Positions 1 through 64,000 of a stretch of DNA of 64,000 bases are shown piece by piece (position 1 is the stretch's first letter; each line of letters opens with the position of its first letter). The notes below the pieces were generated by a model. It was not told the origin of the DNA. It did not search any database and worked only from the letters and a program-made list of their open reading frames with translations. The stretch spans positions 7,988 to 71,987 of the forward strand of contig JBKKAZ010000221.1 of the NCBI GenBank assembly GCA_046714435.1, in the 5' to 3' direction. The position numbers and the translations under genes were made by a program. The DNA comes from Casimicrobiaceae bacterium (GTDB lineage: Bacteria; Pseudomonadota; Gammaproteobacteria; Burkholderiales; Casimicrobiaceae).

Positions 1-430
1 CATCGGAGCGAAGGTGGTCGTCGACCGGCGCGGCATCGATCTCTCGAAGATCCGCCCGCTCGACAAGTCGACCTGGGCCGGCGCGGTCGACAACCTCGGG
101 GGCGACCTGCTCGCGTGGCTGCTTTCGACTTCGCGCATCGGTGGTACGGTCGCCGCAGTCGGCATGGCCGCCGACATGAAGCTCAGCACCTCGGTGGCGC
201 CGTTCATCCTGCGCGGCGTGTCGCTGCTCGGAACCGACAGCGCCAACACGCCGATGTCGCTGCGCCAGACGATCTGGAACCGGCTCGCAGTCGAATGGCG
301 GCCCGATCGGGTCCACGACCAGGTCCGAACCATCGACTTCGACGAGCTGCCTACCCACTTCGACGCGTACCTCAAGGGCATGGTGCGCGGCCGCACCGTG
401 GTGCGCATCGGGGCGGATACGCACCCGTAG
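1..430 (+). CDS. acuI: MDR-family oxidoreductase, acryloyl-CoA reductase AcuI/YhdH-like (5' truncated by window)
   Basis: C-terminal motifs GAVDNLGG, GTVAAVGMA, SVAPFILRGVSLLGTDS and GRTVV are typical of YhdH/AcuI. The frame is open to the window edge. prpE lies nearby. Confidence 0.75.
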   Translation, partial: IGAKVVVDRRGIDLSKIRPLDKSTWAGAVDNLGGDLLAWLLSTSRIGGTVAAVGMAADMKLSTSVAPFILRGVSLLGTDSANTPMSLRQTIWNRLAVEWRPDRVHDQVRTIDFDELPTHFDAYLKGMVRGRTVVRIGADTHP

Positions 431-919
431 TGATGCCACCTCTCCCGTTTCATCGCATACCGGGATGCCGCGCAAGTACCGCGCCACGCCTCGTCCCATA
501 ACGGCACCACCTTTCCCGTCGCCGTGGGCGCTGCAATACCGTCGAATCACATTGATTGGCTCTGGATTTTCGGTGGCCTTTTTTCAACTGAACGTGCGAT
601 TACTACGTTCATGGACAACAGCAATCGCAATTGGGCTATGCACGTAATTGACTGGATGGAAACGCATCGCAGCAAGGATGAAGGGAACCGCTAGCCGCAT
701 GCACTCCGAAGCGACCAAGGGCCTAGAAGAAGCTCAAGCACAGTATTTCTCTGACACTCGGGCTTTGCGAGCGGTTGAGTCTACTGCGTAAGTGCGGGCC
801 TCCATCTCGGTGTTGGGTGAAGTGAAATCGAGCGACGGTAGGTCGTCGCGGTCGAGGGCCTCGTGCAGTTCCTGCGTCGGCGTACGGCCTTGCAACGAGT
901 AGCCTCTTCGCGCCAGTGG

Positions 920-947
920 TTGACACGGGTATAACCAGTGTTATACT
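920..947 (+). promoter_or_regulatory. sigma70 promoter of the TA operon with overlapping inverted-repeat operator
   Basis: TTGACA (920-925), 16-bp spacer, TATACT (942-947). The perfect inverted repeat GTATAAC-CAGT-GTTATAC (929-946) overlaps the spacer and -10. Confidence 0.8.
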
Positions 948-953
948 CGTACC

Positions 954-1196
954 GTGAAGACTGCGGTTTCCATCCCAGATCGAGTGTTCTTGTCAGCCGA
1001 GAAGTTGGCGGTACGCCTTGGTGTTTCCCGAAGCGAGCTCTATTCCAAGGCGCTCGCCGCCCTCGTTGAGAAGCACCGCGAAGATATCATCACTTCTCAA
1101 CTCAATGAACTGTACGGCCCGGGTGGCGAGGACTCGTCACTGAGCCGTGAAGACAGCGTGCTTCAGGCTCGCTCGCTTCGTCGCGAAAAGTGGTAG
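954..1196 (+). CDS. Ribbon-helix-helix (CopG/MazE-type) antitoxin
   Basis: 80 aa with N-terminal MKTAVSIPDRVF...AEKLA...SRSELYSKAL RHH pattern. Overlaps the downstream PemK/MazF gene by 7 nt. Confidence 0.85.
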   Translation: MKTAVSIPDRVFLSAEKLAVRLGVSRSELYSKALAALVEKHREDIITSQLNELYGPGGEDSSLSREDSVLQARSLRREKW

Positions 1197-1534
1197 TGCA
1201 CCGAGGCGAGGTCTGGTGGGCATCGTTACCGGAACCGTCGGGTTCCGGTCCCGGGTTTCGTCGGCCGTATGTCATCGTCTCGGCCAACAGCTTCAACCAG
1301 AGTCGAATCAGCACGGTGATTGTGGCTGTGATCACCTCGAATCTCCGCCTGGCTGACGCTCCTGGGAACGTCCGACTCCCGGTCCGAGGCACCGGCCTTA
1401 GGAAGCCGTCGGTGGTCAACGTTTCCCAGGTCATGACCATCGACAAGTCGCTTCTCACGGAGCGGGTTGGTAGGATTCCACTCGCCCTGATCGCATCCGT
1501 GGACGATGGGCTCCGCTTGGCATTGTCGCTGTAA
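1190..1534 (+). CDS. mazF: PemK/MazF family endoribonuclease toxin
   Basis: RGEVWWASLPEP.GS.PGFRRPYVIVS.NSFN...TVIVAVITSN and SVVNVSQVMTIDKS.L.ERVG are MazF/ChpK motifs. Confidence 0.92.
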   Translation: MVVHRGEVWWASLPEPSGSGPGFRRPYVIVSANSFNQSRISTVIVAVITSNLRLADAPGNVRLPVRGTGLRKPSVVNVSQVMTIDKSLLTERVGRIPLALIASVDDGLRLALSL

Positions 1535-1539
1535 TCGAA

Positions 1540-1604
1540 GGCCAACCAGCACCTGAACGCGGACGCGGCACAAAGCGCCGCGCCGCCTGACCCGATCGTT
1601 GGAG
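1540..1604 (+). mobile_element. Degenerate integron attC-like site
   Basis: GGCCAAC (1540-1546) begins 5 nt after the mazF stop and GTTGGAG sits at 1598-1604. Central stem GCGG-A-CGCGGC/GCCGCG-CCGC has an unpaired A at 1563. Length 65 bp. The L boxes pair poorly (about 3/7). Confidence 0.45.
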
Positions 1605-1651
1605 CGCTACACGCCACAAGTTGGGGCCGAGTCGCCGCGATCGAAACGCCC

Positions 1652-3571
1652 GTGCGTGAAAGGATTCCGCGGATGGAACGTTATCGTGAAACCCACCGCC
1701 GTTCACTCGCCGACCGCGAAGGGTTCTGGCGCGAGCGAGCCAGGCTGATCGACTGGCAGACCCCGTTCTCGACGGTACTCGATTATTCCCGCCCGCCGTT
1801 TTCCAAGTGGTTCGGCGGCGGTCGCACCAACCTCTGCCACAACGCGATCGATCGCCATCTGCCAACGCGCGGCGACCAGGCAGCGCTGATCTACATTTCG
1901 ACTGAGACCGGCGCGACGCGGTCCTACAGTTTCCGGGAACTGCACGCCGAGGTGAATGCCTTTGCGGCAATCCTCGAGGAACTCGGCGTCGGCAAGGGCG
2001 ATCGGGTGCTGGTCTACATGCCGATGATCGCCGAAGCCGCGTTCGCGATGCTGGCCTGCGCGAGGATCGGGGCGATTCACTCGGTCGTGTTCGGCGGATT
2101 CGCCGCGGCGAGCCTCGCGATGCGCATCGATGACGCCAAACCCAAGGTCATGGTCACGTCCGACGCGGGCATGCGCGGCGGCAAGGCGATTGTCTACAAG
2201 CCCCTGGTCGACGAGGCGATCCGGCTTGCAAAGCACCCGCCACAGCGCGTGGTGATCGTCGACCGCGGGCTCGATCCCGGAATGACCGAGGTGGCGGGGC
2301 GCGACCTCGACTACACGGCGTTGCGCGAGCGGCACCACAACGCGCAGGTCCCCTGCGAATGGCTGGAATCGTCGGAGCCCTCGTACATCCTGTACACGTC
2401 CGGGACCACCGGGACGCCGAAGGGCGTTCAGCGCGACACCGGCGGGTACGCGGTCGCGTTGGCGGCATCGATGCGCGACATCTTTTGCCTCGCGCCGGGC
2501 GAAACGATGTTCACGACCAGCGACATCGGCTGGGTGGTGGGTCACTCCTACATCATCTACGCACCACTCATCAACGGATCGGCGACGATCATGTACGAGG
2601 GACTGCCGATCCGTCCGGATCCGTCGATCTGGTGGAAGATCGTCGCCGAACATCAGGTGCGGACGATGTTCAGTTCGCCGACCGCGATTCGGGTACTCAA
2701 GAAGCAGGATACTTCACACATGCGCAGACACGACCTGGCGTGCCTGCGTTACCTGTTTCTCGCCGGGGAGCCCTTGGACGAGCCGACAGCCCGCTGGGCC
2801 AGCGAGTCGCTCGGTGTGGCTATCGTCGACAACTACTGGCAGACCGAAAGCGGCTGGCCGATCCTCTCGGCGCAACTCGGCGTCGAGGACACGCCCCGCA
2901 AGTTCGGCTCACCTTCGTTCCCCGTGTACGGCTACGGTGTGAAGCTGTTGCACGAGTTGACAGGCGAAGATGTCGGCATTGGCGAAAAAGGTGTCCTCGC
3001 GATCGAGCCGCCGCTGCCGCCGGGCTTCATGAGCACGGTGTGGGGCGACGACGAGCGCTTTGTCAGCACCTACTTCACGACCCTACCGGGTCGTCAGGCG
3101 TACTCGACGTTCGACTGGGCGACGCGCGACGCGGACGGCTACTACTTCGTGCTGGGCCGCACCGACGACGTGATCAACGTCGCCGGCCACCGGCTTGGCA
3201 CGCGCGAGATCGAAGAGGCCGTGCAGGCGCATCCCGGCATCGCGGAAGTCGCGGTGGTGGGCGTCGCCGATCCGGTGAAGGGCCAGATACCGGTGGCGTT
3301 CGCGGTCGTCAAGGATGGCGCGCGCGTCGCGTCGCCCGAGGGCGTTGCGGCGATGCGCAAGGAAGTGATGGACACGGTCGACCGCGAGCTCGGTGCGATC
3401 GCCCGACCCGGACAGGTTCACTTCGTGACGCTGTTGCCGAAGACGCGATCGGGGAAACTGTTGCGCCGCTCGATCCAGGCCCTGGCCGAAGGTCGCGATC
3501 CGGGCGACCTCACCACCATCGAGGATCCGTCGGCGCTGGAACAGATTCGCGCGGCGCTGGCGGTACGCTGA
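1652..3571 (+). CDS. prpE: Propionate--CoA ligase
   Basis: Acyl-CoA synthetase motifs YILYTSGTTGTPKGVQRDTGGY, DNYWQTESGWP and LPKTRSGKLLRR. The PSFPVYGY and GRTDDVINVAGHRLGTREIEE segments fit PrpE. Confidence 0.9.
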   Translation: MRERIPRMERYRETHRRSLADREGFWRERARLIDWQTPFSTVLDYSRPPFSKWFGGGRTNLCHNAIDRHLPTRGDQAALIYISTETGATRSYSFRELHAEVNAFAAILEELGVGKGDRVLVYMPMIAEAAFAMLACARIGAIHSVVFGGFAAASLAMRIDDAKPKVMVTSDAGMRGGKAIVYKPLVDEAIRLAKHPPQRVVIVDRGLDPGMTEVAGRDLDYTALRERHHNAQVPCEWLESSEPSYILYTSGTTGTPKGVQRDTGGYAVALAASMRDIFCLAPGETMFTTSDIGWVVGHSYIIYAPLINGSATIMYEGLPIRPDPSIWWKIVAEHQVRTMFSSPTAIRVLKKQDTSHMRRHDLACLRYLFLAGEPLDEPTARWASESLGVAIVDNYWQTESGWPILSAQLGVEDTPRKFGSPSFPVYGYGVKLLHELTGEDVGIGEKGVLAIEPPLPPGFMSTVWGDDERFVSTYFTTLPGRQAYSTFDWATRDADGYYFVLGRTDDVINVAGHRLGTREIEEAVQAHPGIAEVAVVGVADPVKGQIPVAFAVVKDGARVASPEGVAAMRKEVMDTVDRELGAIARPGQVHFVTLLPKTRSGKLLRRSIQALAEGRDPGDLTTIEDPSALEQIRAALAVR

Positions 3572-3659
3572 ATTCACCGCGGGGCAATCGTGCGGAATAC
3601 ATCGCGGCGTGGGCGGGGGCGGTGTTCAGCGATAATAAGCGGTTCGACCCATTCGACGC

Positions 3660-4694
3660 ATGCCCGTGTCCGCCGCCCCTTCGTCCGCTCACGTTCCACT
3701 GACCGCCGTCATCCGCGGCAGCGCGGTCGAGAGCGTGCATTACGGCTCGGTTGCCGTTGTCGACGCGAACGGTCGGCTGCTGTACGCGGCTGGCGATCCG
3801 CAAACGCTGACGTTCACGCGCAGCGCGCTGAAGCCGCTGCAGGCGTTACCGTTCGTGCGCGACGGCGGTCCGGCGCGCTACGGCTATTCGTCGGCGCAGA
3901 TCGCGCTGCTGTGCGCGAGCCATTCGGGCGAGCCGCGGCAGGTTGCCGCGGTATCGGACATGCTCGCGCGTGCCGGCAATGGGGCCGATGACCTCGGCTG
4001 CGGCGTTCACGCGCCCGGGTATTTCGACGTGCGCCGCGAGATGCCGCCGCCGCCACCGTATTCGCCACTCGCCCACAACTGCTCGGGCAAGCACGCGGGG
4101 ATGCTCGCGTGTTGCGCGATGCACGGCTGGCGCAAGTCCGACTATCTCGCCGCCGAGCACCCGCTGCAGCAGGAAATCCGGACCGCGGTCGCCGCGTTCG
4201 CCGGTGTACCGGCAACGTCGCTGGTCGCGGGCATCGACGGCTGCTCGGCGCCGAATTACGCGCTGCCGCTGGCGAGTCTGGCCCGGGCGTTTGCCCGACT
4301 GGCCGCCGCAGCGGACGACGAAGCGGGCTACGGCAAGGCGTCGCGAACGCTGCGTAACGCCATGATCGCCCACCCCGAAATGGTCTCCGGCGAGGGGCGC
4401 AGCGATCTCAAGCTGGCGCGGGCGGGCCGCGGCGACTGGGTGCCCAAGATCGGTGCTGAAGGCGTGCAGGCGATCGGGGTGGCGAGCGCGGGTGTGGGGA
4501 TTGCGATCAAGGTCGCGGACGGAAACAAGCGCGGTCTGCACCCGGCCACGGTCGCCGTGCTGGATCAGCTTGGCCTGCTCGACGCCGCGGGGCGCGAGGC
4601 GCTGGCACCGCTGCGAGGGCCGGTGCTCCACAACTATCGCGGGATGCCCGTCGGCCGGCTCGAATCGCGGGTCAATCTGGACCGCGTAGCCTGA
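3660..4694 (+). CDS. L-asparaginase II (Rhizobium etli AnsA-type, class 3)
   Basis: RG..VES.H.G, RSALKPLQA, ASHSGE, HNCSGKHAGML, DGCSAP and KIGAEGV family motifs. Confidence 0.85.
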   Translation: MPVSAAPSSAHVPLTAVIRGSAVESVHYGSVAVVDANGRLLYAAGDPQTLTFTRSALKPLQALPFVRDGGPARYGYSSAQIALLCASHSGEPRQVAAVSDMLARAGNGADDLGCGVHAPGYFDVRREMPPPPPYSPLAHNCSGKHAGMLACCAMHGWRKSDYLAAEHPLQQEIRTAVAAFAGVPATSLVAGIDGCSAPNYALPLASLARAFARLAAAADDEAGYGKASRTLRNAMIAHPEMVSGEGRSDLKLARAGRGDWVPKIGAEGVQAIGVASAGVGIAIKVADGNKRGLHPATVAVLDQLGLLDAAGREALAPLRGPVLHNYRGMPVGRLESRVNLDRVA

Positions 4695-4740
4695 AGCGGC
4701 TGGAATACTTGCCATAATTGGCCTGGCGGCAGCAATTGAT

Positions 4741-4767
4741 GAACTTCGGCCCCTTTTTGCGGTCTTT
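4741..4767 (+). promoter_or_regulatory. Putative sigmaE-dependent autoregulatory promoter of rpoE
   Basis: GAACTT (4741-4746), 16 bp, then TCTTT (4763-4767). The -35 is a perfect match to the sigmaE/AlgU consensus. The -10 is a partial match. Confidence 0.5.
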
Positions 4768-4888
4768 GGGTGCAGTGCGACCCGGGCCGCCGCCGGAAAA
4801 GCGATCGGTCGGCCAGGACGACAGGCGCGTTGGTACCTGCGCCCGATCGGGACAACAACGCACGACCAGGGACGTTTGACCCCCGCGG

Positions 4889-5488
4889 ATGGGTGATCGG
4901 GAAGTCGATCAGCAACTCGTGGAGCGGGCGCAACGTGGCGACAAGCGCGCGTTCGAGCTGCTGGTCACGAAGTACCAGCGCAAGCTGGGGCGGTTGCTCA
5001 CGCGGATGGTGCGCGACCCGGCCGAGGTCGAGGACGTGACGCAGGAGGCCTTCATCAAGGCCTACCGCGCGCTCCCGAGCTTCCGGGGCGACAGTGCGTT
5101 CTACACGTGGCTGTATCGCATAGCGATCAACACGGCGAAGAACTACCTGGTCGCGCTTGGCCGTCGTGCACCGACGACGACCGAGTACGACCACGAGGAC
5201 GCGGAGAATTTCGAGGATGCGGATGCACTGCGCGATTCATCGACGCCCGAGGACGAGCTGCATGGCAAGCAGATCGCCGCGACGGTGAACAAGGCCATGG
5301 AGGCGCTGCCCGAAGACCTGCGCACCGCGATAGTGCTGCGCGAGATCGAGGGATTGAGCTACGAGGAAATTGCAACGCTGATGAGCTGCCCGATCGGAAC
5401 GGTGAGGTCGAGAATTTTCCGTGCGCGGGAAGCGATTGCTGCCGAGCTCCGACCGCTGCTCGGCACCGATGAAAACCGGAGATGGTGA
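4889..5488 (+). CDS. rpoE: ECF RNA polymerase sigma factor sigmaE
   Basis: DQQLVERAQRGDKRAFELLV.KYQRK, FRGDSAFYTWLYRIAINTAKNYL and CPIGTVRSRIFRAREAI. Followed by rseA/rseB. Confidence 0.97.
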   Translation: MGDREVDQQLVERAQRGDKRAFELLVTKYQRKLGRLLTRMVRDPAEVEDVTQEAFIKAYRALPSFRGDSAFYTWLYRIAINTAKNYLVALGRRAPTTTEYDHEDAENFEDADALRDSSTPEDELHGKQIAATVNKAMEALPEDLRTAIVLREIEGLSYEEIATLMSCPIGTVRSRIFRAREAIAAELRPLLGTDENRRW

Positions 5489-5988
5489 TGAACGAAGACT
5501 TGTCGCGCCTGATGGATGGCGATCTCGACCAGGGCGAGCTTGATCGGGTGGTCGGCGAATGTCGCCGGCCCGAGGCGTTGTCGGCCTGGGCCTGCTATCA
5601 CCTCATCGGCGACGCGCTGCGGGGCACGCCGGGCAGCGCGCATCGCGGCACGACGCGCGTGATGCAGGCGTTGGCTCAGGAGCCCACGGTGCTCGCACCG
5701 CAGCGGCGCGCGGCGAGTCGAGTTGCCTCGTGGGCCTGGGCCGCGGCGGCGACGATCGCCGCGGTCACGGTGGTGGGCTGGACGGCCGTATCGCTGACGG
5801 AAACGCCGGGGACCGCGATGGCCAAGGCGCGCGAAGCCGCCGCGATCACGGCCGCGCAGCTGCGCCCGCAGACGCTGCCGCAGGACTACGTGCTGGTGCA
5901 CCAGGAGTACTCGCCGGCGACGGCGATCCAGGGCGTGCGGCCCTACCTACGCGCGGTTTCCGCGCCGCTGGTCGAAGGCCGCCCCTAG
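5482..5988 (+). CDS. rseA: Anti-sigmaE factor RseA/MucA
   Basis: EDLSRLMDGDL...W..YHLIGDALR N-terminal domain, one TM segment, and overlap with the rpoE stop. Confidence 0.9.
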   Translation: MVMNEDLSRLMDGDLDQGELDRVVGECRRPEALSAWACYHLIGDALRGTPGSAHRGTTRVMQALAQEPTVLAPQRRAASRVASWAWAAAATIAAVTVVGWTAVSLTETPGTAMAKAREAAAITAAQLRPQTLPQDYVLVHQEYSPATAIQGVRPYLRAVSAPLVEGRP

Positions 5989-6142
5989 TGTCCCGAGTCA
6001 GGAATTGGTTGTGCAAACTGGACCAGTTCGCTCCCAGGCATGGTTGCCCCCGCGCGGCAGGTGACCAACCTCGCCACGCGGGGGCGTCGCGCCTGGAAGT
6101 GAACACGGCCCATTTGCGCGAGCGATTCGCGGAGTACCCATA

Positions 6143-7216
6143 GTGTTCAACGGATCCCTTACTCAGGACACTGGCAGCCGCCGCGATCGCATACTAGTGA
6201 GCGAGAAACAATGGTCGTCGCGCGGCACGCCGGCACGGATCGGCCTGCGCCGCCGGCTACTTCCTGGCGCGGCCCTGGTCACGGTCCTCGCCCTATGGAT
6301 CCCCGCACCCGACGCGCGGGCCGACCAAGCCACCACCTGGCTCGCGCGAGCGGCGGAGGCCGCGCGCACGCTCACCTACGCCGGGACGATCGAGTTCCAG
6401 TACGGCGGGCGGGTCGAGACATCGCGCCTGCTGCACCTGAACGACAACGGTACCGAGTTCGAGAAGCTCGTCAATCTCGACGGGCCGGCGCGCGAGGTGA
6501 TTCGCAGCGACGGCGAAGTACGCTGCTACTATCCCGACGCCAAAATCGTGCGCATCGAGCCGAGGACGTTCCGCAACGTCTTCCCTTCGCTGTCGACGCA
6601 GCAGCAGCTGGCGCTCGCCCAGTTCTACCGCTTCCGGATGGCCGAGGTGGCCCGGGTGGCGGGTCTCGAGGCGCAGGCCTACGTGCTGGAGCCGCGAGAT
6701 GGGCAACGCTACGGCCACAAGTTCTGGGCCGACCGCGCGACCGGCCTGCTGCTGAAAGCGCGGCTGCTCAACGAGAAGAACGAAATCGTCGAGCAGGTCG
6801 CGTTTATCGACATTGCCATCGGCGCGCGGATCGATCGCGACATGGTCAAGCCGAGCTGGGCCTCGACACCCCCTGATTGGCAGGAACGCCAGGGCTCGTC
6901 GGGCGACGTCGTGGTGACGGACACGGGTTGGGTAGTGACCCGGCTGCCGCCGGGTTTTTTCAAGCTCATCGAGGGCTTCCGGTCCTGGCGCGGGAAACGC
7001 GAGACGGTGGCGCATCTGGCGTTCTCCGACGGCCTGGTGGCCATCAGCGTCTTCGTGGAGCCGCTTGCGGCTTCACCACGTCACTCCGCCGGCCCGCAAC
7101 GGCAGGGCGGGCTCAACGTCTACGCACTCAAGCTCGACGACCACCTCGTTACCGTGCTCGGCGAGGCACCCGCGACCACGGTTCGGCAGATCGCTCAGTC
7201 GGTGGTGCGTCGTTAG
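6143..7216 (+). CDS. rseB: Periplasmic negative regulator RseB/MucB (start uncertain, may be downstream)
   Basis: LTYAGT..F, EKLVNLDGPAREVIRSDGEVRCY, RYGHKFWADRATGLLLK and FSDGLVAISVFVEP motifs, plus synteny. Confidence 0.9.
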   Translation: MFNGSLTQDTGSRRDRILVSEKQWSSRGTPARIGLRRRLLPGAALVTVLALWIPAPDARADQATTWLARAAEAARTLTYAGTIEFQYGGRVETSRLLHLNDNGTEFEKLVNLDGPAREVIRSDGEVRCYYPDAKIVRIEPRTFRNVFPSLSTQQQLALAQFYRFRMAEVARVAGLEAQAYVLEPRDGQRYGHKFWADRATGLLLKARLLNEKNEIVEQVAFIDIAIGARIDRDMVKPSWASTPPDWQERQGSSGDVVVTDTGWVVTRLPPGFFKLIEGFRSWRGKRETVAHLAFSDGLVAISVFVEPLAASPRHSAGPQRQGGLNVYALKLDDHLVTVLGEAPATTVRQIAQSVVRR

Positions 7217-7374
7217 CGTGGCGAGGCTGCGATGCATTGCCTTTGTCGCGGCCCGGACCACGGGGCCGCGCAATACCGACCGGATTGGACCGTTGTCAGG
7301 TTCACGCCTGCAAGGGTTCCGGTGATTCCAACCCTCATGCCAATTTCAAAATGACCACGAACAAGGACGTCAAG

Positions 7375-8826
7375 ATGAAGCATCTGCGTGCGCCGATCGC
7401 CTGGATCGGCACCCTTACGCTCGCACTCTGCGCGGCGCTGATCCTCCCCGTTCCGAGCGCCGCTGCGCAGGCACGGACCCAGTTGCTGCCCGATTTCACC
7501 GAACTCTACGAAAAGCAGGGGCCGGCGGTGGTGTCGATCGACGTCACCCAGAAGGTGCGTCGCGGACCGCAGAGGCCGGAACTCTCCGAGGACGACCCGT
7601 TCTACGAATTCTTCCGGCGTTTCGGCCCACCGCCGCGCGGTCCGCAGCGCGATTACGAGGCGCAGAGCGCAGGCTCCGGATTCATCGTGTCGTCCGACGG
7701 CTATTTGGTCACCAACGCCCACGTCGTCGACTCCGCCGACGAGGTCAAGATCCGGCTCACCGATCGGCGGGAGTTCATTGCCAAGGTGGTCGGCGTCGAC
7801 AAGCGAACCGACGTTGCGGTGCTGAAGATCGAAGCCAAGGATCTCCCGCGCGTCACCATCGGCGATCCCGAGAAGCTGAAGGTTGGCGAGTGGGTGGTCG
7901 CGATCGGCAAGCCGTTCGGCCTCGAGAACACCATGACGGCCGGCATCGTCAGCGCGAAGGGACGCGACCTGCCGCAGGAAAACCTGGTGCCCTTCATCCA
8001 GACCGACGTCGCGATCAATCCGGGCAACTCCGGCGGCCCGCTGTTCAACCTCCGCGGCGAGGTCGTCGGCATCAACTCGATGATCTTCTCGCGCTCCGGC
8101 GGCTACATGGGCCTCGCGTTCGCGATTCCGATCGACGTCGCGATGAACACCGTCAACCAGATCCGCGAAAAGGGGCGCGTCACCCGCGGCCGCATCGGCG
8201 TCCAGATCCAGGAGGTGTCGCGCGAGGCTGCGGACTCGTTTGGCCTGAAGCAGGCCTCGGGCGCGCTGGTCAATTCGGTCGAGAAGGGCGGGCCGGCCGA
8301 CAAGGCCGGTGTCGAGGCCGGCGACATCGTCCTCAAGGTCGACGGCCGCGATGTCCCGAACAGCAACGTGCTGCCGCGGATCATCACACAGATACGGCCC
8401 GGAACCAAGGTCAACCTGACCGTGTGGCGTGGCGGACAGACGCGCGACATCGGCGTCGTGGTTGCGGAGATGAAGGAGGAGACGCCGTCACAGTCTCGCC
8501 GCGGCTCAACGCCGATCCCCAAGGAAAAGGCCAAGCCAAACCGCATGGGGCTGGTCCTGTCGGACCTAACGGCCGAGCAGCGCAAGGAAGCGGAGGTGAG
8601 GAGCGGCGTGCTGGTCGAGGACGTGGCGGGCGGCGTGCGCGGCAACGTGCAGCCGGGCGACGTGATCGTGGCGCTCATCAGCAAGGGGGTCAATACCGAA
8701 GCGAAGAGCGCAACGCAGGTGAACGACTTCCTGTCCAAGCTCGAGAAGAACGCCTCGGTCACGCTGCAGCTGAAGCGTAACGATCAGACGTTCTTCGCTA
8801 CGGTCCGCCTGCCGAACGGTGAGTAG
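7375..8826 (+). CDS. degP: HtrA/DegP/MucD serine protease with two PDZ domains
   Basis: Signal peptide, GSGFIVSSDGYLVTNAHVV, D in TDVAVLKI, FIQTDVAINPGNSGGPL and PDZ repeats. RBS-like AAGGAC precedes ATG 7375. Confidence 0.93.
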   Translation: MKHLRAPIAWIGTLTLALCAALILPVPSAAAQARTQLLPDFTELYEKQGPAVVSIDVTQKVRRGPQRPELSEDDPFYEFFRRFGPPPRGPQRDYEAQSAGSGFIVSSDGYLVTNAHVVDSADEVKIRLTDRREFIAKVVGVDKRTDVAVLKIEAKDLPRVTIGDPEKLKVGEWVVAIGKPFGLENTMTAGIVSAKGRDLPQENLVPFIQTDVAINPGNSGGPLFNLRGEVVGINSMIFSRSGGYMGLAFAIPIDVAMNTVNQIREKGRVTRGRIGVQIQEVSREAADSFGLKQASGALVNSVEKGGPADKAGVEAGDIVLKVDGRDVPNSNVLPRIITQIRPGTKVNLTVWRGGQTRDIGVVVAEMKEETPSQSRRGSTPIPKEKAKPNRMGLVLSDLTAEQRKEAEVRSGVLVEDVAGGVRGNVQPGDVIVALISKGVNTEAKSATQVNDFLSKLEKNASVTLQLKRNDQTFFATVRLPNGE

Positions 8827-8885
8827 CCTATGCCGGTGCCAACAGCGCAAAGGTCATCGAGGAAACTCCTGATCTGCACAAGTTC

Positions 8886-8910
8886 GCCCCCGACGCATTG
8901 CGTCGGGGGC
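8886..8910. terminator. GC-rich hairpin downstream of degP
   Basis: GCCCCCGACGC-ATT-GCGTCGGGGGC is a perfect 11-bp stem. There is no U-tract. Confidence 0.45.
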
Positions 8911-8945
8911 GTCTAATGAGTCCCTGGGTTCTTGTTTACCTGCGA

Positions 8946-9206
8946 ATGCGGCTGATCCTGCTGTCCCGCGCCTACTGTCACCTCTGCGATGAGATGGAGG
9001 CGGCGCTGCGGCCGCTGATCGGCGCGACGCCGCTCGACGTCATCGACGTCGATGCCAAGGGCAATGGCGCGCTCGAGCTGCAGTACGGCGAAGCGGTACC
9101 GGTGCTGTTCGCCGGCGCGTGCCAGACCGGCCGCGAACTGTGCCGGTTTCGGCTGGATCCCGACCGGGTGCTGGCAGCACTCGCGGCCGAGTCAGAAATC
9201 CGCTAA
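8946..9206 (+). CDS. Glutaredoxin-like protein (DUF836 type)
   Basis: [17 protein letters not shown] carries a CxxC motif. The position between degP and lepA is commonly conserved. Confidence 0.8.
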
Positions 9207-9282
9207 AATTCAGCAGTTTGGCTTCATCCTCGGGGCCCTCGCGACAGCGGGTGCCCTGTCTCGTTTTCCAAAGGCTTGTTTG

Positions 9283-11076
9283 GTGCAGCGCATCCGCAAC
9301 TTCTCGATCATCGCCCATATCGACCACGGCAAGTCGACGCTCGCCGACCGCTTCATCCAGCGCTGCGGCGGGCTCGCCGACCGGGAAATGAGCGAGCAGG
9401 TGCTCGATTCGATGGAGCTCGAGCGCGAGCGGGGCATCACCATCAAGGCGCAGACCGCGGCGTTGCGTTACCAGGCGCGCGACGGCGAGATCTACCAGCT
9501 CAACCTGATCGATACGCCGGGCCACGTCGACTTCGCGTACGAGGTGTCGCGCTCGCTGGCGGCCTGCGAAGGCGCGCTGCTGGTCGTCGATGCCTCGCAG
9601 GGCGTCGAGGCGCAGACGGTCGCGAACTGCTACACCGCGACCGAACAGGGTGTCGAGGTCATTCCGGTGCTGAACAAGATCGACCTGGCGTCCGCCGAGC
9701 CCGAGCGGGTGATCGAGGAAATCGAGGACATCGTCGGCATCGACGCCCAGAACGCCATCCGGGCGAGCGCCAAGACCGGCGAAGGGGTCGACGACATCCT
9801 CGAGGCAGTGATCGCCCGCATCCCGGCTCCGCGCGGCGACCCCGAGGCGCCCCTGCAGGCGCTGGTCATCGACGCCTGGTTCGACAACTACGTCGGCGTG
9901 GTGATGCTGGTCCGGGTGATGAACGGGCGCATCAAGCCGCGCGACAAGCTGCGACTGATGGCGACCGGCGCCGTGCACGGCTGCGAGCAGGTCGGTGTGT
10001 TCACGCCCAAGTCGATCGCGCGTGACGAGCTTGCGGCGGGCGAAGTGGGTTTCGTCATCGCGGGCATCAAGGATCTGGCGGACGCCAAGGTCGGCGACAC
10101 CGTCACCTCCGCGACCAGGCCGGCCGTGGCGGCGTTGCCGGGCTTCAAGGAGGTGAAGCCCCAGGTTTTCGCCGGGCTGTACCCGGTCGAGTCGAACCAG
10201 TACGAGGCGCTGCGCGACGCGCTCACCAAGCTCAAGCTCAACGACGCCTCGCTGCACTACGAGCCTGAAGTGTCGCAGGCGCTGGGATTCGGATTCCGCT
10301 GCGGCTTTCTCGGGCTGCTGCACATGGACATCGTGCAGGAGCGGCTCGAGCGCGAGTACGACATGGACCTGATCACGACGGCGCCCACCGTTGTCTACCA
10401 GATCCTGCTGCGCGACGGCACCACGGTCGAGATCGAAAACCCGTCCAAGCTTCCCGACCTGTCGCGCGTCGAGGAGATCCGCGAGCCGGTCATCGCCGTG
10501 ACCATTCTGGTCCCGCAGGACTACGTGGGACCGGTGCTGACGCTTTGCACCGAAAAACGCGGCACGCAGAAGGACATGCAGTACCGCGGTCGCCAGGTGG
10601 TGCTGCACTACGAGCTGCCGCTTGCCGAGGTGGTGATGGACTTCTTCGACCGGCTGAAGAGCGTCTCCCGGGGCTACGCGTCGATGGACTACGAGTTCCT
10701 CGAGTTCCGCGCCGCCGACGTCGTGAAGCTCGACATCCTGATCAATGGCGAGCGCGTCGACGCGCTGTCGGTCATGGTGCACCGTTCGGTCGCCCAGTAC
10801 CGTGGCCGCGAGGTGGCCTCGAAGATGCGCGGGCTGATCCCCCGGCAGATGTTCGACGTGGCGATCCAGGCGGCCATCGGCGCGCAGATCATCGCCCGCG
10901 AGTCGGTAAAGGCCATGCGCAAGGACGTGCTGGCGAAGTGCTACGGCGGCGATATCACCCGCAAGCGCAAGCTGCTCGAGAAACAGAAGGCGGGCAAGAA
11001 GCGCATGAAGTCCGTCGGCAGCGTCGAGATCCCGCAGGAGGCCTTCCTCGCCATCCTCCAGATCGGCGAGAAATAG
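9283..11076 (+). CDS. lepA: Translation elongation factor 4
   Basis: [32 protein letters not shown] and C-terminal [25 protein letters not shown]. Confidence 0.98.
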
Positions 11077-11079
11077 CGG

Positions 11080-11166
11080 GCGATCGGCGATGGGCGATCG
11101 GGAAGGCTTCGGTGGCGTGCCGACCGATCGCAGATTGCCGATTTGCGATCGCCGATTGCCCATCCC
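11080..11166. repeat. Inverted heptamer tandem arrays (hairpin) between lepA and lepB
   Basis: GCGATCG GCGATGG GCGATCG, then a 23-bp spacer, then CCGATCG CAGATTG CCGATTT GCGATCG CCGATTG CCCATCC. Confidence 0.8.
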
Positions 11167-11232
11167 CGTTGTGGGACAATCCCGCCCGCGCGCTGCCAGC
11201 CGCCGCCGGCACGTGCCCACCACGACACCCCG

Positions 11233-12060
11233 ATGAACTTTGCGCTGATCCTGTTCCTGCTGACCCTCGGCACCGGCATTGTCTGGCTCGCCGACCAACT
11301 GCTGTTCGCGCGCCGGCGCGGCAGCGACGCGCCCGAGCCGTGGTGGATCGAGTATCCGAAGAGCTTCTTCCCGGTGCTGCTGATCGTGTTCCTGCTGCGC
11401 TCGTTCCTCGCCGAGCCGTTCCGGATCCCGTCGTCGTCGATGCGGCCCACGCTGGTGGTCGGCGACTACATTCTGGTCAACAAGTTCAGCTACGGCTTGC
11501 GGCTGCCGATCGTCGAGCAGAAGGTCGTTCCGATCGGCGACCCGGCGCGCGGCGACGTGGTCGTGTTCCGCTACCCGGTCAATCCTTCGCAGGACTTCAT
11601 CAAGCGGGTGGTCGGCGTCGGGGGCGACCGGGTCGAGTACCGCGACAAGGTGCTCACGGTGAACGGCAAGCCGCTGCCCCAGCGCCCCGAAGGCAGCTAC
11701 AGCTATCTCGAGGGGCTGCGCTTCGAGACCACGGAACGGCGCATCGAGACCGCGAGCCCGGAGCACGGTACGCACGACTACACGGTCGCCATCAATGTCC
11801 AGGCGCCGTCGGTCATGCCGGGAGGGGTTCGGCAGTTCCCGGGCCGGGACAATTGTGACTACAATGAACGCGGCTTCCTTTGCAGGGTGCCGCTGGGCCA
11901 CTACTTCATGATGGGCGACAACCGGGACGCGAGCGACGACAGCCGCTACTGGGGCTTCGTTCCGGATGATCACATCCGCGGCCGCGCGTTCTTCGTCTGG
12001 TTCAACTGGGACGACATCGCCGGCTTCGCGTTCCAGCGTGTGGGCCGCGGCATCCGCTGA
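11233..12060 (+). CDS. lepB: Signal peptidase I
   Basis: EPFRIPSSSMRPTL, RGDVVVFRYP, DFIKRVVG and YFMMGDNRDASDDSRYWGFVP. Confidence 0.97.
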   Translation: MNFALILFLLTLGTGIVWLADQLLFARRRGSDAPEPWWIEYPKSFFPVLLIVFLLRSFLAEPFRIPSSSMRPTLVVGDYILVNKFSYGLRLPIVEQKVVPIGDPARGDVVVFRYPVNPSQDFIKRVVGVGGDRVEYRDKVLTVNGKPLPQRPEGSYSYLEGLRFETTERRIETASPEHGTHDYTVAINVQAPSVMPGGVRQFPGRDNCDYNERGFLCRVPLGHYFMMGDNRDASDDSRYWGFVPDDHIRGRAFFVWFNWDDIAGFAFQRVGRGIR

Positions 12061-12090
12061 CGCTGGTTTCGATACTCGAGGGAGAACGCG

Positions 12091-12474
12091 ATGCGCATGA
12101 CGTTGGCCGACCGGATCGATGACCGGCAGCAGGGCCTGACGATCCTGGGCTTCATGTTGGCGGCGGCGGTCGTGGTGATCTTCGCGATGGTCGGCTTCCG
12201 CGTGGTGCCGGCCTATGTCGAGTACTACTCGGTCAAGAAATCGCTGGAGGACACCTTGCGAAGCGGCAACGCCGATCCGAACAGTCCGGTCGCGTTTCGC
12301 TCCGAACTCGCGCGAAGGCTCCAGACCAGCTATGTGGAAAACGTGAAGGCGGCGGACGCGGTCCTGAAGCGCACCGGCAACCAGATCAGCGCCGAATTGA
12401 GCTGGGAGCGCCGGCTGCACATGGTCGCCAATGCCTACATCCTGCTCGAATTCGAGGCTACCGCGACGCGCTAG
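12091..12474 (+). CDS. DUF4845-family pilin-like membrane protein
   Basis: QQGLTILGF N-terminal motif plus a TM helix, at the conserved position between lepB and rnc. Confidence 0.8.
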   Translation: MRMTLADRIDDRQQGLTILGFMLAAAVVVIFAMVGFRVVPAYVEYYSVKKSLEDTLRSGNADPNSPVAFRSELARRLQTSYVENVKAADAVLKRTGNQISAELSWERRLHMVANAYILLEFEATATR

Positions 12475-12491
12475 TCGCGGTCAGGAAGCGC

Positions 12492-13187
12492 GTGCCCGAC
12501 GACCTGCGCCCGCGCCTCGGCTACAGCTTTCGCCAGCCCGAACTGCTCGCGCAGGCGCTCACCCATCGCAGCTTCGGCGCCCGCCACAACGAGCGGCTCG
12601 AGTTCGTCGGCGACGCGGTGCTGAACTGCGTCATCGCCTACGCGCTCTACGCTCGGTTCCCTGACATCGACGAGGGCGAGCTGTCGCGGGTCCGTGCCAG
12701 CCTCGTCAACCGCGACACGCTCGCCGACGTCGCGCGCCGGCTCGACCTCGGCGCTTCGGTCAGGCTCGGCGAAGGCGAGCATCGGAGCGGTGGAACCGAG
12801 CGTCCCTCGATCCTTGCCGACGTGCTGGAAGCGGTCTATGGCGCGGTGTTTCTCGACGGGGGATTCCGTGCTGCGGGCGAAGTGATCGAGCGCACCTACG
12901 GCGACCTGCTGCGTGACGCCGATCCCGTCGCCCTCGGCAAGGACCCGAAGACGCGGCTCCAGGAGTGGCTGCAGGCGCGCCGCCTCCCAGTCCCCGAGTA
13001 CCGGATCGTCGAGGTCGGAGGCGAGGCGCACGCGCAGACCTTCGTCGCCGAATGCGGAATCCCCGCGCTGGACATCACCGCGCACGGAAGCGGTGCGAGT
13101 CGCCGCGCAGCCGAGCAGGCGGCGGCCGAGTCGGCGTTCGCTCGTACTGGCGGCATGCTGGCGCCGGCCCCGGCGTCGCGCGACTGA
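12492..13187 (+). CDS. rnc: Ribonuclease III
   Basis: ALTHRSF, NERLEFVGDAVL and the dsRBD KDPKTRLQEWLQ. Confidence 0.97.
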   Translation: MPDDLRPRLGYSFRQPELLAQALTHRSFGARHNERLEFVGDAVLNCVIAYALYARFPDIDEGELSRVRASLVNRDTLADVARRLDLGASVRLGEGEHRSGGTERPSILADVLEAVYGAVFLDGGFRAAGEVIERTYGDLLRDADPVALGKDPKTRLQEWLQARRLPVPEYRIVEVGGEAHAQTFVAECGIPALDITAHGSGASRRAAEQAAAESAFARTGGMLAPAPASRD

Positions 13188-13196
13188 GTGAAACGC

Positions 13197-14087
13197 ATGA
13201 GCGCGATCGACCGCTTCCATTGCGGCCAGGTGGCTATCGTGGGCCGGCCCAACGTCGGCAAATCGACGCTCCTCAATCGGCTGGTCGGTCAGAAGCTCTC
13301 GATCACGTCGAAAAAGCCGCAGACGACGCGGCACCGGATCCACGGCATCCTGACCGAGCGCGGCCGGCAGTTCGTGTTCGTGGACACGCCGGGATTCCAG
13401 ACGCGACATCGCTCGCGTCTCAACGACCGGCTGAACCGCGCGGTGCGCCAAAGTCTGTCCGACGTCGACGCCGCAGTGTGGGTCGTCGACGCGGCAAGGC
13501 TGTTTGCTGCAGATCGCGACGTCGTCGCCCTGGTCCCGGACGACGTGCCGGTCGTGGTCGCGGTGAACAAGATCGATGTTCTTGCCGACAAGCGGTCGCT
13601 GCTGCCACGGCTCGCGGAGATTGCTCCACTGCGCGATTTCGCCGCCATCGTGCCGGTCTCGGCCGAAAAAGGCGCCGGGGTCGCGGCGCTTAAGGACGAG
13701 ATCGCGAAGCTGCTGCCGGAATCGCCGGCGATGTTCGGGGACGACGAGCTGACCGACCGCGACGAGCGCTTCCTCGCCGCCGAGTTCGTGCGGGAGAAGG
13801 TGTTTCGGCTGGTCGGCGACGAAATCCCTTATTCGACGACCGTCGGCATCGACAAGTTCGAGCAGGAGGGTCGGCTGCGCCGCATTTTCGCCAGCGTGTA
13901 CGTCACCAAGGCCAGCCAGCGCGCGATCATCCTCGGCGAAGCTGGCGCGCGGATGAAGTCGATCGCGACCCAGGCGCGCAAAGACCTCGAGCAACTGTTC
14001 GGTGGACCTGTGTACCTCGAGGTCTGGGTGCGCGTCAAGAAAGGCTGGGCGGACGACGATGCGTCACTCACGCGGCTCGGCTATTGA
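13197..14087 (+). CDS. era: GTPase Era
   Basis: GRPNVGKSTLLN, ITSKKPQTTR, DTPG, NKID and a KH domain (EIPYST, LEVWVRVKKGW). Confidence 0.97.
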   Translation: MSAIDRFHCGQVAIVGRPNVGKSTLLNRLVGQKLSITSKKPQTTRHRIHGILTERGRQFVFVDTPGFQTRHRSRLNDRLNRAVRQSLSDVDAAVWVVDAARLFAADRDVVALVPDDVPVVVAVNKIDVLADKRSLLPRLAEIAPLRDFAAIVPVSAEKGAGVAALKDEIAKLLPESPAMFGDDELTDRDERFLAAEFVREKVFRLVGDEIPYSTTVGIDKFEQEGRLRRIFASVYVTKASQRAIILGEAGARMKSIATQARKDLEQLFGGPVYLEVWVRVKKGWADDDASLTRLGY

Positions 14088-14093
14088 GATGCG

Positions 14094-14852
14094 ATGACCC
14101 GGCGCGCCCTGGCCGAGCGGCACGACAACGAGCCGGCGTTCGTGCTGCACGCCTATCCGTACAAGGAAACCAGCCTGATCGTCGAGGCGTTCGTGCGCGA
14201 CTTCGGGCGTGTGGGCATGGTCGCGAAAGGGGCCAAGCGTCCGCGCTCCGAGCTGCGCGGGCTCCTCCAGTCGTTTCAACCGCTCGCATTGTCGTGGGCA
14301 GGGGCGACCGAGCTAAAGACGCTGCTCAAGGCGGAATGGCGGGGTGGCGTGCCGCTGCCTTCCGGGCGAGCGCTGCTGTCCGCGTTCTACCTGAACGAGC
14401 TGGTGCTGAAGCTCCTGGCGCGCGAGGACCCGCATCCCAGGTTATGGGGCGACTACGAGCTGGCGCTGGAGTCGCTGTCCGGCGATCCGACCGCGGCCGC
14501 GCAAGCCGCGGTATTGCGGCGTTTCGAGGTGGGGATGCTCGCCGAACTCGGCTACGCGCTGCCGCTCACCCACGAAGCGGAGAGCGGCGCGGCGGTCGAC
14601 CCGGTACAACGCTACCATTACGCGTTCGACAAGGGGCCGCGGCGCGCCGTCGAGGAGCCGGGCGGGCGCTGGCCGGTGGTTCGCGGCGCAACGCTGCTCG
14701 CGCTGGCCGAGCAGCGCTACCCTGACGCCGAGACCGCGGCGGAGGCGAAGCGCCTGATGCGCGAGGTGCTCGACCACTACCTGGAGTCCCGCCGCATCGA
14801 GAGCCGTCGCATCGTTGCGGACCTGCAGTCGCTCGACGAGGAGGCACCATGA
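14094..14852 (+). CDS. recO: DNA repair protein RecO
   Basis: [32 protein letters not shown] and [17 protein letters not shown], plus synteny. Confidence 0.95.
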
Positions 14853-14868
14853 ACGGAGCACCGCATCG

Positions 14869-15636
14869 ATGATCGAGCTCGGCGTGAACATCGACCATGT
14901 CGCCACCCTGCGCCAGGCGCGGCGGACCTTCGAGCCCGACCCGGTGTGGGGCGCGGTGGAGGCTCACCTGGGCGGCGCCGACGGTATTACGGTGCACCTG
15001 CGAGAGGATCGCCGCCATATCCAGGATGAAGACGTGCGCAGGCTGCGCGAGCTCACGCACATCAAGCTCAACCTCGAAATGGCCGCGACCGACGAGATGC
15101 TCGGCATCGCCTGCCGCCTCAAGCCTGAAATGGCGATGCTGGTTCCCGAGGGCCGTCACGAGATCACCACCGAAGGAGGCGTGGACATCGCCGCGCAGCA
15201 AGCGAAGCTGCGCGCCGCGGTCGCGCGACTCGCCGATGCCGGCATCATGACCAGCGTGTTCATCGACGCGGATCTCGCGCAGGTAGAGGCTGCGGCCCAT
15301 ATCGGCGCGAGGGTGTGCGAGATTCACACCGGACCTTACGCGCACGCGTTCTACGAGCGCGGCCGCGATCCCGAGGCTCCGGCGGTGCTCGCCGAACTCG
15401 CGAAGATCCGCAAGGCCGGCGAGGCGATCCACGCCTGTGGCATGCGTTTCAATGCCGGCCACGCGCTCAACTACTTCAACGTCCAGCCGGTCGCCGCGTT
15501 GCCGGGTGTGCGCGAGTTGCACATCGGCCATGCGATCGTTGCCCGGTCGCTGTTCGTCGGCCTGCGCGAGGCGGTCCGGGAAATGAAGCGGCTGCTGCGC
15601 GAGGCGGCGCACCAAACCGGATCACGCGATGCGTGA
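14869..15636 (+). CDS. pdxJ: Pyridoxine 5'-phosphate synthase
   Basis: [45 protein letters not shown] and ELHIGHAIV. Confidence 0.96.
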
Positions 15637-15763
15637 TCCGAGAGTGACTGCGCCATCCCCGCGCAGGCGGGGACCCGGTGTCTCTCCGTTCCAGCCGGAT
15701 CACGTGACGCGTGATCCGAAAGCGACTGCGCCGTCCCCGCGCAGGCGGGGACCCGGTGTCTCT
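15617..15763. repeat. Tandem doublet of a 69-bp composite palindromic unit (78-bp period)
   Basis: Units 15617-15685 and 15695-15763 differ at 5 positions. Each has CGGATCACG-N5-CGTGATCCG plus the REP-like TCCCCGC-GCAG-GCGGGGA. Confidence 0.9.
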
Positions 15764-15782
15764 ACGTACAACGCGTGAGTCC

Positions 15783-16769
15783 ATGACAAGCACCCGGAAT
15801 CTTCCCCGCGGACCCGTAATGCTCGGGGTCGAGGCGCTCGAGCTCACCGCGACCGACCGCGAACGGGCGCTGCATCCGCTCTGTGGCGGCGTGATCCTGT
15901 TCGCGCACAACTTCGCAAACCGCGAGCAGCTGGCCTCGCTTACGTCGGCGATTCGCGCGCTGCGGGAGCCGTCGCTCTTGATCGCGGTCGATCACGAAGG
16001 CGGCCGCGTGCAGCGCTTTCGCGACGGGTTCACCAGCCTGCCGCCGATGCGGACGCTGGGCAAGGCCTGGGACCGCGACCTGGTCGCGGCGGTGCGCGAG
16101 GCGACGCAGATCGGATGGACCATCGCCAGCGAGCTTCGCGCCTGCGGCATCGACCTGTCGTTCGCGCCGGTGCTCGACCTCGACTACGGCGCCAGTACGG
16201 TGATCGGGGAGCGAGCGCTGCACCGCAATCCGAACGCGGTCGCGCATCTCGCCGTCGCGCTTCGCGCGGGACTAAATGCCGGCGGGATGGCAGCCTGCGG
16301 CAAGCACTTTCCCGGCCACGGCTTCGTCACCGCGGATTCGCACACCGACGTTCCGATCGACGACCGCGCCTATGCCATGATCGCGGCGGACGACCTGGTT
16401 CCCTTCGGCGCGCTGGTCCGCGCCGGACTGGAGGCGATGATGGCGGCGCACGTCGTGTACCCAGACGTTGACCGGGTGCCGGCGGGCTATTCGCATGCCT
16501 GGTGCACCGGGATACTGCGCGAGCGCATGGGCTTCGACGGCCTGCTGTTTTCCGACGATCTCGGCATGGCCGGCGCGTCCACGGCGGGCGACATCGTCGC
16601 GCGCGCCGACGCGGCGGTCGCTGCAGGCTGCGACGTTGCGCTAACCTGCAACGAGGTCGACGCGGCCGAAGCGCTGCTTGAGCGCTGGAAGCCCGCGGCC
16701 CAGCCGCAGCTCGCACGGCGCTGGGCGGCGATCGAGGGCAAGACCCCGGGATCCTGTCCGCTGCGTTGA
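15783..16769 (+). CDS. nagZ: Beta-N-acetylhexosaminidase (GH3)
   Basis: GGVILFAHN, LIAVDHEGGRVQRF, FAPVLDLD, CGKHFPGHG...DSH and FSDDLGMAGA. Confidence 0.96.
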   Translation: MTSTRNLPRGPVMLGVEALELTATDRERALHPLCGGVILFAHNFANREQLASLTSAIRALREPSLLIAVDHEGGRVQRFRDGFTSLPPMRTLGKAWDRDLVAAVREATQIGWTIASELRACGIDLSFAPVLDLDYGASTVIGERALHRNPNAVAHLAVALRAGLNAGGMAACGKHFPGHGFVTADSHTDVPIDDRAYAMIAADDLVPFGALVRAGLEAMMAAHVVYPDVDRVPAGYSHAWCTGILRERMGFDGLLFSDDLGMAGASTAGDIVARADAAVAAGCDVALTCNEVDAAEALLERWKPAAQPQLARRWAAIEGKTPGSCPLR

Positions 16770-16922
16770 CGTTTCGGGCCGACCTTTTGCCGTTTGGGTC
16801 GCGCCAAAGGGTGGTTCGTCGCAACGCGATTGAGCATTGCCTGACGCGCTCGTAGCCTTGGTCCAGCGCGTTGAACGCGATTCTGCGCGCGAGCCGAACC
16901 CAACGTAACCAAGGAGAGCACG

Positions 16923-17207
16923 ATGAACGCCAAGCAACGTCTCGGGTCCTTGCTGTCCACCGCTGCCGTAGCGCTGGTCGCGCTCGGCACGACGCTGTCC
17001 GCGAATGCGGCCAAATGTGCCTCGCCGCAAGACTTCGGTGAGCGCGCCGCCTGCGCCGCCGCGAAGGAGGGTGTCGATGCCTTGCGGCAGTATGTAAACC
17101 GCACGCGCATGATTCATCGCCTGCGGGTGCAGGACTTTGAAAGCGCGCTGCCGCCGACGTCACAGGCGACGGGCCGCGAACCGACCAAGGTCGCGATCGC
17201 GAAATAG
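16923..17207 (+). CDS. Small secreted hypothetical protein with two Cys
   Basis: RBS AAGGAGAG, Sec-type signal peptide ending ANA-A, and a C-x12-C pair in the mature part. Confidence 0.7.
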   Translation: MNAKQRLGSLLSTAAVALVALGTTLSANAAKCASPQDFGERAACAAAKEGVDALRQYVNRTRMIHRLRVQDFESALPPTSQATGREPTKVAIAK

Positions 17208-17270
17208 CGGTTTGCGAAATAGCCTGGCGGCGGGAAGTCGGAGTGCGCGGGGACGAACGCGCCTCCGGGT

Positions 17271-17301
17271 TCCCGCCGTCTCGTGACGGACGTCGGCGGG
17301 A
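17271..17301. terminator. Hairpin between convergent genes
   Basis: TCCCGCCG ... CGGCGGGA is an 8-bp GC stem in the convergent intergenic region. Confidence 0.35.
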
Positions 17302-17342
17302 CGGGCAGCGGCGTCCGGCAACTTGATCCTAATGCTCTGCAG

Positions 17343-18179
17343 CTAGCGGCCATGCGGCCGCTTGCCGCCGAGCTTGCGCGTCAGGTCCTCCGCAATGTGC
17401 GCGACCAGCGGCCCGAGATGCTTGATGCGCTCGTCGGTGAGCCGTGACACGGGGCCGGCCAGCGAGATCGCGCCGAGGCCCTCGGCGTGCTCGTCGTAGA
17501 TCGGGCTCGCGACGCAGCGCGTGCCGACCAGGTGTTCCTCGTCGTCGAACGAGAATCCGCGCTGCCGGATCACCTTGAGACTCGCCCACATCGTCTCCGG
17601 CGACGTGATCGTGTTTTCGGTGATCCGCGGCAGGCCCTTGACTTTGAGGATCGCGTCGATCTGTTCGTCGGGCAGCGTGGCGAAGATCGCCTTGCCGACG
17701 CCCGAAGCGTGCAAAGGCACGCGGCTTCCCAGGCGGACGATGGTGCGCATGGTCTCGTTGCACTGAACTTGGTCGATGAACACGGCCTCGGTGCCATCCA
17801 GGATCGCGAGATTGGCGGTCTCGCCGGCCTGCTCCATCAGCCGCCGCATGTACGGGTGGCTCTGGGCGACCCAGTCGCGCGAGGCGAGGAAGCTCGAACC
17901 GACGGTAAACGCGTGCAGCCCCACGTACCACAGGCTCAGGGCATCGTCCTGGTGGACGTAACCGCCATGCTCGAGGGTCGCGAGCAGCCGGTGGGCGGTC
18001 GACGGCGGGAGTTCGGTGCGGTGCGCGACCTCGGTGAGGGTAAGGCCGCCCTCGGCGCGCGCGAGGCATTCGAGGATCGAGAGCCCGCGGGTCAGGCTTT
18101 GCACCTGGCCCGAGCCGGTTGACGACTCTGACGGCGTGCGGCCGCGGCGTCGGGGTGGGGCGGAGCGGTGGAGCGTCAT
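17343..18179 (-). CDS. IclR-family regulator, AllR/BhcR-like
   Basis: QSLTRGLSILE HTH, GETANLAILD, IDQVQC..TMR, LHASGVGKA and GFSFDDEEH. ATG overlaps the upstream FadR stop (ATGA). Confidence 0.88.
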   Translation of the reverse strand: MTLHRSAPPRRRGRTPSESSTGSGQVQSLTRGLSILECLARAEGGLTLTEVAHRTELPPSTAHRLLATLEHGGYVHQDDALSLWYVGLHAFTVGSSFLASRDWVAQSHPYMRRLMEQAGETANLAILDGTEAVFIDQVQCNETMRTIVRLGSRVPLHASGVGKAIFATLPDEQIDAILKVKGLPRITENTITSPETMWASLKVIRQRGFSFDDEEHLVGTRCVASPIYDEHAEGLGAISLAGPVSRLTDERIKHLGPLVAHIAEDLTRKLGGKRPHGR

Positions 18180-18889
18180 CGCAGTGCGCGCAATCGTTCC
18201 CAGCTGTTGGCGAGGTGGGTACGCATCGCGGCGCGTGCGGCATCGGAATCGCCGCGCGAAATCGCCCTGACGACGTCCCGGTGCTCGCGGTTGACCTGCT
18301 GCAGATACTCGGAACGATCCTTTCGCGCCAGCGCCGCGCTGTTGATACGGGTGCGCGGAATGATGGTGCGGCCCAGATGCCGCAGCAGGTCGGCGAAGTA
18401 ATGATTGCGTGAGGCCTCGGCGACGCACAGGTGGAATTCGAAGTCGGGATCGACGGCGTCGTCGCCGGTGCAGGCTGCACGGGCGATCGCCTCCACCAGC
18501 GCGTTCATGCGGGCGACCTGACTGTCGCTGCGGCGCTTGGCGGCTAGCGCCGCCGCCTCGGTCTCGAGGCCGATCCGCAATTCGAGCAGCGCGAGCACTT
18601 CCTCGAGCGTCGCTCCGTCGACCTGCACGGCCGGAAACGGCACCGTGTCCGGCGGGAGTTCACCCGCGAACGAGCCAATGCCGCGTCGCGTCTTGACCAG
18701 GCCGCGTGCACGCAGCTGCGAGATTGCCTCGCGCACCACGGTCCGGCTCACACCGTAGATTCCGACCAGTTCGCCCTCGCTGGGAAGCTTGGAGCCTTCG
18801 GCGAATTCGCCCGATGCGATGCGTTCGCAGAGGGCGGCGACCACCTTCTCGGTCAGGTTCGGGCGGTCGAGAGCGAGTGTCGCAGGCAC
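18176..18889 (-). CDS. GntR/FadR-family transcriptional regulator
   Basis: GSKLPSEGELV..YGVSRTVVREAIS.L wHTH plus an FCD domain (DFEFH..VA.ASRN). Confidence 0.92.
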   Translation of the reverse strand: MPATLALDRPNLTEKVVAALCERIASGEFAEGSKLPSEGELVGIYGVSRTVVREAISQLRARGLVKTRRGIGSFAGELPPDTVPFPAVQVDGATLEEVLALLELRIGLETEAAALAAKRRSDSQVARMNALVEAIARAACTGDDAVDPDFEFHLCVAEASRNHYFADLLRHLGRTIIPRTRINSAALARKDRSEYLQQVNREHRDVVRAISRGDSDAARAAMRTHLANSWERLRALR

Positions 18890-18996
18890 GATGGCGGCTT
18901 AGCCGACGGGTCCAGGGCGCGGATCGGTTCGACCCGGTCCCAGGAGCAAGGCGCGCCGGGAGTTGACGAGCCCCACAAGGCGCATGATACCCTTCC

Positions 18997-19012
18997 TGTA
19001 CGACATCATACA
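18997..19012. promoter_or_regulatory. Putative FadR-family operator
   Basis: Imperfect palindrome TGTACGACATCATACA (12/16 self-complementary) in the divergent region between the FadR gene and udh. Confidence 0.6.
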
Positions 19013-19037
19013 AGTTGCACCGGTTTCGATCTCTTCC

Positions 19038-19868
19038 GTGATAGCTGCGCCATCCGCCGTCGAGTACCAACGAGTGTTGTTGACCGGTGCGTCCGGTGGT
19101 CTCGGACGGGTCCTGCGGTCCTACCTTCGCGGTCTCGTACCGACGCTCCGCGTAAGCGATCTCGCCGCGCCCGGCGACGTCCAGGCCAGTGAGGAAAGCG
19201 TCGGTTGTGACCTCGGCGATAGCGCGGCGGTCATGAACCTGGTCTGTGGCGTCGACGCGATCGTGCATTTCGGCGGGATCTCGGTGGAAGACTATTTCGA
19301 CCGTTTCCTGCACGCCAACATCGCCGGCACGTTCAACCTCTACGAGGCCGCGCGAAAGCAGGGCGCCAAGCGCGTCGTGTACGCGAGTTCGAGCCAGGTG
19401 ACCGGCTTCTATCCGACCAGCGAGGTTGTCGACCCGACGATGCCGGTGCGTCCGTCGAGCCTCTACGCGCTCACCAAGTGCTTCGGCGAGGACCTCGCCC
19501 AGCTATTCTTCGACCGCTACGGCATCGAAACGGTGTGCCTGCGCATCGCCATGTGCTTTCCCGAGCCAAGCACGCACCGAATGCTGCGCTCGTACCTGAG
19601 CTACCACGATCTGTGCGAACTGGTGCGCTGCGCCCTCGCCGCGCGCGACGTCGGCCACAGCATCGTCTACGGCGTGTCCAACAACCGCGATCTGCTTTGG
19701 CGCAACCCGAACGCGTCACGGATCGGATGGATGCCGCGCGACAGTTCCGAGCCCTTCCGCTCGAAAGTCGAGGCCGCGCAGCCGGTCCCGGATCTCGCCG
19801 ATGTGCAGAACCGCTTCCATGGCGGCCGCTTCACCCAGGACGGCCCGTTCGAGGACCGGCCCCTGTGA
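19038..19868 (+). CDS. udh: Uronate dehydrogenase-like extended SDR (start uncertain)
   Basis: VLLTGASGGLG, DAIVHFGGISVE, YxxxK (YALTK) and LRI..CFPEP...RML..YLSY.DL, which match the Udh family. Confidence 0.65.
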   Translation: MIAAPSAVEYQRVLLTGASGGLGRVLRSYLRGLVPTLRVSDLAAPGDVQASEESVGCDLGDSAAVMNLVCGVDAIVHFGGISVEDYFDRFLHANIAGTFNLYEAARKQGAKRVVYASSSQVTGFYPTSEVVDPTMPVRPSSLYALTKCFGEDLAQLFFDRYGIETVCLRIAMCFPEPSTHRMLRSYLSYHDLCELVRCALAARDVGHSIVYGVSNNRDLLWRNPNASRIGWMPRDSSEPFRSKVEAAQPVPDLADVQNRFHGGRFTQDGPFEDRPL

Positions 19869-20056
19869 TGCCGACCGGGTCGCCTGAACTCGTCGCCGGG
19901 GCCGCGACCGCTTCACGGCGCAGCGTGGTTCCAGTGCGGCGACGCGCCCCAGGCATGGCGGGAACCGCCGAAACGCATTACGCTTCGCCGGCAGAAGGGG
20001 GAACGACCCCTCGCCACTTCCGGCCCCTGCGCCGGTCCACCTAGCAAGGAGGAGTC

Positions 20057-21055
20057 ATGCAACGTAGTCGTCGCAAGTTCGTGGGGTCGACCGCGGCTCT
20101 GGCCGCGGCCGCATCGCTGGGACCGGTGGTTCCGGCTTACGGGCAGCAGAAGTCCGTGTGGAAGGCGTCCGACGTGCACCCGCTCGGCTATCCGACGGTT
20201 GAGGCGATCGTTCGCATGGGCACGAAACTCGAGACCCAGACCAAAGGCCGGATTTCGATCCAGATGTTCCCGCTGATGCAGCTCGGCGGCGAAAAGGAGA
20301 TGATTGAGCAGGCTCAGGTGGGCGCGCTGCAGATCGCCCGCATCTCGGTAGGCGCGATGGGTCCGGTCGTCGACGATCTCAACGTGTTCAACCTGCCGTT
20401 CATCTTCCGTGACGAAGCTCAAATGCGGAAGGTGATCGACGGCCCGATCGGCACCGAACTGCTCGAGCGCGTCAATAACTCGCCGGACACGAAACTCATC
20501 GTCCTGGGTTGGATGGATGCCGGGACCCGCAACGTCTACGCCAACAAGCCGGTGACCAAGCCCGAGGATCTGAAGGGCATGAAGATCCGGATGATGGGCA
20601 ACCCCATCTTCGTCGAGACTATGAATGCGATGGGCGGCAACGGGGTCGCGATGGGATTCAACGAGTTGATGGGCGCGCTGCAGACGGGCGTCGTCGACGG
20701 TGCCGAGAACAACCCGCCGACATTGCTCGCCCAGAACCATTACACCGTCAGCAAGGTGTACAGCCTCACCGGTCACCTGATCATTCCCGAGATCTTCGTG
20801 TTCTCCAAGCGCAACTGGGACACGCTGTCGAAGGAGGATCAGGCGATGCTCAAAAAGCTCTCTCGCGAGGCGCAGTTGGAGCAGCGCGTGCTGTGGGATG
20901 CGTACGTCGGCGAGGCCACAGCCAAGCTCAAGGCGGCCGGCGTCCAGTTCGTACCGGTGGACAAGCCGGCGTTCTACAAGGCCACGCAGCCGGTGCGCGA
21001 CAAGTACGGCTCCAAGTACGTCGCGCTGCTGAAGAAGATCGAGGACACCAAGTAG
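20057..21055 (+). CDS. dctP: TRAP transporter substrate-binding protein (sugar-acid type)
   Basis: Tat-like leader, ASDVHP.GYPTVEA, QLGGEKEMIEQAQVGALQI, KIRMM and VDGAENN. RBS AAGGAGG. Confidence 0.9.
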   Translation: MQRSRRKFVGSTAALAAAASLGPVVPAYGQQKSVWKASDVHPLGYPTVEAIVRMGTKLETQTKGRISIQMFPLMQLGGEKEMIEQAQVGALQIARISVGAMGPVVDDLNVFNLPFIFRDEAQMRKVIDGPIGTELLERVNNSPDTKLIVLGWMDAGTRNVYANKPVTKPEDLKGMKIRMMGNPIFVETMNAMGGNGVAMGFNELMGALQTGVVDGAENNPPTLLAQNHYTVSKVYSLTGHLIIPEIFVFSKRNWDTLSKEDQAMLKKLSREAQLEQRVLWDAYVGEATAKLKAAGVQFVPVDKPAFYKATQPVRDKYGSKYVALLKKIEDTK

Positions 21056-21061
21056 CAGCAC

Positions 21062-21646
21062 TTGTCGAAGGCACGCGGACCGAGTGGATCGCGTGCTTTC
21101 TTTTTGCCCGGAGTGGCCTTGACCAACGCGAAGCGGCGCTACCAGCAGGCGATGGAGTGGCTGTATCTCGCCTGTGTCGTGGTCTCCGGCACGGCGCTGG
21201 TGGTAATCACGCTGATCATTCCGCTCGGCGTGTTCATGCGCTATTTCATGAACAGCGCGTTGTCGTGGCCCGAGCCGGCCTCGGTGCTCATGATGGTGAT
21301 GTTCTCGTTCCTCGGCGGGGCTGCCGTGTACCGTGCCAATGTGCACGTCGCAGTTGAGGCGTTGCTCAACGCCGTGAAGCCCGCCACGCGCGGCTTGATG
21401 CTCCGGGCTGTCGATGTGTGCATCCTCGTGACGGCGCTGTTCATGCTCTGGTACGGCGTGCAGCTCTGTCTCACGACACGGCACTCGACGATCGCCGAGT
21501 TTCCCTGGCTGTCGGTGGCGTACGCCTACCTTCCGATCCCAGTCGCGGGCCTGTTCACGCTGCTGTTCCTGATCGAGCGGGTGTGGGTCGGCAGCCCGCC
21601 GCCGACGTCGTTCATGTACACCGACCAGGCCACCGAACTGGAATAG
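21062..21646 (+). CDS. dctQ: TRAP small permease (start uncertain)
   Basis: Four TM segments, VFMRYFMN.ALSWPEP and HVAVE, located between dctP and dctM. Confidence 0.88.
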   Translation: MSKARGPSGSRAFFLPGVALTNAKRRYQQAMEWLYLACVVVSGTALVVITLIIPLGVFMRYFMNSALSWPEPASVLMMVMFSFLGGAAVYRANVHVAVEALLNAVKPATRGLMLRAVDVCILVTALFMLWYGVQLCLTTRHSTIAEFPWLSVAYAYLPIPVAGLFTLLFLIERVWVGSPPPTSFMYTDQATELE

Positions 21647-21648
21647 TC

Positions 21649-22932
21649 GTGGACACCCTCATCCTGCTCGGTTCGTTCGCCGTCCTGTGCGCGCTGGGGG
21701 TGCCGGTCGCCTACGCGCTCGGCCTCGCCGCGCTCATCGCCGCGTTCTGGGTGGACATCCCGCTCGAAGCGGTGATGCTCAAGATTTCGGACGGCACCGA
21801 CGACTTCGCGCTGCTCGCCATTCCGTTCTTCGTGCTCGCCGGCGCGATCATGGCCGAAGGCGGCATGGCTCAGCGCCTGATCAACCTCGCGCGGGTCTTC
21901 GTCGGCTTCATTCGCGGTGGGCTCGCGCTGGTGAACATCCTGGCCAGCACGTTGTTCGGCTGCATCTCGGGTTCCTCTGTCGCCGATACGGCCTCGATCG
22001 GCAGCGTGATGATCCCGCAGATGGTGAAGGCAGGATTTCCACGTGTATTCGCCACCAACGTGACCATCTGCGGATCAGTGCAGGCGCTGCTGATTCCGCC
22101 CTCGCACAACGCCGTCATCTACTCGCTCGCGGCCGGCGGCACGATCTCGGTTGCCCACCTGTTTCTCGCCGGCATCTTTCCCGGGCTGCTGTTCGGCCTG
22201 TGCCTGATCGGGCTGGTGCTGTGGATCTCGCACAAGCGCGGCTATCCGAAGGGCGAGGCGGTCGCGCTGCGCGCGGTGCCAAAGATCGTCTGGGATGCGT
22301 TGCTGGGATTGGTGACGGTCATAATCATCATGGGTGGCATCCTCTCCGGCGTGTTCACGCCGACCGAATCGGCCGCGGTGGCGTGCGTCTACGCTTTCCT
22401 GGTGACGTTCCTGGTCTACCGCGACTACAAGTGGCGCGACCTGCCGCACCTGATCCACCGCGTGGTGAAGACGGTCGCGATGGTGATGATGCTGATCGGC
22501 TTCTCGGTCGCCTTCGGCTACATGATGGCGATCATGCAGATCCCGGCCAAGATCACCGCGTTTTTCCTCGGCATCTCGGACAACAAGTACGTGTTCCTGC
22601 TGCTGGTCAACATTCTGCTGCTGGTGCTGGGGACGTTCATGGATCTGGCGCCGATGCTGCTGATCTGCACGCCGATCTTCATGCCGGTGATTCTGAAGCT
22701 CGGCATCGATCCGGTGCATTTCGGCATGATCATGATCCTGAATCTCGGCATCGGATTGATCACGCCGCCGGTGGGGCCGACGCTGTTCGTCGGCTGCGCG
22801 ATCGGCAAGGTGACGATGGAGCAGGTGTCGAAGGAGCTATGGCCCTTCTATGGCGCGATGTGCGTTGCCTTGCTGCTAGTGACCTACATTCCTGCGCTTT
22901 CGCTGTGGCTGCCGAAGGGCATCGGGTTCTGA
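21649..22932 (+). CDS. dctM: TRAP large permease
   Basis: LLAIPFFVLAGAIM, FGCISGSSVAD, LLIPPS, GVFTPTES and DPVHFGMIM..NL.IGLITPPVG. Confidence 0.94.
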   Translation: MDTLILLGSFAVLCALGVPVAYALGLAALIAAFWVDIPLEAVMLKISDGTDDFALLAIPFFVLAGAIMAEGGMAQRLINLARVFVGFIRGGLALVNILASTLFGCISGSSVADTASIGSVMIPQMVKAGFPRVFATNVTICGSVQALLIPPSHNAVIYSLAAGGTISVAHLFLAGIFPGLLFGLCLIGLVLWISHKRGYPKGEAVALRAVPKIVWDALLGLVTVIIIMGGILSGVFTPTESAAVACVYAFLVTFLVYRDYKWRDLPHLIHRVVKTVAMVMMLIGFSVAFGYMMAIMQIPAKITAFFLGISDNKYVFLLLVNILLLVLGTFMDLAPMLLICTPIFMPVILKLGIDPVHFGMIMILNLGIGLITPPVGPTLFVGCAIGKVTMEQVSKELWPFYGAMCVALLLVTYIPALSLWLPKGIGF

Positions 22933-22974
22933 CCCGCCCGTCGCGGGCATCGGGGTAGGGCGGCGCCCCTATCG

Positions 22975-25401
22975 TCAGCCGTCGGCAACGACCGGCGTCA
23001 CCACATGGCATTCGCCGGCGATGTCGACTTCGAATTTCGCGGCGCGCAGCATGGCATCGGTAAGCGGGATGTCGCTGCGGGCATAGCCCATCGCGACGGC
23101 ACGGCCCAGCTTGCGACTGTAGCCCGCCGATGTGAGTTCGCCCGCGGCGCGCCCATCCATCAGGATCGGTTCGCCGCCCCACGGGAAGGCGGCGGCATCG
23201 TCGAACGTGAAGCTCAGCAAACGTTTGCTGAGCCCCTTCGCGGCCTGCGCGCGTAGCGCCTCGCGGCCGATGAAATCCGCCGGCTTGTCCAGCCTCGCCG
23301 CGAAACCGATGCCGGCTTCGAGCGGCGTCTCGTCCGGCGACAGCTCGGCGCCCCAGGCGCGACGCCCAGCCTCGATCCGCAATGCGTCGATCGTGTAGTA
23401 CCCGGCGTCGCGCAACCCGTGGGCGGGACCCGCGTCGTGCAGCGCGTCGTAGAGTGTCAGGCACTGCTCGGCGGGGACGTAGAGCTCGAACCCGGGGCCG
23501 CCGACATAGCTCATCCGGGCCGCGCGAACCCGCGCGTAGCCAACGTCGACGTCGCGCGCCGCGGAAAACGCAATCGCCGCGCGCGAAAAGTCGTCGCGCG
23601 ACAGGCTGCCAAGCAGCGCCTCGGCCTTCGGTCCCATGACCGACAGCACCGACCACGCGCCGGTCACGTCGACGAGCGCCGCGTGCTCGTCGACTTCGAC
23701 GTGCCTCTCGATCCAGGCAAAGTCGCGTGTCGCCTGGCCCGATCCGGTGACGATGAAGAATTCACGCGGACCGAGCCGGGTGACCGTGAGATCGCTCTCG
23801 ATTCCGCCGCGCGTGTTCAGCATCGCGGTGTAGACGATCCGGCCAGGTGCGACGTCCATCTCGTTCGCGCAAAGCCGCTGCAGCACGGCGAGCGTGTCGC
23901 GGCCCTTGAGCACGAATTTCGAGAACGAAGTCTGATCGAAGACCACGACATCTTCGCGGCAGGCGCGCTGCTCGTCGAGAACATTCGGCAGCCAGCCCGG
24001 CGTGTCGAGCGTGGCGGGGGGCTCGACCTGGCGCGGCGCCAGGAAATAGTTCGCGCGCTCCCAGTTGAGCTTGGTGCCGAAGACCGCGCCTTTCGCCTTC
24101 AGGCGGTCGTAGAGCGGCGAGCGCCGCAGCGGCCGTACCGTCTGCAATTCCTCGCGTGGCCAGCGCATCGCGTAGTGCAGGCCGAGCGTCTCCACGGTGC
24201 GGTCGGCGAGGTGGTGGCGGTTCACGTGAAAGGGCGCGAAGCGACGCAGGTCGACGTCCCACAAGTCCACCGGCGCCTCACCGTCGGCGACCCATTGCGC
24301 GATCAGCTTGCCTGCGCCGCCGGAATTCGCGATCCCCGCCGAGTTGAAGCCGGCGCAGACGAAGAATCTCCGCAGCCGAGGCGCTTCGCCAAGGATGAAG
24401 TTGCCGTCGAGCGTAAAGCTTTCGGGACCGTTGAGCAGCATTTTCACCGGCGCCGTTTCGAGGCAAGGCGTGCGATGGATCGCGTTGCGCATCAGGATTT
24501 CGAACTGGTCCCAGTCCTCGGGCAGCAGCTGGAACTCGAACCGCGGCGGAATCGGATCGACGCTCCAGGGCTTGGCTTGCGGCTCGAAGCCGCCCATCAC
24601 CAGGCCGCCGACTTCTTCCTTGTAGTAGATGAAGCCGTCGGGGTCGCGGATCACCGGCAGGTCGGGCGTGACGCCTTCGATCCTGTCGGTGACGAGGTAG
24701 AAGTGCTCGGCGGACCACAGCGGCACTTCGACGCCCGCGAGCAGTCCCAGCGCGCGAGCCCATTGGCCCGCGCAATTGACGAGGGCGTCGCAAGCGATGC
24801 TGCCCGTCTCGTCTCCGCGTGCCCAGCTCACGCCGGCTACGGCGCCATCCCGGGTGTCGATCGCGGTGACGCGGACTTCCTCGAAGATCGCAGCACCTCC
24901 ATTGCGGGCGCCCTTGGCGAGTGACATCGTCAGATCGGTCGGGTTCGCCTTGCCGTCACCCGGTATCCACACCGCACCTGCGAGGTCGTCGGTTCGCAGA
25001 ATCGGGGCGATGCGTGCGGCTTCGGCGGGTGAGATGAACTCGAACTCGACGCCGAAGCTCTTCGCGCGAGCCATTTGCCGTTTCATCAGCTTCATCCGCT
25101 CGGGCGTCTTCGCGACATTGAGCGATCCGCATTGCTTCCATCCGGTGGCGAGTCCGGTTTCGCTTTCGAGCGACGCATACAGGTCGATGCCATAACGACT
25201 CATTCGTGTCGCGTTGCGCGTCGCGCGCGTCTGGCCCACCAGTCCGGCGGCGTGCCAGGTCGTGCCGCAGGTCAGTCGCCCCTGTTCGAGCAGCACGACG
25301 TCGCGGATTCCGAGCTTGGTCAGGTGGTAGGCGGTCGAGCAGCCGGCAATGCCGCCGCCGACGACGATGACCCGAGCCTGGGTAGGGAGTGAGTTATTCA
25401 T
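22975..25401 (-). CDS. GcvT-family FAD/folate-dependent N-demethylating oxidoreductase (DMGDH/SARDH-like), copy 1
   Basis: 808 aa. GGGIAG Rossmann fold, GTTWHAAGLVG (covalent-FAD His motif), GPESFTLDG, FDQTSFSK, THF-binding GcvT domain and LRIEAG.R.WG.EL. Confidence 0.88.
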   Translation of the reverse strand: MNNSLPTQARVIVVGGGIAGCSTAYHLTKLGIRDVVLLEQGRLTCGTTWHAAGLVGQTRATRNATRMSRYGIDLYASLESETGLATGWKQCGSLNVAKTPERMKLMKRQMARAKSFGVEFEFISPAEAARIAPILRTDDLAGAVWIPGDGKANPTDLTMSLAKGARNGGAAIFEEVRVTAIDTRDGAVAGVSWARGDETGSIACDALVNCAGQWARALGLLAGVEVPLWSAEHFYLVTDRIEGVTPDLPVIRDPDGFIYYKEEVGGLVMGGFEPQAKPWSVDPIPPRFEFQLLPEDWDQFEILMRNAIHRTPCLETAPVKMLLNGPESFTLDGNFILGEAPRLRRFFVCAGFNSAGIANSGGAGKLIAQWVADGEAPVDLWDVDLRRFAPFHVNRHHLADRTVETLGLHYAMRWPREELQTVRPLRRSPLYDRLKAKGAVFGTKLNWERANYFLAPRQVEPPATLDTPGWLPNVLDEQRACREDVVVFDQTSFSKFVLKGRDTLAVLQRLCANEMDVAPGRIVYTAMLNTRGGIESDLTVTRLGPREFFIVTGSGQATRDFAWIERHVEVDEHAALVDVTGAWSVLSVMGPKAEALLGSLSRDDFSRAAIAFSAARDVDVGYARVRAARMSYVGGPGFELYVPAEQCLTLYDALHDAGPAHGLRDAGYYTIDALRIEAGRRAWGAELSPDETPLEAGIGFAARLDKPADFIGREALRAQAAKGLSKRLLSFTFDDAAAFPWGGEPILMDGRAAGELTSAGYSRKLGRAVAMGYARSDIPLTDAMLRAAKFEVDIAGECHVVTPVVADG

Positions 25402-25417
25402 CGTCACATTGCAATCA

Positions 25418-26269
25418 TCATAGCCGCAGCGCCGCGACCCCGGCGGCGACACCGATCGCTCCCGCGAGCCGCCGCCAGCCGAAACTTTCCTTGAGGAACA
25501 AGGTGCCCATCAGCGCAGCGAACACGACCGACACTTCGCGCAGTGCCGCCACGATGGCGATCGGCGCGAGTGTCATCGCCCACAGCACGATCGCGTAGGC
25601 CGCGATGCTCGCTGATCCGCCCAGCAACCCGCGTCGCCAACGTGGCGCAAGGTAGGCGGCGGCCTGCCGGCCGCGTGTCCATGTCACCCACGCGATGAAC
25701 GGCAGGGCATCGAGGGCCGTCAACCAGACGGCGTACGACCATGGGTTGCCAGCAGCGCGTGCGCCCGCCCCGTCGATCAGCGTGTAGGTCGCGATGATGA
25801 GCGCGTTCGCCAGCGCCCAGCCGGCCGCGGCAAGCGTATGGCGGCCGCTCGCGAACCAGGCGATGGTGATGATGCCCGCCGAGATCAAGGCGATGCCGAG
25901 CAGGGTTTCGAGGCGCAACCGCTCGGACAGGAACACTATGCCGAGCAGCGTCACTATGAGCGGCGCGACGCCGCGCATCAGCGGATAGGCGAACGACAGG
26001 TCGCCGCGGTGGTAGGCGCCTGCCAGCGCGATGTAGTAGGCGAAGTGAACCACCATCGAGGCGAGCACGAACGGCCAGGCGGCCGCCGCCGGCAGCGGGA
26101 TGAACGGCAGCAGCGGCAGGCACACGGCGCACCCGCCGGCGATGATCAGGACGGTGTCGAGCGTCGCGTCGCCGGCCGACGACTTGAGCAGCGCGTTCCA
26201 CAGCGCGTGCAGAAAGCCCGCGCCCAGCACGGCGAGCGTGACGCCGAGGGAGATATCGACGGCCGGCAC
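25418..26269 (-). CDS. EamA/DMT transporter of the phosphonate-associated type
   Basis: AGFLHALWNALLK, AY..GDLSFAYPLMRG.AP and AALREVSVVFAAL. About 10 TM segments. Sits in the phn operon. Confidence 0.82.
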   Translation of the reverse strand: MPAVDISLGVTLAVLGAGFLHALWNALLKSSAGDATLDTVLIIAGGCAVCLPLLPFIPLPAAAAWPFVLASMVVHFAYYIALAGAYHRGDLSFAYPLMRGVAPLIVTLLGIVFLSERLRLETLLGIALISAGIITIAWFASGRHTLAAAGWALANALIIATYTLIDGAGARAAGNPWSYAVWLTALDALPFIAWVTWTRGRQAAAYLAPRWRRGLLGGSASIAAYAIVLWAMTLAPIAIVAALREVSVVFAALMGTLFLKESFGWRRLAGAIGVAAGVAALRL

Positions 26270-26284
26270 CGGCGTGGTCGGGAG

Positions 26285-28006
26285 TCAGACGCTGCGCGAC
26301 GCGCGCTTGGGAAGATCGGCGTCGGGATCCGCCTCGTCCTCGGGCGCGGCGAGCGGCGAACTCTCCAGCGGCGTCATCAGCCGCGTGTGCGCAAGCACGC
26401 CCGCCTCCTCGAGGATCGGATAGGCCACCGAACAAACGTGCGAGTTGATTCGGCGCAGATCGGAGATCAGGTCGAGATGCAGCGACGAGGTTTCAATGCT
26501 TTCGATGGTGTTGCCGGCGAGCCGGACCAGATGAGAATTGGCGTAGGCGCGTTCGAGATCACGCACCAGCACCTTCTGCGCGAGCAGTTCTTGCGCGCTC
26601 TTCAGGTCGCGGTGGAGGAACACGCTGGTCGCAAGCCGCAGATTGGCGACCAGGCGGCCGTGCAGATCCACGATCTCGCCCATGCCGGCGTCGGAGAAAT
26701 TGCGCCCCTTCTCGATCTTCTTGTCCTCGATGTCGGCGAGAATGCGCTCGATGATATCGCCGACCTGTTCGAGGTTGATGGTAAAGGACACGATGTCCGC
26801 CCAGCGGCGGCTCTCGCGCTCGTCGAGGGCGCCGCGCGGCACCTTGGTGAGGTAGAGCTTGACCGCGGTATAGATCTCGTCGACCACGTCGTCCATCTTG
26901 CGCAGGCGATGGGCGAGTGCGCGGTCATTGGTCTGCAGCACGGTCAGCATGCCACGCAGCATCTCGTCGATCACGTCGGCAATGCGAAGCGTTTCACGCG
27001 CGGCGTTGCCGATCGCCAGCGCCGGGGTCTCCAGCGCCGATGGGTCCAGGTGTCGCGGGCGCGCCTGGTTCGCGGCCGGCGGCGGCGAGGGCAGCAATCG
27101 CTCCGCGTAGGCCGCGATGCGGTTGGTAAAGCCCAGCAGGAACAGCGCCAGCACGACATTGAACGCGAGGTGGAACAGAACCACTTCGTGCGCGGGCGAG
27201 ACCTGCGCGCGCTCGACCAGCACGCCGGCGTAGCCGACCAGCGGCATGGCGATCGCGCAGCCGATCAGCTTGAACATGAAGTTGCCGAGCGTGACCCGGC
27301 GCGCCTCCGGCTCGGTGTGAAGCGTCGAGAGCATGCCGAGCAGCCCGCTGCCGAGGTTCGCGCCCAGCACCAGGCCGATCGCGACCGGCAAGCCGATCAG
27401 GTTGAGCGATGCGAAGGTTGCCACCAGCAGCACGACGGCGAGGCTCGAGTAGACGGTGATCGTCACCAGCGCGCCGACCAGCACGTCAAGCATCACGTCT
27501 CCGGTCAGCGAGGCGAACAGCACCTTCACGCCGTCGGTGCCGACGACCGGCTGCGCCGAGGTTCGAATCCATTGCAGCGCGAACAGGATGAGTCCAAGCC
27601 CGATCAAGATCCGGCCGAACTGGCCGGCAGCCGACGCCTGCCAGCGCAGGAACAGCGTGACGCCAGCGATCAGCAATACCGGCGCCAGGAAGCCGAGATC
27701 GAAGGACAGTACCAGCGTGACGATCGCGGTGCCGACATCGGCGCCGAGCATCACCGCCAGCGCGGGCGCAGTCGCAATCAGCCCCTGGCCGGCAAACGCG
27801 GCGACGATCAGCGCGGTCGCGGTACTGCTTTGCAGCAGCCCGGTCACGGCCAGGCCGGCGGCGAACGCGGAGCCGCGCTTCGACACGCTGTGCCTCAACA
27901 GCCGGCGCAGTAAGCCGCCGTACCGGCGCAGGATGCCCTTTCGCACCAGGTGCGTGCCCCAGACCAGCAGCGCGACGCCGGCGAGCAGGTCGAGCAGCAT
28001 TTTCAT
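26285..28006 (-). CDS. Na+/Pi cotransporter family protein with C-terminal PhoU-like domains (YjbB-like)
   Basis: Repeated QSSTAT / YSSLAVVL motifs, GADVGT and GANLGS, and helical PhoU repeats (LRKMDDVVD, LEQVGDIIE). ATGA overlap with pbfA. Confidence 0.88.
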   Translation of the reverse strand: MKMLLDLLAGVALLVWGTHLVRKGILRRYGGLLRRLLRHSVSKRGSAFAAGLAVTGLLQSSTATALIVAAFAGQGLIATAPALAVMLGADVGTAIVTLVLSFDLGFLAPVLLIAGVTLFLRWQASAAGQFGRILIGLGLILFALQWIRTSAQPVVGTDGVKVLFASLTGDVMLDVLVGALVTITVYSSLAVVLLVATFASLNLIGLPVAIGLVLGANLGSGLLGMLSTLHTEPEARRVTLGNFMFKLIGCAIAMPLVGYAGVLVERAQVSPAHEVVLFHLAFNVVLALFLLGFTNRIAAYAERLLPSPPPAANQARPRHLDPSALETPALAIGNAARETLRIADVIDEMLRGMLTVLQTNDRALAHRLRKMDDVVDEIYTAVKLYLTKVPRGALDERESRRWADIVSFTINLEQVGDIIERILADIEDKKIEKGRNFSDAGMGEIVDLHGRLVANLRLATSVFLHRDLKSAQELLAQKVLVRDLERAYANSHLVRLAGNTIESIETSSLHLDLISDLRRINSHVCSVAYPILEEAGVLAHTRLMTPLESSPLAAPEDEADPDADLPKRASRSV

Positions 28007-29367
28007 GCCGCTACGGCTCCGTGGCTGCGCCGCGACACGCTCGCGAGCGCGGCGTCGATGATCTCGAACGCGCGATCGAGCGCCGGCTCGTCGATGATCA
28101 GCGGCGGCGACAGCGTCAGCACGTTGCCCTGGCCGATTTTGAACGACAGTCCGCGCGACAGGCACTCGTACATGGTCTGCTCGGCCTCGTCCCGCGCCGG
28201 TGTGCCGTCGGCACGCGTGAGCTCGATGCCGAGCAGGAGTCCGATGCCGCGCACGTCGCCGATCAGCCGGTGGCGCGCCTTCAGCGCCTGCATCCGTTCC
28301 AGGGCCCGCACGCCGAGACGCCGTGACCGCTCGAGCAGGCGCTCGTCCTCGATGACCTGCAGCGTTGCCAGTGCAGCGGCGCAGCCCACCGAGCTTTTTT
28401 CGTGGGTGTAGTGGCCGAGTGCCAGCTTCGAGGCGACATCGAGGTCCCGGCGGGCGATCAGCGCCGCCATCGGGAACACCGCGCCGCCCAGGCCCTTGCC
28501 GAGCACGACCATGTCAGGCACGACATCGTAGTGCTCGAACGCAAACATCGTGCCGGTGCGCCCCAGCGCGATCGGCACTTCGTCGAAGATCAGCAGCGTG
28601 CCGTGCCGGTCGCAGGCCTTGCGCAGGCAGCGATAATACTCGGGCGGCGGAATCTGGACGTCGGTACAGCGCACCGTTTCCACGATCACCGCCGCGACGT
28701 CTTCCTCCTTGTCGAGCATGTACGCGACATAGTCCGCGCAACGATTATTGCAAACACCGCCGCAGCCAAAGCTGCAACTGCGCGGATCGCATGGCGGCGC
28801 GTGCTCGGCGCCGGGCAGCAACGGCCCGATGCCCTTGCGGAACACCGCTTCGCCGCCGATCGAGATCGCATCCAGGGATGCGCCGTGGAAACTGTCCCAC
28901 ATCGAGATCGTCTTGTGACGGTCGGTGGCAACGCGCGCCAGCTTCAGCGCCATGCCGATCGCGAGCGCGCCCCCCGGCGCGAACAGCACCTTGCCCAGCG
29001 GGTCGGGCGCGAGCAGGGCGAGCCTTTCCGCGAGTTCCACCGCGTGGGCGTTGGTGAAGCGGCGCGGCGAGAACGGCAGCGAGTCGAGCGCGGCCTTGAC
29101 CGCGTTGACGACCTGCGGGTGACGGTAGCCGACCTGGTGGACGTTGTTGCCGTGGAAGTCCATGTAGCGCCGGCCTTCGACGTCGGTGAGCCAGATGCCC
29201 TCGGCTTCGACCAGCGTGTCGAGGCAGGGCGTGGACAGCGACTGGTGCAGGAACGCCGCACGGTCGCGATCGAGCCAGTCACGCGTCGCCGGACCGATGT
29301 TGGCCTTGTCCCAGGCGCGACGCCGCGAGGAGAGGTTGATGTCACCCTCCGCCGCTTCGTTCACCAT
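28003..29367 (-). CDS. pbfA: (R)-1-hydroxy-2-aminoethylphosphonate ammonia-lyase (class III aminotransferase fold)
   Basis: [61 protein letters not shown] and [16 protein letters not shown] are PbfA-specific segments. Confidence 0.88.
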
Positions 29368-30818
29368 GGCAGCGAGTAGGTCTTGGTGTTGGTGAAGCTC
29401 TTCATCGCTTCCTGCACGCCTTCCTTGTAGCCCAGGCCCGAGTCCTTGATGCCGCCGAACGGGGTCAGCTCCAGTCGATAGCCCGGCACTTCGCGGATGT
29501 TAACGGTGCCGACGTTGAGTTCGCTTACCAGCCGCGTGATGTAATCGAGGCGGTTGGTGCATACCGACGACGACAGCCCGTAGTCGGTGCCATTGGCGAT
29601 CCGGATGGCGTCCTCCAGGGTCTTGAAGCGGATGACCGGCGAGACCGGTCCGAAGGTCTCGGTCCTGACCACGTTCATCTGCGGATCGACGTGGTCCAGC
29701 ACGGTGGGCGAGTACACGGCGCCGCGCCGCAGGTTCCCGACCAGCAATTTCGCACCGCGCGCCACCGCGTCGTTGACCCGCGCCTCGAAGCTCATCGCCG
29801 CCGCCTGGTCGATCACCGTACCCATCTCGTTGGCCGGATCCATCGGGTCGCCGTAGGTCCATCGCTCGGTGAGCGCGACCAGCCGCTCGACGAACGCGTC
29901 AGCGACGGACTCCTGCACCAGCATGCGCTTGACCGCCGTGCAGCGCTGGCCCGAGTTTTTGTACGATCCATTCGCGGCCAGCGCCGCCGCCTCGTCAAGG
30001 TCGGCGTCCTCCATGACGATGAGCGGGTCGTTGCCGCCCAGTTCCAGCACCTGGCGCTTGTAGACGGCCTTGCCTGCGATGTACTTGCCGACCGCGACGC
30101 CGCCGGTAAACGTCACCAGGTCGACCGACGGGTCGGTCAGCATCGCATCGGCGATTTCGCGCGGGTCGCCGGTAACCACCGAAAACATCTCCGGCGGCAA
30201 TCCGGCTTCGTAGAGGATGTCCGCGAGCAGCAGCGCCGACAGCGGCGTCTTCTCGGCGGGCTTGAGCACCATCCGGTTGTTGGTCGCGACCGCCGGCGCC
30301 ACCTTGTGCGCGACCTGGTTCAACGGATGATTGAACGGTGTGATGGCACTGATGACGCCCAGCAGCGGCTCGCGCAGCGTGTAGATCTTGCGCGACTTGC
30401 CGTGCGGCGTCAGGTCGCAGGAGAACACCTGTCCGTCGTCGGTCAGAGCGGCGTTGCCGGCGAACACGAACACGTCGCAGGCGCGGCCGACTTCGTAGAG
30501 TGAATCCTTCTTGCTGATCCCGCATTCGGCGGTGATCAGGTCCGAGATGGCATCGGCACGGCTGCGGATCAGTTCCGCGGTTCGCTGGCAGATCCGGTAG
30601 CGGTCGTAGCGACTGAGCTTCGGCTTGTAAGCCTTCGCCACGGCGAACGCATGCTGGATGTCGTCGACGCCGGCCTTCGGCACTGTGCCGACCAACGCGC
30701 CGGTGTACGGATTGTGCACTTCGATGACGCGATCATGGCCCACCTTCACGCCGGCAATGCGCATCTTCTCGCGCAGCACGTGGCCCTGCTTGAGTTCAGC
30801 AAGTGAGTTCATGTGCAA
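29361..30818 (-). CDS. phnY: Phosphonoacetaldehyde dehydrogenase
   Basis: ALDH fold with [45 protein letters not shown] and [25 protein letters not shown]. Adjacent to phnA. Confidence 0.93.
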
Positions 30819-30821
30819 CCC

Positions 30822-32895
<2,074 letters not shown>

Positions 32896-32921
32896 GTTGC
32901 GATTTAACGCGGTTCGGGTGT

Positions 32922-32937
32922 AGATTGTCAACAATCT
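32922..32937. promoter_or_regulatory. Palindromic GntR-type operator in the phnR/ABC divergent region
   Basis: AGATTGT-CA-ACAATCT has perfect 7-bp arms and lies 26 bp upstream of the phnR start. Confidence 0.7.
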
Positions 32938-33137
32938 GCAATCGGCAGGAGTTAGCATGCGTGCCGCGCACCCGATTCTGGACCTTGCGGGGGATGACCG
33001 CCCGCGCGGCCCGTTGCCGGTACCGTGGGCTGCGAGTAGCATCCTCGGACGCTGATCCCGGAGCCGCTGCGCAGGTTGCCCCGGCGCTCCCGTTCGCAAG
33101 CCGGCCGTTCGTATTTTCCCGACCAAGGAGTCCCGTG

Positions 33138-34166
33138 ATGAAACTTGCCCGTGGTTTGTCCCTGGCGGCAATCGCCGCCGCTGCATTCGCGTTGGTTGCG
33201 CCGGCCGCGGCGCAGAAGACCGAGCTGCTGGTCTACACCGCGCTCGAAACCGACCAGCTCAAGGCGTACGCGGAAGCCTTCAACAAGGCGGTGCCGGACG
33301 TCGAGGTCAAGTGGGTGCGCGATTCCACCGGCGTGGTCACCGCCAAGCTGATCGCGGAGAAGGCCAACCCGCAGGCGGACGTCATCTGGGGATTGGCGGC
33401 GACCAGCCTCCTGGTGATGGACAACGAAGGCATGCTGCAGGGCTACGCGCCGAAAGGCCTGGCGGCGTTGGGGAGTCAGTACAAGGACACCAAGAGCCCG
33501 CCGAACTGGTGGGGGATGGATGTCTGGGGCGCGACCGTATGCTTCAACACCGTCGAGGCCGCCAAAACCAACCTTCCCAAGCCCGAGTCCTGGCAGGACC
33601 TGACCAAGCCGGTCTACAAGGGCAAGATCGTCATGCCCAACCCGGCCTCCTCCGGCACCGGCTTTCTTCAGGTGACGTCTTGGCTGCAGATCTTTGGTGA
33701 ACAGAACGGCTGGAAGTATATGGACGCGCTGCACGAGAACATCGCGCAGTACACCCATTCGGGCAGCAAACCCTGCGTCCAGGCCGGCAGCGGCGAATTC
33801 CCGATCGGCATCTCGTTCGAGTACCGCGCCAACACCATCAAGGCCAAGGGCGGTCCGATCGACCTGGTCTTCCCCAAGGAAGGGCTGGGTTGGGACATGG
33901 AGGCGTTCGGCATCATGAAGGGCACCAAGAAGCTCGATGCCGCGCGGAAGCTCGCCGATTGGGCGGCGTCGCGCCCGGCGATGGAACTCTATGCCAAGAG
34001 CTACGCGATCGTCGCGTTGCCGGGCGTCGCGCAACCGCTACCCAATGTTCCCGCCGACTATGAAAAGCGGCTGGTGAAGAACGACTTCGCGTGGGCGGCC
34101 AAGAACCGTGACCTCATCCTCGCCGAATGGTCGAAGCGCTACGACGCCAAGTCGGAGAAGAAGTAA
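33138..34166 (+). CDS. aepX: 2-aminoethylphosphonate ABC transporter substrate-binding protein (AepX/PhnS2-like)
   Basis: Signal peptide, VYTALETDQL, WVRDSTGVVTAKL.AEKANPQADVIWGLAA, MPNPASSGTG, YTHSGSKPC and ISFEYR. RBS AAGGAG. phn context. Confidence 0.85.
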   Translation: MKLARGLSLAAIAAAAFALVAPAAAQKTELLVYTALETDQLKAYAEAFNKAVPDVEVKWVRDSTGVVTAKLIAEKANPQADVIWGLAATSLLVMDNEGMLQGYAPKGLAALGSQYKDTKSPPNWWGMDVWGATVCFNTVEAAKTNLPKPESWQDLTKPVYKGKIVMPNPASSGTGFLQVTSWLQIFGEQNGWKYMDALHENIAQYTHSGSKPCVQAGSGEFPIGISFEYRANTIKAKGGPIDLVFPKEGLGWDMEAFGIMKGTKKLDAARKLADWAASRPAMELYAKSYAIVALPGVAQPLPNVPADYEKRLVKNDFAWAAKNRDLILAEWSKRYDAKSEKK

Positions 34167-34237
34167 CCGCCGTCCGGTGGCGGCGCCCCGCATCGGCCGG
34201 GGTGCCGCGCCACCTCGCGTAGAGGAGATGCGACCGC

Positions 34238-35311
34238 GTGGCTTTGGATGAGATCTACCTGCGGCTCGAGGGCATCAACAAGAGTTTCGGCAAGTTCGTC
34301 GCGTTGCAGGACATCGGTCTCGAGGTCAGGCGCGGCGAACTCCTGGTGCTGCTCGGCCCCTCGGGCTGCGGCAAGACGACGCTGCTGCGGATCGTCGCCG
34401 GCCTCGAGTCCCAGGATGGGGGCGCCATCGTTCAGGACGGCAAGGACATCTCCCGGCTCCCCGCGATCAAGCGCGATTACGGCATCGTCTTTCAGTCCTA
34501 CGCGCTGTTTCCGAATCTCACCGTCCACGACAACGTCGCCTACGGTCTCGTCAACCGGCGCCAGGGCCGCGTCGCGATCGAATCGCGGGTGCAGGAGCTC
34601 CTGAAGCTCGTCGGCCTGTCGGAGTCGGGGTCCAAGTATCCGGGGCAGCTCTCCGGCGGCCAGCAGCAACGCATCGCAGTCGCCCGCGCGCTTGCGTCGG
34701 CGCCCGGATTGCTGCTGCTCGACGAGCCGCTGTCGGCGCTGGACGCGTTGGAGCGGGTGCGCCTGCGCGGCGAAGTTCGTGCGCTGCAGCAGCGGCTTTC
34801 GGTGACCACGGTCATGGTGACTCACGATCAGGAGGAGGCGCTATCGATGGCCGACCGCATCGTCGTGATGAACGCGGGCCATATCGAGCAGGTCGGCACC
34901 CCGCGCGAAATCTATGGCGAGCCGGCGACGCCGTTCGTTGCCGACTTTGTCGGCAAGATCAATGTCCTGCCGGCCGTGGCGGAAGGCGACGGGCGCTTCC
35001 GCGTCGGCAATGTTTCGCTGGCCACGACCTGCCGCAACGTCGCCGCGGGTACGGCCGTAAAGCTGTACCTGCGCCCCGAGGAGATCACGGTGAACCCGAA
35101 CGGCGCGGCGACGGGAAACACGCTCGCAGCCACCGTCGCCAAAGTGGAATTCCTGGGCGCGTTTTGCATGGTGGGCATCTCGCTCGAGGCGGCGGGCGCG
35201 CCGGCGCTGGTGGCAAACGTGTCCCGGCAGGCCGTTGACGCGTCCCGAATAGCGCAGGGCCAGAGCGTCACCATCAGCGTCCCGCCCGCGGCCCTGCGCG
35301 TACTGGGCTGA
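34238..35311 (+). CDS. Aminophosphonate ABC transporter ATP-binding protein
   Basis: GPSGCGKTT, LSGGQQQR, LLLDEP, VTHDQEEA and a TOBE tail. Confidence 0.92.
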   Translation: MALDEIYLRLEGINKSFGKFVALQDIGLEVRRGELLVLLGPSGCGKTTLLRIVAGLESQDGGAIVQDGKDISRLPAIKRDYGIVFQSYALFPNLTVHDNVAYGLVNRRQGRVAIESRVQELLKLVGLSESGSKYPGQLSGGQQQRIAVARALASAPGLLLLDEPLSALDALERVRLRGEVRALQQRLSVTTVMVTHDQEEALSMADRIVVMNAGHIEQVGTPREIYGEPATPFVADFVGKINVLPAVAEGDGRFRVGNVSLATTCRNVAAGTAVKLYLRPEEITVNPNGAATGNTLAATVAKVEFLGAFCMVGISLEAAGAPALVANVSRQAVDASRIAQGQSVTISVPPAALRVLG

Positions 35312-35328
35312 ACGCGCCCCCGCAAGCG

Positions 35329-37050
35329 ATGGCCACTCCCGCCGTTGCGCTCCCCCGGGTCGTGGCGCCGGCGGTCCGACCGCGCGTGCACTGGCTCGAC
35401 CGGCTCGCGCAGGGCCTGCTGCTGGTGTGCTGCGCGATCCTGATCGCGTTCCTGCTCGCGCCGATGGCGGCGATCCTGGTCAAGAGCGTGCAGGACAACG
35501 CCGGCAACTTCGTCGGCCTCATGCAGTTCCGCGATTATTTCGCCACCCCGGCGCTGCGCAGTTCGATCTGGAACACGCTGTGGGTGGCCTCGGTGGTGAC
35601 CGCGATCACCGTGCCGCTTGCCTTCATCTACGCCTACGCGCTGACGCGCTCGTGCATGCCGGGCAAGATGGTGTTTCGCGTGATCGCGTTGACGCCGATC
35701 CTGGCGCCTTCGCTGATGGCGGCAATTTCGTTCATCCAGTGGTTCGGCAACCAGGGCGCGCTCAAGGGGCTGCTGGGCGGGGCGTCGGTCTACGGCCCGC
35801 TGGGGATCATCCTGAGTTCGATCTACGCGACCTTTCCCCACGCGCTGATGATCATCCTGACCTCGCTGCTGCTGGCCGATGGCCGGCTCTACGAGGCGGC
35901 GGAATCGCTGCGCACGCCGCGTTGGCGCAAATTCATGACCATCACGCTGCCGGGCGCTCAGTTCGGGCTGGTCAGCGCCACCATGGTGGTGTTTTCGTAC
36001 ACCGTCAGCGATTTCGGCATTCCCAAGGTGATCGGCGGCAATTTCAACGTCCTCGCCGTCGACGTCTTCAAGCAGGTGATCGGCCAGCAGAATTTCAACA
36101 AGGGCGCGGTGGTCGGCCTGATCCTGCTGGTGCCGGTGCTGCTCGCGTTCGTCGTCGACTGGATCATGCAGGGCCGGATCCAGGCCCAGTTTTCGGCGCG
36201 GGCGGTTCCCTACGCGCCCAAGCGCGAACCATGGTTCGACCGGGCCATGCTCGCGTTCTGCGTCGTCGTGGCGCTGCTGCTGCTGGCGGTGCTGGGGATG
36301 GCGGTCTATACGTCGCTCATCAAGTTCTGGCCTTACGACAAGTCGATGAGTCTGCGCCACTACACCTTCGGCCTGGTCGACGCCGGCGTCATCGTGTCGT
36401 TTTTCAACAGCCTCAAGTTGGCGCTGGCGAGCGCGGCTTTCGGCACGATGTTCATCTTCGGCGTCGCCTACCTGCTCGAGAAGACGCGCGGGATGCCGTG
36501 GACCAAGTCCGCAGTGCGCCTGCTGGCGGCGGTGCCGATGGCGGTGCCGGGCATGGTGCTCGGACTGGGCTACATCCTGTTCTTCAACGATCCTGCCAAT
36601 CCGCTGAACGGACTCTACGGCACGATGAGCATTCTGGTGTTGTCGACCGTCGTCCACTACTACACGTCGAGCCACCTGACGGCGGTCACGGCGTTGAAGG
36701 CGCTCGACGACGAATTCGAGGCGGTGTCCGCCTCGCTGAAGGTTCCGTTCTACAAGACCTTCTTTCGGGTGACGGTTCCGGTCTGCCTGCCGGCGATTCT
36801 CGACATCGGGCGCTATATGTTCGTCAACGCGATGGTGACCATCTCCGCGGTGGTGTTCCTGTATGCACCCGGAACGCATCTGGCCTCGATCGCGATCCTC
36901 AATCTGGACGAAGCCGGTGAAATCGGTCCCGCGGCCGCCATGGCCACGCTGATCGTCGCGACCTCGACGACCATTTGCGTGATCTACGCGGTGCTCACGC
37001 GCCTTGTCGTCACCAAGACGCAAGCGTGGCGTGTGCCGACTGTCGGGTGA
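35329..37050 (+). CDS. Aminophosphonate ABC transporter permease (fused double MetI-type domain)
   Basis: Two EAA motifs (LYEAAESL, FEAVSASLK), YALTRSCMPGK and YTSSHLTAVTALK. Confidence 0.9.
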   Translation: MATPAVALPRVVAPAVRPRVHWLDRLAQGLLLVCCAILIAFLLAPMAAILVKSVQDNAGNFVGLMQFRDYFATPALRSSIWNTLWVASVVTAITVPLAFIYAYALTRSCMPGKMVFRVIALTPILAPSLMAAISFIQWFGNQGALKGLLGGASVYGPLGIILSSIYATFPHALMIILTSLLLADGRLYEAAESLRTPRWRKFMTITLPGAQFGLVSATMVVFSYTVSDFGIPKVIGGNFNVLAVDVFKQVIGQQNFNKGAVVGLILLVPVLLAFVVDWIMQGRIQAQFSARAVPYAPKREPWFDRAMLAFCVVVALLLLAVLGMAVYTSLIKFWPYDKSMSLRHYTFGLVDAGVIVSFFNSLKLALASAAFGTMFIFGVAYLLEKTRGMPWTKSAVRLLAAVPMAVPGMVLGLGYILFFNDPANPLNGLYGTMSILVLSTVVHYYTSSHLTAVTALKALDDEFEAVSASLKVPFYKTFFRVTVPVCLPAILDIGRYMFVNAMVTISAVVFLYAPGTHLASIAILNLDEAGEIGPAAAMATLIVATSTTICVIYAVLTRLVVTKTQAWRVPTVG

Positions 37051-37067
37051 TGGAACGGCAAACCGAC

Positions 37068-37176
37068 GTAAACGAGTGAACAAGCGAACAAGCGAACAAG
37101 TGAATGAAAGCGCGCGATGCGTGCGTTGTTCATTTTTTCACCCGTTCACCCGTTCACCCGTTCACCCGTTCACCCA
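37068..37176. repeat. Inverted octamer tandem arrays between the ABC permease and phnW
   Basis: GTAAACGA GTGAACAA GCGAACAA GCGAACAA GTGAATGA (37068-37107), then TTCACCCG x4 + TTCACCCA (37137-37176). Confidence 0.88.
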
Positions 37177-37199
37177 TATACGGCATTCCAGGACGAACC

Positions 37200-38345
37200 A
37201 TGACCCTTCATTCCCGCGATCCGATCCTGCTCACCCCCGGTCCGCTGACGACCTCGCTGCCCACCAAGGCCGCGATGCTCCGCGACTGGGGCTCCTGGGA
37301 CGCGAGCTTCAACGCGGTGACGGCGCGCTTGCGCGCCAAACTCTGCGACGTCATTCACGCGACTGACACCCACGTCTGCGTGCCGATGCAGGGCAGCGGA
37401 ACTTTCTCCGTGGAGGCCGCGATCAATACGCTCGTCCCCCGTCACGGCCACGTGCTGGTGCTGATCAATGGCGCCTACGGCAAGCGGATGGCGAAGCTCA
37501 CCGGGATGATGGGCCGAAAGCTGTCGACGTTCGAGACCGCCGACAGCGTGCCGACAGCGGCAGCCGACGTGAACCGGCTGCTGGCGCAGGACCCGTCGAT
37601 CACCCATGTGGCCCTGGTCCACTGCGAGACGTCGACGGGCATCCTCAATGCGCTGCCGGAAATCGCGGCCGTGGTTGCAGGCCAGGGCAGGCGCCTCGTG
37701 GTCGACGCGATGAGCTCGTTCGGAGCGCTGCCGATCGATGCGCGCAAGACGCCATTCGATGCGCTGGTAGCGGCATCGGGCAAGTGCGTGGAGGGTCCTC
37801 CCGGGATGGGATTCGTGTTCGTGAAAAAGGGCGTGCTCGACCAATGCGCCGGCAATTGCACGTCGCTCGCCCTCGACCTCCACGACCAGTGGGCGTACAT
37901 GGAGAAGACCACCCAGTGGCGTTTCACCCCGCCCACGCATATCGTGGCTGCGCTCGACGCCGCGCTGGACCAATTTGTTGCCGAAGGTGGGCAGCCGGCG
38001 CGCCTGGCGCGCTACACGGCCAACTGCGCGACGCTCGTGCAGGGCATGGCCGAGCTGGGGTTCCGCCCGTTCCTCGAGCCGTCGATCCAGGCGCCGATCA
38101 TCGTCACCTTCCACGCGCCGGCCGATCCGAAATACAACTTCCGCGAGTTCTACGATCGCGTGCGCGACAAGGGCTTCATCCTCTATCCCGGCAAGCTCAC
38201 CGAGGTCGAGACTTTTCGTGTGGGCTGCATCGGCGCGATCGGTCCCGACGAGATGCGCCAGGCGGTGCACGCGGTGCGCGATACGCTCGCGGAGATGGGC
38301 ATCGCGACCGTGGCGCCCGCGTTGGTGCGTCGCGCGGCGGCATAG
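37200..38345 (+). CDS. phnW: 2-aminoethylphosphonate--pyruvate transaminase
   Basis: [69 protein letters not shown] and [10 protein letters not shown]. Confidence 0.96.
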
Positions 38346-38443
38346 GCGCAACGAGTGTCATCTGGCGGAGAGAGGTGGCGCCGCGTAACTCGACAGGGAG
38401 AGGGCCGGCGCCAGCGTGGTAATCGTCCTGTTCCAGCCGCCCT

Positions 38444-39358
38444 TCAGGCGACGAACAGCCCGACCGCCACCAGGACCGGCGTCGCGAGATTGACCGCCAC
38501 GTTGCGAGCCATCGCGGGCAGCAGCGCGTCGATGTCGTCTGAATGGCGCAGCGTGTCGCGCGCGGCAGGAATCGCGAGCGCGATAGTCCCCAGGCCCAGC
38601 AGGCACTGCCACGGCAACGCCCCGGCCAGCACGCCTGCCACCAGCGAAACGTACGCAAGGATCAGCAGCACGACGTAGGCGTGTGCCGCGCGCGGGCGGC
38701 CCCAGGCGATCGGCAGGTGGCGGCGCCCGGCGGCACGGTCGGCCTCGACGTCGGGAAACTGATTGAGCAGCAGCAGTGCATTGACAAGGAAGAACGGAAT
38801 CAGCGTCGCCCAGAGCGCGACTTCGTCGATCCTTCCCGTGAGCACGATGTGCGTCCCACCTACCATAATTGGGCCGAAGCCCAGCCCGGGTGCGACGAGG
38901 CAAGGCCAGGGATGGCGCGTGATCCACGCCGTATAGGCGACGACGAGCAGTAAGCCGGCGATGCCGAGCGGCACCAGCGCGGCGCCGCGCAGCACGACCA
39001 GCCCGAGCCCGATGGCCGCGGCGACCACGAATGCCACGACCGCGATCGCCAGCGCGAGCGGCGCCGCGGCCGGATCGGCCGGCAGCACGCCGCTGCCGCC
39101 GGAGAAGGGCGTGCGCTTCGTCTTCAGGTCGAGCCCGCTCCTGAAGTCGAGATACTCGTTCAATGCGTTGACGCTCACGTGCGCAGCGAGCGCGGCGAGG
39201 AGCGAGAGGATTGCGAGCGGCCAGGCGACGCGGCCTTGCGCGTGGAACGCGGTCGCGACTCCGAGCAGCACGCAGGAAAGCGTGAGTGGCAGGAAGGGCA
39301 CGCGCATCGGCCCCATCAGTCGGTGGGCATGATTCATCGGGTCCCTCGGGGTCAGCAC
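38444..39358 (-). CDS. UbiA/MenA-family prenyltransferase
   Basis: MRVPFLPLT, VSVNALNEYLDF..G.D, TPFSGGSG, LLLNQFPDVEAD..AGRRHL and multiple TM segments. Confidence 0.85.
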   Translation of the reverse strand: MLTPRDPMNHAHRLMGPMRVPFLPLTLSCVLLGVATAFHAQGRVAWPLAILSLLAALAAHVSVNALNEYLDFRSGLDLKTKRTPFSGGSGVLPADPAAAPLALAIAVVAFVVAAAIGLGLVVLRGAALVPLGIAGLLLVVAYTAWITRHPWPCLVAPGLGFGPIMVGGTHIVLTGRIDEVALWATLIPFFLVNALLLLNQFPDVEADRAAGRRHLPIAWGRPRAAHAYVVLLILAYVSLVAGVLAGALPWQCLLGLGTIALAIPAARDTLRHSDDIDALLPAMARNVAVNLATPVLVAVGLFVA

Positions 39359-39371
39359 TGAAACATCGTTG

Positions 39372-40652
39372 CTACGCCACGCGGTTCAGCGTCCGTTTCG
39401 CAGCGCCCGGTCCATCAGCGCGCATCTGCTTCAGATACCAGCGGATGAATGCGTCCACGTTGTATTCCTTCTGCTGCGACAACGGGCCCGGCACGTACCC
39501 GATCGAGTCCACACCCTTCTGCTGCCACTTGCAGATGTCCCAGTCCTGCTCGTTGGTGAGATTCCAGAACGGCAGCAGCTTGTCCAGTGTGTAGTCTTCC
39601 CCTTCCCGGGCGCGCTGGTCGACGAGCCAGTAGCCGCGGACGCGGGTCGTGCGCGGGCCGGCCGGCAGCAACCTTGCCACGACCGCATGATCGCAGCTTG
39701 CGTGCACCCAGAAGTTTGGCATCGAGCGCATCCGCAGCACGCCGACATCGGCGTCCTGGTAGCTGCCCATCAGCGGCGCCACGCGCTGGCCGTCCATCGA
39801 TTCGGTGTCCCAGCCCTCGGTCAGTACCGTGCGGTCCGCCGCGTACCACAGGCCGTGCTCGGGATCGGGGAACGGGGCGAGGCCGCCGCGCTGGTGCGTG
39901 ATGGCGATGCCCTGGGCCGCCCACTTCGATTGCGTGCGTGCCACGGCCTCCGCCAGCTTCGCGCGGATCGCCTCCGACGCGGACGCCTCGTCGTAGACAT
40001 CGAAGTTCGCCTTCACGTACTGCGGATGACAGCGCACGCAGTGGAAACACTCGCGGTTGTTTTCCCAGACCAGCTTCCAGTTGGCCTCGACGGCGTAGTC
40101 GGAGATGTGCGCGATCCTGGCGCGGTCGAAGCCCTGTGGCCGCGCCGCGCCTTCGAAGGTTTCGCGCAGGGCATCGAACGGAGGCGGCGAGGGCGCGAGC
40201 GACACGTAGATCAGCCCGGCGCAGACTTCGGCGTGCAGGGGCCGCAGTCCCAGCTGCGACTTGTCGACGCCGTCGTGCATGCCGTGGCAGGCCACGAGGT
40301 CGCCTTGCCGCGAGTATGTCCAGCTATGATACGGACAGACGATCGCGCGAACGTGCCCGGCTTCCGCGCGGCAAAGCAGCGTTCCGCGATGCCGGCAGAC
40401 GTTGTGAAAGGCACGGACGGTGCCGGAATCGTCACGCATCACCAGGACCGGTGTCGCGTCCACCGAAAAGGTGAGGTAATCGCCCGGATTCGGAATCTCG
40501 AACGCGAACCCGGCGAACAGCCAGCCGCCAAACCAGATCTGCTCGAGTTCCCGCGCGTACAGCGCGTCGGTGTGGTAGAAGGCGCGCGGCATGCCGTGGC
40601 CTTCGCGTCGCGTGGCGAGCAGTGCCTCAAGTTCGGGTGCAAGTGCAGACAT
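39372..40652 (-). CDS. Rieske non-heme iron oxygenase alpha subunit, GbcA/Stc2 (betaine N-demethylase)-like
   Basis: HNVCRHRG...CPYHSWTY Rieske ligands, NWKLVWENNRECFHC..CHP iron site, and C-terminal NEQD..IC..QQKG..S..Y.PGP.S..E..V..F..WY. Confidence 0.85.
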   Translation of the reverse strand: MSALAPELEALLATRREGHGMPRAFYHTDALYARELEQIWFGGWLFAGFAFEIPNPGDYLTFSVDATPVLVMRDDSGTVRAFHNVCRHRGTLLCRAEAGHVRAIVCPYHSWTYSRQGDLVACHGMHDGVDKSQLGLRPLHAEVCAGLIYVSLAPSPPPFDALRETFEGAARPQGFDRARIAHISDYAVEANWKLVWENNRECFHCVRCHPQYVKANFDVYDEASASEAIRAKLAEAVARTQSKWAAQGIAITHQRGGLAPFPDPEHGLWYAADRTVLTEGWDTESMDGQRVAPLMGSYQDADVGVLRMRSMPNFWVHASCDHAVVARLLPAGPRTTRVRGYWLVDQRAREGEDYTLDKLLPFWNLTNEQDWDICKWQQKGVDSIGYVPGPLSQQKEYNVDAFIRWYLKQMRADGPGAAKRTLNRVA

Positions 40653-40703
40653 GGTCGAATCCTACGCGGGCTGTTGAACTATGCGGACCGTTACTGCTGC
40701 CGG

Positions 40704-40730
40704 TGTCATCCCGAGCTTGCCGAGGGATCT
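40704..40730. repeat. Solitary REP-like palindrome (second family)
   Basis: TGTCATCCCGAGCTTGCCGAGGGATCT resembles widespread GTCATCCYGAGCNNNGCGARGGATCT intergenic palindromes. Confidence 0.45.
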
Positions 40731-40735
40731 GCTTT

Positions 40736-43162
40736 TCAATCCGACTCCCTGGCAAGTATCGCCTTGCGATCCGGGTCGTACGGCGCTCGGATGTGACGTA
40801 CGGCGGGGTAGCGCACCCCCATCACCTCGACGGCATACTCGGCAGCCAGGGGCTCGTCGGCAGCGATGTAGGCGCACAGCAGGTTGCGGGCCACCGTATA
40901 GCCGTAACCTGCGCTGGTGACGCGCCCCAGCACGCGCTCGCCCGCCAGCACGACTTCGCCGCCGAACATGTTGACTTCGGGGGGCGCCGTGAACCAGGCG
41001 AGTTTCAATTTCGGACCCTCGGCCTTGATCCCGGCCAGAGCAGTACGCGCGAGAAAGTCGCCCTTGTCCAGCGCGACGCAGAAGCCCAGGCCGGCCTGGT
41101 AGGGGTTGTAGTCCGGGGTGATGTCCGATCCCCACACTAGATAGTGCTTCTCCAGGCGCAGACTGTTGATCGCCCGGTATCCCGCATTGGCGATGCCGTA
41201 GCGCTCACCGGCTTGCCACAGGCTTTCGTACAGCCCCAGCGCGTACTCGACCGGAACGTGCAGCTCGTAGCCCAGCTCGCCGAGGTAGGTCACACGCAAC
41301 GCGAGTGCGGGGGTGTAGGCGAGGTCGATCTCGCGCGCACTCATGTAAGGGAAGCTCGCATTGTCGAGCGGGGCGTCGGTGAGTTGCGCCAGCACGTCGC
41401 GCGAGCGCGGCCCGCAGACATTCAGCACCGCCCGCGCCGAGGTGTGTTCGACGATCGCCACACTGCCATCGTCGGGCAGGTGGCGTTCGATGGTCGAGCG
41501 ATCGCGCACGCCCAGCGCGCTGCCGGTGACGAAGTAGAAGCGGTCGTGGCCAAGCCGCGTAATCGTCACGTCGGCCTCGATGCCGCCGCGCTCATTGCAA
41601 AACTGGGTGTAGACGATGGTACCGACCGGGCGGTCCAGGTTGTTCACCGCGAGCTTCTGCAGGAGCGCGAGCGCGCCGGGGCCGCTTACCTCGTACTTGG
41701 AGAACGAACTCATGTCGATCAGGGCTACGCGTTCACGCACGGCGCGATGCTCGGCGCCGGTGGCCTCGAAAGCGGCGGTGCGGTCGAACGAGGGTGTTTC
41801 GATCGCCGCGGTGCCCGCCGGCGCGAACCAGTTCGCTCGCTCCCAGCCGAACTTGTTGCCGAACACCGCGCCCGCAGCCTTCAGCCGCGCGTGCAGCGGG
41901 CTGCGACGGGTGTCGCGTCCGACGTCAGGCTCGTAGCCGGGCCACGCGATGTGATAGTAGCGGCCGTAGCTCTCGACCGCGCGCTCGTACATGAACTTCT
42001 TGACCGAATGCGGCGTCCCGAAACGGCGAACATCGAAGGGCCACAGGTCCATGCCCGGGTCGCCGTCGACGATCCAGTTCGCCATGACCCAGCCGGCGCC
42101 GCCCGAGGCCGCGATGCCCGAGGTGAAGCCGCAGCAAAGGTAGAAATTGTCGAGCTCGGGCGACAGTCCGATGATGGGTTCCCCATCGGCGGAGATCGGT
42201 ATGGGGCCGTTGATGAGCTGTCTGATGCCAACTTCGTTGAGCACCGGAATGCGCGCTGCCGCGGCCTCGGCTAGCGGCGCGAAACGGTCGAAGTCCGACG
42301 GCAGCAACTCGGGTCCGAAGTTGGGACGGATGCCGGCGTCACCCCAGGGCACGGTGTTCGCTTCCCACCCGCCAACGGCGAGCGCGCCCGGCTCCGGCTT
42401 GACGTAGAAATTGGCGTCGGGATCGCGCAATGTCGGCAGGCCGTCGGGAATGCGCGGGGTCTTGTCGGTGACGAAATACTGGTGCTCGACGGCGCACGCT
42501 GCCACGCGCGTGCCGACCATGGCCGCGATATCGCGTCCCCACATGCCGGCCGCATTGATCACGCATTCGGCCTCGATCCTGCCCTGGTCGGTGATCACGC
42601 CGGTGACGCGCCGGCCGCGCTTTTCGAGCGACGTCACGACCACGTTCTGGATGATCGTGACACCCCCGGCGCGGGCACCAGCCGCATAGGCGTTGGTGAG
42701 GCTGGTCGGATCGACGTAGCCATCGCCTGCGATCCATGCCGCCCCGACCACACCGTCGACTTCGAGCAGCGGAAAGCGCTCCTGCGCCTCGCGGGCGGAA
42801 ACGAGTTCGACGTGAAAGCCGAAACCCTTCGCCATCGTCGCCGATCGCTGCAACTCCCGCCAGCGCGCCACCGACGAAGCGAGCCGCAGGCTGCCGACGC
42901 CGTGCCAGCCAGTCGCCTGTCCGGTTTCGGCCTCGAGCCTGGCATAGAGTTCGGCGGAATAGCGCATCAGCCGGGTCAGGTTGCTGCTGCTGCGCAACTG
43001 CCCGACCAGGCCCGCGGCATGCCATGTCGCACCGTGGGTGAGCTGCAATCGCTCCAGCAGGACGACGTCGCGCACGCCGAGCCGGGCGAGGTGGTAGGCG
43101 ATGCTGCAGCCGATGGCGCCGCCGCCGATGATCACGATGCGGCTCGTGCTGGGGACTGCCAT
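40736..43162 (-). CDS. GcvT-family FAD/folate-dependent N-demethylating oxidoreductase (DMGDH/SARDH-like), copy 2
   Basis: 808 aa. GGGAIG, GATWHAAGLVGQLRSS, NGPIPISADG, DMSSFSK and LRLEKHY..WG.DITP. Confidence 0.88.
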   Translation of the reverse strand: MAVPSTSRIVIIGGGAIGCSIAYHLARLGVRDVVLLERLQLTHGATWHAAGLVGQLRSSSNLTRLMRYSAELYARLEAETGQATGWHGVGSLRLASSVARWRELQRSATMAKGFGFHVELVSAREAQERFPLLEVDGVVGAAWIAGDGYVDPTSLTNAYAAGARAGGVTIIQNVVVTSLEKRGRRVTGVITDQGRIEAECVINAAGMWGRDIAAMVGTRVAACAVEHQYFVTDKTPRIPDGLPTLRDPDANFYVKPEPGALAVGGWEANTVPWGDAGIRPNFGPELLPSDFDRFAPLAEAAAARIPVLNEVGIRQLINGPIPISADGEPIIGLSPELDNFYLCCGFTSGIAASGGAGWVMANWIVDGDPGMDLWPFDVRRFGTPHSVKKFMYERAVESYGRYYHIAWPGYEPDVGRDTRRSPLHARLKAAGAVFGNKFGWERANWFAPAGTAAIETPSFDRTAAFEATGAEHRAVRERVALIDMSSFSKYEVSGPGALALLQKLAVNNLDRPVGTIVYTQFCNERGGIEADVTITRLGHDRFYFVTGSALGVRDRSTIERHLPDDGSVAIVEHTSARAVLNVCGPRSRDVLAQLTDAPLDNASFPYMSAREIDLAYTPALALRVTYLGELGYELHVPVEYALGLYESLWQAGERYGIANAGYRAINSLRLEKHYLVWGSDITPDYNPYQAGLGFCVALDKGDFLARTALAGIKAEGPKLKLAWFTAPPEVNMFGGEVVLAGERVLGRVTSAGYGYTVARNLLCAYIAADEPLAAEYAVEVMGVRYPAVRHIRAPYDPDRKAILARESD

Positions 43163-43264
43163 GGTGCAACGCTCGCGTCGATGCTGACCGGGCATTATAA
43201 GGTCGCTTGGTGTCGCGACCCTGCTCGCCGGTTGTCGCAGCGATGCCAGCGAAGTGACGGATCG

Positions 43265-44149
43265 TCAGGCCGCTTCACCGCGCCGAAGCTTTTCGATTCG
43301 CGCCTGCGCGACGCTGTGCATGGGAACGAAGCCATGCCGCAGCAGCCAGTCGGCAATCACCAGGCTAGCGTCGGCCGTCACCACGTCCTCGCCCGTCGCG
43401 GACCCGGCGAGTTCGGCGACCTGGTCTGGCGAAGTGAGTCGGAATTCGGTCACCTCGCCATCCTGATTGGAGGGGACGAAACGGGCCGGCAGCTCGAGAT
43501 CATGGACGTGAATCGTGTCGCGATGCAGGCCGTCGGGCTGTGCGCGTCGGATCTGTACGGCGCCAGCCGCGCGCGCGGTGAGTGCGAGTTCGGCGGGTAG
43601 GCCGGCTTCTTCCCAAGCCTCCTTGACCAGCGTCGCGGCAATGCTCTCCCCCGTGGGGACGCCGCCACCGACCAGATTGTCGAGTTGGCCGGGATCGATG
43701 GCCTTGTCCAGGCTGCGCCGCGCCAACCACATCCGCGTCGCGCCGTCGCGCAGCGTGGTCCCGTTGAGATGGGCGGCGTAGCTTCGGATGCCGAAAAAAC
43801 GGGCGGCGGCGCGCTCGAGCAGGCAAAGCGGCGGGGCATCGAACGTCGCCGCCACCGCGTAGCGCTCATCCCGCCAGCGTGTCAGCGCGCCCTCGGCGGC
43901 AAGTGCCCGCGCGACGTCATCGAGGGCGCGAGTGCGCAAGGCCGGCGTCGTCAACGCAGGTCGGAATCGGACTGCATCCGCGTCGACGCTGAACACGTGG
44001 TCGAAGCGAGCAAGCGCCCGTGCGCGATGGTCATCAATCTCGCCGACGATGTGCCCGTCGACGAGCCAGGGACGAAGCGCCATGACTGGCGGCGCGAGCG
44101 CCTCGGCCAGGCGGTCGACCAGACGGTTTAGAATGCGCTCCGCGATCAT
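43265..44149 (-). CDS. NUDIX hydrolase with N-terminal DUF4743-like domain
   Basis: [16 protein letters not shown]...[24 protein letters not shown] and the Nudix box KEAWEEAG. Confidence 0.85.
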
Positions 44150-44202
44150 CGGGTCATTGTAGAGTTCCCGATCCGAGAGAAGATCGCCTGCCACCGACAT
44201 CC

Positions 44203-45063
44203 ATGCCCGCGCGCCTCATCGACGGCAAGTCCCTCGCCGAACGAACCACCCGGGAACTCGCCGAGCGTGTCAAGGCACGTACGCTCGCGGGCAAGCGGAT
44301 TCCGGGGCTCGCCGTGGTGCTCGTCGGTGACCACGCCGCCTCGCACCTCTACGTGCGCAACAAGCGGCGCACGACGGAAGGCGTGGGCATGCGCTCGTTC
44401 GCTCACGACCTGCCGGCAGAGGTGTCCAACGCGGCGCTGGGGTCCCTGATCGACCATCTGAACGCCGATCCCGACGTGTCCGGCATCCTCGTGCAACTGC
44501 CGCTGCCCAAGCACATCGACGCCGGAGCGGTCGTGGAGCACATCGATCCCGCCAAGGATGTCGACGGCTTCCATCCTTACAACATCGGCCGGCTGGTCTT
44601 GAAGTCACCCACGCTGCGCCCGTGCACGCCCTACGGATGCATGAAGCTGCTGGCGGAGACCGGCGCGGACCTGGTCGGCATGCACGCCGTGGTCATCGGG
44701 CAGTCGAACATCGTCGGCCGGCCGATGGCGCTCGAACTGTTGATGGCCCGCTGCACCGTCACCATTTGCCATTCGGCGACGCGCGACCTGCCGGGTATCG
44801 TGCGCCAGGGCGACATCGTGGTCGCCGGTGTGGGCAAGCCGAAGTTCGTGCCGGGCGACTGGATCAAGCCGGGTGCGATCGTCCTCGATGTCGGCATCAA
44901 TCGCGGTGACGACGGCAAGCTCGTCGGCGACGTCGATTTCGAAGCCGCGCGCGAGCGGGCGGCGTGGATTACGCCGGTGCCGGGCGGGGTCGGCCCGATG
45001 ACGGTCGCGATGCTGTTGTCGAACACGCTTCGCGCTGCGGAATTGCAGGACCCGGCCTCGTAG
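44203..45063 (+). CDS. folD: Methylene-THF dehydrogenase/methenyl-THF cyclohydrolase
   Basis: [41 protein letters not shown] and [16 protein letters not shown]. Confidence 0.97.
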
Positions 45064-45083
45064 ATTGTCAAATCGTCCCGAGG

Positions 45084-45269
45084 TCAGCCGCGGTCCGTCG
45101 CGGCATCGGGCGCGGGATTCCCCGCCGTCGCGACACGTGGCGCCGCGCGCCACAACAACGTGAAACGCACGAGCTCGTCGAGCCAGCGCAAACGCTCGAT
45201 GAGCGGCACCTGTGCGTAGGCTCGCAGGCGCTCGTCGGAGATCGTGTAATGGCAGTCGATCGTGCGCAT
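45084..45269 (-). CDS. Small hypothetical protein coupled to a nucleotidyltransferase
   Basis: 61 aa (ISDERLRAYAQVPLIERLRWLDEL). TGATG overlap with the upstream NTase gene. Confidence 0.65.
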   Translation of the reverse strand: MRTIDCHYTISDERLRAYAQVPLIERLRWLDELVRFTLLWRAAPRVATAGNPAPDAATDRG

Positions 45270-45766
45270 CAGCCGCCCAGACCGAGATGCTTCAGGCGTT
45301 CGAGGGCCGCGATGTCCGATGCGTCGATCGAGCGGCCCGCTGCGCGCTTGAGCGCAATGAGATCGTCGATGCTCGCCACCGGGATGGCGAGAGTGCCGAC
45401 CAATTTCACCAGCGCGCCCGCAGCAAGCCGCTCGAACGGCACGACCGGATCGATCAGGCAGTCGACGGTCGGGCCGACGCCCCGGTCTGGTCGCAGTCCC
45501 AACGCGACCATGTTCCTGTCCCGCCGCCAGCGTCGCAAGGTCTCGGGGTCGCGCGCCTCATGGATCGTCACGGGTGCGACCGGCACGAGTCCGAGTGCCT
45601 CGAAGGCGTCGATCGCCGCCCCTAGGTTGGACGCATCGAGGGCAACGGCCAGATCAACGTCCATCGTCGCGCGCTCGACGCCGTGCAGGTTCAGCGCCAG
45701 ACCGCCGACCACCACGTAGCGCACGCGATGGCGGGCGAGGGCGCCGAACAGGTCGAGGTAGAACAT
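45269..45766 (-). CDS. Pol-beta-superfamily nucleotidyltransferase (DUF6036/AbiEii-like)
   Basis: YVVVGGLALNLHG..RATMDVD (GG...DxD) and C-terminal VASIDDLIALKRAAGRS.D..DI. Confidence 0.8.
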   Translation of the reverse strand: MFYLDLFGALARHRVRYVVVGGLALNLHGVERATMDVDLAVALDASNLGAAIDAFEALGLVPVAPVTIHEARDPETLRRWRRDRNMVALGLRPDRGVGPTVDCLIDPVVPFERLAAGALVKLVGTLAIPVASIDDLIALKRAAGRSIDASDIAALERLKHLGLGG

Positions 45767-45813
45767 GCCGGCATTATCGCCCGACGTACGGCGATCCGGG
45801 CGACAAGGGCCCC

Positions 45814-45873
45814 ATGACGGTCCTGCTGTGGGTGCTGGCCATTGCGCTGATCGGCACGGCGGCGAAGGTCGCC
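45814..45873 (+). pseudogene. Possible internally deleted DUF456-family gene remnant
   Basis: Reads MTVLLWVLAIALI-GTAAKVA, resembling the extreme N- and C-terminal segments of DUF456 membrane proteins joined together. Confidence 0.4.
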
Positions 45874-45976
45874 ACAGCGTTGAATTGTGGTCTGACCCTG
45901 CTTTCGCCTGCTTTCGCTCGAAGAGCATTGGGCCACGTAGACTGTCAACATGCTGCGACCGACCCAAGGAGTTGAC

Positions 45977-46951
45977 ATGAATGCTCTGCGAATTACCCGT
46001 GGAATCGCCATCGCGTTACTGAGCGTCGCCGCGCAAGTCGCGACCGCACAGCCGTGGCCCGCAAAGCCCGTCCGCCTGGTGGCCGTGTTTCCGCCGGGCG
46101 GCTCGGTCGATCAGGTGTCTAGGGTGCTGGCGCAACAGCTCACCCTGCAGCTTGGCCAAACCTTTATTGTGGAGAACAAGGGCGGGGCATCGGGCTCGAT
46201 CGGTACGGCCGAGGTCGCGCGTTCGGCACCCGACGGGACCACCTTCGCAATGGTGTTCGACACCCACGCGGTCAACCCTTCGCTGATCCCAAACCTGCCG
46301 TTCAACACGGTCAAGGACCTGGCGCCAGTGATGCTGATCGGCACCTCGCCGATGGCCATCGTCGCGCACGTAGCGCAGCCGTACAAGGATTTCCGCGACG
46401 TGATTGCCGACGCGAAGACCAAGCGCGGCGGCGTCGCCTACGGGTCGATCGGCGCTGGTTCGCTTGGCCACCTCGCCATGGCGCAGATCGGCAACCAGCT
46501 GGGGGTGGAGTTCACGCACGTACCCTATCGCGGCGGCGGTCCGTTGATGAACGACGCCATCGGGGGCCAGGTCCCGCTCGCCATCGGTACCGTGTTCCTG
46601 GTCACGCCGCACGTCAAGAGCGGCAAGGTCAAGGCGCTGGCGGTCACGTCGCGCGGGCCGGACGCACAGCTTCCGGAGGCGCAGCCGGTAGCGCAGCAGG
46701 GCGTGCCCGGCTTCGAAGCCATGGCGTGGTGGGGCGTGTTTGCGCCGGCGGGTACGCCGCCACCGATTGTGCAGAAAATGCATGAGGAGCTCGCGAAAGC
46801 CCTGAAGGTACCCGCAGTGGCCGAACGGCTCACCGGTCAGGGGATGACGCTTCGCGGCGGAACTCCCGACGAACTCCAGGCGTTCCTGACCACGGAGATC
46901 GCGCGCTGGGCGAAGGTCGTCAAGGACAACAACATCAAGTCCGGCGACTGA
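45977..46951 (+). CDS. Tripartite tricarboxylate transporter substrate-binding protein (Bug/TctC), orphan
   Basis: WPAKPVRLV..FPPGGSVD, IVENKGGASG.IG, DGTT, HVPYRGGGP and WWGVFAPAGTP. RBS AAGGAG. Confidence 0.93.
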   Translation: MNALRITRGIAIALLSVAAQVATAQPWPAKPVRLVAVFPPGGSVDQVSRVLAQQLTLQLGQTFIVENKGGASGSIGTAEVARSAPDGTTFAMVFDTHAVNPSLIPNLPFNTVKDLAPVMLIGTSPMAIVAHVAQPYKDFRDVIADAKTKRGGVAYGSIGAGSLGHLAMAQIGNQLGVEFTHVPYRGGGPLMNDAIGGQVPLAIGTVFLVTPHVKSGKVKALAVTSRGPDAQLPEAQPVAQQGVPGFEAMAWWGVFAPAGTPPPIVQKMHEELAKALKVPAVAERLTGQGMTLRGGTPDELQAFLTTEIARWAKVVKDNNIKSGD

Positions 46952-46997
46952 CGGCGCCGCGGCGATGCGGATGGCCGGCGTTTAGTCCAGGCTGTGC

Positions 46998-48368
46998 CTA
47001 TGTGCCGCGAAGGTGCCAGGCCTTCGGTCGAGTGAACGTCGTGATACCGTAGGTCGACAGCGTGAGACCCATGCCGGATTGCTTGACGCCGGACCAGGGC
47101 AGGCGCGGACTGACCCGGTCGCAGCAATTCCAGTAGACGCTGCCGGCCTCGAGCCGGTCGAGGATGCGCCGGGCGCGCTTCTCGCCCTTCGCGTAAACAC
47201 CAGCAGTCAGGCCGTAGACGCTGTCGTTCATCAGGCGGACCGCCTCGTCGTCGTCGCGCACCCGCTGGATGCCGATGACCGGACCGAAGCTCTCCTCGCG
47301 CATTAGCTGCATGCGGTGGTCGACGTCGACGACCACCGTGGGCTGAAACCAGTTGCCACGCTGCTCGACGATGCCGCCGCCGGTGAGCACCTTCGCACCC
47401 AGCCGCTTCGCCTCGGCGACCTGACGCCTCAGGACGGCCAGTTGCGCGCGGCGGGTGACCGGTCCGAGGTACGTAGCCTCATCCATCGGATCGCCCTGGC
47501 GGAAGGCCTTGACCTCCCGCACCAGCGCATCGACGAACGCGTCGTGGATCTCGTCAGCCACGTAAACACGCTCGACGGCGCAGCACGATTGGCCGTTGTT
47601 GTAGAACGCGCCGTCCGCAACGGCAGCCGCGGACGCCTTCACGTCGACGTCCTCGCAGACGTAGATCGGGTCCTTGCCGCCGAGTTCGAGTTGCACCTTG
47701 ATCATCCGCCGTCCGGCGCTTGCGGCGATCTTGCGCCCGGTCGCGGCAGAACCGGTGAAGAACACCGCGTCGACCGGTTGCCTGAGCAACGCGCCTCCGG
47801 TGATGCCATCGCCAATCACTGGAATGAAGACGTCTTCCGGCACACCGGCGTCCTTGAGCATCAGGGCGATATGCAGTCCAGTGAGCGTCGCATGCTCCGA
47901 GGGCTTGTAGAGCACGGCGTTGCCGGCGATAAGCGCGGGTACGAACACGTTGGCGCCGACGAAGTACGGATAGTTCCATGCCGAGATGTTGGCCACCACG
48001 CCCAGGGGCTCGTGGGAGATCCGCTCCTCGAGCTTGCTGTCGACGTCGGCGAGCACGGTTTCGCTGCGCAGCATCCGTGCGGACTCGGCCAGAAAGAAAT
48101 CGATGCGCGCCAGCAGGCCGTTCAGCTCGTTTCGCGACTGCCGAATCGGCTTGCCAACCTCCTCGGTCAGGGTGCGCGCAAGTGCGTCGTGCCTTTCGAC
48201 GACCAGCGCTCGAAACGCGGCTATTGTCGCCAGCCGCTTCTTGATCGACAGCGCCGCCCACGCCGGCTGGGCGGCCCGGGCGCGCTGGTACTTGCGGCGC
48301 ACGGCAGCATGCCGGTCCGTTTCGACTTCGGTGATCACCGCGCCGGTGGCGGGATTTTGTATTTTCAT
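46998..48368 (-). CDS. Aldehyde dehydrogenase
   Basis: ISAWNYPY, YKPSE, FFTGS, LELGGKDP, NNGQSCCAVER and EESFGP. Confidence 0.92.
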   Translation of the reverse strand: MKIQNPATGAVITEVETDRHAAVRRKYQRARAAQPAWAALSIKKRLATIAAFRALVVERHDALARTLTEEVGKPIRQSRNELNGLLARIDFFLAESARMLRSETVLADVDSKLEERISHEPLGVVANISAWNYPYFVGANVFVPALIAGNAVLYKPSEHATLTGLHIALMLKDAGVPEDVFIPVIGDGITGGALLRQPVDAVFFTGSAATGRKIAASAGRRMIKVQLELGGKDPIYVCEDVDVKASAAAVADGAFYNNGQSCCAVERVYVADEIHDAFVDALVREVKAFRQGDPMDEATYLGPVTRRAQLAVLRRQVAEAKRLGAKVLTGGGIVEQRGNWFQPTVVVDVDHRMQLMREESFGPVIGIQRVRDDDEAVRLMNDSVYGLTAGVYAKGEKRARRILDRLEAGSVYWNCCDRVSPRLPWSGVKQSGMGLTLSTYGITTFTRPKAWHLRGT

Positions 48369-48380
48369 CGTGAGTCCAAG

Positions 48381-48412
48381 AGACGCTGGGTTCCCGCCTT
48401 CGCGGGAACGAC
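48381..48412. repeat. REP palindrome, single arm
   Basis: AGACGCTGGGTTCCCGCCTTCGCGGGAACGAC is nearly identical to the right arm of the 53518-53592 element. Confidence 0.8.
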
Positions 48413-48426
48413 GAAGGAAGGGAGCG

Positions 48427-49224
48427 CTACAGCGCGTACGCCGCCGACTTGTGGCGGGCCGTTGTGGCGAGAAAATCGTCGAGCACCGGCGTGTCGTCGA
48501 TGTAGGAGTGGTCGCCGGGCGGGTGGAACTCGGGGTGCCACTGCAGCGCAAACAGGTACGATGGCCCGGTCCAGCGGATCGCCTCGGCGATGCGGTCGGG
48601 CTCCGACCAGGCTTCGACCACCAGGTCCTTGCCCAGTTCCTTCACCGCCTGATGGTGGATCGAATTGGTCTTCACGATCGACGCGCCGGGATACAGGCGG
48701 GCGAGCCCGCTGCCGGGCACCAGCGAAGTCGCGTGGCAGTTCCGTTCGTAGATCGACCAATTGCGATGATTGAGCGCGTGCGGAACCTGCGTGCCGAGGT
48801 CCTGCCAAAGCGTTCCGCCCATCGCGACGTTGACGACCTGCGCACCGCGGCACACGCCCAGCACCGGCTTGCCACAGGCGATGAAGGCCTTCAGAAGACC
48901 GATCTCGTAATCGTCCCTGACGCGGTCGCCACTCCATTCGGGACGGAGCGCGCTTTCGCCGTAGCTTTCCGGACAGACGTCCGCGCCACCCATCAGCACC
49001 AGGGCGTCGAGCGATGCCGCATAGGCATCGAGTGTTACCTTGCTGCTGGCGCGCCGCGTGGATCCATCGGGCGAGGGAATCATGAACGCCAGCACGTCGC
49101 GCTGCATCAGCCAATGCGCGATATTCTGCTCGATGTACTGCAAGGTCATGCCCTTGAAGATCGGCCTCGCGGGATCGGCGTGGAAGAACGATGCGGAGAT
49201 GCCGATCTCGAGCATGTTCGTCAC
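48427..49224 (-). CDS. Gamma-glutamyl-amide hydrolase (peptidase C26, PuuD-like)
   Basis: LVLMGGADV, PVLGVCRGAQVVNVAMGGTLWQD, VKTNSIHHQAVK and QWHPEF. Confidence 0.9.
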   Translation of the reverse strand: MTNMLEIGISASFFHADPARPIFKGMTLQYIEQNIAHWLMQRDVLAFMIPSPDGSTRRASSKVTLDAYAASLDALVLMGGADVCPESYGESALRPEWSGDRVRDDYEIGLLKAFIACGKPVLGVCRGAQVVNVAMGGTLWQDLGTQVPHALNHRNWSIYERNCHATSLVPGSGLARLYPGASIVKTNSIHHQAVKELGKDLVVEAWSEPDRIAEAIRWTGPSYLFALQWHPEFHPPGDHSYIDDTPVLDDFLATTARHKSAAYAL

Positions 49225-50396
49225 AGCGCGGCGGCGAACAGCGCCTCGAAGTCGGCTGCGGTGCAGGGGCGAGGGTTGGTCTGGTGGCAAAGGTCCTTGT
49301 CGGCGACCTTGACCAGCGCTGGGATGTCGGCGCGCGTAATGCCGCGCGTGCCGCGGTAGTCGGCAAGCCGCGCCGGAATGCCGATTGCCGCCTTCAGCAC
49401 GCCAAGCCAGACGATGAACGCCTGGGCGCGGGCCTCGTCCGAACCCGCTTCGCCGCCGGGGACGCGCGCAACGCGGGCGAGTTCGGCCATTTTCGCCGCG
49501 GCGACCGGCAGATTAAATCGCATCACATGGTCGATCATGATGCCGTTGGCGAGGCCGTGATGCAGGTCGGCCACGGTGGATAGCGCGTGCGCGCAGGAGT
49601 GCACGGCGCCCAGGTCTTTCTGGAACGCGATGGCACCCATCATCGACGCCATCATCATGTCGCTGCGCGCATCGAGATCCCGTCCGTTGGCGACGGCGCG
49701 CGGAAGTGCGCGCGCGGCGATGCGCACGCCCTCGACAGCGACCCCGTCGCAGAGCGGATGGTACGCGGGCGAAAGGTAGGACTCGACGTTGTGAGTAAGT
49801 GCGTCCATGCCGGTCGCGGCTGTGACCGGTGGCGGCAGGTCGATGGTCAACGCCGGGTCGGCGAACACGGCCCTCGCCAGAATCAAGGGCGAAAACACGA
49901 TCCGCTTGATGTGAGTGTCGTCCTCCGAGACCACACTGGAACGGCCGACCTCGGAACCGGTGCCGGCCGTCGTCGGCAATGCAACAAAGTAGGGCGGGTC
50001 GGCAGGAATCGGCCGTACCTGCGGATGGTCGTACGCGTACTCCAGCGCGTCACCCCCGGCGGTGCCCAGTACGCCGACGATCTTCGCGACGTCCAGCGCG
50101 GCCCCGCCGCCGAAGCCTACGACGCAGTCCGCAGCGTGCGTACGAAACGCGGCGCCACCGGCGTTCGCCTGCGAGGCCAGCGGATTGCCGAACACGCCAT
50201 CGAAGACCGCCACGGCCAATCCTGCCGAACGCAGCGATTCGACGAAATCTCTTGCGATAGGCAGCTGCGCGAGAGCGCGGTCGGTGACCAGCAGAGGTCG
50301 TCGCTTATCCAGTTCGGCGAGATGGCGTCCGACGGCTTGCGACGCACCGGCGCCGAAATGGATCGTCGTGGGAAACGCGAAGCGATGGAGTGTCAT
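49221..50396 (-). CDS. Iron-containing alcohol dehydrogenase
   Basis: FPTTIHFG.GA, VGFGGGAALDVAK, PTTAGTGSEV, TGMDALTHNVE, HSCAH and HHGLAN. Confidence 0.92.
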   Translation of the reverse strand: MTLHRFAFPTTIHFGAGASQAVGRHLAELDKRRPLLVTDRALAQLPIARDFVESLRSAGLAVAVFDGVFGNPLASQANAGGAAFRTHAADCVVGFGGGAALDVAKIVGVLGTAGGDALEYAYDHPQVRPIPADPPYFVALPTTAGTGSEVGRSSVVSEDDTHIKRIVFSPLILARAVFADPALTIDLPPPVTAATGMDALTHNVESYLSPAYHPLCDGVAVEGVRIAARALPRAVANGRDLDARSDMMMASMMGAIAFQKDLGAVHSCAHALSTVADLHHGLANGIMIDHVMRFNLPVAAAKMAELARVARVPGGEAGSDEARAQAFIVWLGVLKAAIGIPARLADYRGTRGITRADIPALVKVADKDLCHQTNPRPCTAADFEALFAAAL

Positions 50397-50403
50397 GCGC
50401 AAC

Positions 50404-51978
50404 TCAGGGTTGGGTCGCGTCGAGCTGCACGAAGCGCAGTTCGAGCATGTCGTTGGGCCATTGCACGACCGTGACACTGCGCCGCATCACCCAGGTGAGC
50501 GTGCGGCGGTACAGCGGAATCAGCGGCAGGTCGGCATGCATGAGGCGAAGCGCGTCGCCCACCATGGCACGTCGCCGGGCGAGGTCGGGCTCGATCCTGA
50601 TGCCGTCGATCAGCGTGTCGAGCGTCGGGTTCGAGTAACGGCCGCCGTTGAATGCGCCGAGGCCGCCTTCGCCGTGGGTGCGCACGGTGGCGTTGAGGAT
50701 CGGCCAGGGGTCGGTCGCCGGCGACCAGCCGAACTCGAAGAAGCTGCTGGTCGCCTGGGTGAGCTTGGGAAAGAACTGCGAGGTCGGCGACGGCTGGAAA
50801 TTCACCCGTATCCCGACCTGGGCGAGCATGCCGGCGATGGCCTGGCACACGGCGGAACGGAACGCGACGTTCACGCAATCCAACGTAACGCCGAAGCCCT
50901 CGGGGTAGCCGGCGTCCTTGAGCAGCGCGCGCGATGCCGCTGGATCGTACAGCAGGCGCTTGTCGAGCTCAGGCAGGTAACCGTCGACCCGCGTGGAAAC
51001 GTGCGATCCGGTCGGCGCGGCCAATCCGCGCAGCACCTTCGCGACGATCGCATCGACGTCGATCGCCTGGTAGATCGCGCGGCGCACGCGCAGGTCCTTG
51101 AACGGGTTGCGGCCCTTGACGTCGGCGAACTGCAGCTCGCCGCGGCTCTGATCGAAACCTAGGTACTGGGTGCCGATGTCCACGGTGTCGACCAGCCTGA
51201 ACCGGCCCTCGGACTTCAGGCGGGCGACGTCCTGGAACGGCGGATCGATCACGAAATCGACCTGCCCCGAAGCCAGTGCCGCGAGCCGCGTCGCGTCTGA
51301 CTGGATCACCGTGTAGACCGCCTCCTCGACGTTGCCGCGCTTGCCCCACCAGTGCGCGTTGGCGGCCAGCACCAGTCGGTTGTCCGGCTCGTAGCTCTTG
51401 AGGAGGTAGGGGCCGGTGCCATTGGCGTTGCGGACGGCGTGCGTCTCCTGCTTCGCGTTGTAGTCCTGGGGCAGCACGACGCCGTGCTTTTCCGCCCAGG
51501 CCTTGCTCATCATGCCGACCAGCGCGAGCTTGTCGGGCAGGACGGCGTCGGGGGCGGCGAGCAGGATGTCGATGGTCAGCTCGTCGACCTTGCGCGCGCT
51601 CATGATCCCGCGCATCTGGAAGGCGCGCTGCGAGTTCTTCGCCAGTGCGCGCGCGATCGAGAACACCGCGTCGTCGGCCGTAAATGGTGTGCCGTCGTGA
51701 AAGCGCACGTTCGGCCGCAACCGGAAACGCCAGGTGGTCGCGCTGGTCGCCTGCCAGGAAAGCGCGAGCGAAGGCTCGAGCTCGAAGTTGCGGCCACGGT
51801 TGACCAGGCCCTCGTAGACCTGGCTGACGACTCGCGAGTGATACAGGAGCGCGAGCGCGTGCGGATCCATCGTCTGCGGATCAAATGCGCTGGCGAAACG
51901 CAACGTCGCTGCCTGCAGCGGCGGCGCCAGCGTCATCGCGGCAAGCAGCCCGGCGGCAAGAGTGCGGCACATCGACAT
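50404..51978 (-). CDS. ABC family-5 (peptide/nickel-type) substrate-binding protein, orphan
   Basis: Signal peptide, TMDPH, YEGLV, W.F.LRPNVRFHDGTPFTADD and NGTGPY. No cognate permease is adjacent. Confidence 0.9.
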   Translation of the reverse strand: MSMCRTLAAGLLAAMTLAPPLQAATLRFASAFDPQTMDPHALALLYHSRVVSQVYEGLVNRGRNFELEPSLALSWQATSATTWRFRLRPNVRFHDGTPFTADDAVFSIARALAKNSQRAFQMRGIMSARKVDELTIDILLAAPDAVLPDKLALVGMMSKAWAEKHGVVLPQDYNAKQETHAVRNANGTGPYLLKSYEPDNRLVLAANAHWWGKRGNVEEAVYTVIQSDATRLAALASGQVDFVIDPPFQDVARLKSEGRFRLVDTVDIGTQYLGFDQSRGELQFADVKGRNPFKDLRVRRAIYQAIDVDAIVAKVLRGLAAPTGSHVSTRVDGYLPELDKRLLYDPAASRALLKDAGYPEGFGVTLDCVNVAFRSAVCQAIAGMLAQVGIRVNFQPSPTSQFFPKLTQATSSFFEFGWSPATDPWPILNATVRTHGEGGLGAFNGGRYSNPTLDTLIDGIRIEPDLARRRAMVGDALRLMHADLPLIPLYRRTLTWVMRRSVTVVQWPNDMLELRFVQLDATQP

Positions 51979-53354
51979 CAGATGATCTCAAAGTAGCGCT
52001 TCAGCTCCCAGTCGGTGACGGCGTCCTGCCACTGCCGCCACTCCCACTCGCGGGTCGCGGCGAAGTGATCGACGAACTCGTCCCCGAACCAGTCGCGCGC
52101 TCGCTCGGAGCCGCGGAAGATGCGGGTGGTCTCGATCAGCGTCCGCGGCGCGCGCGGGATGTCCTCGGCGCCGAGGTTGGTGCCGTGGATGGGCGGGGCC
52201 GTGAGCTTCAGCTTTTTCTCGACGCCATGGAGGCCCGCCGCGACGCAGGCCGCGAGCGCGAGGTAGGGGTTGACGTCGGCGCCGGGGCAGCGGGTCTCGA
52301 GGCGCGTGGACTTGGGCGAGCCCGGGATCACGCGAAAGCTCGCGGTGCGGTTGTCGATGCCCCAGGTCGGCTTCACCGGCGCCCAGAAGCCGTCGACCAA
52401 GCGCTTGTAGCTGTTGATCGTTGGCCAGAACATCGGCGCAAACTCGAGCAGGGTTGCGAGCTGACCGGCCAGGTAGCTTTCGAACAGCTTGCTCATGCCA
52501 CCGCGGCCGCGGGCGTCGTAGAAGAGGTTCTTCTTGCCGTCCGAAAGGCTCTGATGGACGTGACCCGAGCAGCCAGGATACTGCTGGCTCCACTTGGCCA
52601 TGAAGCTCGGCATGATGCCGAAGCGCGAGCCGATTTCCTTCGCGCCCTGCTTGAACAGGATCGCGCGGTCGCCGGCCTCCATCGCGCCGCAGTAGATCAT
52701 CGCGGCTTCGTAAACGCCGGGTCCGGTCTCGGTGTGGAGCCCTTCGATGGGCACGCCGAATGCGCCGAGTTCCGCGAATAGCGCTTTGAAGTAGTCCTTC
52801 GCGTGGTTCGCGCGGAGCAGCGAATAGCCGAACATGCCCGGCGTGATCGGCTCGGGTCCGACGCCCTTCTTGTCCGCCCACGACTGCGGCGTCTCGGCGA
52901 AGTTGAAGAACTCGAATTCGAGCGAGCACATCGGTGCCACGCCCAGCATGTCGGCGCGGGCCAGCACGCGCCTCAGCACTTGCCGCGGGTCGAGCGGGAA
53001 GGGTTCTTCGCCACCCTTTCGCGCCGGGCGGACGCAGCTGCCCAGGAAGAAATCGACGCCGTCGTCCCAGGGCACGTTGCGGTGCGTCGCCAGGTCCAGC
53101 CGCGCGATCACGTCGGGAAAGCCCTTGTGCCAGCCGGTCAGCGTGGTGTTGTCGTAGCACTGGTCCTGACTGTCCCAGCCGTAGACGACGTCGCAGAATC
53201 CGAATCCGCCCTCGAGCGCCGAGGCGAACTTCTCCTTGTGGATGTACTTGCCGCGCAGGATGCCGTCGATGTCGACGACCGCCACCTTGACCCGGTTGCC
53301 CGGCGACGCGCGGACCGCGGCGAGTACGGCCTTGGCGTTGGGGGACGTCGACAT
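51978..53354 (-). CDS. Glutamine synthetase-like gamma-glutamyl:amine ligase
   Basis: DIDGILRGK, GFCDVV.GWD, LEFEFF, LHTETGPGVYE, GCSGHVHQS, WGIDNRT and RLETRCPGAD.NPY. Not a canonical GlnA1. Operonic with ADH, ALDH and hydrolase genes. Confidence 0.88.
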   Translation of the reverse strand: MSTSPNAKAVLAAVRASPGNRVKVAVVDIDGILRGKYIHKEKFASALEGGFGFCDVVYGWDSQDQCYDNTTLTGWHKGFPDVIARLDLATHRNVPWDDGVDFFLGSCVRPARKGGEEPFPLDPRQVLRRVLARADMLGVAPMCSLEFEFFNFAETPQSWADKKGVGPEPITPGMFGYSLLRANHAKDYFKALFAELGAFGVPIEGLHTETGPGVYEAAMIYCGAMEAGDRAILFKQGAKEIGSRFGIMPSFMAKWSQQYPGCSGHVHQSLSDGKKNLFYDARGRGGMSKLFESYLAGQLATLLEFAPMFWPTINSYKRLVDGFWAPVKPTWGIDNRTASFRVIPGSPKSTRLETRCPGADVNPYLALAACVAAGLHGVEKKLKLTAPPIHGTNLGAEDIPRAPRTLIETTRIFRGSERARDWFGDEFVDHFAATREWEWRQWQDAVTDWELKRYFEII

Positions 53355-53517
53355 CAGGGCTCCTTGAGAGGCTGCATGCGGTTCACTGGGGCGGAAGGCG
53401 CCGGGCCGGCGCTCTCGGATTCTAGCCGGGGCGGTGGCAGAATGGCGCGCCAGCCTTCGCGTTGCCGGCCCCTGCTGAGGGTTACAAACGTGGATGACGC
53501 ATCAACCACCCCCCGCC

Positions 53518-53592
53518 GTCGTTCCCGCGAAGGCGGGAATCCAGCGACTTTAGGTCGCAAAGACGCTGGGTCCCCGCCTTCGCGGGGACGAC
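53518..53592. repeat. REPIN-like element (two inverted REP arms)
   Basis: GTCGTTCCCGCGAAGGCGGGAATCCAGCG, a 17-bp spacer, then CGCTGGGTCCCCGCCTTCGCGGGGACGAC. Confidence 0.85.
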
Positions 53593-53637
53593 AGTTTCAA
53601 GGATGTGCGCGTCAACCATTTTCGTAAACCTCAATAG

Positions 53638-54486
53638 ATGCCCACGTCGCCACTACTCACTGTCCTTGCGCTCCACACGGCGGTGGCCCTGTTCGGGTTC
53701 GCCGGACTGTTCGGCAAATGGCTCACGCTGCCGCCCTATGCGATCGTCCTCGGTCGTACCGTGATCGCCGCGGTCGTGCTGGGCCTGGTCGTGGCGGCGC
53801 GACGCGAGCCGTCGCGCTTTCATCCCGGCCTCGCCGCCAACGGCATCGTGCTCGCGACGCATTGGGTGGCGTTTTTCGAGGCGATCCAGGTGTCGAGCGT
53901 TGCGATCGGCCTCTTGGGCTACGCGACCTTTCCGTTGTTCGTGCTCGGACTCGAGCGGCTGTTGCTGGACCGGCGCTTCAGCCGTGAGGAAGCGCTGATC
54001 GCACTGCTGGTTACTGCCGGTCTGGTCGCGCTGGTGCCGGCGTTGGATGTGCAGGACCGAACCGTGCAGGGGCTCGCTTGGGGCGTGCTCTCGGCTTTCC
54101 TGTTCGCGCTGCTGGTGGTTCGTGGCCGTCGATTCGCGGCCACCCACTCACCCGTGGCGATCGCCTACTGGCAGAACCTGTCCGCGGCGATCGCGCTGTT
54201 GCCTTTCGCGTGGATCGGGCGGCAGGCGTTGGCTGAGGTGGAGGGTCGTGATCTTGCGTTGCTCGCGGTCCTGGGCGTTGTCTGTACCGCGCTGGCGCAC
54301 ACGCTGTTCCTCTCGAGCCTTCGCCGCGTCACCGCGCATTCGGCGAGCGTCGTCGCCACGCTGGAACCCGTGTACGGTATCGCGCTCGCGGCGCTTTTAT
54401 TGGGTGAGACACCGACGGCACGAACGCTGATTGGCGCCGTTCTGATCATCGGCGCGGCGCTGGTGGCCACCACGCGGATTCGCTGA
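53638..54486 (+). CDS. EamA/DMT family transporter
   Basis: About 10 TM segments, HWVAFFEAIQ.SSVAIG and LEPVYGI.LA. Confidence 0.88.
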   Translation: MPTSPLLTVLALHTAVALFGFAGLFGKWLTLPPYAIVLGRTVIAAVVLGLVVAARREPSRFHPGLAANGIVLATHWVAFFEAIQVSSVAIGLLGYATFPLFVLGLERLLLDRRFSREEALIALLVTAGLVALVPALDVQDRTVQGLAWGVLSAFLFALLVVRGRRFAATHSPVAIAYWQNLSAAIALLPFAWIGRQALAEVEGRDLALLAVLGVVCTALAHTLFLSSLRRVTAHSASVVATLEPVYGIALAALLLGETPTARTLIGAVLIIGAALVATTRIR

Positions 54487-54547
54487 CCCGGTGCGGCTAG
54501 CCTCGGTTTGGTAGCATCGCGCCATTGCATCATGGATCGCGGACGGC

Positions 54548-55473
<926 letters not shown>

Positions 55474-55477
<4 letters not shown>

Positions 55478-55977
55478 TCCTGGTGCTGATGGGGGTTTGC
55501 GGCTGCGGCAAGTCGACCGTGGGTGCTGCGCTCGCGGAAAATCTGAGCTGGCCCCTACTTGACGCCGATGACTTTCACCCGGGGGCCAACGTCGCCAAGA
55601 TGGCCGCGGGCGAGGCGCTCGACGACGATGACCGCGGGCCATGGCTCGATGGGATCGCGGAGCGGCTGCGTGCAGTCCTCGCGCGCGGCGGGAGTGCCGT
55701 GCTCGCCTGTTCGGCGTTGAAACAAGCTTATCGCGACCGGCTCGCAAGCGTAGGCGACGTCCGCTTCGTCCACCTCGTCGGCGACTACGACACCATCGCC
55801 GCGAGACTCGCATCGCGGCAGCACCGCTACATGCCTGCCTCGCTGCTCGCGAGCCAGTTCGCGACGCTCGAGGTTCCGTCCGACGCGCTTGAAGTCGACC
55901 TGCGCCAGAGCGTTGCCGCGCAGGTGAGCGCAATTCGCGCCGCGTACGGACTCGCGCCGGTTGCGCAGGAGCGCTAG
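55474..55977 (+). CDS. gntK: Gluconokinase
   Basis: MGVCGCGKST, DADDFHP..NVAKM..G..L.DDDR.PWL, ACSALKQAYRD and MPASLLASQFATLE. Confidence 0.93.
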
Positions 55978-55981
55978 ACGC

Positions 55982-57169
55982 ATGAGTTCAAACAACGACC
56001 TAACGCCACTCGCGCCCGCGACGCTGGCAGCGCATCTTGGACGCCACCCGGAGCGGCATCTCGGGGCCGTCAATACGCCGGTGTATCGCGCGTCGACCAT
56101 TCTGTTTCCGAGCTACGCTGACCTGATTGCGTCCTCGCTCGGTGAGTACCGGGAGGTCGGTTACGGATTGCACGGCCTGCCGACGGTCACGGATTTTCAG
56201 GCGGCCATCGCGGCGCTTGAAGGCGGGCACGCCGCGCTCGCGGTGCCCTCCGGGCTGGCCGCGACCACGCTGCCGCTGCTGGCGCTCACGAAGCCGGGCG
56301 ATCATGTGCTGGTCACCGATTCCGTCTACGGGCCGACGCGGCGCTTTTGCGAACTGCACATGAAGCGCCTCGGTGTCGAGGTCAGCTACTACGATCCGCT
56401 GGCCGGTGCCGGCATTGCTCGCGAAATCCGGGCCAGCACGCGATTGGTGTTCGCGGAATCGCCGGGCTCGCTGACCTTCGAAGTCCAGGACGTGCGGGCG
56501 ATCTCGGAGGCCGCGCACGCGCGCGGCGCATTGGTGATCCTCGACAACACTTGGGCGACGCCGCTCGGCTTTCGCGCGTTCGACCATGGCGTGGATGTGG
56601 TCGTGCACGCCGCCACCAAGTATCTCGGCGGCCATTCGGATGTACTGCTCGGCGTGATCGTCGCCAGCGAGTCGACGTTCGCGCCCCTGCATCGGATCTG
56701 GACCGACATGGGGGTCACCGCATCGTCGGACGACTGCTTCCTCGGCTTGCGCGGCCTGCGGACGCTGCCGACGCGACTCGCGCGCCACCAGGCCAGCGCG
56801 CTGACCATCGCCGAGTGGCTGCGCGCGCGCCCCGAAGTACGCGAAGTGCTCTATCCGGCGCTGCCAGGCGCCCGCGGTCACGAGCTGTGGAAGCGTGACT
56901 TTTCCGCGGCAGGCGGTCTTTTCGGCGTGGTGCTGCAGCCGGTGCCGGAAGACCGCATCGCGGCGATGCTCGATGGCATGGCGCTGTTCCGGATGGGCTG
57001 GAGTTGGGGAGGCTTCGAGAGCCTGATCATCCCTACCTGGCCCGAGCGCACCCGCAGCGCCACCCAATGGAACGCCGGCGGCCCGAACTTGAGGCTGCAC
57101 GTGGGGCTCGAGGATCCCGCCGACTTGATCGCCGATCTCGAGCGCGGCTTCGCGCGTCTTGCGGCGTGA
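55982..57169 (+). CDS. metC: Cystathionine beta-lyase
   Basis: VNTPVYRASTILF, YGLHG.PT, ESPGSLTFEVQD, DNTWATP, AATKYLGGHSD and SWGGFESL. Confidence 0.93.
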   Translation: MSSNNDLTPLAPATLAAHLGRHPERHLGAVNTPVYRASTILFPSYADLIASSLGEYREVGYGLHGLPTVTDFQAAIAALEGGHAALAVPSGLAATTLPLLALTKPGDHVLVTDSVYGPTRRFCELHMKRLGVEVSYYDPLAGAGIAREIRASTRLVFAESPGSLTFEVQDVRAISEAAHARGALVILDNTWATPLGFRAFDHGVDVVVHAATKYLGGHSDVLLGVIVASESTFAPLHRIWTDMGVTASSDDCFLGLRGLRTLPTRLARHQASALTIAEWLRARPEVREVLYPALPGARGHELWKRDFSAAGGLFGVVLQPVPEDRIAAMLDGMALFRMGWSWGGFESLIIPTWPERTRSATQWNAGGPNLRLHVGLEDPADLIADLERGFARLAA

Positions 57170-57188
57170 GCGGCGCCCGTCCCGAGAC

Positions 57189-58184
57189 TCAGTCAATTAC
57201 CCGGTCCGCGCGGGAACGGGCCGCAGGCGAAACGGCAACTCCGAGCGCCGCGGCCGTCTTCAGGTTGATCGCGAATTCGAAGGTCGTCGGCCGCTCGATC
57301 GGAATGTCGCCGGGCTTCGCACCCTTCAGGATCTTGTCCACGAAGACTGCCGCGCGGCGATAGAGCGCGAAAAAGTTCGGCCCATAGCCGAAGAGTCCCC
57401 CCGCGTCGGCATACTCGACGAAGCTGATCGAGGGAAGGCGCTGCTTGACAGCTAGCTCCGCGATCCTCTTGTTGTTTGGGATGAGGACCGCGTCCTCGAT
57501 CACCGCGAGCGCGTCGACGCTTTCCTTCGCAATCGCGGCAAAGGCGTCGTCCAGGTCTGCGGGGCCCCGCGCATGGAACGTCAGCAACGCCACGTTCAGC
57601 TTCCTGGCCGCGATTTCCATGGCTTGGACGGATTGTCCCATTGCGGCGTTGTCCGGATTCGCGAGGACCGCCACTCGGTGCACGCGTGGGATCGCATCCT
57701 TGAGCACCTCGAGACGCTTTGCCACGAGTTCGGTAACGAAGAACGTGTCGCCGGTGATGTTACCGCCAGGGCGCGCAAGGCTCGCGACGATGCCCCATCC
57801 AACGGCGTCGCCGACGTTGGTCATGACCACCGGTATCGGATTGGTCGCGGTTGCCTGCTTCGCGGCGAGGGCGCCCGGGGCCGAGTGCGTCACGATGACG
57901 TCGACCTTGAGACGAACGAGTTCGGCGGCGAGCGCCGGAAGGCGGTCGTACTGGCCTTCCGCAAAGCGATACTCGATCGCGATGTTCCTGCCCTCGACGT
58001 AACCCAGGTCGCGCAAGCCTGCCCGGAAGGCGTCGAGGCGCGGACCCCAGGCAACAGGATTGGCCACGCCGAGAAATCCGATCCGCGGCATGGCCGCGGC
58101 AGGCTTCTGGGCAAAGCCGCGATGCGGCGTCGCCAGGAGCGCGCCCGCCGCAATCAAGAGCCGCCGGCGTCGAATCTGACTCAT
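57189..58184 (-). CDS. ABC substrate-binding protein (TrpX/aromatic amino acid-binding-like family), orphan
   Basis: RRRRLL leader, GLRDLGYVEGRNI.IEYR.AEG..DRLPALAAELV, SLARPGGNITG and GAKPGDIPIERPT.FE..INLKTA. Confidence 0.88.
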   Translation of the reverse strand: MSQIRRRRLLIAAGALLATPHRGFAQKPAAAMPRIGFLGVANPVAWGPRLDAFRAGLRDLGYVEGRNIAIEYRFAEGQYDRLPALAAELVRLKVDVIVTHSAPGALAAKQATATNPIPVVMTNVGDAVGWGIVASLARPGGNITGDTFFVTELVAKRLEVLKDAIPRVHRVAVLANPDNAAMGQSVQAMEIAARKLNVALLTFHARGPADLDDAFAAIAKESVDALAVIEDAVLIPNNKRIAELAVKQRLPSISFVEYADAGGLFGYGPNFFALYRRAAVFVDKILKGAKPGDIPIERPTTFEFAINLKTAAALGVAVSPAARSRADRVID

Positions 58185-58202
58185 GGCTCCCCCCAACGTG
58201 GA

Positions 58203-58958
58203 TTATGGCTCAGCCGGGACTCCCAGGTAAACGGCCTGCACGCGCGGATCCGCGCGAACGGCGTCCGGCGTGCCTTCGGCAATGATGCGGCCCCGATCGA
58301 GCACGATGACGCGGTCCGCGTGATCGAACACGACGTCCATGTCGTGTTCGGTGAACAGTACGGCCACGGAATCGCGGCGGGCGAGCACGCCGGCCGCCGC
58401 CAAAAGCGCTGCGCGATAACGCGGGGCCAAGCCGGCCGTGGGCTCGTCCATCAGCAGCAGCTTGGGATTGCCGGCCAGCGCCAGCGCCAGTTCGACGCGC
58501 TTCAAGTCGCCGTAGGGCAGGATCGCGCAGTGCCGGTCGGCGAGGGCCTCGATACCCGCGCGCGCCAGCAGCGCGTCCGCGTGCCTCGACTGCGCGCTCG
58601 CCATGCCTCCGCCTACCGCCCTGCCGCGACCGGCGTGCGACAGCAACGCGACTTCGAGATTCTCGCGCACGGTCATCGACGCAAAGGTGGCGGCGACCTG
58701 GAAGGTGCGTCCCACCCCGGCGAGTCCGATCTCTCGCGGCGACCGGCCGGTGATGTCGGTGCCGGCAAGCGTTACCCGGCCCGCGTCGGGCCGGACCTGG
58801 CCGTTGATGCAGTTGAAGCAGGTGGTCTTGCCGGCGCCGTTCGGTCCGATCAGAGCGGCGAGTTCGCCGGCCGCCACGCGGAACGACACGTCGCGAACCG
58901 CGTGCACGCCGCCGAACGACTTGACCAGACCGTCGACAGCAAGCACCGGTTCGTTCAC
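58203..58958 (-). CDS. Branched-chain amino acid-type ABC ATPase (LivG-like)
   Basis: ALIGPNGAGKTT, GVGRTFQ, LPYGDLKRVELA, LLMDEPTAG, EHDMD.VF and V.AVYLG. Confidence 0.9.
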   Translation of the reverse strand: MNEPVLAVDGLVKSFGGVHAVRDVSFRVAAGELAALIGPNGAGKTTCFNCINGQVRPDAGRVTLAGTDITGRSPREIGLAGVGRTFQVAATFASMTVRENLEVALLSHAGRGRAVGGGMASAQSRHADALLARAGIEALADRHCAILPYGDLKRVELALALAGNPKLLLMDEPTAGLAPRYRAALLAAAGVLARRDSVAVLFTEHDMDVVFDHADRVIVLDRGRIIAEGTPDAVRADPRVQAVYLGVPAEP

Positions 58959-60856
58959 GTCGCGCGCTCCACGCGGGTTCGAGCGCGCAGTTGGCGCAGT
59001 CGCGTGATGCCCCCGCCGATGCCGAGCGGAAACAGCAGTACCAGGACGAGGATCAGTGCGCCTGTGGCGGCACGCCAGTAGTCGCTCTCGCGGGCCAGAG
59101 TGTCCTGCATCCAGGTAAATGCGGCAGCACCCAGAAGCGGGCCGCCGATTGCATTCAGTCCGCCGAGCAGGACCATCACCAGCGCGTCGACGGAGCGGGG
59201 GATCGCCAGCGTTTCCGGCGAGATGCTGCCTTTGGAAAACGCGAACAGTCCCCCGGCGAGTCCGGCGAACGCGCCCGCGATCGCGAAGGCGCGCGCCTGC
59301 ATGCCCTTGACGTCGATGCCGACGGCCGCAGCACGAAGCGGCGAATCGCGCGCCGCGCGCAGCGCGAACCCGAACGGCGAATGCGCGATTTTCACCACGG
59401 CCAGCAGCGCCGCGGCGACGATGACCAGCGCGAACAGGTAGTAGTGCGCGCGGTCGGTGAGGATCGCGGGCGGCCAGATGCCGACCAACCCGTTGCTTCC
59501 GCCGGTCACGGCATCCCACTGGAACGCGATCGACCACAGGATCTGCGCAAAGGCGAGCGTCAGCATGGCGAGATAGACGCCTGCGAGCCTCGCTGCGAAC
59601 CCGCCGAGCATCCACGCCGCCGTCATGGCGGCTAGCGGCGCGAGCGCCAGCGCCGCGGGCATCGGCCATCCGTGCCGAACTGCAAGCGCTGCGGCGTACG
59701 CGCCGACGCCGAAGTAGGCGGCGTGCCCGAAGCTGGTCATTCCGCCGGGGCCCATGATGAACTGCAGGCTGGCGGCGAACAGCGCCGCGATCAGCACGTC
59801 GGTCGTGAGGACCAGCGTGTAGTCGTCACGCACCAGCGGCAGCACCAGCAGCACGACCAGCACCCCCACGGCGACCTTGGCCGTGCGGCGTCCGGGGGCG
59901 AGGACCAGCGCGCGCTGCTCGGGCAACGGCGTCGTTGCCGGCGCCGCCGGCGCCTGTCCCAGCAGGCCGTACGGCCTGATCGCCAGCACGATCGCCATGA
60001 CGATGAACTCGACTACCAGCGTGATCCTGGGAAACGCGATCGGCAGACCCGCGACTTCGACCGTGCCCAGCGCGATGCACAGCGCCTTGACCAGTCCGAT
60101 GATCAGCGCGGCGACGAAAGCGCCTGGAATCGATCCGAGTCCGCCGACCACGGTGACGACAAAGGCCTCGGCAACGACCGCGAGGTCCATGTTGAGATTG
60201 GCCGGCTCGCGCGGGAGCTGCAGCCCGCCGGCGAATCCAGCGAGGAACGCGCCCAGCGCGAACACTGCCGTGTACAGCAGAGCCTGGTGGATGCCGAGCG
60301 CGGATGCGAGGGCGCGGTTCTCGGAGGCGGCGCGTATCAGCACGCCGAAGCGGGTTCGGGTAACGAGCCAGGTGAGCGCGGCCAGCACCAGCGGCCCGAC
60401 GACGATCAGGAACAGGTCGTACTCGGGAATCGGGTGACCGGCGAGCACGATCGCGCCGTCGAGGCCCTGGACGCGCGGTCCCAGCTTGTCCTCTGCACCC
60501 CCAAGCCAGAGCACGGCATCGCGCACGATCAGCACCACACCGAAGGTCGCGGTGAGCTGCAGGAGCTCGGGCGCGTCGTAGAGCCGCTTCAGCAGCAGCA
60601 CTTCGATGAGCGCGCCGACCGCGGCGACGATCAGCGCTGCAACGATCACGCTGCTGGCGAAGCCTGCCAGCGATGTTCCGAACACCCCGCCGAGGCCCCA
60701 GCAGAGGTACGCGCCCAGCATGAACAGCGAACCGTGGGCGAAGTTCACCACACGGGTCACGCCGAAGATCAGCGTCAGCCCGGCGGCGACCAGAAACAGC
60801 GCGGAAGCGGAAGCGAGGCCGTTGAGGAACTGGAGGGCGAAGGTAGCGAGTGACAC
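58955..60856 (-). CDS. Fused LivH-LivM branched-chain amino acid-type ABC permease
   Basis: GLTLIFGV..VVNFAHG (LivH half) and SFGHAAYFG, YLAMLTLAFAQI, SPFG..L.A.RD (LivM half). 633 aa. Confidence 0.9.
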   Translation of the reverse strand: MSLATFALQFLNGLASASALFLVAAGLTLIFGVTRVVNFAHGSLFMLGAYLCWGLGGVFGTSLAGFASSVIVAALIVAAVGALIEVLLLKRLYDAPELLQLTATFGVVLIVRDAVLWLGGAEDKLGPRVQGLDGAIVLAGHPIPEYDLFLIVVGPLVLAALTWLVTRTRFGVLIRAASENRALASALGIHQALLYTAVFALGAFLAGFAGGLQLPREPANLNMDLAVVAEAFVVTVVGGLGSIPGAFVAALIIGLVKALCIALGTVEVAGLPIAFPRITLVVEFIVMAIVLAIRPYGLLGQAPAAPATTPLPEQRALVLAPGRRTAKVAVGVLVVLLVLPLVRDDYTLVLTTDVLIAALFAASLQFIMGPGGMTSFGHAAYFGVGAYAAALAVRHGWPMPAALALAPLAAMTAAWMLGGFAARLAGVYLAMLTLAFAQILWSIAFQWDAVTGGSNGLVGIWPPAILTDRAHYYLFALVIVAAALLAVVKIAHSPFGFALRAARDSPLRAAAVGIDVKGMQARAFAIAGAFAGLAGGLFAFSKGSISPETLAIPRSVDALVMVLLGGLNAIGGPLLGAAAFTWMQDTLARESDYWRAATGALILVLVLLFPLGIGGGITRLRQLRARTRVERAT

Positions 60857-60916
60857 GGGGTGCGGCCTTGCGCGATGCAGCAGGCCGAGCGGATTCTAGC
60901 CGACGGCCGCCATTCG

Positions 60917-61987
60917 CTACGATCCCGGGCGCGCACCCTTGGTGACGACGCTTTCGTAGGTCTTGACCCACTTCGCGTGCATGTCCAGGGCCTGCCGCGG
61001 GTCGATGTACTTGAGCGGAGACCTCGTCAGCGCCGATTCGAAACTCTTGCTCGTCGGCACGTAGCTGTTGTCGGCCAGCAGCTGCTGGCCTTCGCCCAGC
61101 ATGAAGTCGTAGAACAGCAGCGCGGTGTACGGGTGCGGCGCCTTCCTGAGCATGCCGATCGTGCTGAATTGCGCGATCACCGGCTGAATCGGGTATCCCT
61201 CGATCGGAGCCCCCTTCTGTTTCAGTTGCTCGGGATTCCAGCTGTACACCGTCAGCCCCAGCGGCACATCTCCCGAAGCGACCAGCGTGGTCAGCAGCGA
61301 GTGCCCCTTGCGCACCGAGATGCCGTTGCTTGCAACGATATCGGCAAAGAGCTTGTGCGTCTGAGCCTCGCCCAGCGCTTCGGAAAGCGTGGCGAACCAG
61401 TGCTGGTCGTCAACCTCGATCCCCAGCCGGCCCTTCCATCGCGGGTCGAGCAGGTCCTGATAGGACTTGGGCAGTTCCTCTTTCCTGATCTTGCTGGTGT
61501 TGTAGGCGGCGATGAAAATATCGCGCGTGATTCCCACCCAGGCGTTGTGGGCAGGGCTAGCTTCGGGGACCAGGTCCTTGAGAAAGGGGGACCTGACTTC
61601 CTGCAACAGTTGTTCCCGATGCGCAGCCTCGTTTTCCGGCGCGTTGTTCTGCACGATATCGACTTCATGGCGCCCGGCACGTGCCTCGGTCGTGAGCTTC
61701 TGCAGCACGCCCTCCGAACCGGATCTCCAGGCCTTGACCTTGATGCCATATTTGTTCGTGAACGCCGACATGACCGCCGGCAGGTTCGGGTACACGTGGT
61801 AGATCGATAGCTCGCCGCCCTCTTTCCTGGCGGCCGCCAACAGGCGTTCTTGACGATCCGCTCCCTGATACACGGCCATTTCCGCTACCGACAGCTGTCC
61901 CGGGACCGGATCGGCGGCCAACGATGACCCAGCGGGAGCGCCTGTCAACAGGGCCAACGCAAGAAGATCGATCAAACGGTTGCTCAT
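60917..61987 (-). CDS. ABC extracellular solute-binding protein (Fe3+/thiamine/polyamine-type fold), orphan
   Basis: Signal peptide, LAAARKEG.ELSIY, KYGIKV..WR, AYNT..I, DLLDPRWKG and APHP..A.LF.DF.L. Confidence 0.85.
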   Translation of the reverse strand: MSNRLIDLLALALLTGAPAGSSLAADPVPGQLSVAEMAVYQGADRQERLLAAARKEGGELSIYHVYPNLPAVMSAFTNKYGIKVKAWRSGSEGVLQKLTTEARAGRHEVDIVQNNAPENEAAHREQLLQEVRSPFLKDLVPEASPAHNAWVGITRDIFIAAYNTSKIRKEELPKSYQDLLDPRWKGRLGIEVDDQHWFATLSEALGEAQTHKLFADIVASNGISVRKGHSLLTTLVASGDVPLGLTVYSWNPEQLKQKGAPIEGYPIQPVIAQFSTIGMLRKAPHPYTALLFYDFMLGEGQQLLADNSYVPTSKSFESALTRSPLKYIDPRQALDMHAKWVKTYESVVTKGARPGS

Positions 61988-62084
61988 CTGAAGTCCCCTC
62001 AGGAAATCGATCGCGGATGCTCCGGAGTATCGATGGAGGCTCGCGCAACCACGTGCAAGCAATGGATGACCGCAGCGCGCCCGA

Positions 62085-62792
62085 TCACGAGTTCGCAGGA
62101 CGCGTCGACTTGCGCCGCAGGTACTCGAAATTGATGTTGAATTGCTCCGGACGCGTGATGTTGTAGTGCAGCCGCTTGATATCCTCCTGCGGGAACTCCT
62201 CGCCGATCCCTCCGGCCGACTCCGCCAGCAGCTGGATCCGGCAGGCGTTGTCAAGCAGGATCGCCAGGATCGTCGATTCCTCGACCGAAGCACCGGCTAC
62301 GGCCACGCCATGATTGCGCATCAGCGTCGCCTTGCACATGCCGAGCGCACGCGCGACACCGGCGCCCATTGCCTTGGTGCGAATCAGATCGATGGTCTCG
62401 GTGAAGTAGGGCAGGCCGTCGGCGAAAGCAACGCTCGGCTGGCTGATCGGCCGCAAGCGTCGACCGGTGGCCGAGAAGGCGACCACGAAGCTCGGGTGCG
62501 CATGGATGACACTGGTCACGTCCGGGCGCGCCCTGAAGATTTCCGAGTGGATGAACACTTCGCTGTGGCGTCGGCCCCCGCCGCCGACCTTTTCGCCTTC
62601 GAGATTGCAGATGACGATGTTCTCCGTCGTGATCTCGTCAAAGCCATGGCTGTGCGGCTTGATGAAGAAAAGGGATGGGTCGCCAGGCACGCGTACCGAG
62701 ACATGGCCTCGCGTGAGATCGCCCTGTCCTGCCGCCTCCAGAATGCGCCCGGCGTCGATGAGTTTCTGCTTCGCTTCGTCGGCAGTCATCAT
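62085..62792 (-). CDS. Class II aldolase/adducin family protein
   Basis: GHVSVR, IHSEIFRARPDV.SVIHAHP (Zn-binding HxH) and LMRNHG. Confidence 0.88.
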   Translation of the reverse strand: MMTADEAKQKLIDAGRILEAAGQGDLTRGHVSVRVPGDPSLFFIKPHSHGFDEITTENIVICNLEGEKVGGGGRRHSEVFIHSEIFRARPDVTSVIHAHPSFVVAFSATGRRLRPISQPSVAFADGLPYFTETIDLIRTKAMGAGVARALGMCKATLMRNHGVAVAGASVEESTILAILLDNACRIQLLAESAGGIGEEFPQEDIKRLHYNITRPEQFNINFEYLRRKSTRPANS

Positions 62793-64000
62793 GTTCCCTC
62801 GAAAATCCTGACCAGATCCTGCGCGATCGGGGAATACCGGGCGTGGGTGCGAAGCATGAAACTGGAGAAGCCGTCGCTGTTGTGGTGCTTGCTGGTTTCG
62901 TTAGGCAAGTCGATCCGGAGATTGCGCTGCGCGTCCCGAACGATGCCCATGGGATCGACGCCCTGTTCCATTTTCCTGATCTCGCGCCGAAGCGCACGGC
63001 GGTAGACTGCGACACCCTTGTCCGATGCCCCCAGATGCTCCTTGCTGCGGTCGGCGATCGAACCCTGGCTGATCCAGGCCATCATGTCCTGACCATCCAC
63101 GTTGTCCACGATGAACTCGCCGTTCTCGTCCTTGAACGGCACGTCGTACAAGTGAACCCGGTCGGTCAGGTGGGCAGGAACGATGGCGTCCCTGGGCGGG
63201 ATGTAGGCGTTGTACCAGAGATGGAGCGTGTGCTCGTCGTCGACCGGAACCCGGATTTGAAAGGAGTAGTAGCGCGACGTCTCGTCGCCGTTGCCGACGG
63301 CAAGCATATTCGGGAATACGATCGGGTGGCCGATCCGCCAGTCGTCGGAGTCTTCGGATTGGCCCGTAAGCAGACGGTGCTTGGTGATGCCGAACTCGAA
63401 TTCACGGAAGTCGATTTTTTCGTGCCGGGCACTGATCGCGACCTTGACGCCTTCCTGCTCCTTCTGGAACTCGTAGTGATGCCCATGGAGCCACTCGGTA
63501 TGGATCGGATCCATCGAGTTCTCCATGATCTGCAGCCAGTTGATGGGCAGCAGCGCACGCCCCATCATCCGGATCGCACCTTCGGCCACAAAGCCGTCGA
63601 AGCGCGGTAGCAGCGGCCTGGGCTCCGGACCCAGATACGCGAAGGTGAGGCCCCCGAGCTCTTCCACGGGATAGGCATCCGTCGAGACCCTCGCGCGGAA
63701 AGCACAATTGTCCGACTCGTTCGGCTGGCTCAAGCACTTCCCTGCGGCGCTGAACTCCCAGCCGTGATACGGACAGCGTATCCCGTCTTGGGTGGGAATG
63801 CCGTACGCAAGGGAAGCCTGGCGGTGCGGGCATTGCTCTGCAATCAAACCGAGGCGCCCCTGGCGATCCTTGAACAAAACCAGATCCTCGCCGAGCAGGC
63901 GGACACGCTTCGTCCAACGCTTCTCCAGCTCCGCCGCAGCCGCGATTGGCTGCCAGTAGCGCCGCAGCAGACTACCCATCGGGGTTCCGCGCCCGACCTG
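62789..64000 (-). CDS. Rieske aromatic oxygenase alpha subunit (phthalate 4,5-dioxygenase/LigXa/VanA-like), 5' truncated by window
   Basis: GTPMG.LLRRYWQP, CPHR.ASL...CPYHGW Rieske motif, NWLQ.MENSMDP.HT.WLH, QD.MAW.SQG.IADR..EHLG.SD. The frame is open to the window end. Confidence 0.9.
   Translation of the reverse strand, partial: QVGRGTPMGSLLRRYWQPIAAAAELEKRWTKRVRLLGEDLVLFKDRQGRLGLIAEQCPHRQASLAYGIPTQDGIRCPYHGWEFSAAGKCLSQPNESDNCAFRARVSTDAYPVEELGGLTFAYLGPEPRPLLPRFDGFVAEGAIRMMGRALLPINWLQIMENSMDPIHTEWLHGHHYEFQKEQEGVKVAISARHEKIDFREFEFGITKHRLLTGQSEDSDDWRIGHPIVFPNMLAVGNGDETSRYYSFQIRVPVDDEHTLHLWYNAYIPPRDAIVPAHLTDRVHLYDVPFKDENGEFIVDNVDGQDMMAWISQGSIADRSKEHLGASDKGVAVYRRALRREIRKMEQGVDPMGIVRDAQRNLRIDLPNETSKHHNSDGFSSFMLRTHARYSPIAQDLVRIFEGT

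Follow-up and report, generated by a model that had tools for sequence, protein, structure and literature searches.

The aminotransferase PhnW, which starts the breakdown of AEP, cannot use N-methyl-AEP (PMC10590968). N-methylated AEP is made usable by PbfB, PbfC and PbfD, accessory FAD oxidoreductases encoded in phnWX and phnWYA clusters (Zangelmi et al. 2023, PMC10590968). PbfC and PbfD do not demethylate but cut the ethyl-side C–N bond to yield phosphonoacetaldehyde and methylamine, and can replace PhnW; PF01266 (DAO) is the only domain given for the Pbf enzymes, with no mention of a folate-binding one (PMC10590968). For trimethyl-AEP the sole described route is that of TmpA/TmpB, two iron-dependent oxygenases that cut its C–P bond directly to give glycine betaine and phosphate (PMC10590968). 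In betaine metabolism methyl groups are removed by other means: GbcA and Stc2 (stachydrine demethylase, 3VCA) are Rieske oxygenases demethylating quaternary ammonium compounds, and the characterised flavoproteins DMGDH and DMGO (human 5L46, rat 4PAA, Arthrobacter 1PJ5) pass the methyl-derived C1 unit to folate. No description of a folate-linked N-demethylation route for aminophosphonates was found in the literature searched.

We analyzed a stretch of 64,000 nucleotides from a Casimicrobiaceae bacterium (the window), in which a preliminary description had proposed that betaine-style, folate-coupled demethylases feed the PhnW–PhnY–PhnA pathway. Using Pfam and NCBIfam domain searches we found every gene named there in its place, together with four that had gone unmentioned, encoding the Na/Pi-PhoU, EamA/DMT, MenA/UbiA-like and Nudix/DUF4743 proteins (Table 1). 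PhnW, PhnY, PhnA, PbfA and PhnS2 each score above their curated NCBIfam equivalog cut-off, and the window encodes the hydrolytic AEP pathway PhnW–PhnY–PhnA with PbfA and the PhnS2T2U2 transporter. The EamA protein reaches 167 bits against TIGR03340 (phn_DUF6), which is under the cut-off of 288.

Table 1: Genes of the AEP locus and its flanks, with positions in the window and the domain or family matches behind each assignment.
Gene or product	Position	Strand	Match and remarks
DMG1, FAD + GcvT-domain amine demethylase (predicted), 808 aa	22975..25401	-	DAO+FAO_M+GCV_T+GCV_T_C; last gene of the phn operon
EamA/DMT membrane protein, kin of the 'phosphonate utilization associated' family	25418..26269	-	Pfam EamA
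Na/Pi cotransporter-PhoU fusion	26285..28006	-	Pfam Na_Pi_cotrans+PhoU
pbfA	28003..29367	-	NF049939, 675 bits (cut-off 525)
phnY, phosphonoacetaldehyde dehydrogenase	29361..30812	-	TIGR03250, 856 bits (cut-off 636)
phnA, phosphonoacetate hydrolase	30920..32143	-	TIGR02335, 612 bits (cut-off 408)
phnR, GntR/FCD regulator	32140..33186	-	Pfam GntR+FCD; first gene of the operon; its actual start probably lies downstream of 33186
phnS2 (AepX-type) substrate-binding protein	33150..34166 (start approximate)	+	TIGR03261, 529 bits (cut-off 393)
ABC transporter ATPase (PhnT2-type)	34238..35311	+	Pfam ABC_tran+TOBE_2
ABC transporter permease (PhnU2-type)	35329..37050	+	Pfam BPD_transp_1, two stretches
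phnW, AEP:pyruvate transaminase	37104..38345	+	NF010006, 576 bits (cut-off 296)
MenA/UbiA-like gene	38444..39358		between phnW and the Rieske gene
Rieske non-haem-iron monooxygenase, GbcA/Stc2 kind	39372..40652	-	Pfam Rieske+Ring_hydroxyl_A
DMG2, second FAD + GcvT-domain demethylase (predicted)	40736..43195	-	DAO+FAO_M+GCV_T+GCV_T_C
Nudix/DUF4743 gene	43265..44200	-	Pfam; upstream of DMG2, between DMG2 and folD
folD	44203..45063	+	Pfam

The genes from phnR to DMG1 are tightly packed. The phnR stop overlaps the GTG start of phnA at 32143 (as GTGA), the pbfA start overlaps the phnY stop (ATGGTGA) and the Na/Pi-PhoU gene shares an ATGA overlap with the pbfA stop, while the EamA gene starts 13 nt past the Na/Pi-PhoU stop and is separated from DMG1 by 16 nt. 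From this packing DMG1 is predicted to be co-transcribed with phnA–phnY, and it is the only one of the two flavoprotein genes to be operonic with phn genes in this window, as had been noted before. Since the whole 3.3-Mb assembly contains just two DMGDH-like genes, DMG1 and DMG2, and one GbcA-like Rieske gene, an abundance of paralogues does not account for the arrangement.

DMG1 and DMG2, which are 42% identical, both show the four-domain architecture DAO – FAO_M – GCV_T – GCV_T_C of DMGDH and DMGO, and match human DMGDH with E-values of 3e-144 and 3e-156, respectively. Sarcosine dehydrogenase (SARDH) and 4-methylaminobutanoate oxidase (MABO) are also like them by architecture, and MABO is what we take to be the closest analogy to DMG1 in substrate shape (CH3-NH-(CH2)n-acid). 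The residues shared with DMGDH/DMGO include the covalent-FAD histidine (DMGO His48; TTWHAAG) and the His225/Tyr259 dyad (EH(F/Q)Y, (I/F)Y), kept in 63/63 aligned sequences, as well as the equivalent of DMGO Asp552, the key folate-site residue, which both DMG1 and DMG2 have and which almost all members of their clades share. Judged by sequence, the expected chemistry would be that of DMGDH/DMGO, namely N-methyl oxidation with C1 transfer to tetrahydrofolate. In contrast to DMGDH, both genes lie in a context of phosphonate catabolism and not of choline or betaine, and the proposed substrate would carry a phosphonate in place of the carboxylate. DMG1 has a Trp145 and a Lys151 where DMGDH has Tyr/His, a clade-specific feature near a conserved DG motif; the shared Trp signature was not significant after allowing for relatedness.

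Neither protein reaches an NCBIfam equivalog cut-off. We reconstructed a phylogenetic tree with human DMGDH and Arthrobacter DMGO as references. Neither reference belongs to the clade of DMG1 or to that of DMG2, so that DMG1 and DMG2 are not orthologues of these two enzymes, and the nearest company of human DMGDH in the tree is a different set of bacterial proteins. A comparison with DMGDH had been suggested in the preliminary description. Membership of DMG1 and DMG2 in PbfB/PbfC/PbfD was also rejected: they share the DAO domain (PF01266) with these enzymes but differ by their length of ~810 aa, their GcvT domains and their position mostly close to phnW.

The same DAO domain leaves room for a different reaction, in which DMG1 and DMG2 would oxidise (N-methyl)AEP at the ethyl-side C–N bond to phosphonoacetaldehyde and methylamine or dimethylamine, as PbfC/PbfD do, with the GcvT part idle or scavenging. 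The sole characterised FAD enzymes of phn clusters act in this way, and PbfD1 accepts even dimethyl-AEP (PMC10590968). We nevertheless regard it as unlikely, as the full GcvT module and the folate-site aspartate are kept in every clade and the characterised enzymes of this architecture hand their C1 unit to folate. Moreover, most of the phn-linked loci have phnW next to their DMG-like gene (L183 shows none), whereas PhnW can be replaced by enzymes of the Pbf type.

The link between DMG1 and the AEP operon is conserved. Relatives of DMG1 were found in 80 species-level loci (73–81% identity), with the order phnR–phnA–phnY–(pbfA)–NaPi–EamA–DMG1 wherever the upstream flank suffices, although the phnW side is rearranged and pbfA is present in only about half of these operons. 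Among 121 genomes of the family, PhnA and a DMGDH-like gene occur together in 79 and are both missing from 32, compared with three genomes with the DMGDH-like gene alone and seven with PhnA alone (a Fisher test on these counts ignores kinship); the distance between the two is 2.9–7.4 kb in 63 of these 79 genomes. Within the family, gain and loss of DMG1 thus go along with those of phnA. The DMG1 clade (SH-aLRT 95) also includes genes from another class that neighbour phnW–phnA–phnY, in Mesorhizobium (L133/L134), G662 (L131), Sinorhizobium meliloti (L220) and Shinella (L222), and a separate DMGDH-like clade in G319/G152 lies 31 bp downstream of phnW. The co-occurrence with phn genes elsewhere, put forward earlier as a check, is therefore found both in the operons of the family and in Rhizobiales; beyond the family, a DMGDH-like gene within 10 kb of PhnA was present in only three of about 20 sampled PhnA-bearing genera. 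In other classes, too, phn clusters repeatedly contain homologues of the Na/Pi-PhoU gene.

Some members of the DMG1 clade have other neighbours: the copies in G410/G420 have Ugp-type genes close by and lack any phn gene within 10 kb, and the S. meliloti gene also adjoins a taurine-utilisation-like cluster, as read from Pfam domains. These flanks, of which the Ugp-type genes adjoin the G410 cluster, would suit other N-methylated phosphorus or sulfur analogues as substrates, such as N-methylated 1-hydroxy-AEP feeding PbfA, phosphocholine, N-methyl-phosphoethanolamine or N-methyltaurine, and so would the pbfA gene in the operon of the window and the PDB relatives of PhnS2 that bind phosphate esters (AfuA 4R72, P5PA 6WCE). 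This is rather improbable in our view, with pbfA missing from about half the DMG1-bearing operons, and with the taurine-like and Ugp neighbours confined to a single lineage each while phnW, phnA and phnY are common neighbours across classes.

Wherever an orthologous locus extends far enough, the Rieske gene is next to DMG2, and in the tree DMG2 belongs to a clade distinct from that of DMG1, all members of which are Rieske-adjacent. The pair is present in only about 10% of the family genomes, and all 11 family genomes with DMG2 (11/11) also carry a DMG1-type gene. It stands beside phnW in the window and in G446, G490, G471 and L049; elsewhere it adjoins a second transporter whose binding protein scores 445–447 bits against the PhnS2 cut-off of 393, and one metagenomic lineage (L199) has a single string Rieske–DMG–phnA–ADH–PhnD-type ABC–phnY. 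In the good assemblies G431, G496, G408 and G443 the pair is unlinked from the phn operon, often adjoining maeB. GbcA and Stc2 are the best-matching characterised enzymes for the Rieske protein, sharing its Rieske [2Fe-2S] and mononuclear-iron domains. Among structures it is nearest to 3N0Q (268 bits) and Stc2 3VCA (254 bits), with CntA at just 98, and the Rieske-cluster and mononuclear-iron motifs (CrHrg...CpyHsw and ecfHcvrcHp, i.e. Cys-x-His...Cys-x-x-His and His-x4-His) align to both 3N0Q and Stc2, although its clade sits on a long branch apart from these two. It differs from GbcA in scoring 365 bits (402 for the L199 protein) against the GbcA model NF058607, below the cut-off of 670, in its phosphonate-transporter and phn neighbours and in having no GbcB-type reductase gene nearby, its neighbours being DMG2, the MenA/UbiA-like gene and the Nudix gene; a Pfam scan of the Rieske-locus neighbours in L105, L109, L104, L107, L102 and L199 revealed no reductase either.

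One could also suppose that the three enzymes perform ordinary catabolism of glycine betaine, dimethylglycine and sarcosine, or of another carboxylate betaine, and merely neighbour the phn genes, using at most glycine betaine that TmpA/TmpB make from trimethyl-AEP. The enzyme set is identical to that of the betaine pathway, for which the genome offers no other DMGDH-like or GbcA-like genes, many Rieske–DMG pairs at 53–58% identity occur without phn genes close by, and an MttB-family gene adjoins the Rieske–DMG2 module in L107. We think this quite improbable given that DMG1 lies within the phn operon in ~80 species and comes and goes with phnA, that the Rieske protein is far under the GbcA cut-off, that human DMGDH is placed apart from both DMG clades and that the module-adjacent transporters belong to the PhnS2 or PhnD type rather than to OpuAC or BCCT. 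In agreement with the preliminary description, a TmpA/TmpB pair (a TauD/BBOX-like hydroxylase with an HD-domain oxygenase) was not found genome-wide in this 92% complete assembly; three TauD-family matches exist, none on the contig of the window, and one longer ORF of them lies among dsr-like sulfur-oxidation genes.

folD had been linked, with a reservation, to the demethylation genes. It is the only genomic copy, and the Nudix–folD–phnW adjacency is kept in relatives lacking Rieske and DMG2 (L018, L026, L035, L043), so folD does not belong specifically to the pathway and looks like a housekeeping neighbour; the Nudix/DUF4743 gene probably belongs to the conserved chromosomal backbone.

Both in this window and in several further bacterial lineages, DMG1, DMG2 and the Rieske enzyme are encoded in or next to an operon for AEP degradation, so N-methylated aminophosphonates are probably what they demethylate. 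From the sequences we infer mono-, di- and trimethyl-AEP as substrates, the order of the steps and the use of folate in vivo. The Rieske enzyme would convert trimethyl-AEP, a quaternary amine, into dimethyl-AEP, releasing the first methyl group as formaldehyde, and DMG2 would then form monomethyl-AEP. DMG1 would oxidise N-methyl-AEP, perhaps also N,N-dimethyl-AEP, at the N-methyl group to AEP and transfer the one-carbon unit to tetrahydrofolate as 5,10-methylene-THF. The AEP would be transaminated by PhnW and processed by PhnY and PhnA in the hydrolytic pathway, which PhnS2T2U2 serves for uptake and to which PbfA gives a side entry. Trimethyl-AEP would be the starting substrate in common with TmpA/TmpB, but here the methyl groups would be removed first and C–P cleavage left to PhnA. 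The likely electron partners are a reductase for the Rieske enzyme and ETF or oxygen for the flavoproteins.

In summary, of the system proposed originally the folD part falls away, whereas comparative genomics gives strong support for DMG1, and moderate support for Rieske and DMG2, serving the PhnW–PhnY–PhnA route. With somewhat better than even confidence we read the locus as a hydrolytic AEP pathway extended by betaine-type oxidative N-demethylases acting on N-methylated AEP, in which Rieske and DMG2 would form an optional upstream module and DMG1 would complete the demethylation.

The source genome is a 3.3-Mb metagenome-assembled genome (MAG) of 305 contigs, whose nearest relatives are Casimicrobiaceae/Burkholderiales MAGs and whose contig C221 contains the window. 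Profile searches of the window recovered the complete gene set named in the preliminary description and, between pbfA and DMG1, genes for a Na/Pi cotransporter-PhoU fusion and an EamA/DMT permease that were absent from it. Along the minus-strand phn genes the stop of phnR and the start of phnA share bases (GTGA), as do phnY and pbfA (ATGGTGA) and pbfA and the Na/Pi gene (ATGA), while 13 nt separate the Na/Pi from the EamA gene and 16 nt the EamA gene from DMG1. This tight packing makes co-transcription of DMG1 with the phn genes almost certain. The second same-strand run of Nudix, DMG2, Rieske and MenA-like genes shows gaps of 70-100, 83 and 13 nt. A scan for consensus promoters and terminators gave sites no more numerous than in shuffled controls. 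DMG1 and DMG2, with a mutual identity of 42%, are the only DMGDH-like genes of the assembly, which has in addition a single separate gcvT and one copy each of a GbcA-like Rieske gene and folD; the two genes beside the phn genes are not chance neighbours among many paralogues. As a local peculiarity, the phnA-phnY spacer of about 100 nt (window 30820-30925, minus strand) carries seven heptamers nnTTCAT facing three inverted ATGAAnn, a potential long hairpin (-45.6 kcal/mol, z = -3.5); the array was found in 0 of 50 relatives, where the phnA-phnY gap is usually 0-36 nt.

Genes of the phn region and its neighbours (window coordinates)
Feature	Position	Strand	Remarks
DMG1	22975-25401	minus	808 aa, final gene of minus-strand phn string
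EamA/DMT permease	25418-26269	minus	resembles TIGR03340 'phosphonate utilization associated' family
Na/Pi cotransporter-PhoU fusion	26285-28006	minus	
pbfA	28003-29367	minus	above NCBIfam equivalog cut-off
phnY	29361-30812	minus	above NCBIfam equivalog cut-off
phnA	30920-32143	minus	above NCBIfam equivalog cut-off
phnR	32140-33186	minus	GntR/FCD
PhnS2/AepX-type binding protein	about 33150-34166	plus	above NCBIfam equivalog cut-off
ABC ATPase + permease	between PhnS2 gene and phnW	plus	
phnW	37104-38345	plus	above NCBIfam equivalog cut-off
MenA/UbiA-like prenyltransferase	38444-39358	minus	between phnW and Rieske
Rieske oxygenase	39372-40652	minus	
DMG2	40736-43195	minus	
Nudix/DUF4743	43265-44200	minus	beyond DMG2
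folD	beyond Nudix/DUF4743	plus	

To follow DMG1 through the family, species-representative genomes were scanned and 80 loci with a DMG1 of 73-81% identity were found, all of which, given sufficient upstream DNA, show the order phnR-phnA-phnY-(pbfA)-NaPi-EamA-DMG1, with pbfA missing in about half of the operons. The linkage of DMG1 to the phn genes persists despite rearrangement elsewhere in the loci: phnW directly abuts Nudix and folD in L018, L026, L035 and L043, and Rieske-DMG2 adjoins phnR in L049. In an even sample of 121 family genomes from 12 genera, PhnA and a DMGDH-like gene occur together in 79, the DMGDH-like gene alone in 3, PhnA alone in 7 and neither in 32 (Fisher's test, p = 4e-19, phylogeny not corrected for), and single genera contain both genomes with the two genes and genomes missing both. 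The distance between them is 2.9-7.4 kb in 63 of the 79 genomes, most of the others being broken by contig ends.

Among 400 genomes across the class, the best DMGDH-like matches outside the family do not exceed 51% identity to DMG1, and most of them have no phn neighbours. A PhnA-first search in 400 genomes of the phylum retrieved nineteen PhnA loci, three of which (G662, G624 and G592) contain a DMG1-like gene of 55-58% identity within the phn cluster, in the order DeoR-DMG1-EamA-phnW-phnA-phnY-phnS2T2U2-pbfA-NaPi in G662 and DMG1-LysR-NaPi-phnW-phnA-phnY-pbfA in the other two. The protein of G624 (Mesorhizobium sp. B4-1-4) has relatives with 79-94% identity in Mesorhizobium ciceri, Sinorhizobium meliloti, S. 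medicae, Ensifer adhaerens, Shinella, Aminobacter and others; S. meliloti GCA_033714755.1 (locus L220) shows DeoR-DMG1like followed by LysR-NaPi/PhoU-phnW-phnA-phnY-AepX-type ABC, and Shinella zoogloeoides phnW-phnA-phnY-ABC-AraC-DeoR-DMG1like. A DeoR-type regulator precedes the DMG1-like gene in S. meliloti, G662 and Shinella. In a maximum-likelihood tree (quick search, LG+G4) the Rhizobiales and Casimicrobiaceae proteins form one clade (SH-aLRT 95), with human DMGDH and Arthrobacter dimethylglycine oxidase (DMGO) outside. A separate DMGDH-like clade is located 31 bp downstream of phnW in a gammaproteobacterial genus (G319/G152) and a further one beside phnY-phnA-pbfA in L183, and thus DMGDH-like genes have entered phn clusters on several occasions. 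Beyond the family, about 3 of 20 PhnA-bearing genera sampled show the association, with chance adjacency estimated at about 1% per genome (one or two copies, 20-kb window, 4-Mb genome); it is real, but not universal. The search for GcvT-type genes near phn genes in other genomes, proposed in the preliminary description, turned out in its favour, DMG1 being operonic in about 80 species and located beside phnWAY in Rhizobiales.

Methylated AEPs (AEP, 2-aminoethylphosphonate) are found in marine invertebrates (PMC10590968), and N-methyl-AEP is not processed by PhnW (Zangelmi et al. 2023, PMC10590968). PbfC/PbfD convert N-methyl-AEP to phosphonoacetaldehyde and methylamine, and PbfD1 oxidises dimethyl-AEP with release of dimethylamine (PMC10590968). 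For trimethyl-AEP, a quaternary amine, no active FAD enzyme is known, and the sole described route is the two-oxygenase system TmpA/TmpB with glycine betaine as product (PMC10590968). The route proposed here differs from both: PbfB/C/D act on mono- or dimethyl-AEP with release of methylamine, whereas demethylation would proceed via folate, and TmpA/TmpB cleave trimethyl-AEP directly, whereas it would be demethylated first. GcvT-domain or Rieske proteins are mentioned neither in PMC10590968 nor in a 2025 context study (PMC12366243), and our full-text literature search found no paper in which phosphonate breakdown involves a DMGDH-like or folate-linked enzyme, in line with the earlier impression that the route is undescribed. 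That TmpA/TmpB are not visible also holds for the whole genome: no such pair was detected, and the single TauD-family ORF of greater length is surrounded by sulfur-oxidation genes.

DMG1 and DMG2 match human DMGDH over the full length (E = 3e-144 and 3e-156, respectively). All or nearly all of 63 aligned sequences conserve the histidine for covalent flavin attachment (TTWHAAG), the DMGO dyad His225/Tyr259 and the equivalent of DMGO Asp552, the key folate-site residue. This residue set is more in keeping with a functional folate-dependent N-demethylase than with a simple amine oxidase. An oxidation on the ethyl side of the substrate, as carried out by the Pbf enzymes, is a possible but less likely alternative. 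Two residues before the P-x-D-G motif DMG1 has Trp145, human DMGDH a Tyr and DMGO a His. Every one of the 23 rows with phn or PhnS2 linkage has Trp there, vs 6 of 23 unlinked rows, and this Trp is common to all four phn-associated DMGDH-like clades and rare elsewhere, the nearest relatives of G319 having Tyr or His. A Lys shortly after the DG motif (Lys151 in DMG1; both residues at about 24949-24969, minus strand) is common to the DMG1 and L183 clades. Trp145 was rejected as proof of a shared specificity: the correlation comprises only 2-3 independent contrasts and is not significant in a sign test, so that it is reported as a lead only. Both residues are possible candidates for phosphonate-binding determinants.

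The Rieske protein retains its Rieske-cluster and iron ligands. Its best matches are 3N0Q (268 bits) and the stachydrine demethylase Stc2 (254 bits), with CntA far behind at 98 bits, and its 365 bits for the GbcA model stay below the cut-off of 670. No reductase gene for it is encoded nearby. A DMG2 orthologue is present in 11 of the 121 family genomes, all 11 of which also have a DMG1-type gene, and wherever a locus is long enough to judge, Rieske and DMG2 lie side by side. The pair lies beside phnW in the window, G446, G490 and G471. In G453, G408, G443 and the metagenome loci L156, L158 and L164 it is located away from the phn operon, with a paralogous transporter (53-60% identity) alongside in each case, and this apparently also applies to L157 and L162, which end at contig ends. 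The two examined binding proteins of this paralogue (L102, L107) score 445-447 bits vs the PhnS2 equivalog cut-off of 393; among PDB entries, none shows a close relative of PhnS2 with bound ligand by which the two transporters could be compared. In G431, G496 and G498 the module adjoins maeB with no transporter in view, and a role in the demethylation of carboxylate betaines is possible for some of these copies; for DMG1 such a role is unlikely. In the distant lineage L199 the pair (Rieske 55%, DMG 56% identity) is inside a phosphonate operon with the one-strand order Rieske-DMG-phnA-ADH (TIGR03366-like)-PhnD-type ABC-phnY and divergent phnS2T2U2-phnW. The zinc alcohol dehydrogenase between phnA and the PhnD-type transporter (L199:14833-15945) reaches 295 bits vs a cut-off of 328 for TIGR03366, a 'putative phosphonate catabolism associated alcohol dehydrogenase'. 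Rieske relatives with 53-58% identity are paired with DMG-like genes in L175-L177, L194, L216 and L217 without nearby phn genes, and the pair is therefore a general demethylation cassette of which only a subset would serve phosphonates. In the Rieske tree, with its weak backbone and many contigs too short, the phn-linked proteins are neither grouped nor split with support. Known non-pyrrolysine members of the MttB superfamily demethylate quaternary amines; a methyltransferase gene of this superfamily (L107:11516-13354, G408), with 769 bits for PF06253 but a score under the equivalog cut-off for trimethylamine, separates DMG2-Rieske from the paralogue of the PhnS2-type transporter, and L110:11266-12987 is probably another one.

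Several neighbouring genes were considered as further parts of the system. The preliminary description had placed folD with the enzyme set, while allowing that it may be an independent neighbour, and a dedicated role did not hold: folD is the sole genomic copy, its position belongs to a conserved backbone Nudix-folD-ALDH-FeADH and the folD-Nudix-phnW adjacency is kept where Rieske and DMG2 are absent, so that it carries no evidential weight. The MenA/UbiA-like gene was also rejected, as it was not detected between phnW and Rieske in G446 and G490, the latter with phnW directly adjacent to the Rieske gene; it looks like a local insertion. Nudix/DUF4743 repeatedly adjoins DMGDH-like or Rieske genes (in the window and in L112, L113, L171 and L172), and is also found beside phnW-folD in relatives without them. 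Na/Pi-PhoU and EamA/DMT genes recur in phnWYA clusters of two classes (L131, L133-L138, L117, L220), with and without DMG1, as general accessories that may serve phosphate export or phosphonate uptake; phosphate export accompanies growth with AEP as nitrogen source (PMC8316502).

In L220 (1-12478), DeoR and the DMG1-like gene lie between LysR-NaPi-phnWAY and a cluster that, by its Pfam domains, looks like taurine utilisation (tauR-tauABC-tauXY-xsc-tauZ-pta). In L112 (G410:C27, 8800-20000), a DMG2-like, a Rieske, a Nudix and a DMG1-clade gene are located beside UgpC/UgpE-type organophosphate transporter genes; this Rieske gene is apparently broken (two HSPs, GbcA model matched at positions 22-257 only) and phnA of G410 is on a different contig. 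Other methylated analogues as substrates, namely hydroxy-AEP, phosphocholine or N-methyltaurine, are hinted at by pbfA in the window, the Ugp genes in G410 and the taurine-like cluster in S. meliloti, but the Ugp and taurine-like neighbours are each confined to one lineage.

Most likely, then, DMG1 would demethylate N-methyl-AEP, and perhaps dimethyl-AEP, to AEP, with transfer of the methyl carbon to tetrahydrofolate, and PhnW, PhnY and PhnA would convert AEP to acetate and phosphate. An optional Rieske-DMG2 module would extend the range to trimethyl- and dimethyl-AEP, the Rieske enzyme acting on quaternary trimethyl-AEP, followed by DMG2 and then DMG1, with the methyl carbons entering the C1 pool; FolD would in any case oxidise the methylene-THF formed. 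We propose this division of labour because DMG1 is widespread and independent of the Rieske gene, whereas DMG2 never occurs without the Rieske gene and always in genomes with a DMG1-type gene. From the betaine-style demethylation originally suggested, the functional tie between DMG1 and AEP catabolism is strongly supported by the operon, the co-occurrence with PhnA and the Rhizobiales clade, and the Rieske-DMG2 extension is moderately supported. The scenario as a whole, a complete betaine-style pathway for methylated AEP (Rieske, DMG2, DMG1) together with repeated, independent recruitment of DMGDH-like clades to phn clusters, in which each clade would have acquired an identical Trp close to the DG motif that determines phosphonate specificity, is put forward tentatively.

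The PhnWAY pathway was reportedly first worked out in S. meliloti, and since this organism has a DMG1-like gene the idea is directly testable by standard genetics. If true, folate-linked demethylation would be a third way of using methylated AEP, beside PbfB/C/D and TmpA/TmpB, in which the methyl carbon is saved as C1 units. The Rieske enzyme and the DMGDH-type enzymes would then each be the first of their kind to act on phosphonates, and the 'GcvT family protein' genes found next to phnWAY in Sinorhizobium meliloti, Mesorhizobium, Ensifer and Shinella would receive a function.

Follow-up and report, generated by a model that had tools for sequence, protein, structure and literature searches.

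The last gene of a minus-strand phosphonate operon in a Casimicrobiaceae bacterium encodes a flavoprotein that, on balance, we take to be an ETF-linked, THF-dependent N-demethylase of N-methylated aminoethylphosphonates, yielding AEP for PhnW. What was established for this protein is its domain set, its catalytic and folate-site residues, its fold, and, in two lineages, its conserved gene linkage. The family to which it belongs and its genomic surroundings suggest the substrate and the demethylase chemistry. The flavoprotein is a fixed member of the AEP breakdown cluster in approximately 80 related species of soil bacteria, and this context argues for a substrate other than dimethylglycine or sarcosine. 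A sequence-only reading of the same DNA had proposed the demethylase activity, and it is supported at the level of prediction, as every computational test run came out in its favor.

In the proposed pathway, N-methyl-AEP, and perhaps N,N-dimethyl-AEP or 1-hydroxy forms, would enter the cell, probably via the NaPi/PhoU-like and EamA transporters encoded ahead of the flavoprotein. We infer these transporter roles, as well as oxidation at the N-methyl C–N bond by the flavin domain and an electron acceptor that would be ETF and not O2. The GcvT domain would catch the one-carbon unit as 5,10-methylene-THF, and AEP (or HAEP) would pass to PhnW (or PbfA/Phn-HD), then through PhnY and PhnA to acetate and phosphate. 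Among natural phosphonates, N-methyl-AEP is common and can near AEP in abundance in some organisms; it is not usable by PhnW (PMC10590968). The authors who described PbfC/D regarded oxidation to AEP and formaldehyde as possible in principle but showed that PbfC/D do not carry it out (PMC10590968). Our literature search for a THF-dependent AEP demethylase found no paper.

The window (the whole analyzed stretch of 64,000 nucleotides) contains two divergent phosphonate operons, at 22975–32895 on the minus strand and at 33138–38345 on the plus strand:

22975–25401, minus strand: DMGDH-like flavoprotein, 808 aa (ATG 25401, stop 22975), with DAO, FAO_M, GcvT, and GcvT_C Pfam domains
25418–26269, minus strand: EamA/DMT permease (PF00892), a TIGR03340 relative (167 bits, below the cut-off of 288)
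26285–28006, minus strand: Na/Pi-cotransporter-like protein with two PhoU domains (PF02690 and PF01895; TIGR00704, 253 bits versus a cut-off of 210)
28003–29367, minus strand: pbfA (NF049939, 675 bits versus 525)
29361–30818, minus strand: phnY, phosphonoacetaldehyde dehydrogenase (TIGR03250, 856 bits versus 636)
30819–30919, minus strand: phnA/phnY spacer with a long hairpin formed from inverted heptamer arrays (MFE −54.9 kcal/mol, z = −5.98)
30920–32143, minus strand: phnA, phosphonoacetate hydrolase (TIGR02335, 613 bits versus 408)
32140–32895, minus strand: phnR, GntR/FCD regulator of the Burkholderia phosphonate type (TIGR03338, 284 bits versus 271)
33138–34166, plus strand: phnS2, AEP ABC transporter binding protein, first in the divergent operon (ATG 33138; TIGR03261, 521 bits versus 393)
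34238–35311, plus strand: phnT2, ABC ATPase (TIGR03265, 509 bits versus 458)
35329–37050, plus strand: phnU2, fused ABC permease (TIGR03262, 794 bits versus 593)
37104–38345, plus strand: phnW, AEP–pyruvate transaminase (NF010006, 576 bits versus 296; TIGR02326, 499 versus 401)

The phnW, phnY, and phnA equivalogs, all above curated cut-offs, are clustered with an AEP transporter and a regulator, and TIGR03340, to which the EamA permease is related, is a family of phosphonate-associated membrane proteins. As the last gene of the phnS2T2U2W operon, phnW diverges from the flavoprotein-containing chain, and its presence in the window means that its product could take the proposed AEP; the ORF starts at 37104, with the family match beginning only near residue 37. 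ORFs and junctions confirm the sequence-only reading in placing the flavoprotein as the final gene of the minus-strand chain phnR-phnA-phnY-pbfA-NaPi/PhoU-EamA. That reading was wrong in describing the flavoprotein and dctM as head-to-head, as the two genes are convergent and meet tail-to-tail (dctM, plus strand, ends at 22932; the flavoprotein gene, minus strand, ends at 22975). Downstream of the flavoprotein, on the same strand, 46 of 56 related loci carry a gene for an IclR regulator; in the window, the two are separated by an inserted GntR-SDR-DctPQM block.

Overlaps of 4 nt for phnR/phnA (GTGA, within both genes), 7 nt for phnY/pbfA, and 4 nt for pbfA/NaPi had been claimed and agree with the coordinates, as do gaps of 15 nt between NaPi/PhoU and EamA and 16 nt between EamA and the flavoprotein (25402–25417). 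The chain is not uniformly tight, with a 101-nt phnA/phnY gap filled by the strong hairpin, which is missing in relatives such as L001, where phnA directly adjoins phnY. The EamA–flavoprotein spacer is kept short across 73 related loci (median approximately 34 nt). Consistent with the single operon proposed earlier, no separate promoter or terminator was seen at or near 25402–25417 in consensus scans, which are insensitive in DNA of 67% G+C. Spacing and these scans, weak as they are at such a composition, suggest that the flavoprotein is cotranscribed with the phn genes. A terminator was not found 3′ of the flavoprotein, where the region did not fold better than its shuffles (z = 0.27).

All four domains of the flavoprotein are essentially full length: PF01266 at residues 10–370 (profile positions 1–353 of 353), PF16350 at 373–428, PF01571 at 430–701 (1–255 of 255), and PF08669 at 726–802. 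Both protein features first noticed from the sequence held up, namely the TWHAAG covalent-FAD motif (T48-W49-H50-A51-A52-G53) and a complete GcvT THF-binding domain, in which PF01571 is matched end to end, PF08669 follows, and the folate-site residues are invariant. H50 (in TTWHAAG) corresponds to DMGO His48 and human His91 and is invariant across 137 aligned sequences. The dyad H233/Y259, equivalent to DMGO His225/Tyr259, is likewise invariant, and D537, Y632, and E639 of the folate site match DMGO Asp552, Tyr651, and Glu658, the latter two of which we take to be folate-site residues of DMGO. The existence of a D552A mutant structure (PDB 3GSI) points to Asp552 as an important residue, and a catalytic role has been described for the His/Tyr dyad (PMC5082570). 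Across 81 family orthologs and 31 members of a second lineage, none of the positions H50, H233, Y259, D537, Y632, and E639 varies. Within the GELG motif of the folate domain, the universal Glu (Glu654) is replaced by Gly in the phn-linked clade, giving GGPG. Mean identity is 75% for the GcvT domain versus 78% for the DAO domain, so the two are equally conserved.

The closest solved structures are those of human and rat DMGDH, matched over the full length with E-values of 1e-141 to 1e-144, and Arthrobacter DMGO also aligns over the full length. An AlphaFold model of the flavoprotein (pLDDT 82, pTM 0.78) superimposed by Foldseek over the full length, with a TM-score of 0.85 against both 4pab and 5l46 and of 0.83 against 1pj5. 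Searched against NCBIfam, the flavoprotein matched no equivalog at its cut-off; JGI pipelines label the orthologs "4-methylaminobutanoate oxidase". An Ala/Ile pattern marks dehydrogenases and a Pro/Val pattern oxidases (PMC5082570). The HAAG and GIAN segments suggest the Ala/Ile dehydrogenase pattern, with the assignment of positions being our own, and, with Ala replacing the Pro of the oxidase HAPG, the flavoprotein is more likely a dehydrogenase than an oxidase. The same genome carries a gene for ETF alpha.

Conservation was followed in 80 species-level loci, all from one bacterial family, in which the flavoprotein is 73–81% identical, and gene content was counted in the 56 whose upstream flank reached 8 kb or more. 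EamA is encoded upstream in 56 of these, NaPi and phnY in 55 each, phnA in 53, and phnR in 52; EamA directly precedes the flavoprotein in every one, spanning seven genera. Orthologs, rather than being found mostly outside phn loci, all lie inside one at identities of at least 73%, and phnW was found in every cluster examined. Among 61 family genomes, 34 carry both the flavoprotein and phnA and 23 carry neither, with singletons in 1 and 3. The NaPi-EamA-flavoprotein segment behaves as a module, kept or lost as a unit, in three cluster variants: in G405 it is missing as one unit, in G453 phnR-pbfA-NaPi-EamA-flavoprotein is kept while phnA and phnY are missing, and in the minimal G436 cluster the module lies directly opposite phnS2T2U2-phnW, its only phn partners. 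Of the 56 loci, 22 carry pbfA, and in 19 a Phn-HD oxygenase takes its place.

In the tree, the phn-linked family clade is monophyletic and sits on a long stem. It carries 30 private invariant residues, including A64 and S68 on the helix bearing human DMGDH His109; the human H109R substitution raises Km, and its bulkier side chain was modeled as narrowing the substrate tunnel (PMC5082570). A second lineage, in uncultured Gammaproteobacteria, has a DAO-GcvT protein that is only 43% identical, is encoded directly after phnW, and adjoins phnY-phnA-LysR, with 83–100% identity among contigs from five sources. Two lineages have independently joined a DAO-GcvT gene to phn genes. No phosphonate signature common to both was found, as only 2 of the 30 private positions coincide, and therefore no shared phosphonate motif can be named. 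A gain of basic residues at clade-specific positions (R136, K151, R413, R416, R680, R763) was not significant relative to composition (P ~0.11). The HQY-to-HFY change beside the catalytic His was dropped as a phn marker, since non-phn sister sequences share HFY.

Outside the family, the nearest relatives (45–58% identity) lie for the most part away from phn loci, and one of them adjoins genes for a Rieske oxygenase and for a further DAO-GcvT protein in a betaine-like context. A class-wide sample of 400 genomes held no ortholog above 51% identity outside the family; copies beside phnW turned up in a single further genus. These non-phn nearest relatives, the Glu-to-Gly replacement in GELG, and the lack of a shared lineage signature are among the points that we count against the demethylase assignment, as are the nonsignificant gain of basic residues, the lack of any further DAO-GcvT protein in the majority of family genomes, and the dependence of the predicted cotranscription on spacing and weak scans.

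The flavoprotein could instead demethylate another methylated phosphonate, with N-methyl-(R)-1-hydroxy-2-aminoethylphosphonate as the chief candidate, in which case HAEP would go to PbfA/Phn-HD rather than AEP to PhnW; we consider this unlikely. Enzymes acting on (R)-HAEP are encoded in 40 of the 56 loci (PbfA alone in 21, the TIGR03276 HD oxygenase alone in 18, both in 1), and the G453 cluster, which retains pbfA with the module, also speaks for such a substrate. However, neither enzyme was called in the other 16 loci, some perhaps being missed calls, the G436 module is joined only to phnS2T2U2-phnW, and the second lineage is likewise linked to phnW. To our knowledge, N-methyl-HAEP is also not an established abundant natural product.

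It is similarly improbable that the flavoprotein is an ordinary sarcosine/dimethylglycine dehydrogenase acting on carboxylates, either parked at the cluster end or clearing the sarcosine or dimethylglycine freed by an HD oxygenase from N-methylated hydroxy-aminophosphonates. Every residue of the DMGDH mechanism is kept, and the closest non-phn-linked relatives within the family (G410 and G420, 57–58% identity) have genes for a GbcA-like oxygenase and another DAO-GcvT protein next to them, a context resembling betaine catabolism. A general sarcosine/dimethylglycine role, which the flavoprotein could also serve, is conceivable because in most family genomes it is the sole DAO-GcvT protein, and heterotetrameric sarcosine oxidase was not found in this genome. 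Against a purely carboxylate-directed enzyme stand the fixed position after EamA, a presence that follows the phn cluster, the loss of the module together with its two transporters, and the same linkage in an unrelated lineage. The long stem and the private residues, two of them on the substrate-access helix, point the same way, and this genome already has a paralog in a betaine-like context, encoded beyond phnW:

39372–40652: GbcA-like Rieske oxygenase, converging on phnW
40736–43195: second DAO-GcvT paralog, DMGDH-like, 43% identity, beside the GbcA-like oxygenase and folD
44203–45063: folD

The surroundings of the paralog suit betaine-type substrates. The Rieske oxygenase and paralog genes always occur together, and the pair is on other contigs in G408, G431, and G453; we rejected this operon as part of the phn cluster, as the linkage is genus-specific. 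A full folate-linked chain could nonetheless be drawn, in which the Rieske oxygenase would take the first methyl group from N,N,N-trimethyl-AEP and the paralog the second, followed by the flavoprotein to give AEP, with folD processing the C1 units. Such a chain would mirror the route from glycine betaine through dimethylglycine and sarcosine to glycine, with the flavoprotein removing the final methyl group in the last step. We regard it as quite improbable, the more so because, outside this genus, the pair adjoins phnW only in L049.

A PbfC/PbfD-like reaction, with oxidation of the ethyl C–N bond of AEP or N-methyl-AEP to phosphonoacetaldehyde and ammonia or methylamine, is very unlikely, although no other chemistry has so far been shown for the FAD enzymes found in AEP clusters (PMC10590968) and its product would feed PhnY directly. 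The GcvT domain would then be idle or structural, yet it is constrained as much as the flavin domain, and the equivalents of Asp552, Tyr651, and Glu658 are invariant across both phn-linked lineages (112 sequences). PhnW, encoded in every cluster examined, would be redundant for AEP, and the known members with the four-domain architecture (DAO-FAO_M-GcvT-GcvT_C) are N-demethylases. Finally, a separately transcribed neighbor, its position conserved by shared ancestry and not by function, has a slim chance at best: the single-family origin of all 80 close loci, the usual downstream IclR gene, and the insensitivity of promoter scans in high-G+C DNA would allow it, whereas the far-side flanks vary (IclR, dctM, formate dehydrogenase, others), NaPi-EamA-flavoprotein persists or disappears as a block despite the rearrangements in G436, G453, and G405, and the second lineage is independent.

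If the folate-linked demethylase assignment is correct, it would add a second, chemically different entry route for N-methyl-AEP and a new enzyme activity. The sole known bacterial route, through PbfB/C/D, discards the methyl-bearing nitrogen as methylamine, while in the one proposed here the methyl carbon would be retained as a C1 unit and the nitrogen would stay on AEP, ready for transamination. Phosphonate clusters of a widespread group of uncultured Betaproteobacteria from soil and wastewater have the flavoprotein gene as a fixed member, and those of a large uncultured gammaproteobacterial clade likewise have a DAO-GcvT gene. A correct prediction would change the reading of phosphonate-degrading potential from metagenomes. 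Candidate substrates have already been synthesized by the PbfC/D group.

Among known enzymes, DMGDH (human 5L46, rat 4PAB/4P9S) and sarcosine dehydrogenase share the four-domain architecture, a single chain of about 800–830 aa in this family, over the full length at ~33–38% identity, together with the TWHAAG His, the His/Tyr dyad, the folate-site Asp/Tyr/Glu, Ala and Ile at the low-O2-reactivity positions, and the modeled fold (TM 0.85). Unlike these, the flavoprotein is a bacterial protein whose gene belongs to an operon for phosphonate catabolism, has HFY for HQY by the catalytic His, GGPG for the universal GELG, and the clade-private residues, and its predicted substrate bears a phosphonate instead of a carboxylate. 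Arthrobacter globiformis DMGO (1PJ5) and A. nicotinovorans 4-methylaminobutanoate oxidase provide bacterial examples of the DAO-GcvT architecture; both are N-demethylases channeling the C1 unit to THF, and their catalytic residues map one-to-one onto the flavoprotein. DMGO differs in its genomic context, in the Pro of HAPG where the flavoprotein has Ala, and in sequence (~28% identity).

At the cluster level, the locus resembles the Burkholderia-type phnR/phnS2T2U2/phnW/phnY/phnA and TIGR03340 arrangement, with all genes above NCBIfam cut-offs except the EamA protein. In NCBIfam, clusters of this type are linked to a FAD partner that we take to be TIGR03329, a single-domain aminophosphonate oxidoreductase, whereas the partner here is a DMGDH-type enzyme with a NaPi/PhoU transporter. 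Like PbfB, PbfC, and PbfD, the flavoprotein is a flavoenzyme with a PF01266 domain whose gene recurs as an accessory to hydrolytic AEP clusters, which carry phnW and phnX or phnY/phnA; it probably acts on N-methyl-AEP and would widen the substrate range of the PhnW pathway. Those N-methyl-AEP oxidoreductases oxidize the ethyl C–N bond to phosphonoacetaldehyde and methylamine, with formaldehyde excluded (Zangelmi et al. 2023, PMC10590968), and their description as single-PF01266 proteins agrees with the earlier statement that they lack a folate domain (PMC10590968). In contrast to these enzymes as described, the flavoprotein has GcvT and GcvT_C domains and should give AEP and methylene-THF, the opposite regiochemistry.

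The flavoprotein, an 808-aa DMGDH/SARDH-like protein, closes a minus-strand run of seven genes that begins with phnR, in a window of 62-70% G+C.

Minus-strand genes from phnR to the flavoprotein
32140-32895, minus strand, phnR (NCBIfam, exceeds the curated cut-off)
30920-32143, minus strand, phnA (NCBIfam, exceeds the curated cut-off)
29361-30818, minus strand, phnY (NCBIfam, exceeds the curated cut-off)
28003-29367, minus strand, pbfA (NCBIfam, exceeds the curated cut-off)
26285-28006, minus strand, NaPi-cotransporter/PhoU protein
25418-26269, minus strand, EamA permease (related to TIGR03340, a phosphonate-associated membrane protein family, with a score below its cut-off)
22975-25401, minus strand, flavoprotein, 808 aa

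The chain described in the sequence-only reading stands, with junctions consisting of a GTGA overlap, 7-nt and 4-nt overlaps, and gaps of 15 and 16 nt. Two minor points needed correction. The gene dctM (plus strand, ending at 22932) is convergent with the flavoprotein gene rather than head-to-head, and phnA and phnY are separated by a 101-nt spacer (30819-30919), whose inverted heptamer arrays form a highly stable hairpin of ~100 nt (-54.9 kcal/mol, z -6). As phnA and phnY abut in related loci, where the hairpin is absent, it looks like a recent insertion within the operon. Scanning the minus strand from 22700 to 33300, which includes 25402-25417, revealed no site resembling a promoter or terminator, though such a scan is weak at this G+C, and the gene spacing suggests that the flavoprotein is co-transcribed with the phn genes. 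The spacer ahead of its ATG at 25401 (window 25402-25452) has no clear Shine-Dalgarno sequence; alternative in-frame GTG starts occur at 25407 and at 25452, the latter of which would overlap EamA. GGAGG is present in the corresponding spacer of orthologues, such as that of related locus L001. On the plus strand, phnW (37104-38345) is the last gene of the divergent operon phnS2-phnT2-phnU2-phnW. With PhnW encoded within the window, the route from 2-aminoethylphosphonate (AEP) through phosphonoacetaldehyde and phosphonoacetate to acetate and Pi is complete without the flavoprotein, which is therefore accessory.

By every feature tested, the flavoprotein belongs to the DMGDH/SARDH/DMGO family, whose members oxidize an N-methyl C-N bond and pass the C1 unit to THF. 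The Pfam profiles DAO, FAO_M, GCV_T and GCV_T_C were each matched across their full length, while no NCBIfam equivalog reached its cut-off. The best solved relatives, human and rat DMGDH (E 1e-141 to 1e-144), align end to end, as does Arthrobacter dimethylglycine oxidase (DMGO; E 1e-99). An AlphaFold model (pLDDT 82, pTM 0.78) superposes on rat/human DMGDH with a TM score of 0.85 and on DMGO with 0.83. Residues were mapped from the pairwise alignment with DMGO.

DMGO residues and their flavoprotein counterparts
DMGO His225 / Tyr259, catalytic dyad (PMC5082570): flavoprotein H233 / Y259
DMGO His48, covalent FAD: flavoprotein H50
DMGO Asp552, folate site (PDB 3GSI is a mutant at this residue): flavoprotein D537
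DMGO Tyr651 / Glu658: flavoprotein Y632 / E639

All six flavoprotein residues are invariant in 81 family orthologues, in 31 proteins of a second, gammaproteobacterial DAO-GcvT lineage, and also in most outgroups; DMGO Tyr651 and Glu658 are presumably folate-site residues. Conservation of the folate half (75%) is close to that of the flavin half (78%), so the folate half is no relic. Augustin et al. associated an Ala/Ile pattern with dehydrogenases and Pro/Val with the oxidase (PMC5082570); on our assignment of positions, HAAG and the Ile of GIAN in the flavoprotein would match the dehydrogenase pattern. ETF alpha is encoded elsewhere in the same genome.

Scanning one genome per species recovered 80 loci with an orthologue at 73-81% identity, all from MAGs that carry the label Casimicrobiaceae, Burkholderiales or Betaproteobacteria. 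These orthologues do not lie mostly outside phn loci: where upstream sequence extended to 8 kb or more (56 loci), tblastn searches using the window proteins detected EamA in 56/56, NaPi and phnY in 55/56 each, phnA in 53/56 and phnR in 52/56, with identical strand and order. The median distance between EamA and the flavoprotein gene is ~34 nt (73 loci). The far flank is less conserved, being occupied mostly by IclR and sometimes by dctM, formate dehydrogenase or other genes. An IclR homologue in the window (17346-18107, minus strand) is 80% identical to the IclR gene that, in most relatives, comes directly after the flavoprotein in the same orientation, and the block inserted between the two comprises a GntR regulator (18176-18889), an SDR (18963-19868) and TRAP dctPQM (20057-22932). 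In a few loci, NAD-type formate dehydrogenase genes lie 3' of the flavoprotein on the same strand (L024 14194-16938, L033 12432-16941, L005 13979-16915), an arrangement that fits disposal of a C1 unit.

Of 61 family genomes sampled, 34 carry the flavoprotein together with phnA and 23 lack the two; one genome has the flavoprotein only and three have phnA only. In a single genus, both genes are present in three genomes and missing from seven. The exceptional arrangements are informative: G405 retains phnR-phnA-phnY and phnW, with NaPi, EamA and the flavoprotein lost jointly; G453 carries phnR-pbfA-NaPi-EamA-flavoprotein with phnS2 and phnW and lacks phnA/phnY; and in G436, NaPi-EamA-flavoprotein stands alone, divergent from phnS2T2U2-phnW. 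The travelling unit is therefore the two transporters plus the flavoprotein, accompanied most consistently by the AEP importer and PhnW. In two genomes (G442:C11:59715-61874, G438:C10:283514-285920), the phn-linked gene has an in-frame TGA or is split in two frames, possibly reflecting pseudogenes or assembly errors. In a more distant family clade (L084 8050-11357), a 299-aa gene overlaps the DAO-GcvT start by 4 nt, and a putative GMC oxidoreductase-like gene lies nearby.

In a class-wide sample of 400 genomes, no homologue outside the family exceeded 51% identity, and most had no phn genes within 9 kb. The exception, a 43% identical homologue from a gammaproteobacterium of 51% G+C, lies 30 nt after phnW, with a phn-type LysR regulator and phnA-phnY oriented divergently to it. 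Its clade, the second lineage, numbers 120 clusters at 82-100% identity. The order Aldedh-Phosphodiest-LysR / Aminotran_5-(GGDEF)-DAO/GcvT is retained on contigs with two further members (83-84% identical), one contig pair has a PhnS2T2U2-type transporter on the opposite side, and another genome from the same genus repeats the phnW/DAO-GcvT adjacency. The tree recovers the family clade as monophyletic, with a long stem and, as its sister, a mixed group that includes the second lineage; DAO-GcvT enzymes have thus been recruited into AEP clusters at least twice.

Every computational test run came out in favor of the N-demethylase proposed in the sequence-only reading, its substrate and activity remaining predictions, and we somewhat favor a demethylase for methylated aminophosphonates. 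N-methyl-AEP is a frequent natural phosphonate that the transaminase PhnW cannot use (PMC10590968), and invertebrate glycans also carry it. Thirty positions are invariant in the flavoprotein clade and found in no outgroup. Among the private features, A64 and S68, both small, lie on the helix bearing human DMGDH His109, where H109R raises Km 16-23 fold, an effect that the authors' cavity analysis attributes to a narrowed substrate tunnel (PMC5082570). Six clade-specific changes are to Arg/Lys (136, 151, 413, 416, 680, 763), an enrichment that is not significant (P 0.11), and the universal folate-domain GELG is GGPG. These residues, which the second lineage lacks, are no more than suggestive of changed specificity.

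The main rival is an ordinary sarcosine/dimethylglycine dehydrogenase, as most family genomes encode no further DAO-GcvT gene and the nearest non-phn-linked family homologues (57-58%; G410, G420) have a GbcA-like oxygenase and a second DAO-GcvT gene as neighbors. Against this stand the fixed operon position, the loss of the gene in step with both transporters, a clade marked by its long stem and private residues, and the independent second lineage. This genome also encodes a separate betaine-type module.

Betaine-type module (oxygenase, paralogue and folD) in the window, with the prenyltransferase of the same operon
38444-39358, minus strand, MenA/UbiA-like prenyltransferase
39372-40652, minus strand, GbcA-like Rieske oxygenase (365 bits vs GbcA cut-off 670)
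40736-43195, minus strand, DAO-GcvT paralogue, 43% identical to the phn-linked flavoprotein
44203-45063, folD

The first three genes form one operon convergent on phnW; the oxygenase and paralogue are inseparable across the family, and phnW is their neighbor in this genus only. Locus L111 (G410:C27, 3022-10076), not a phn locus, looks like a three-step demethylation cluster: a DAO-GcvT gene (56% to the paralogue), a GbcA-like oxygenase gene that seems to be frameshifted and contains a single in-frame TGA, and a DAO-GcvT gene (57% to the phn-linked flavoprotein).

About two-thirds of related loci encode PbfA or a TIGR03276 HD oxygenase (228 bits vs cut-off 215). The latter lies between NaPi and EamA in 19/56 loci (e.g., L006 8468-9136, L024 8519-9124, L045 8496-9053, L064 8544-9104), nearly always in place of pbfA, so that two enzymes for (R)-1-hydroxy-AEP (HAEP) alternate in one cluster. 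With (R)-HAEP as a substrate of both enzymes, N-methyl-HAEP must be taken seriously as an alternative for the flavoprotein, and we give this hydroxy-substrate variant of the demethylase a small but real chance. Deamination in the manner of PbfC is unlikely, given that the folate site is under constraint.

The FAD enzymes PbfB/C/D of AEP clusters are single-domain proteins; the flavoprotein is not, and therefore is not a member of that group. PbfC and PbfD oxidize the ethyl C-N bond of N-methyl-AEP, yielding phosphonoacetaldehyde and methylamine, and Zangelmi et al. looked for AEP plus formaldehyde as their products and ruled this out (PMC10590968). The flavoprotein architecture would suit exactly that excluded alternative. 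Full-text literature searches returned no paper linking a DMGDH-type enzyme to the breakdown of phosphonates, nor one on a THF-dependent AEP demethylase. What is new is a predicted activity that would join an established enzyme family to an established pathway, with regiochemistry opposite to that of the known accessory enzymes.
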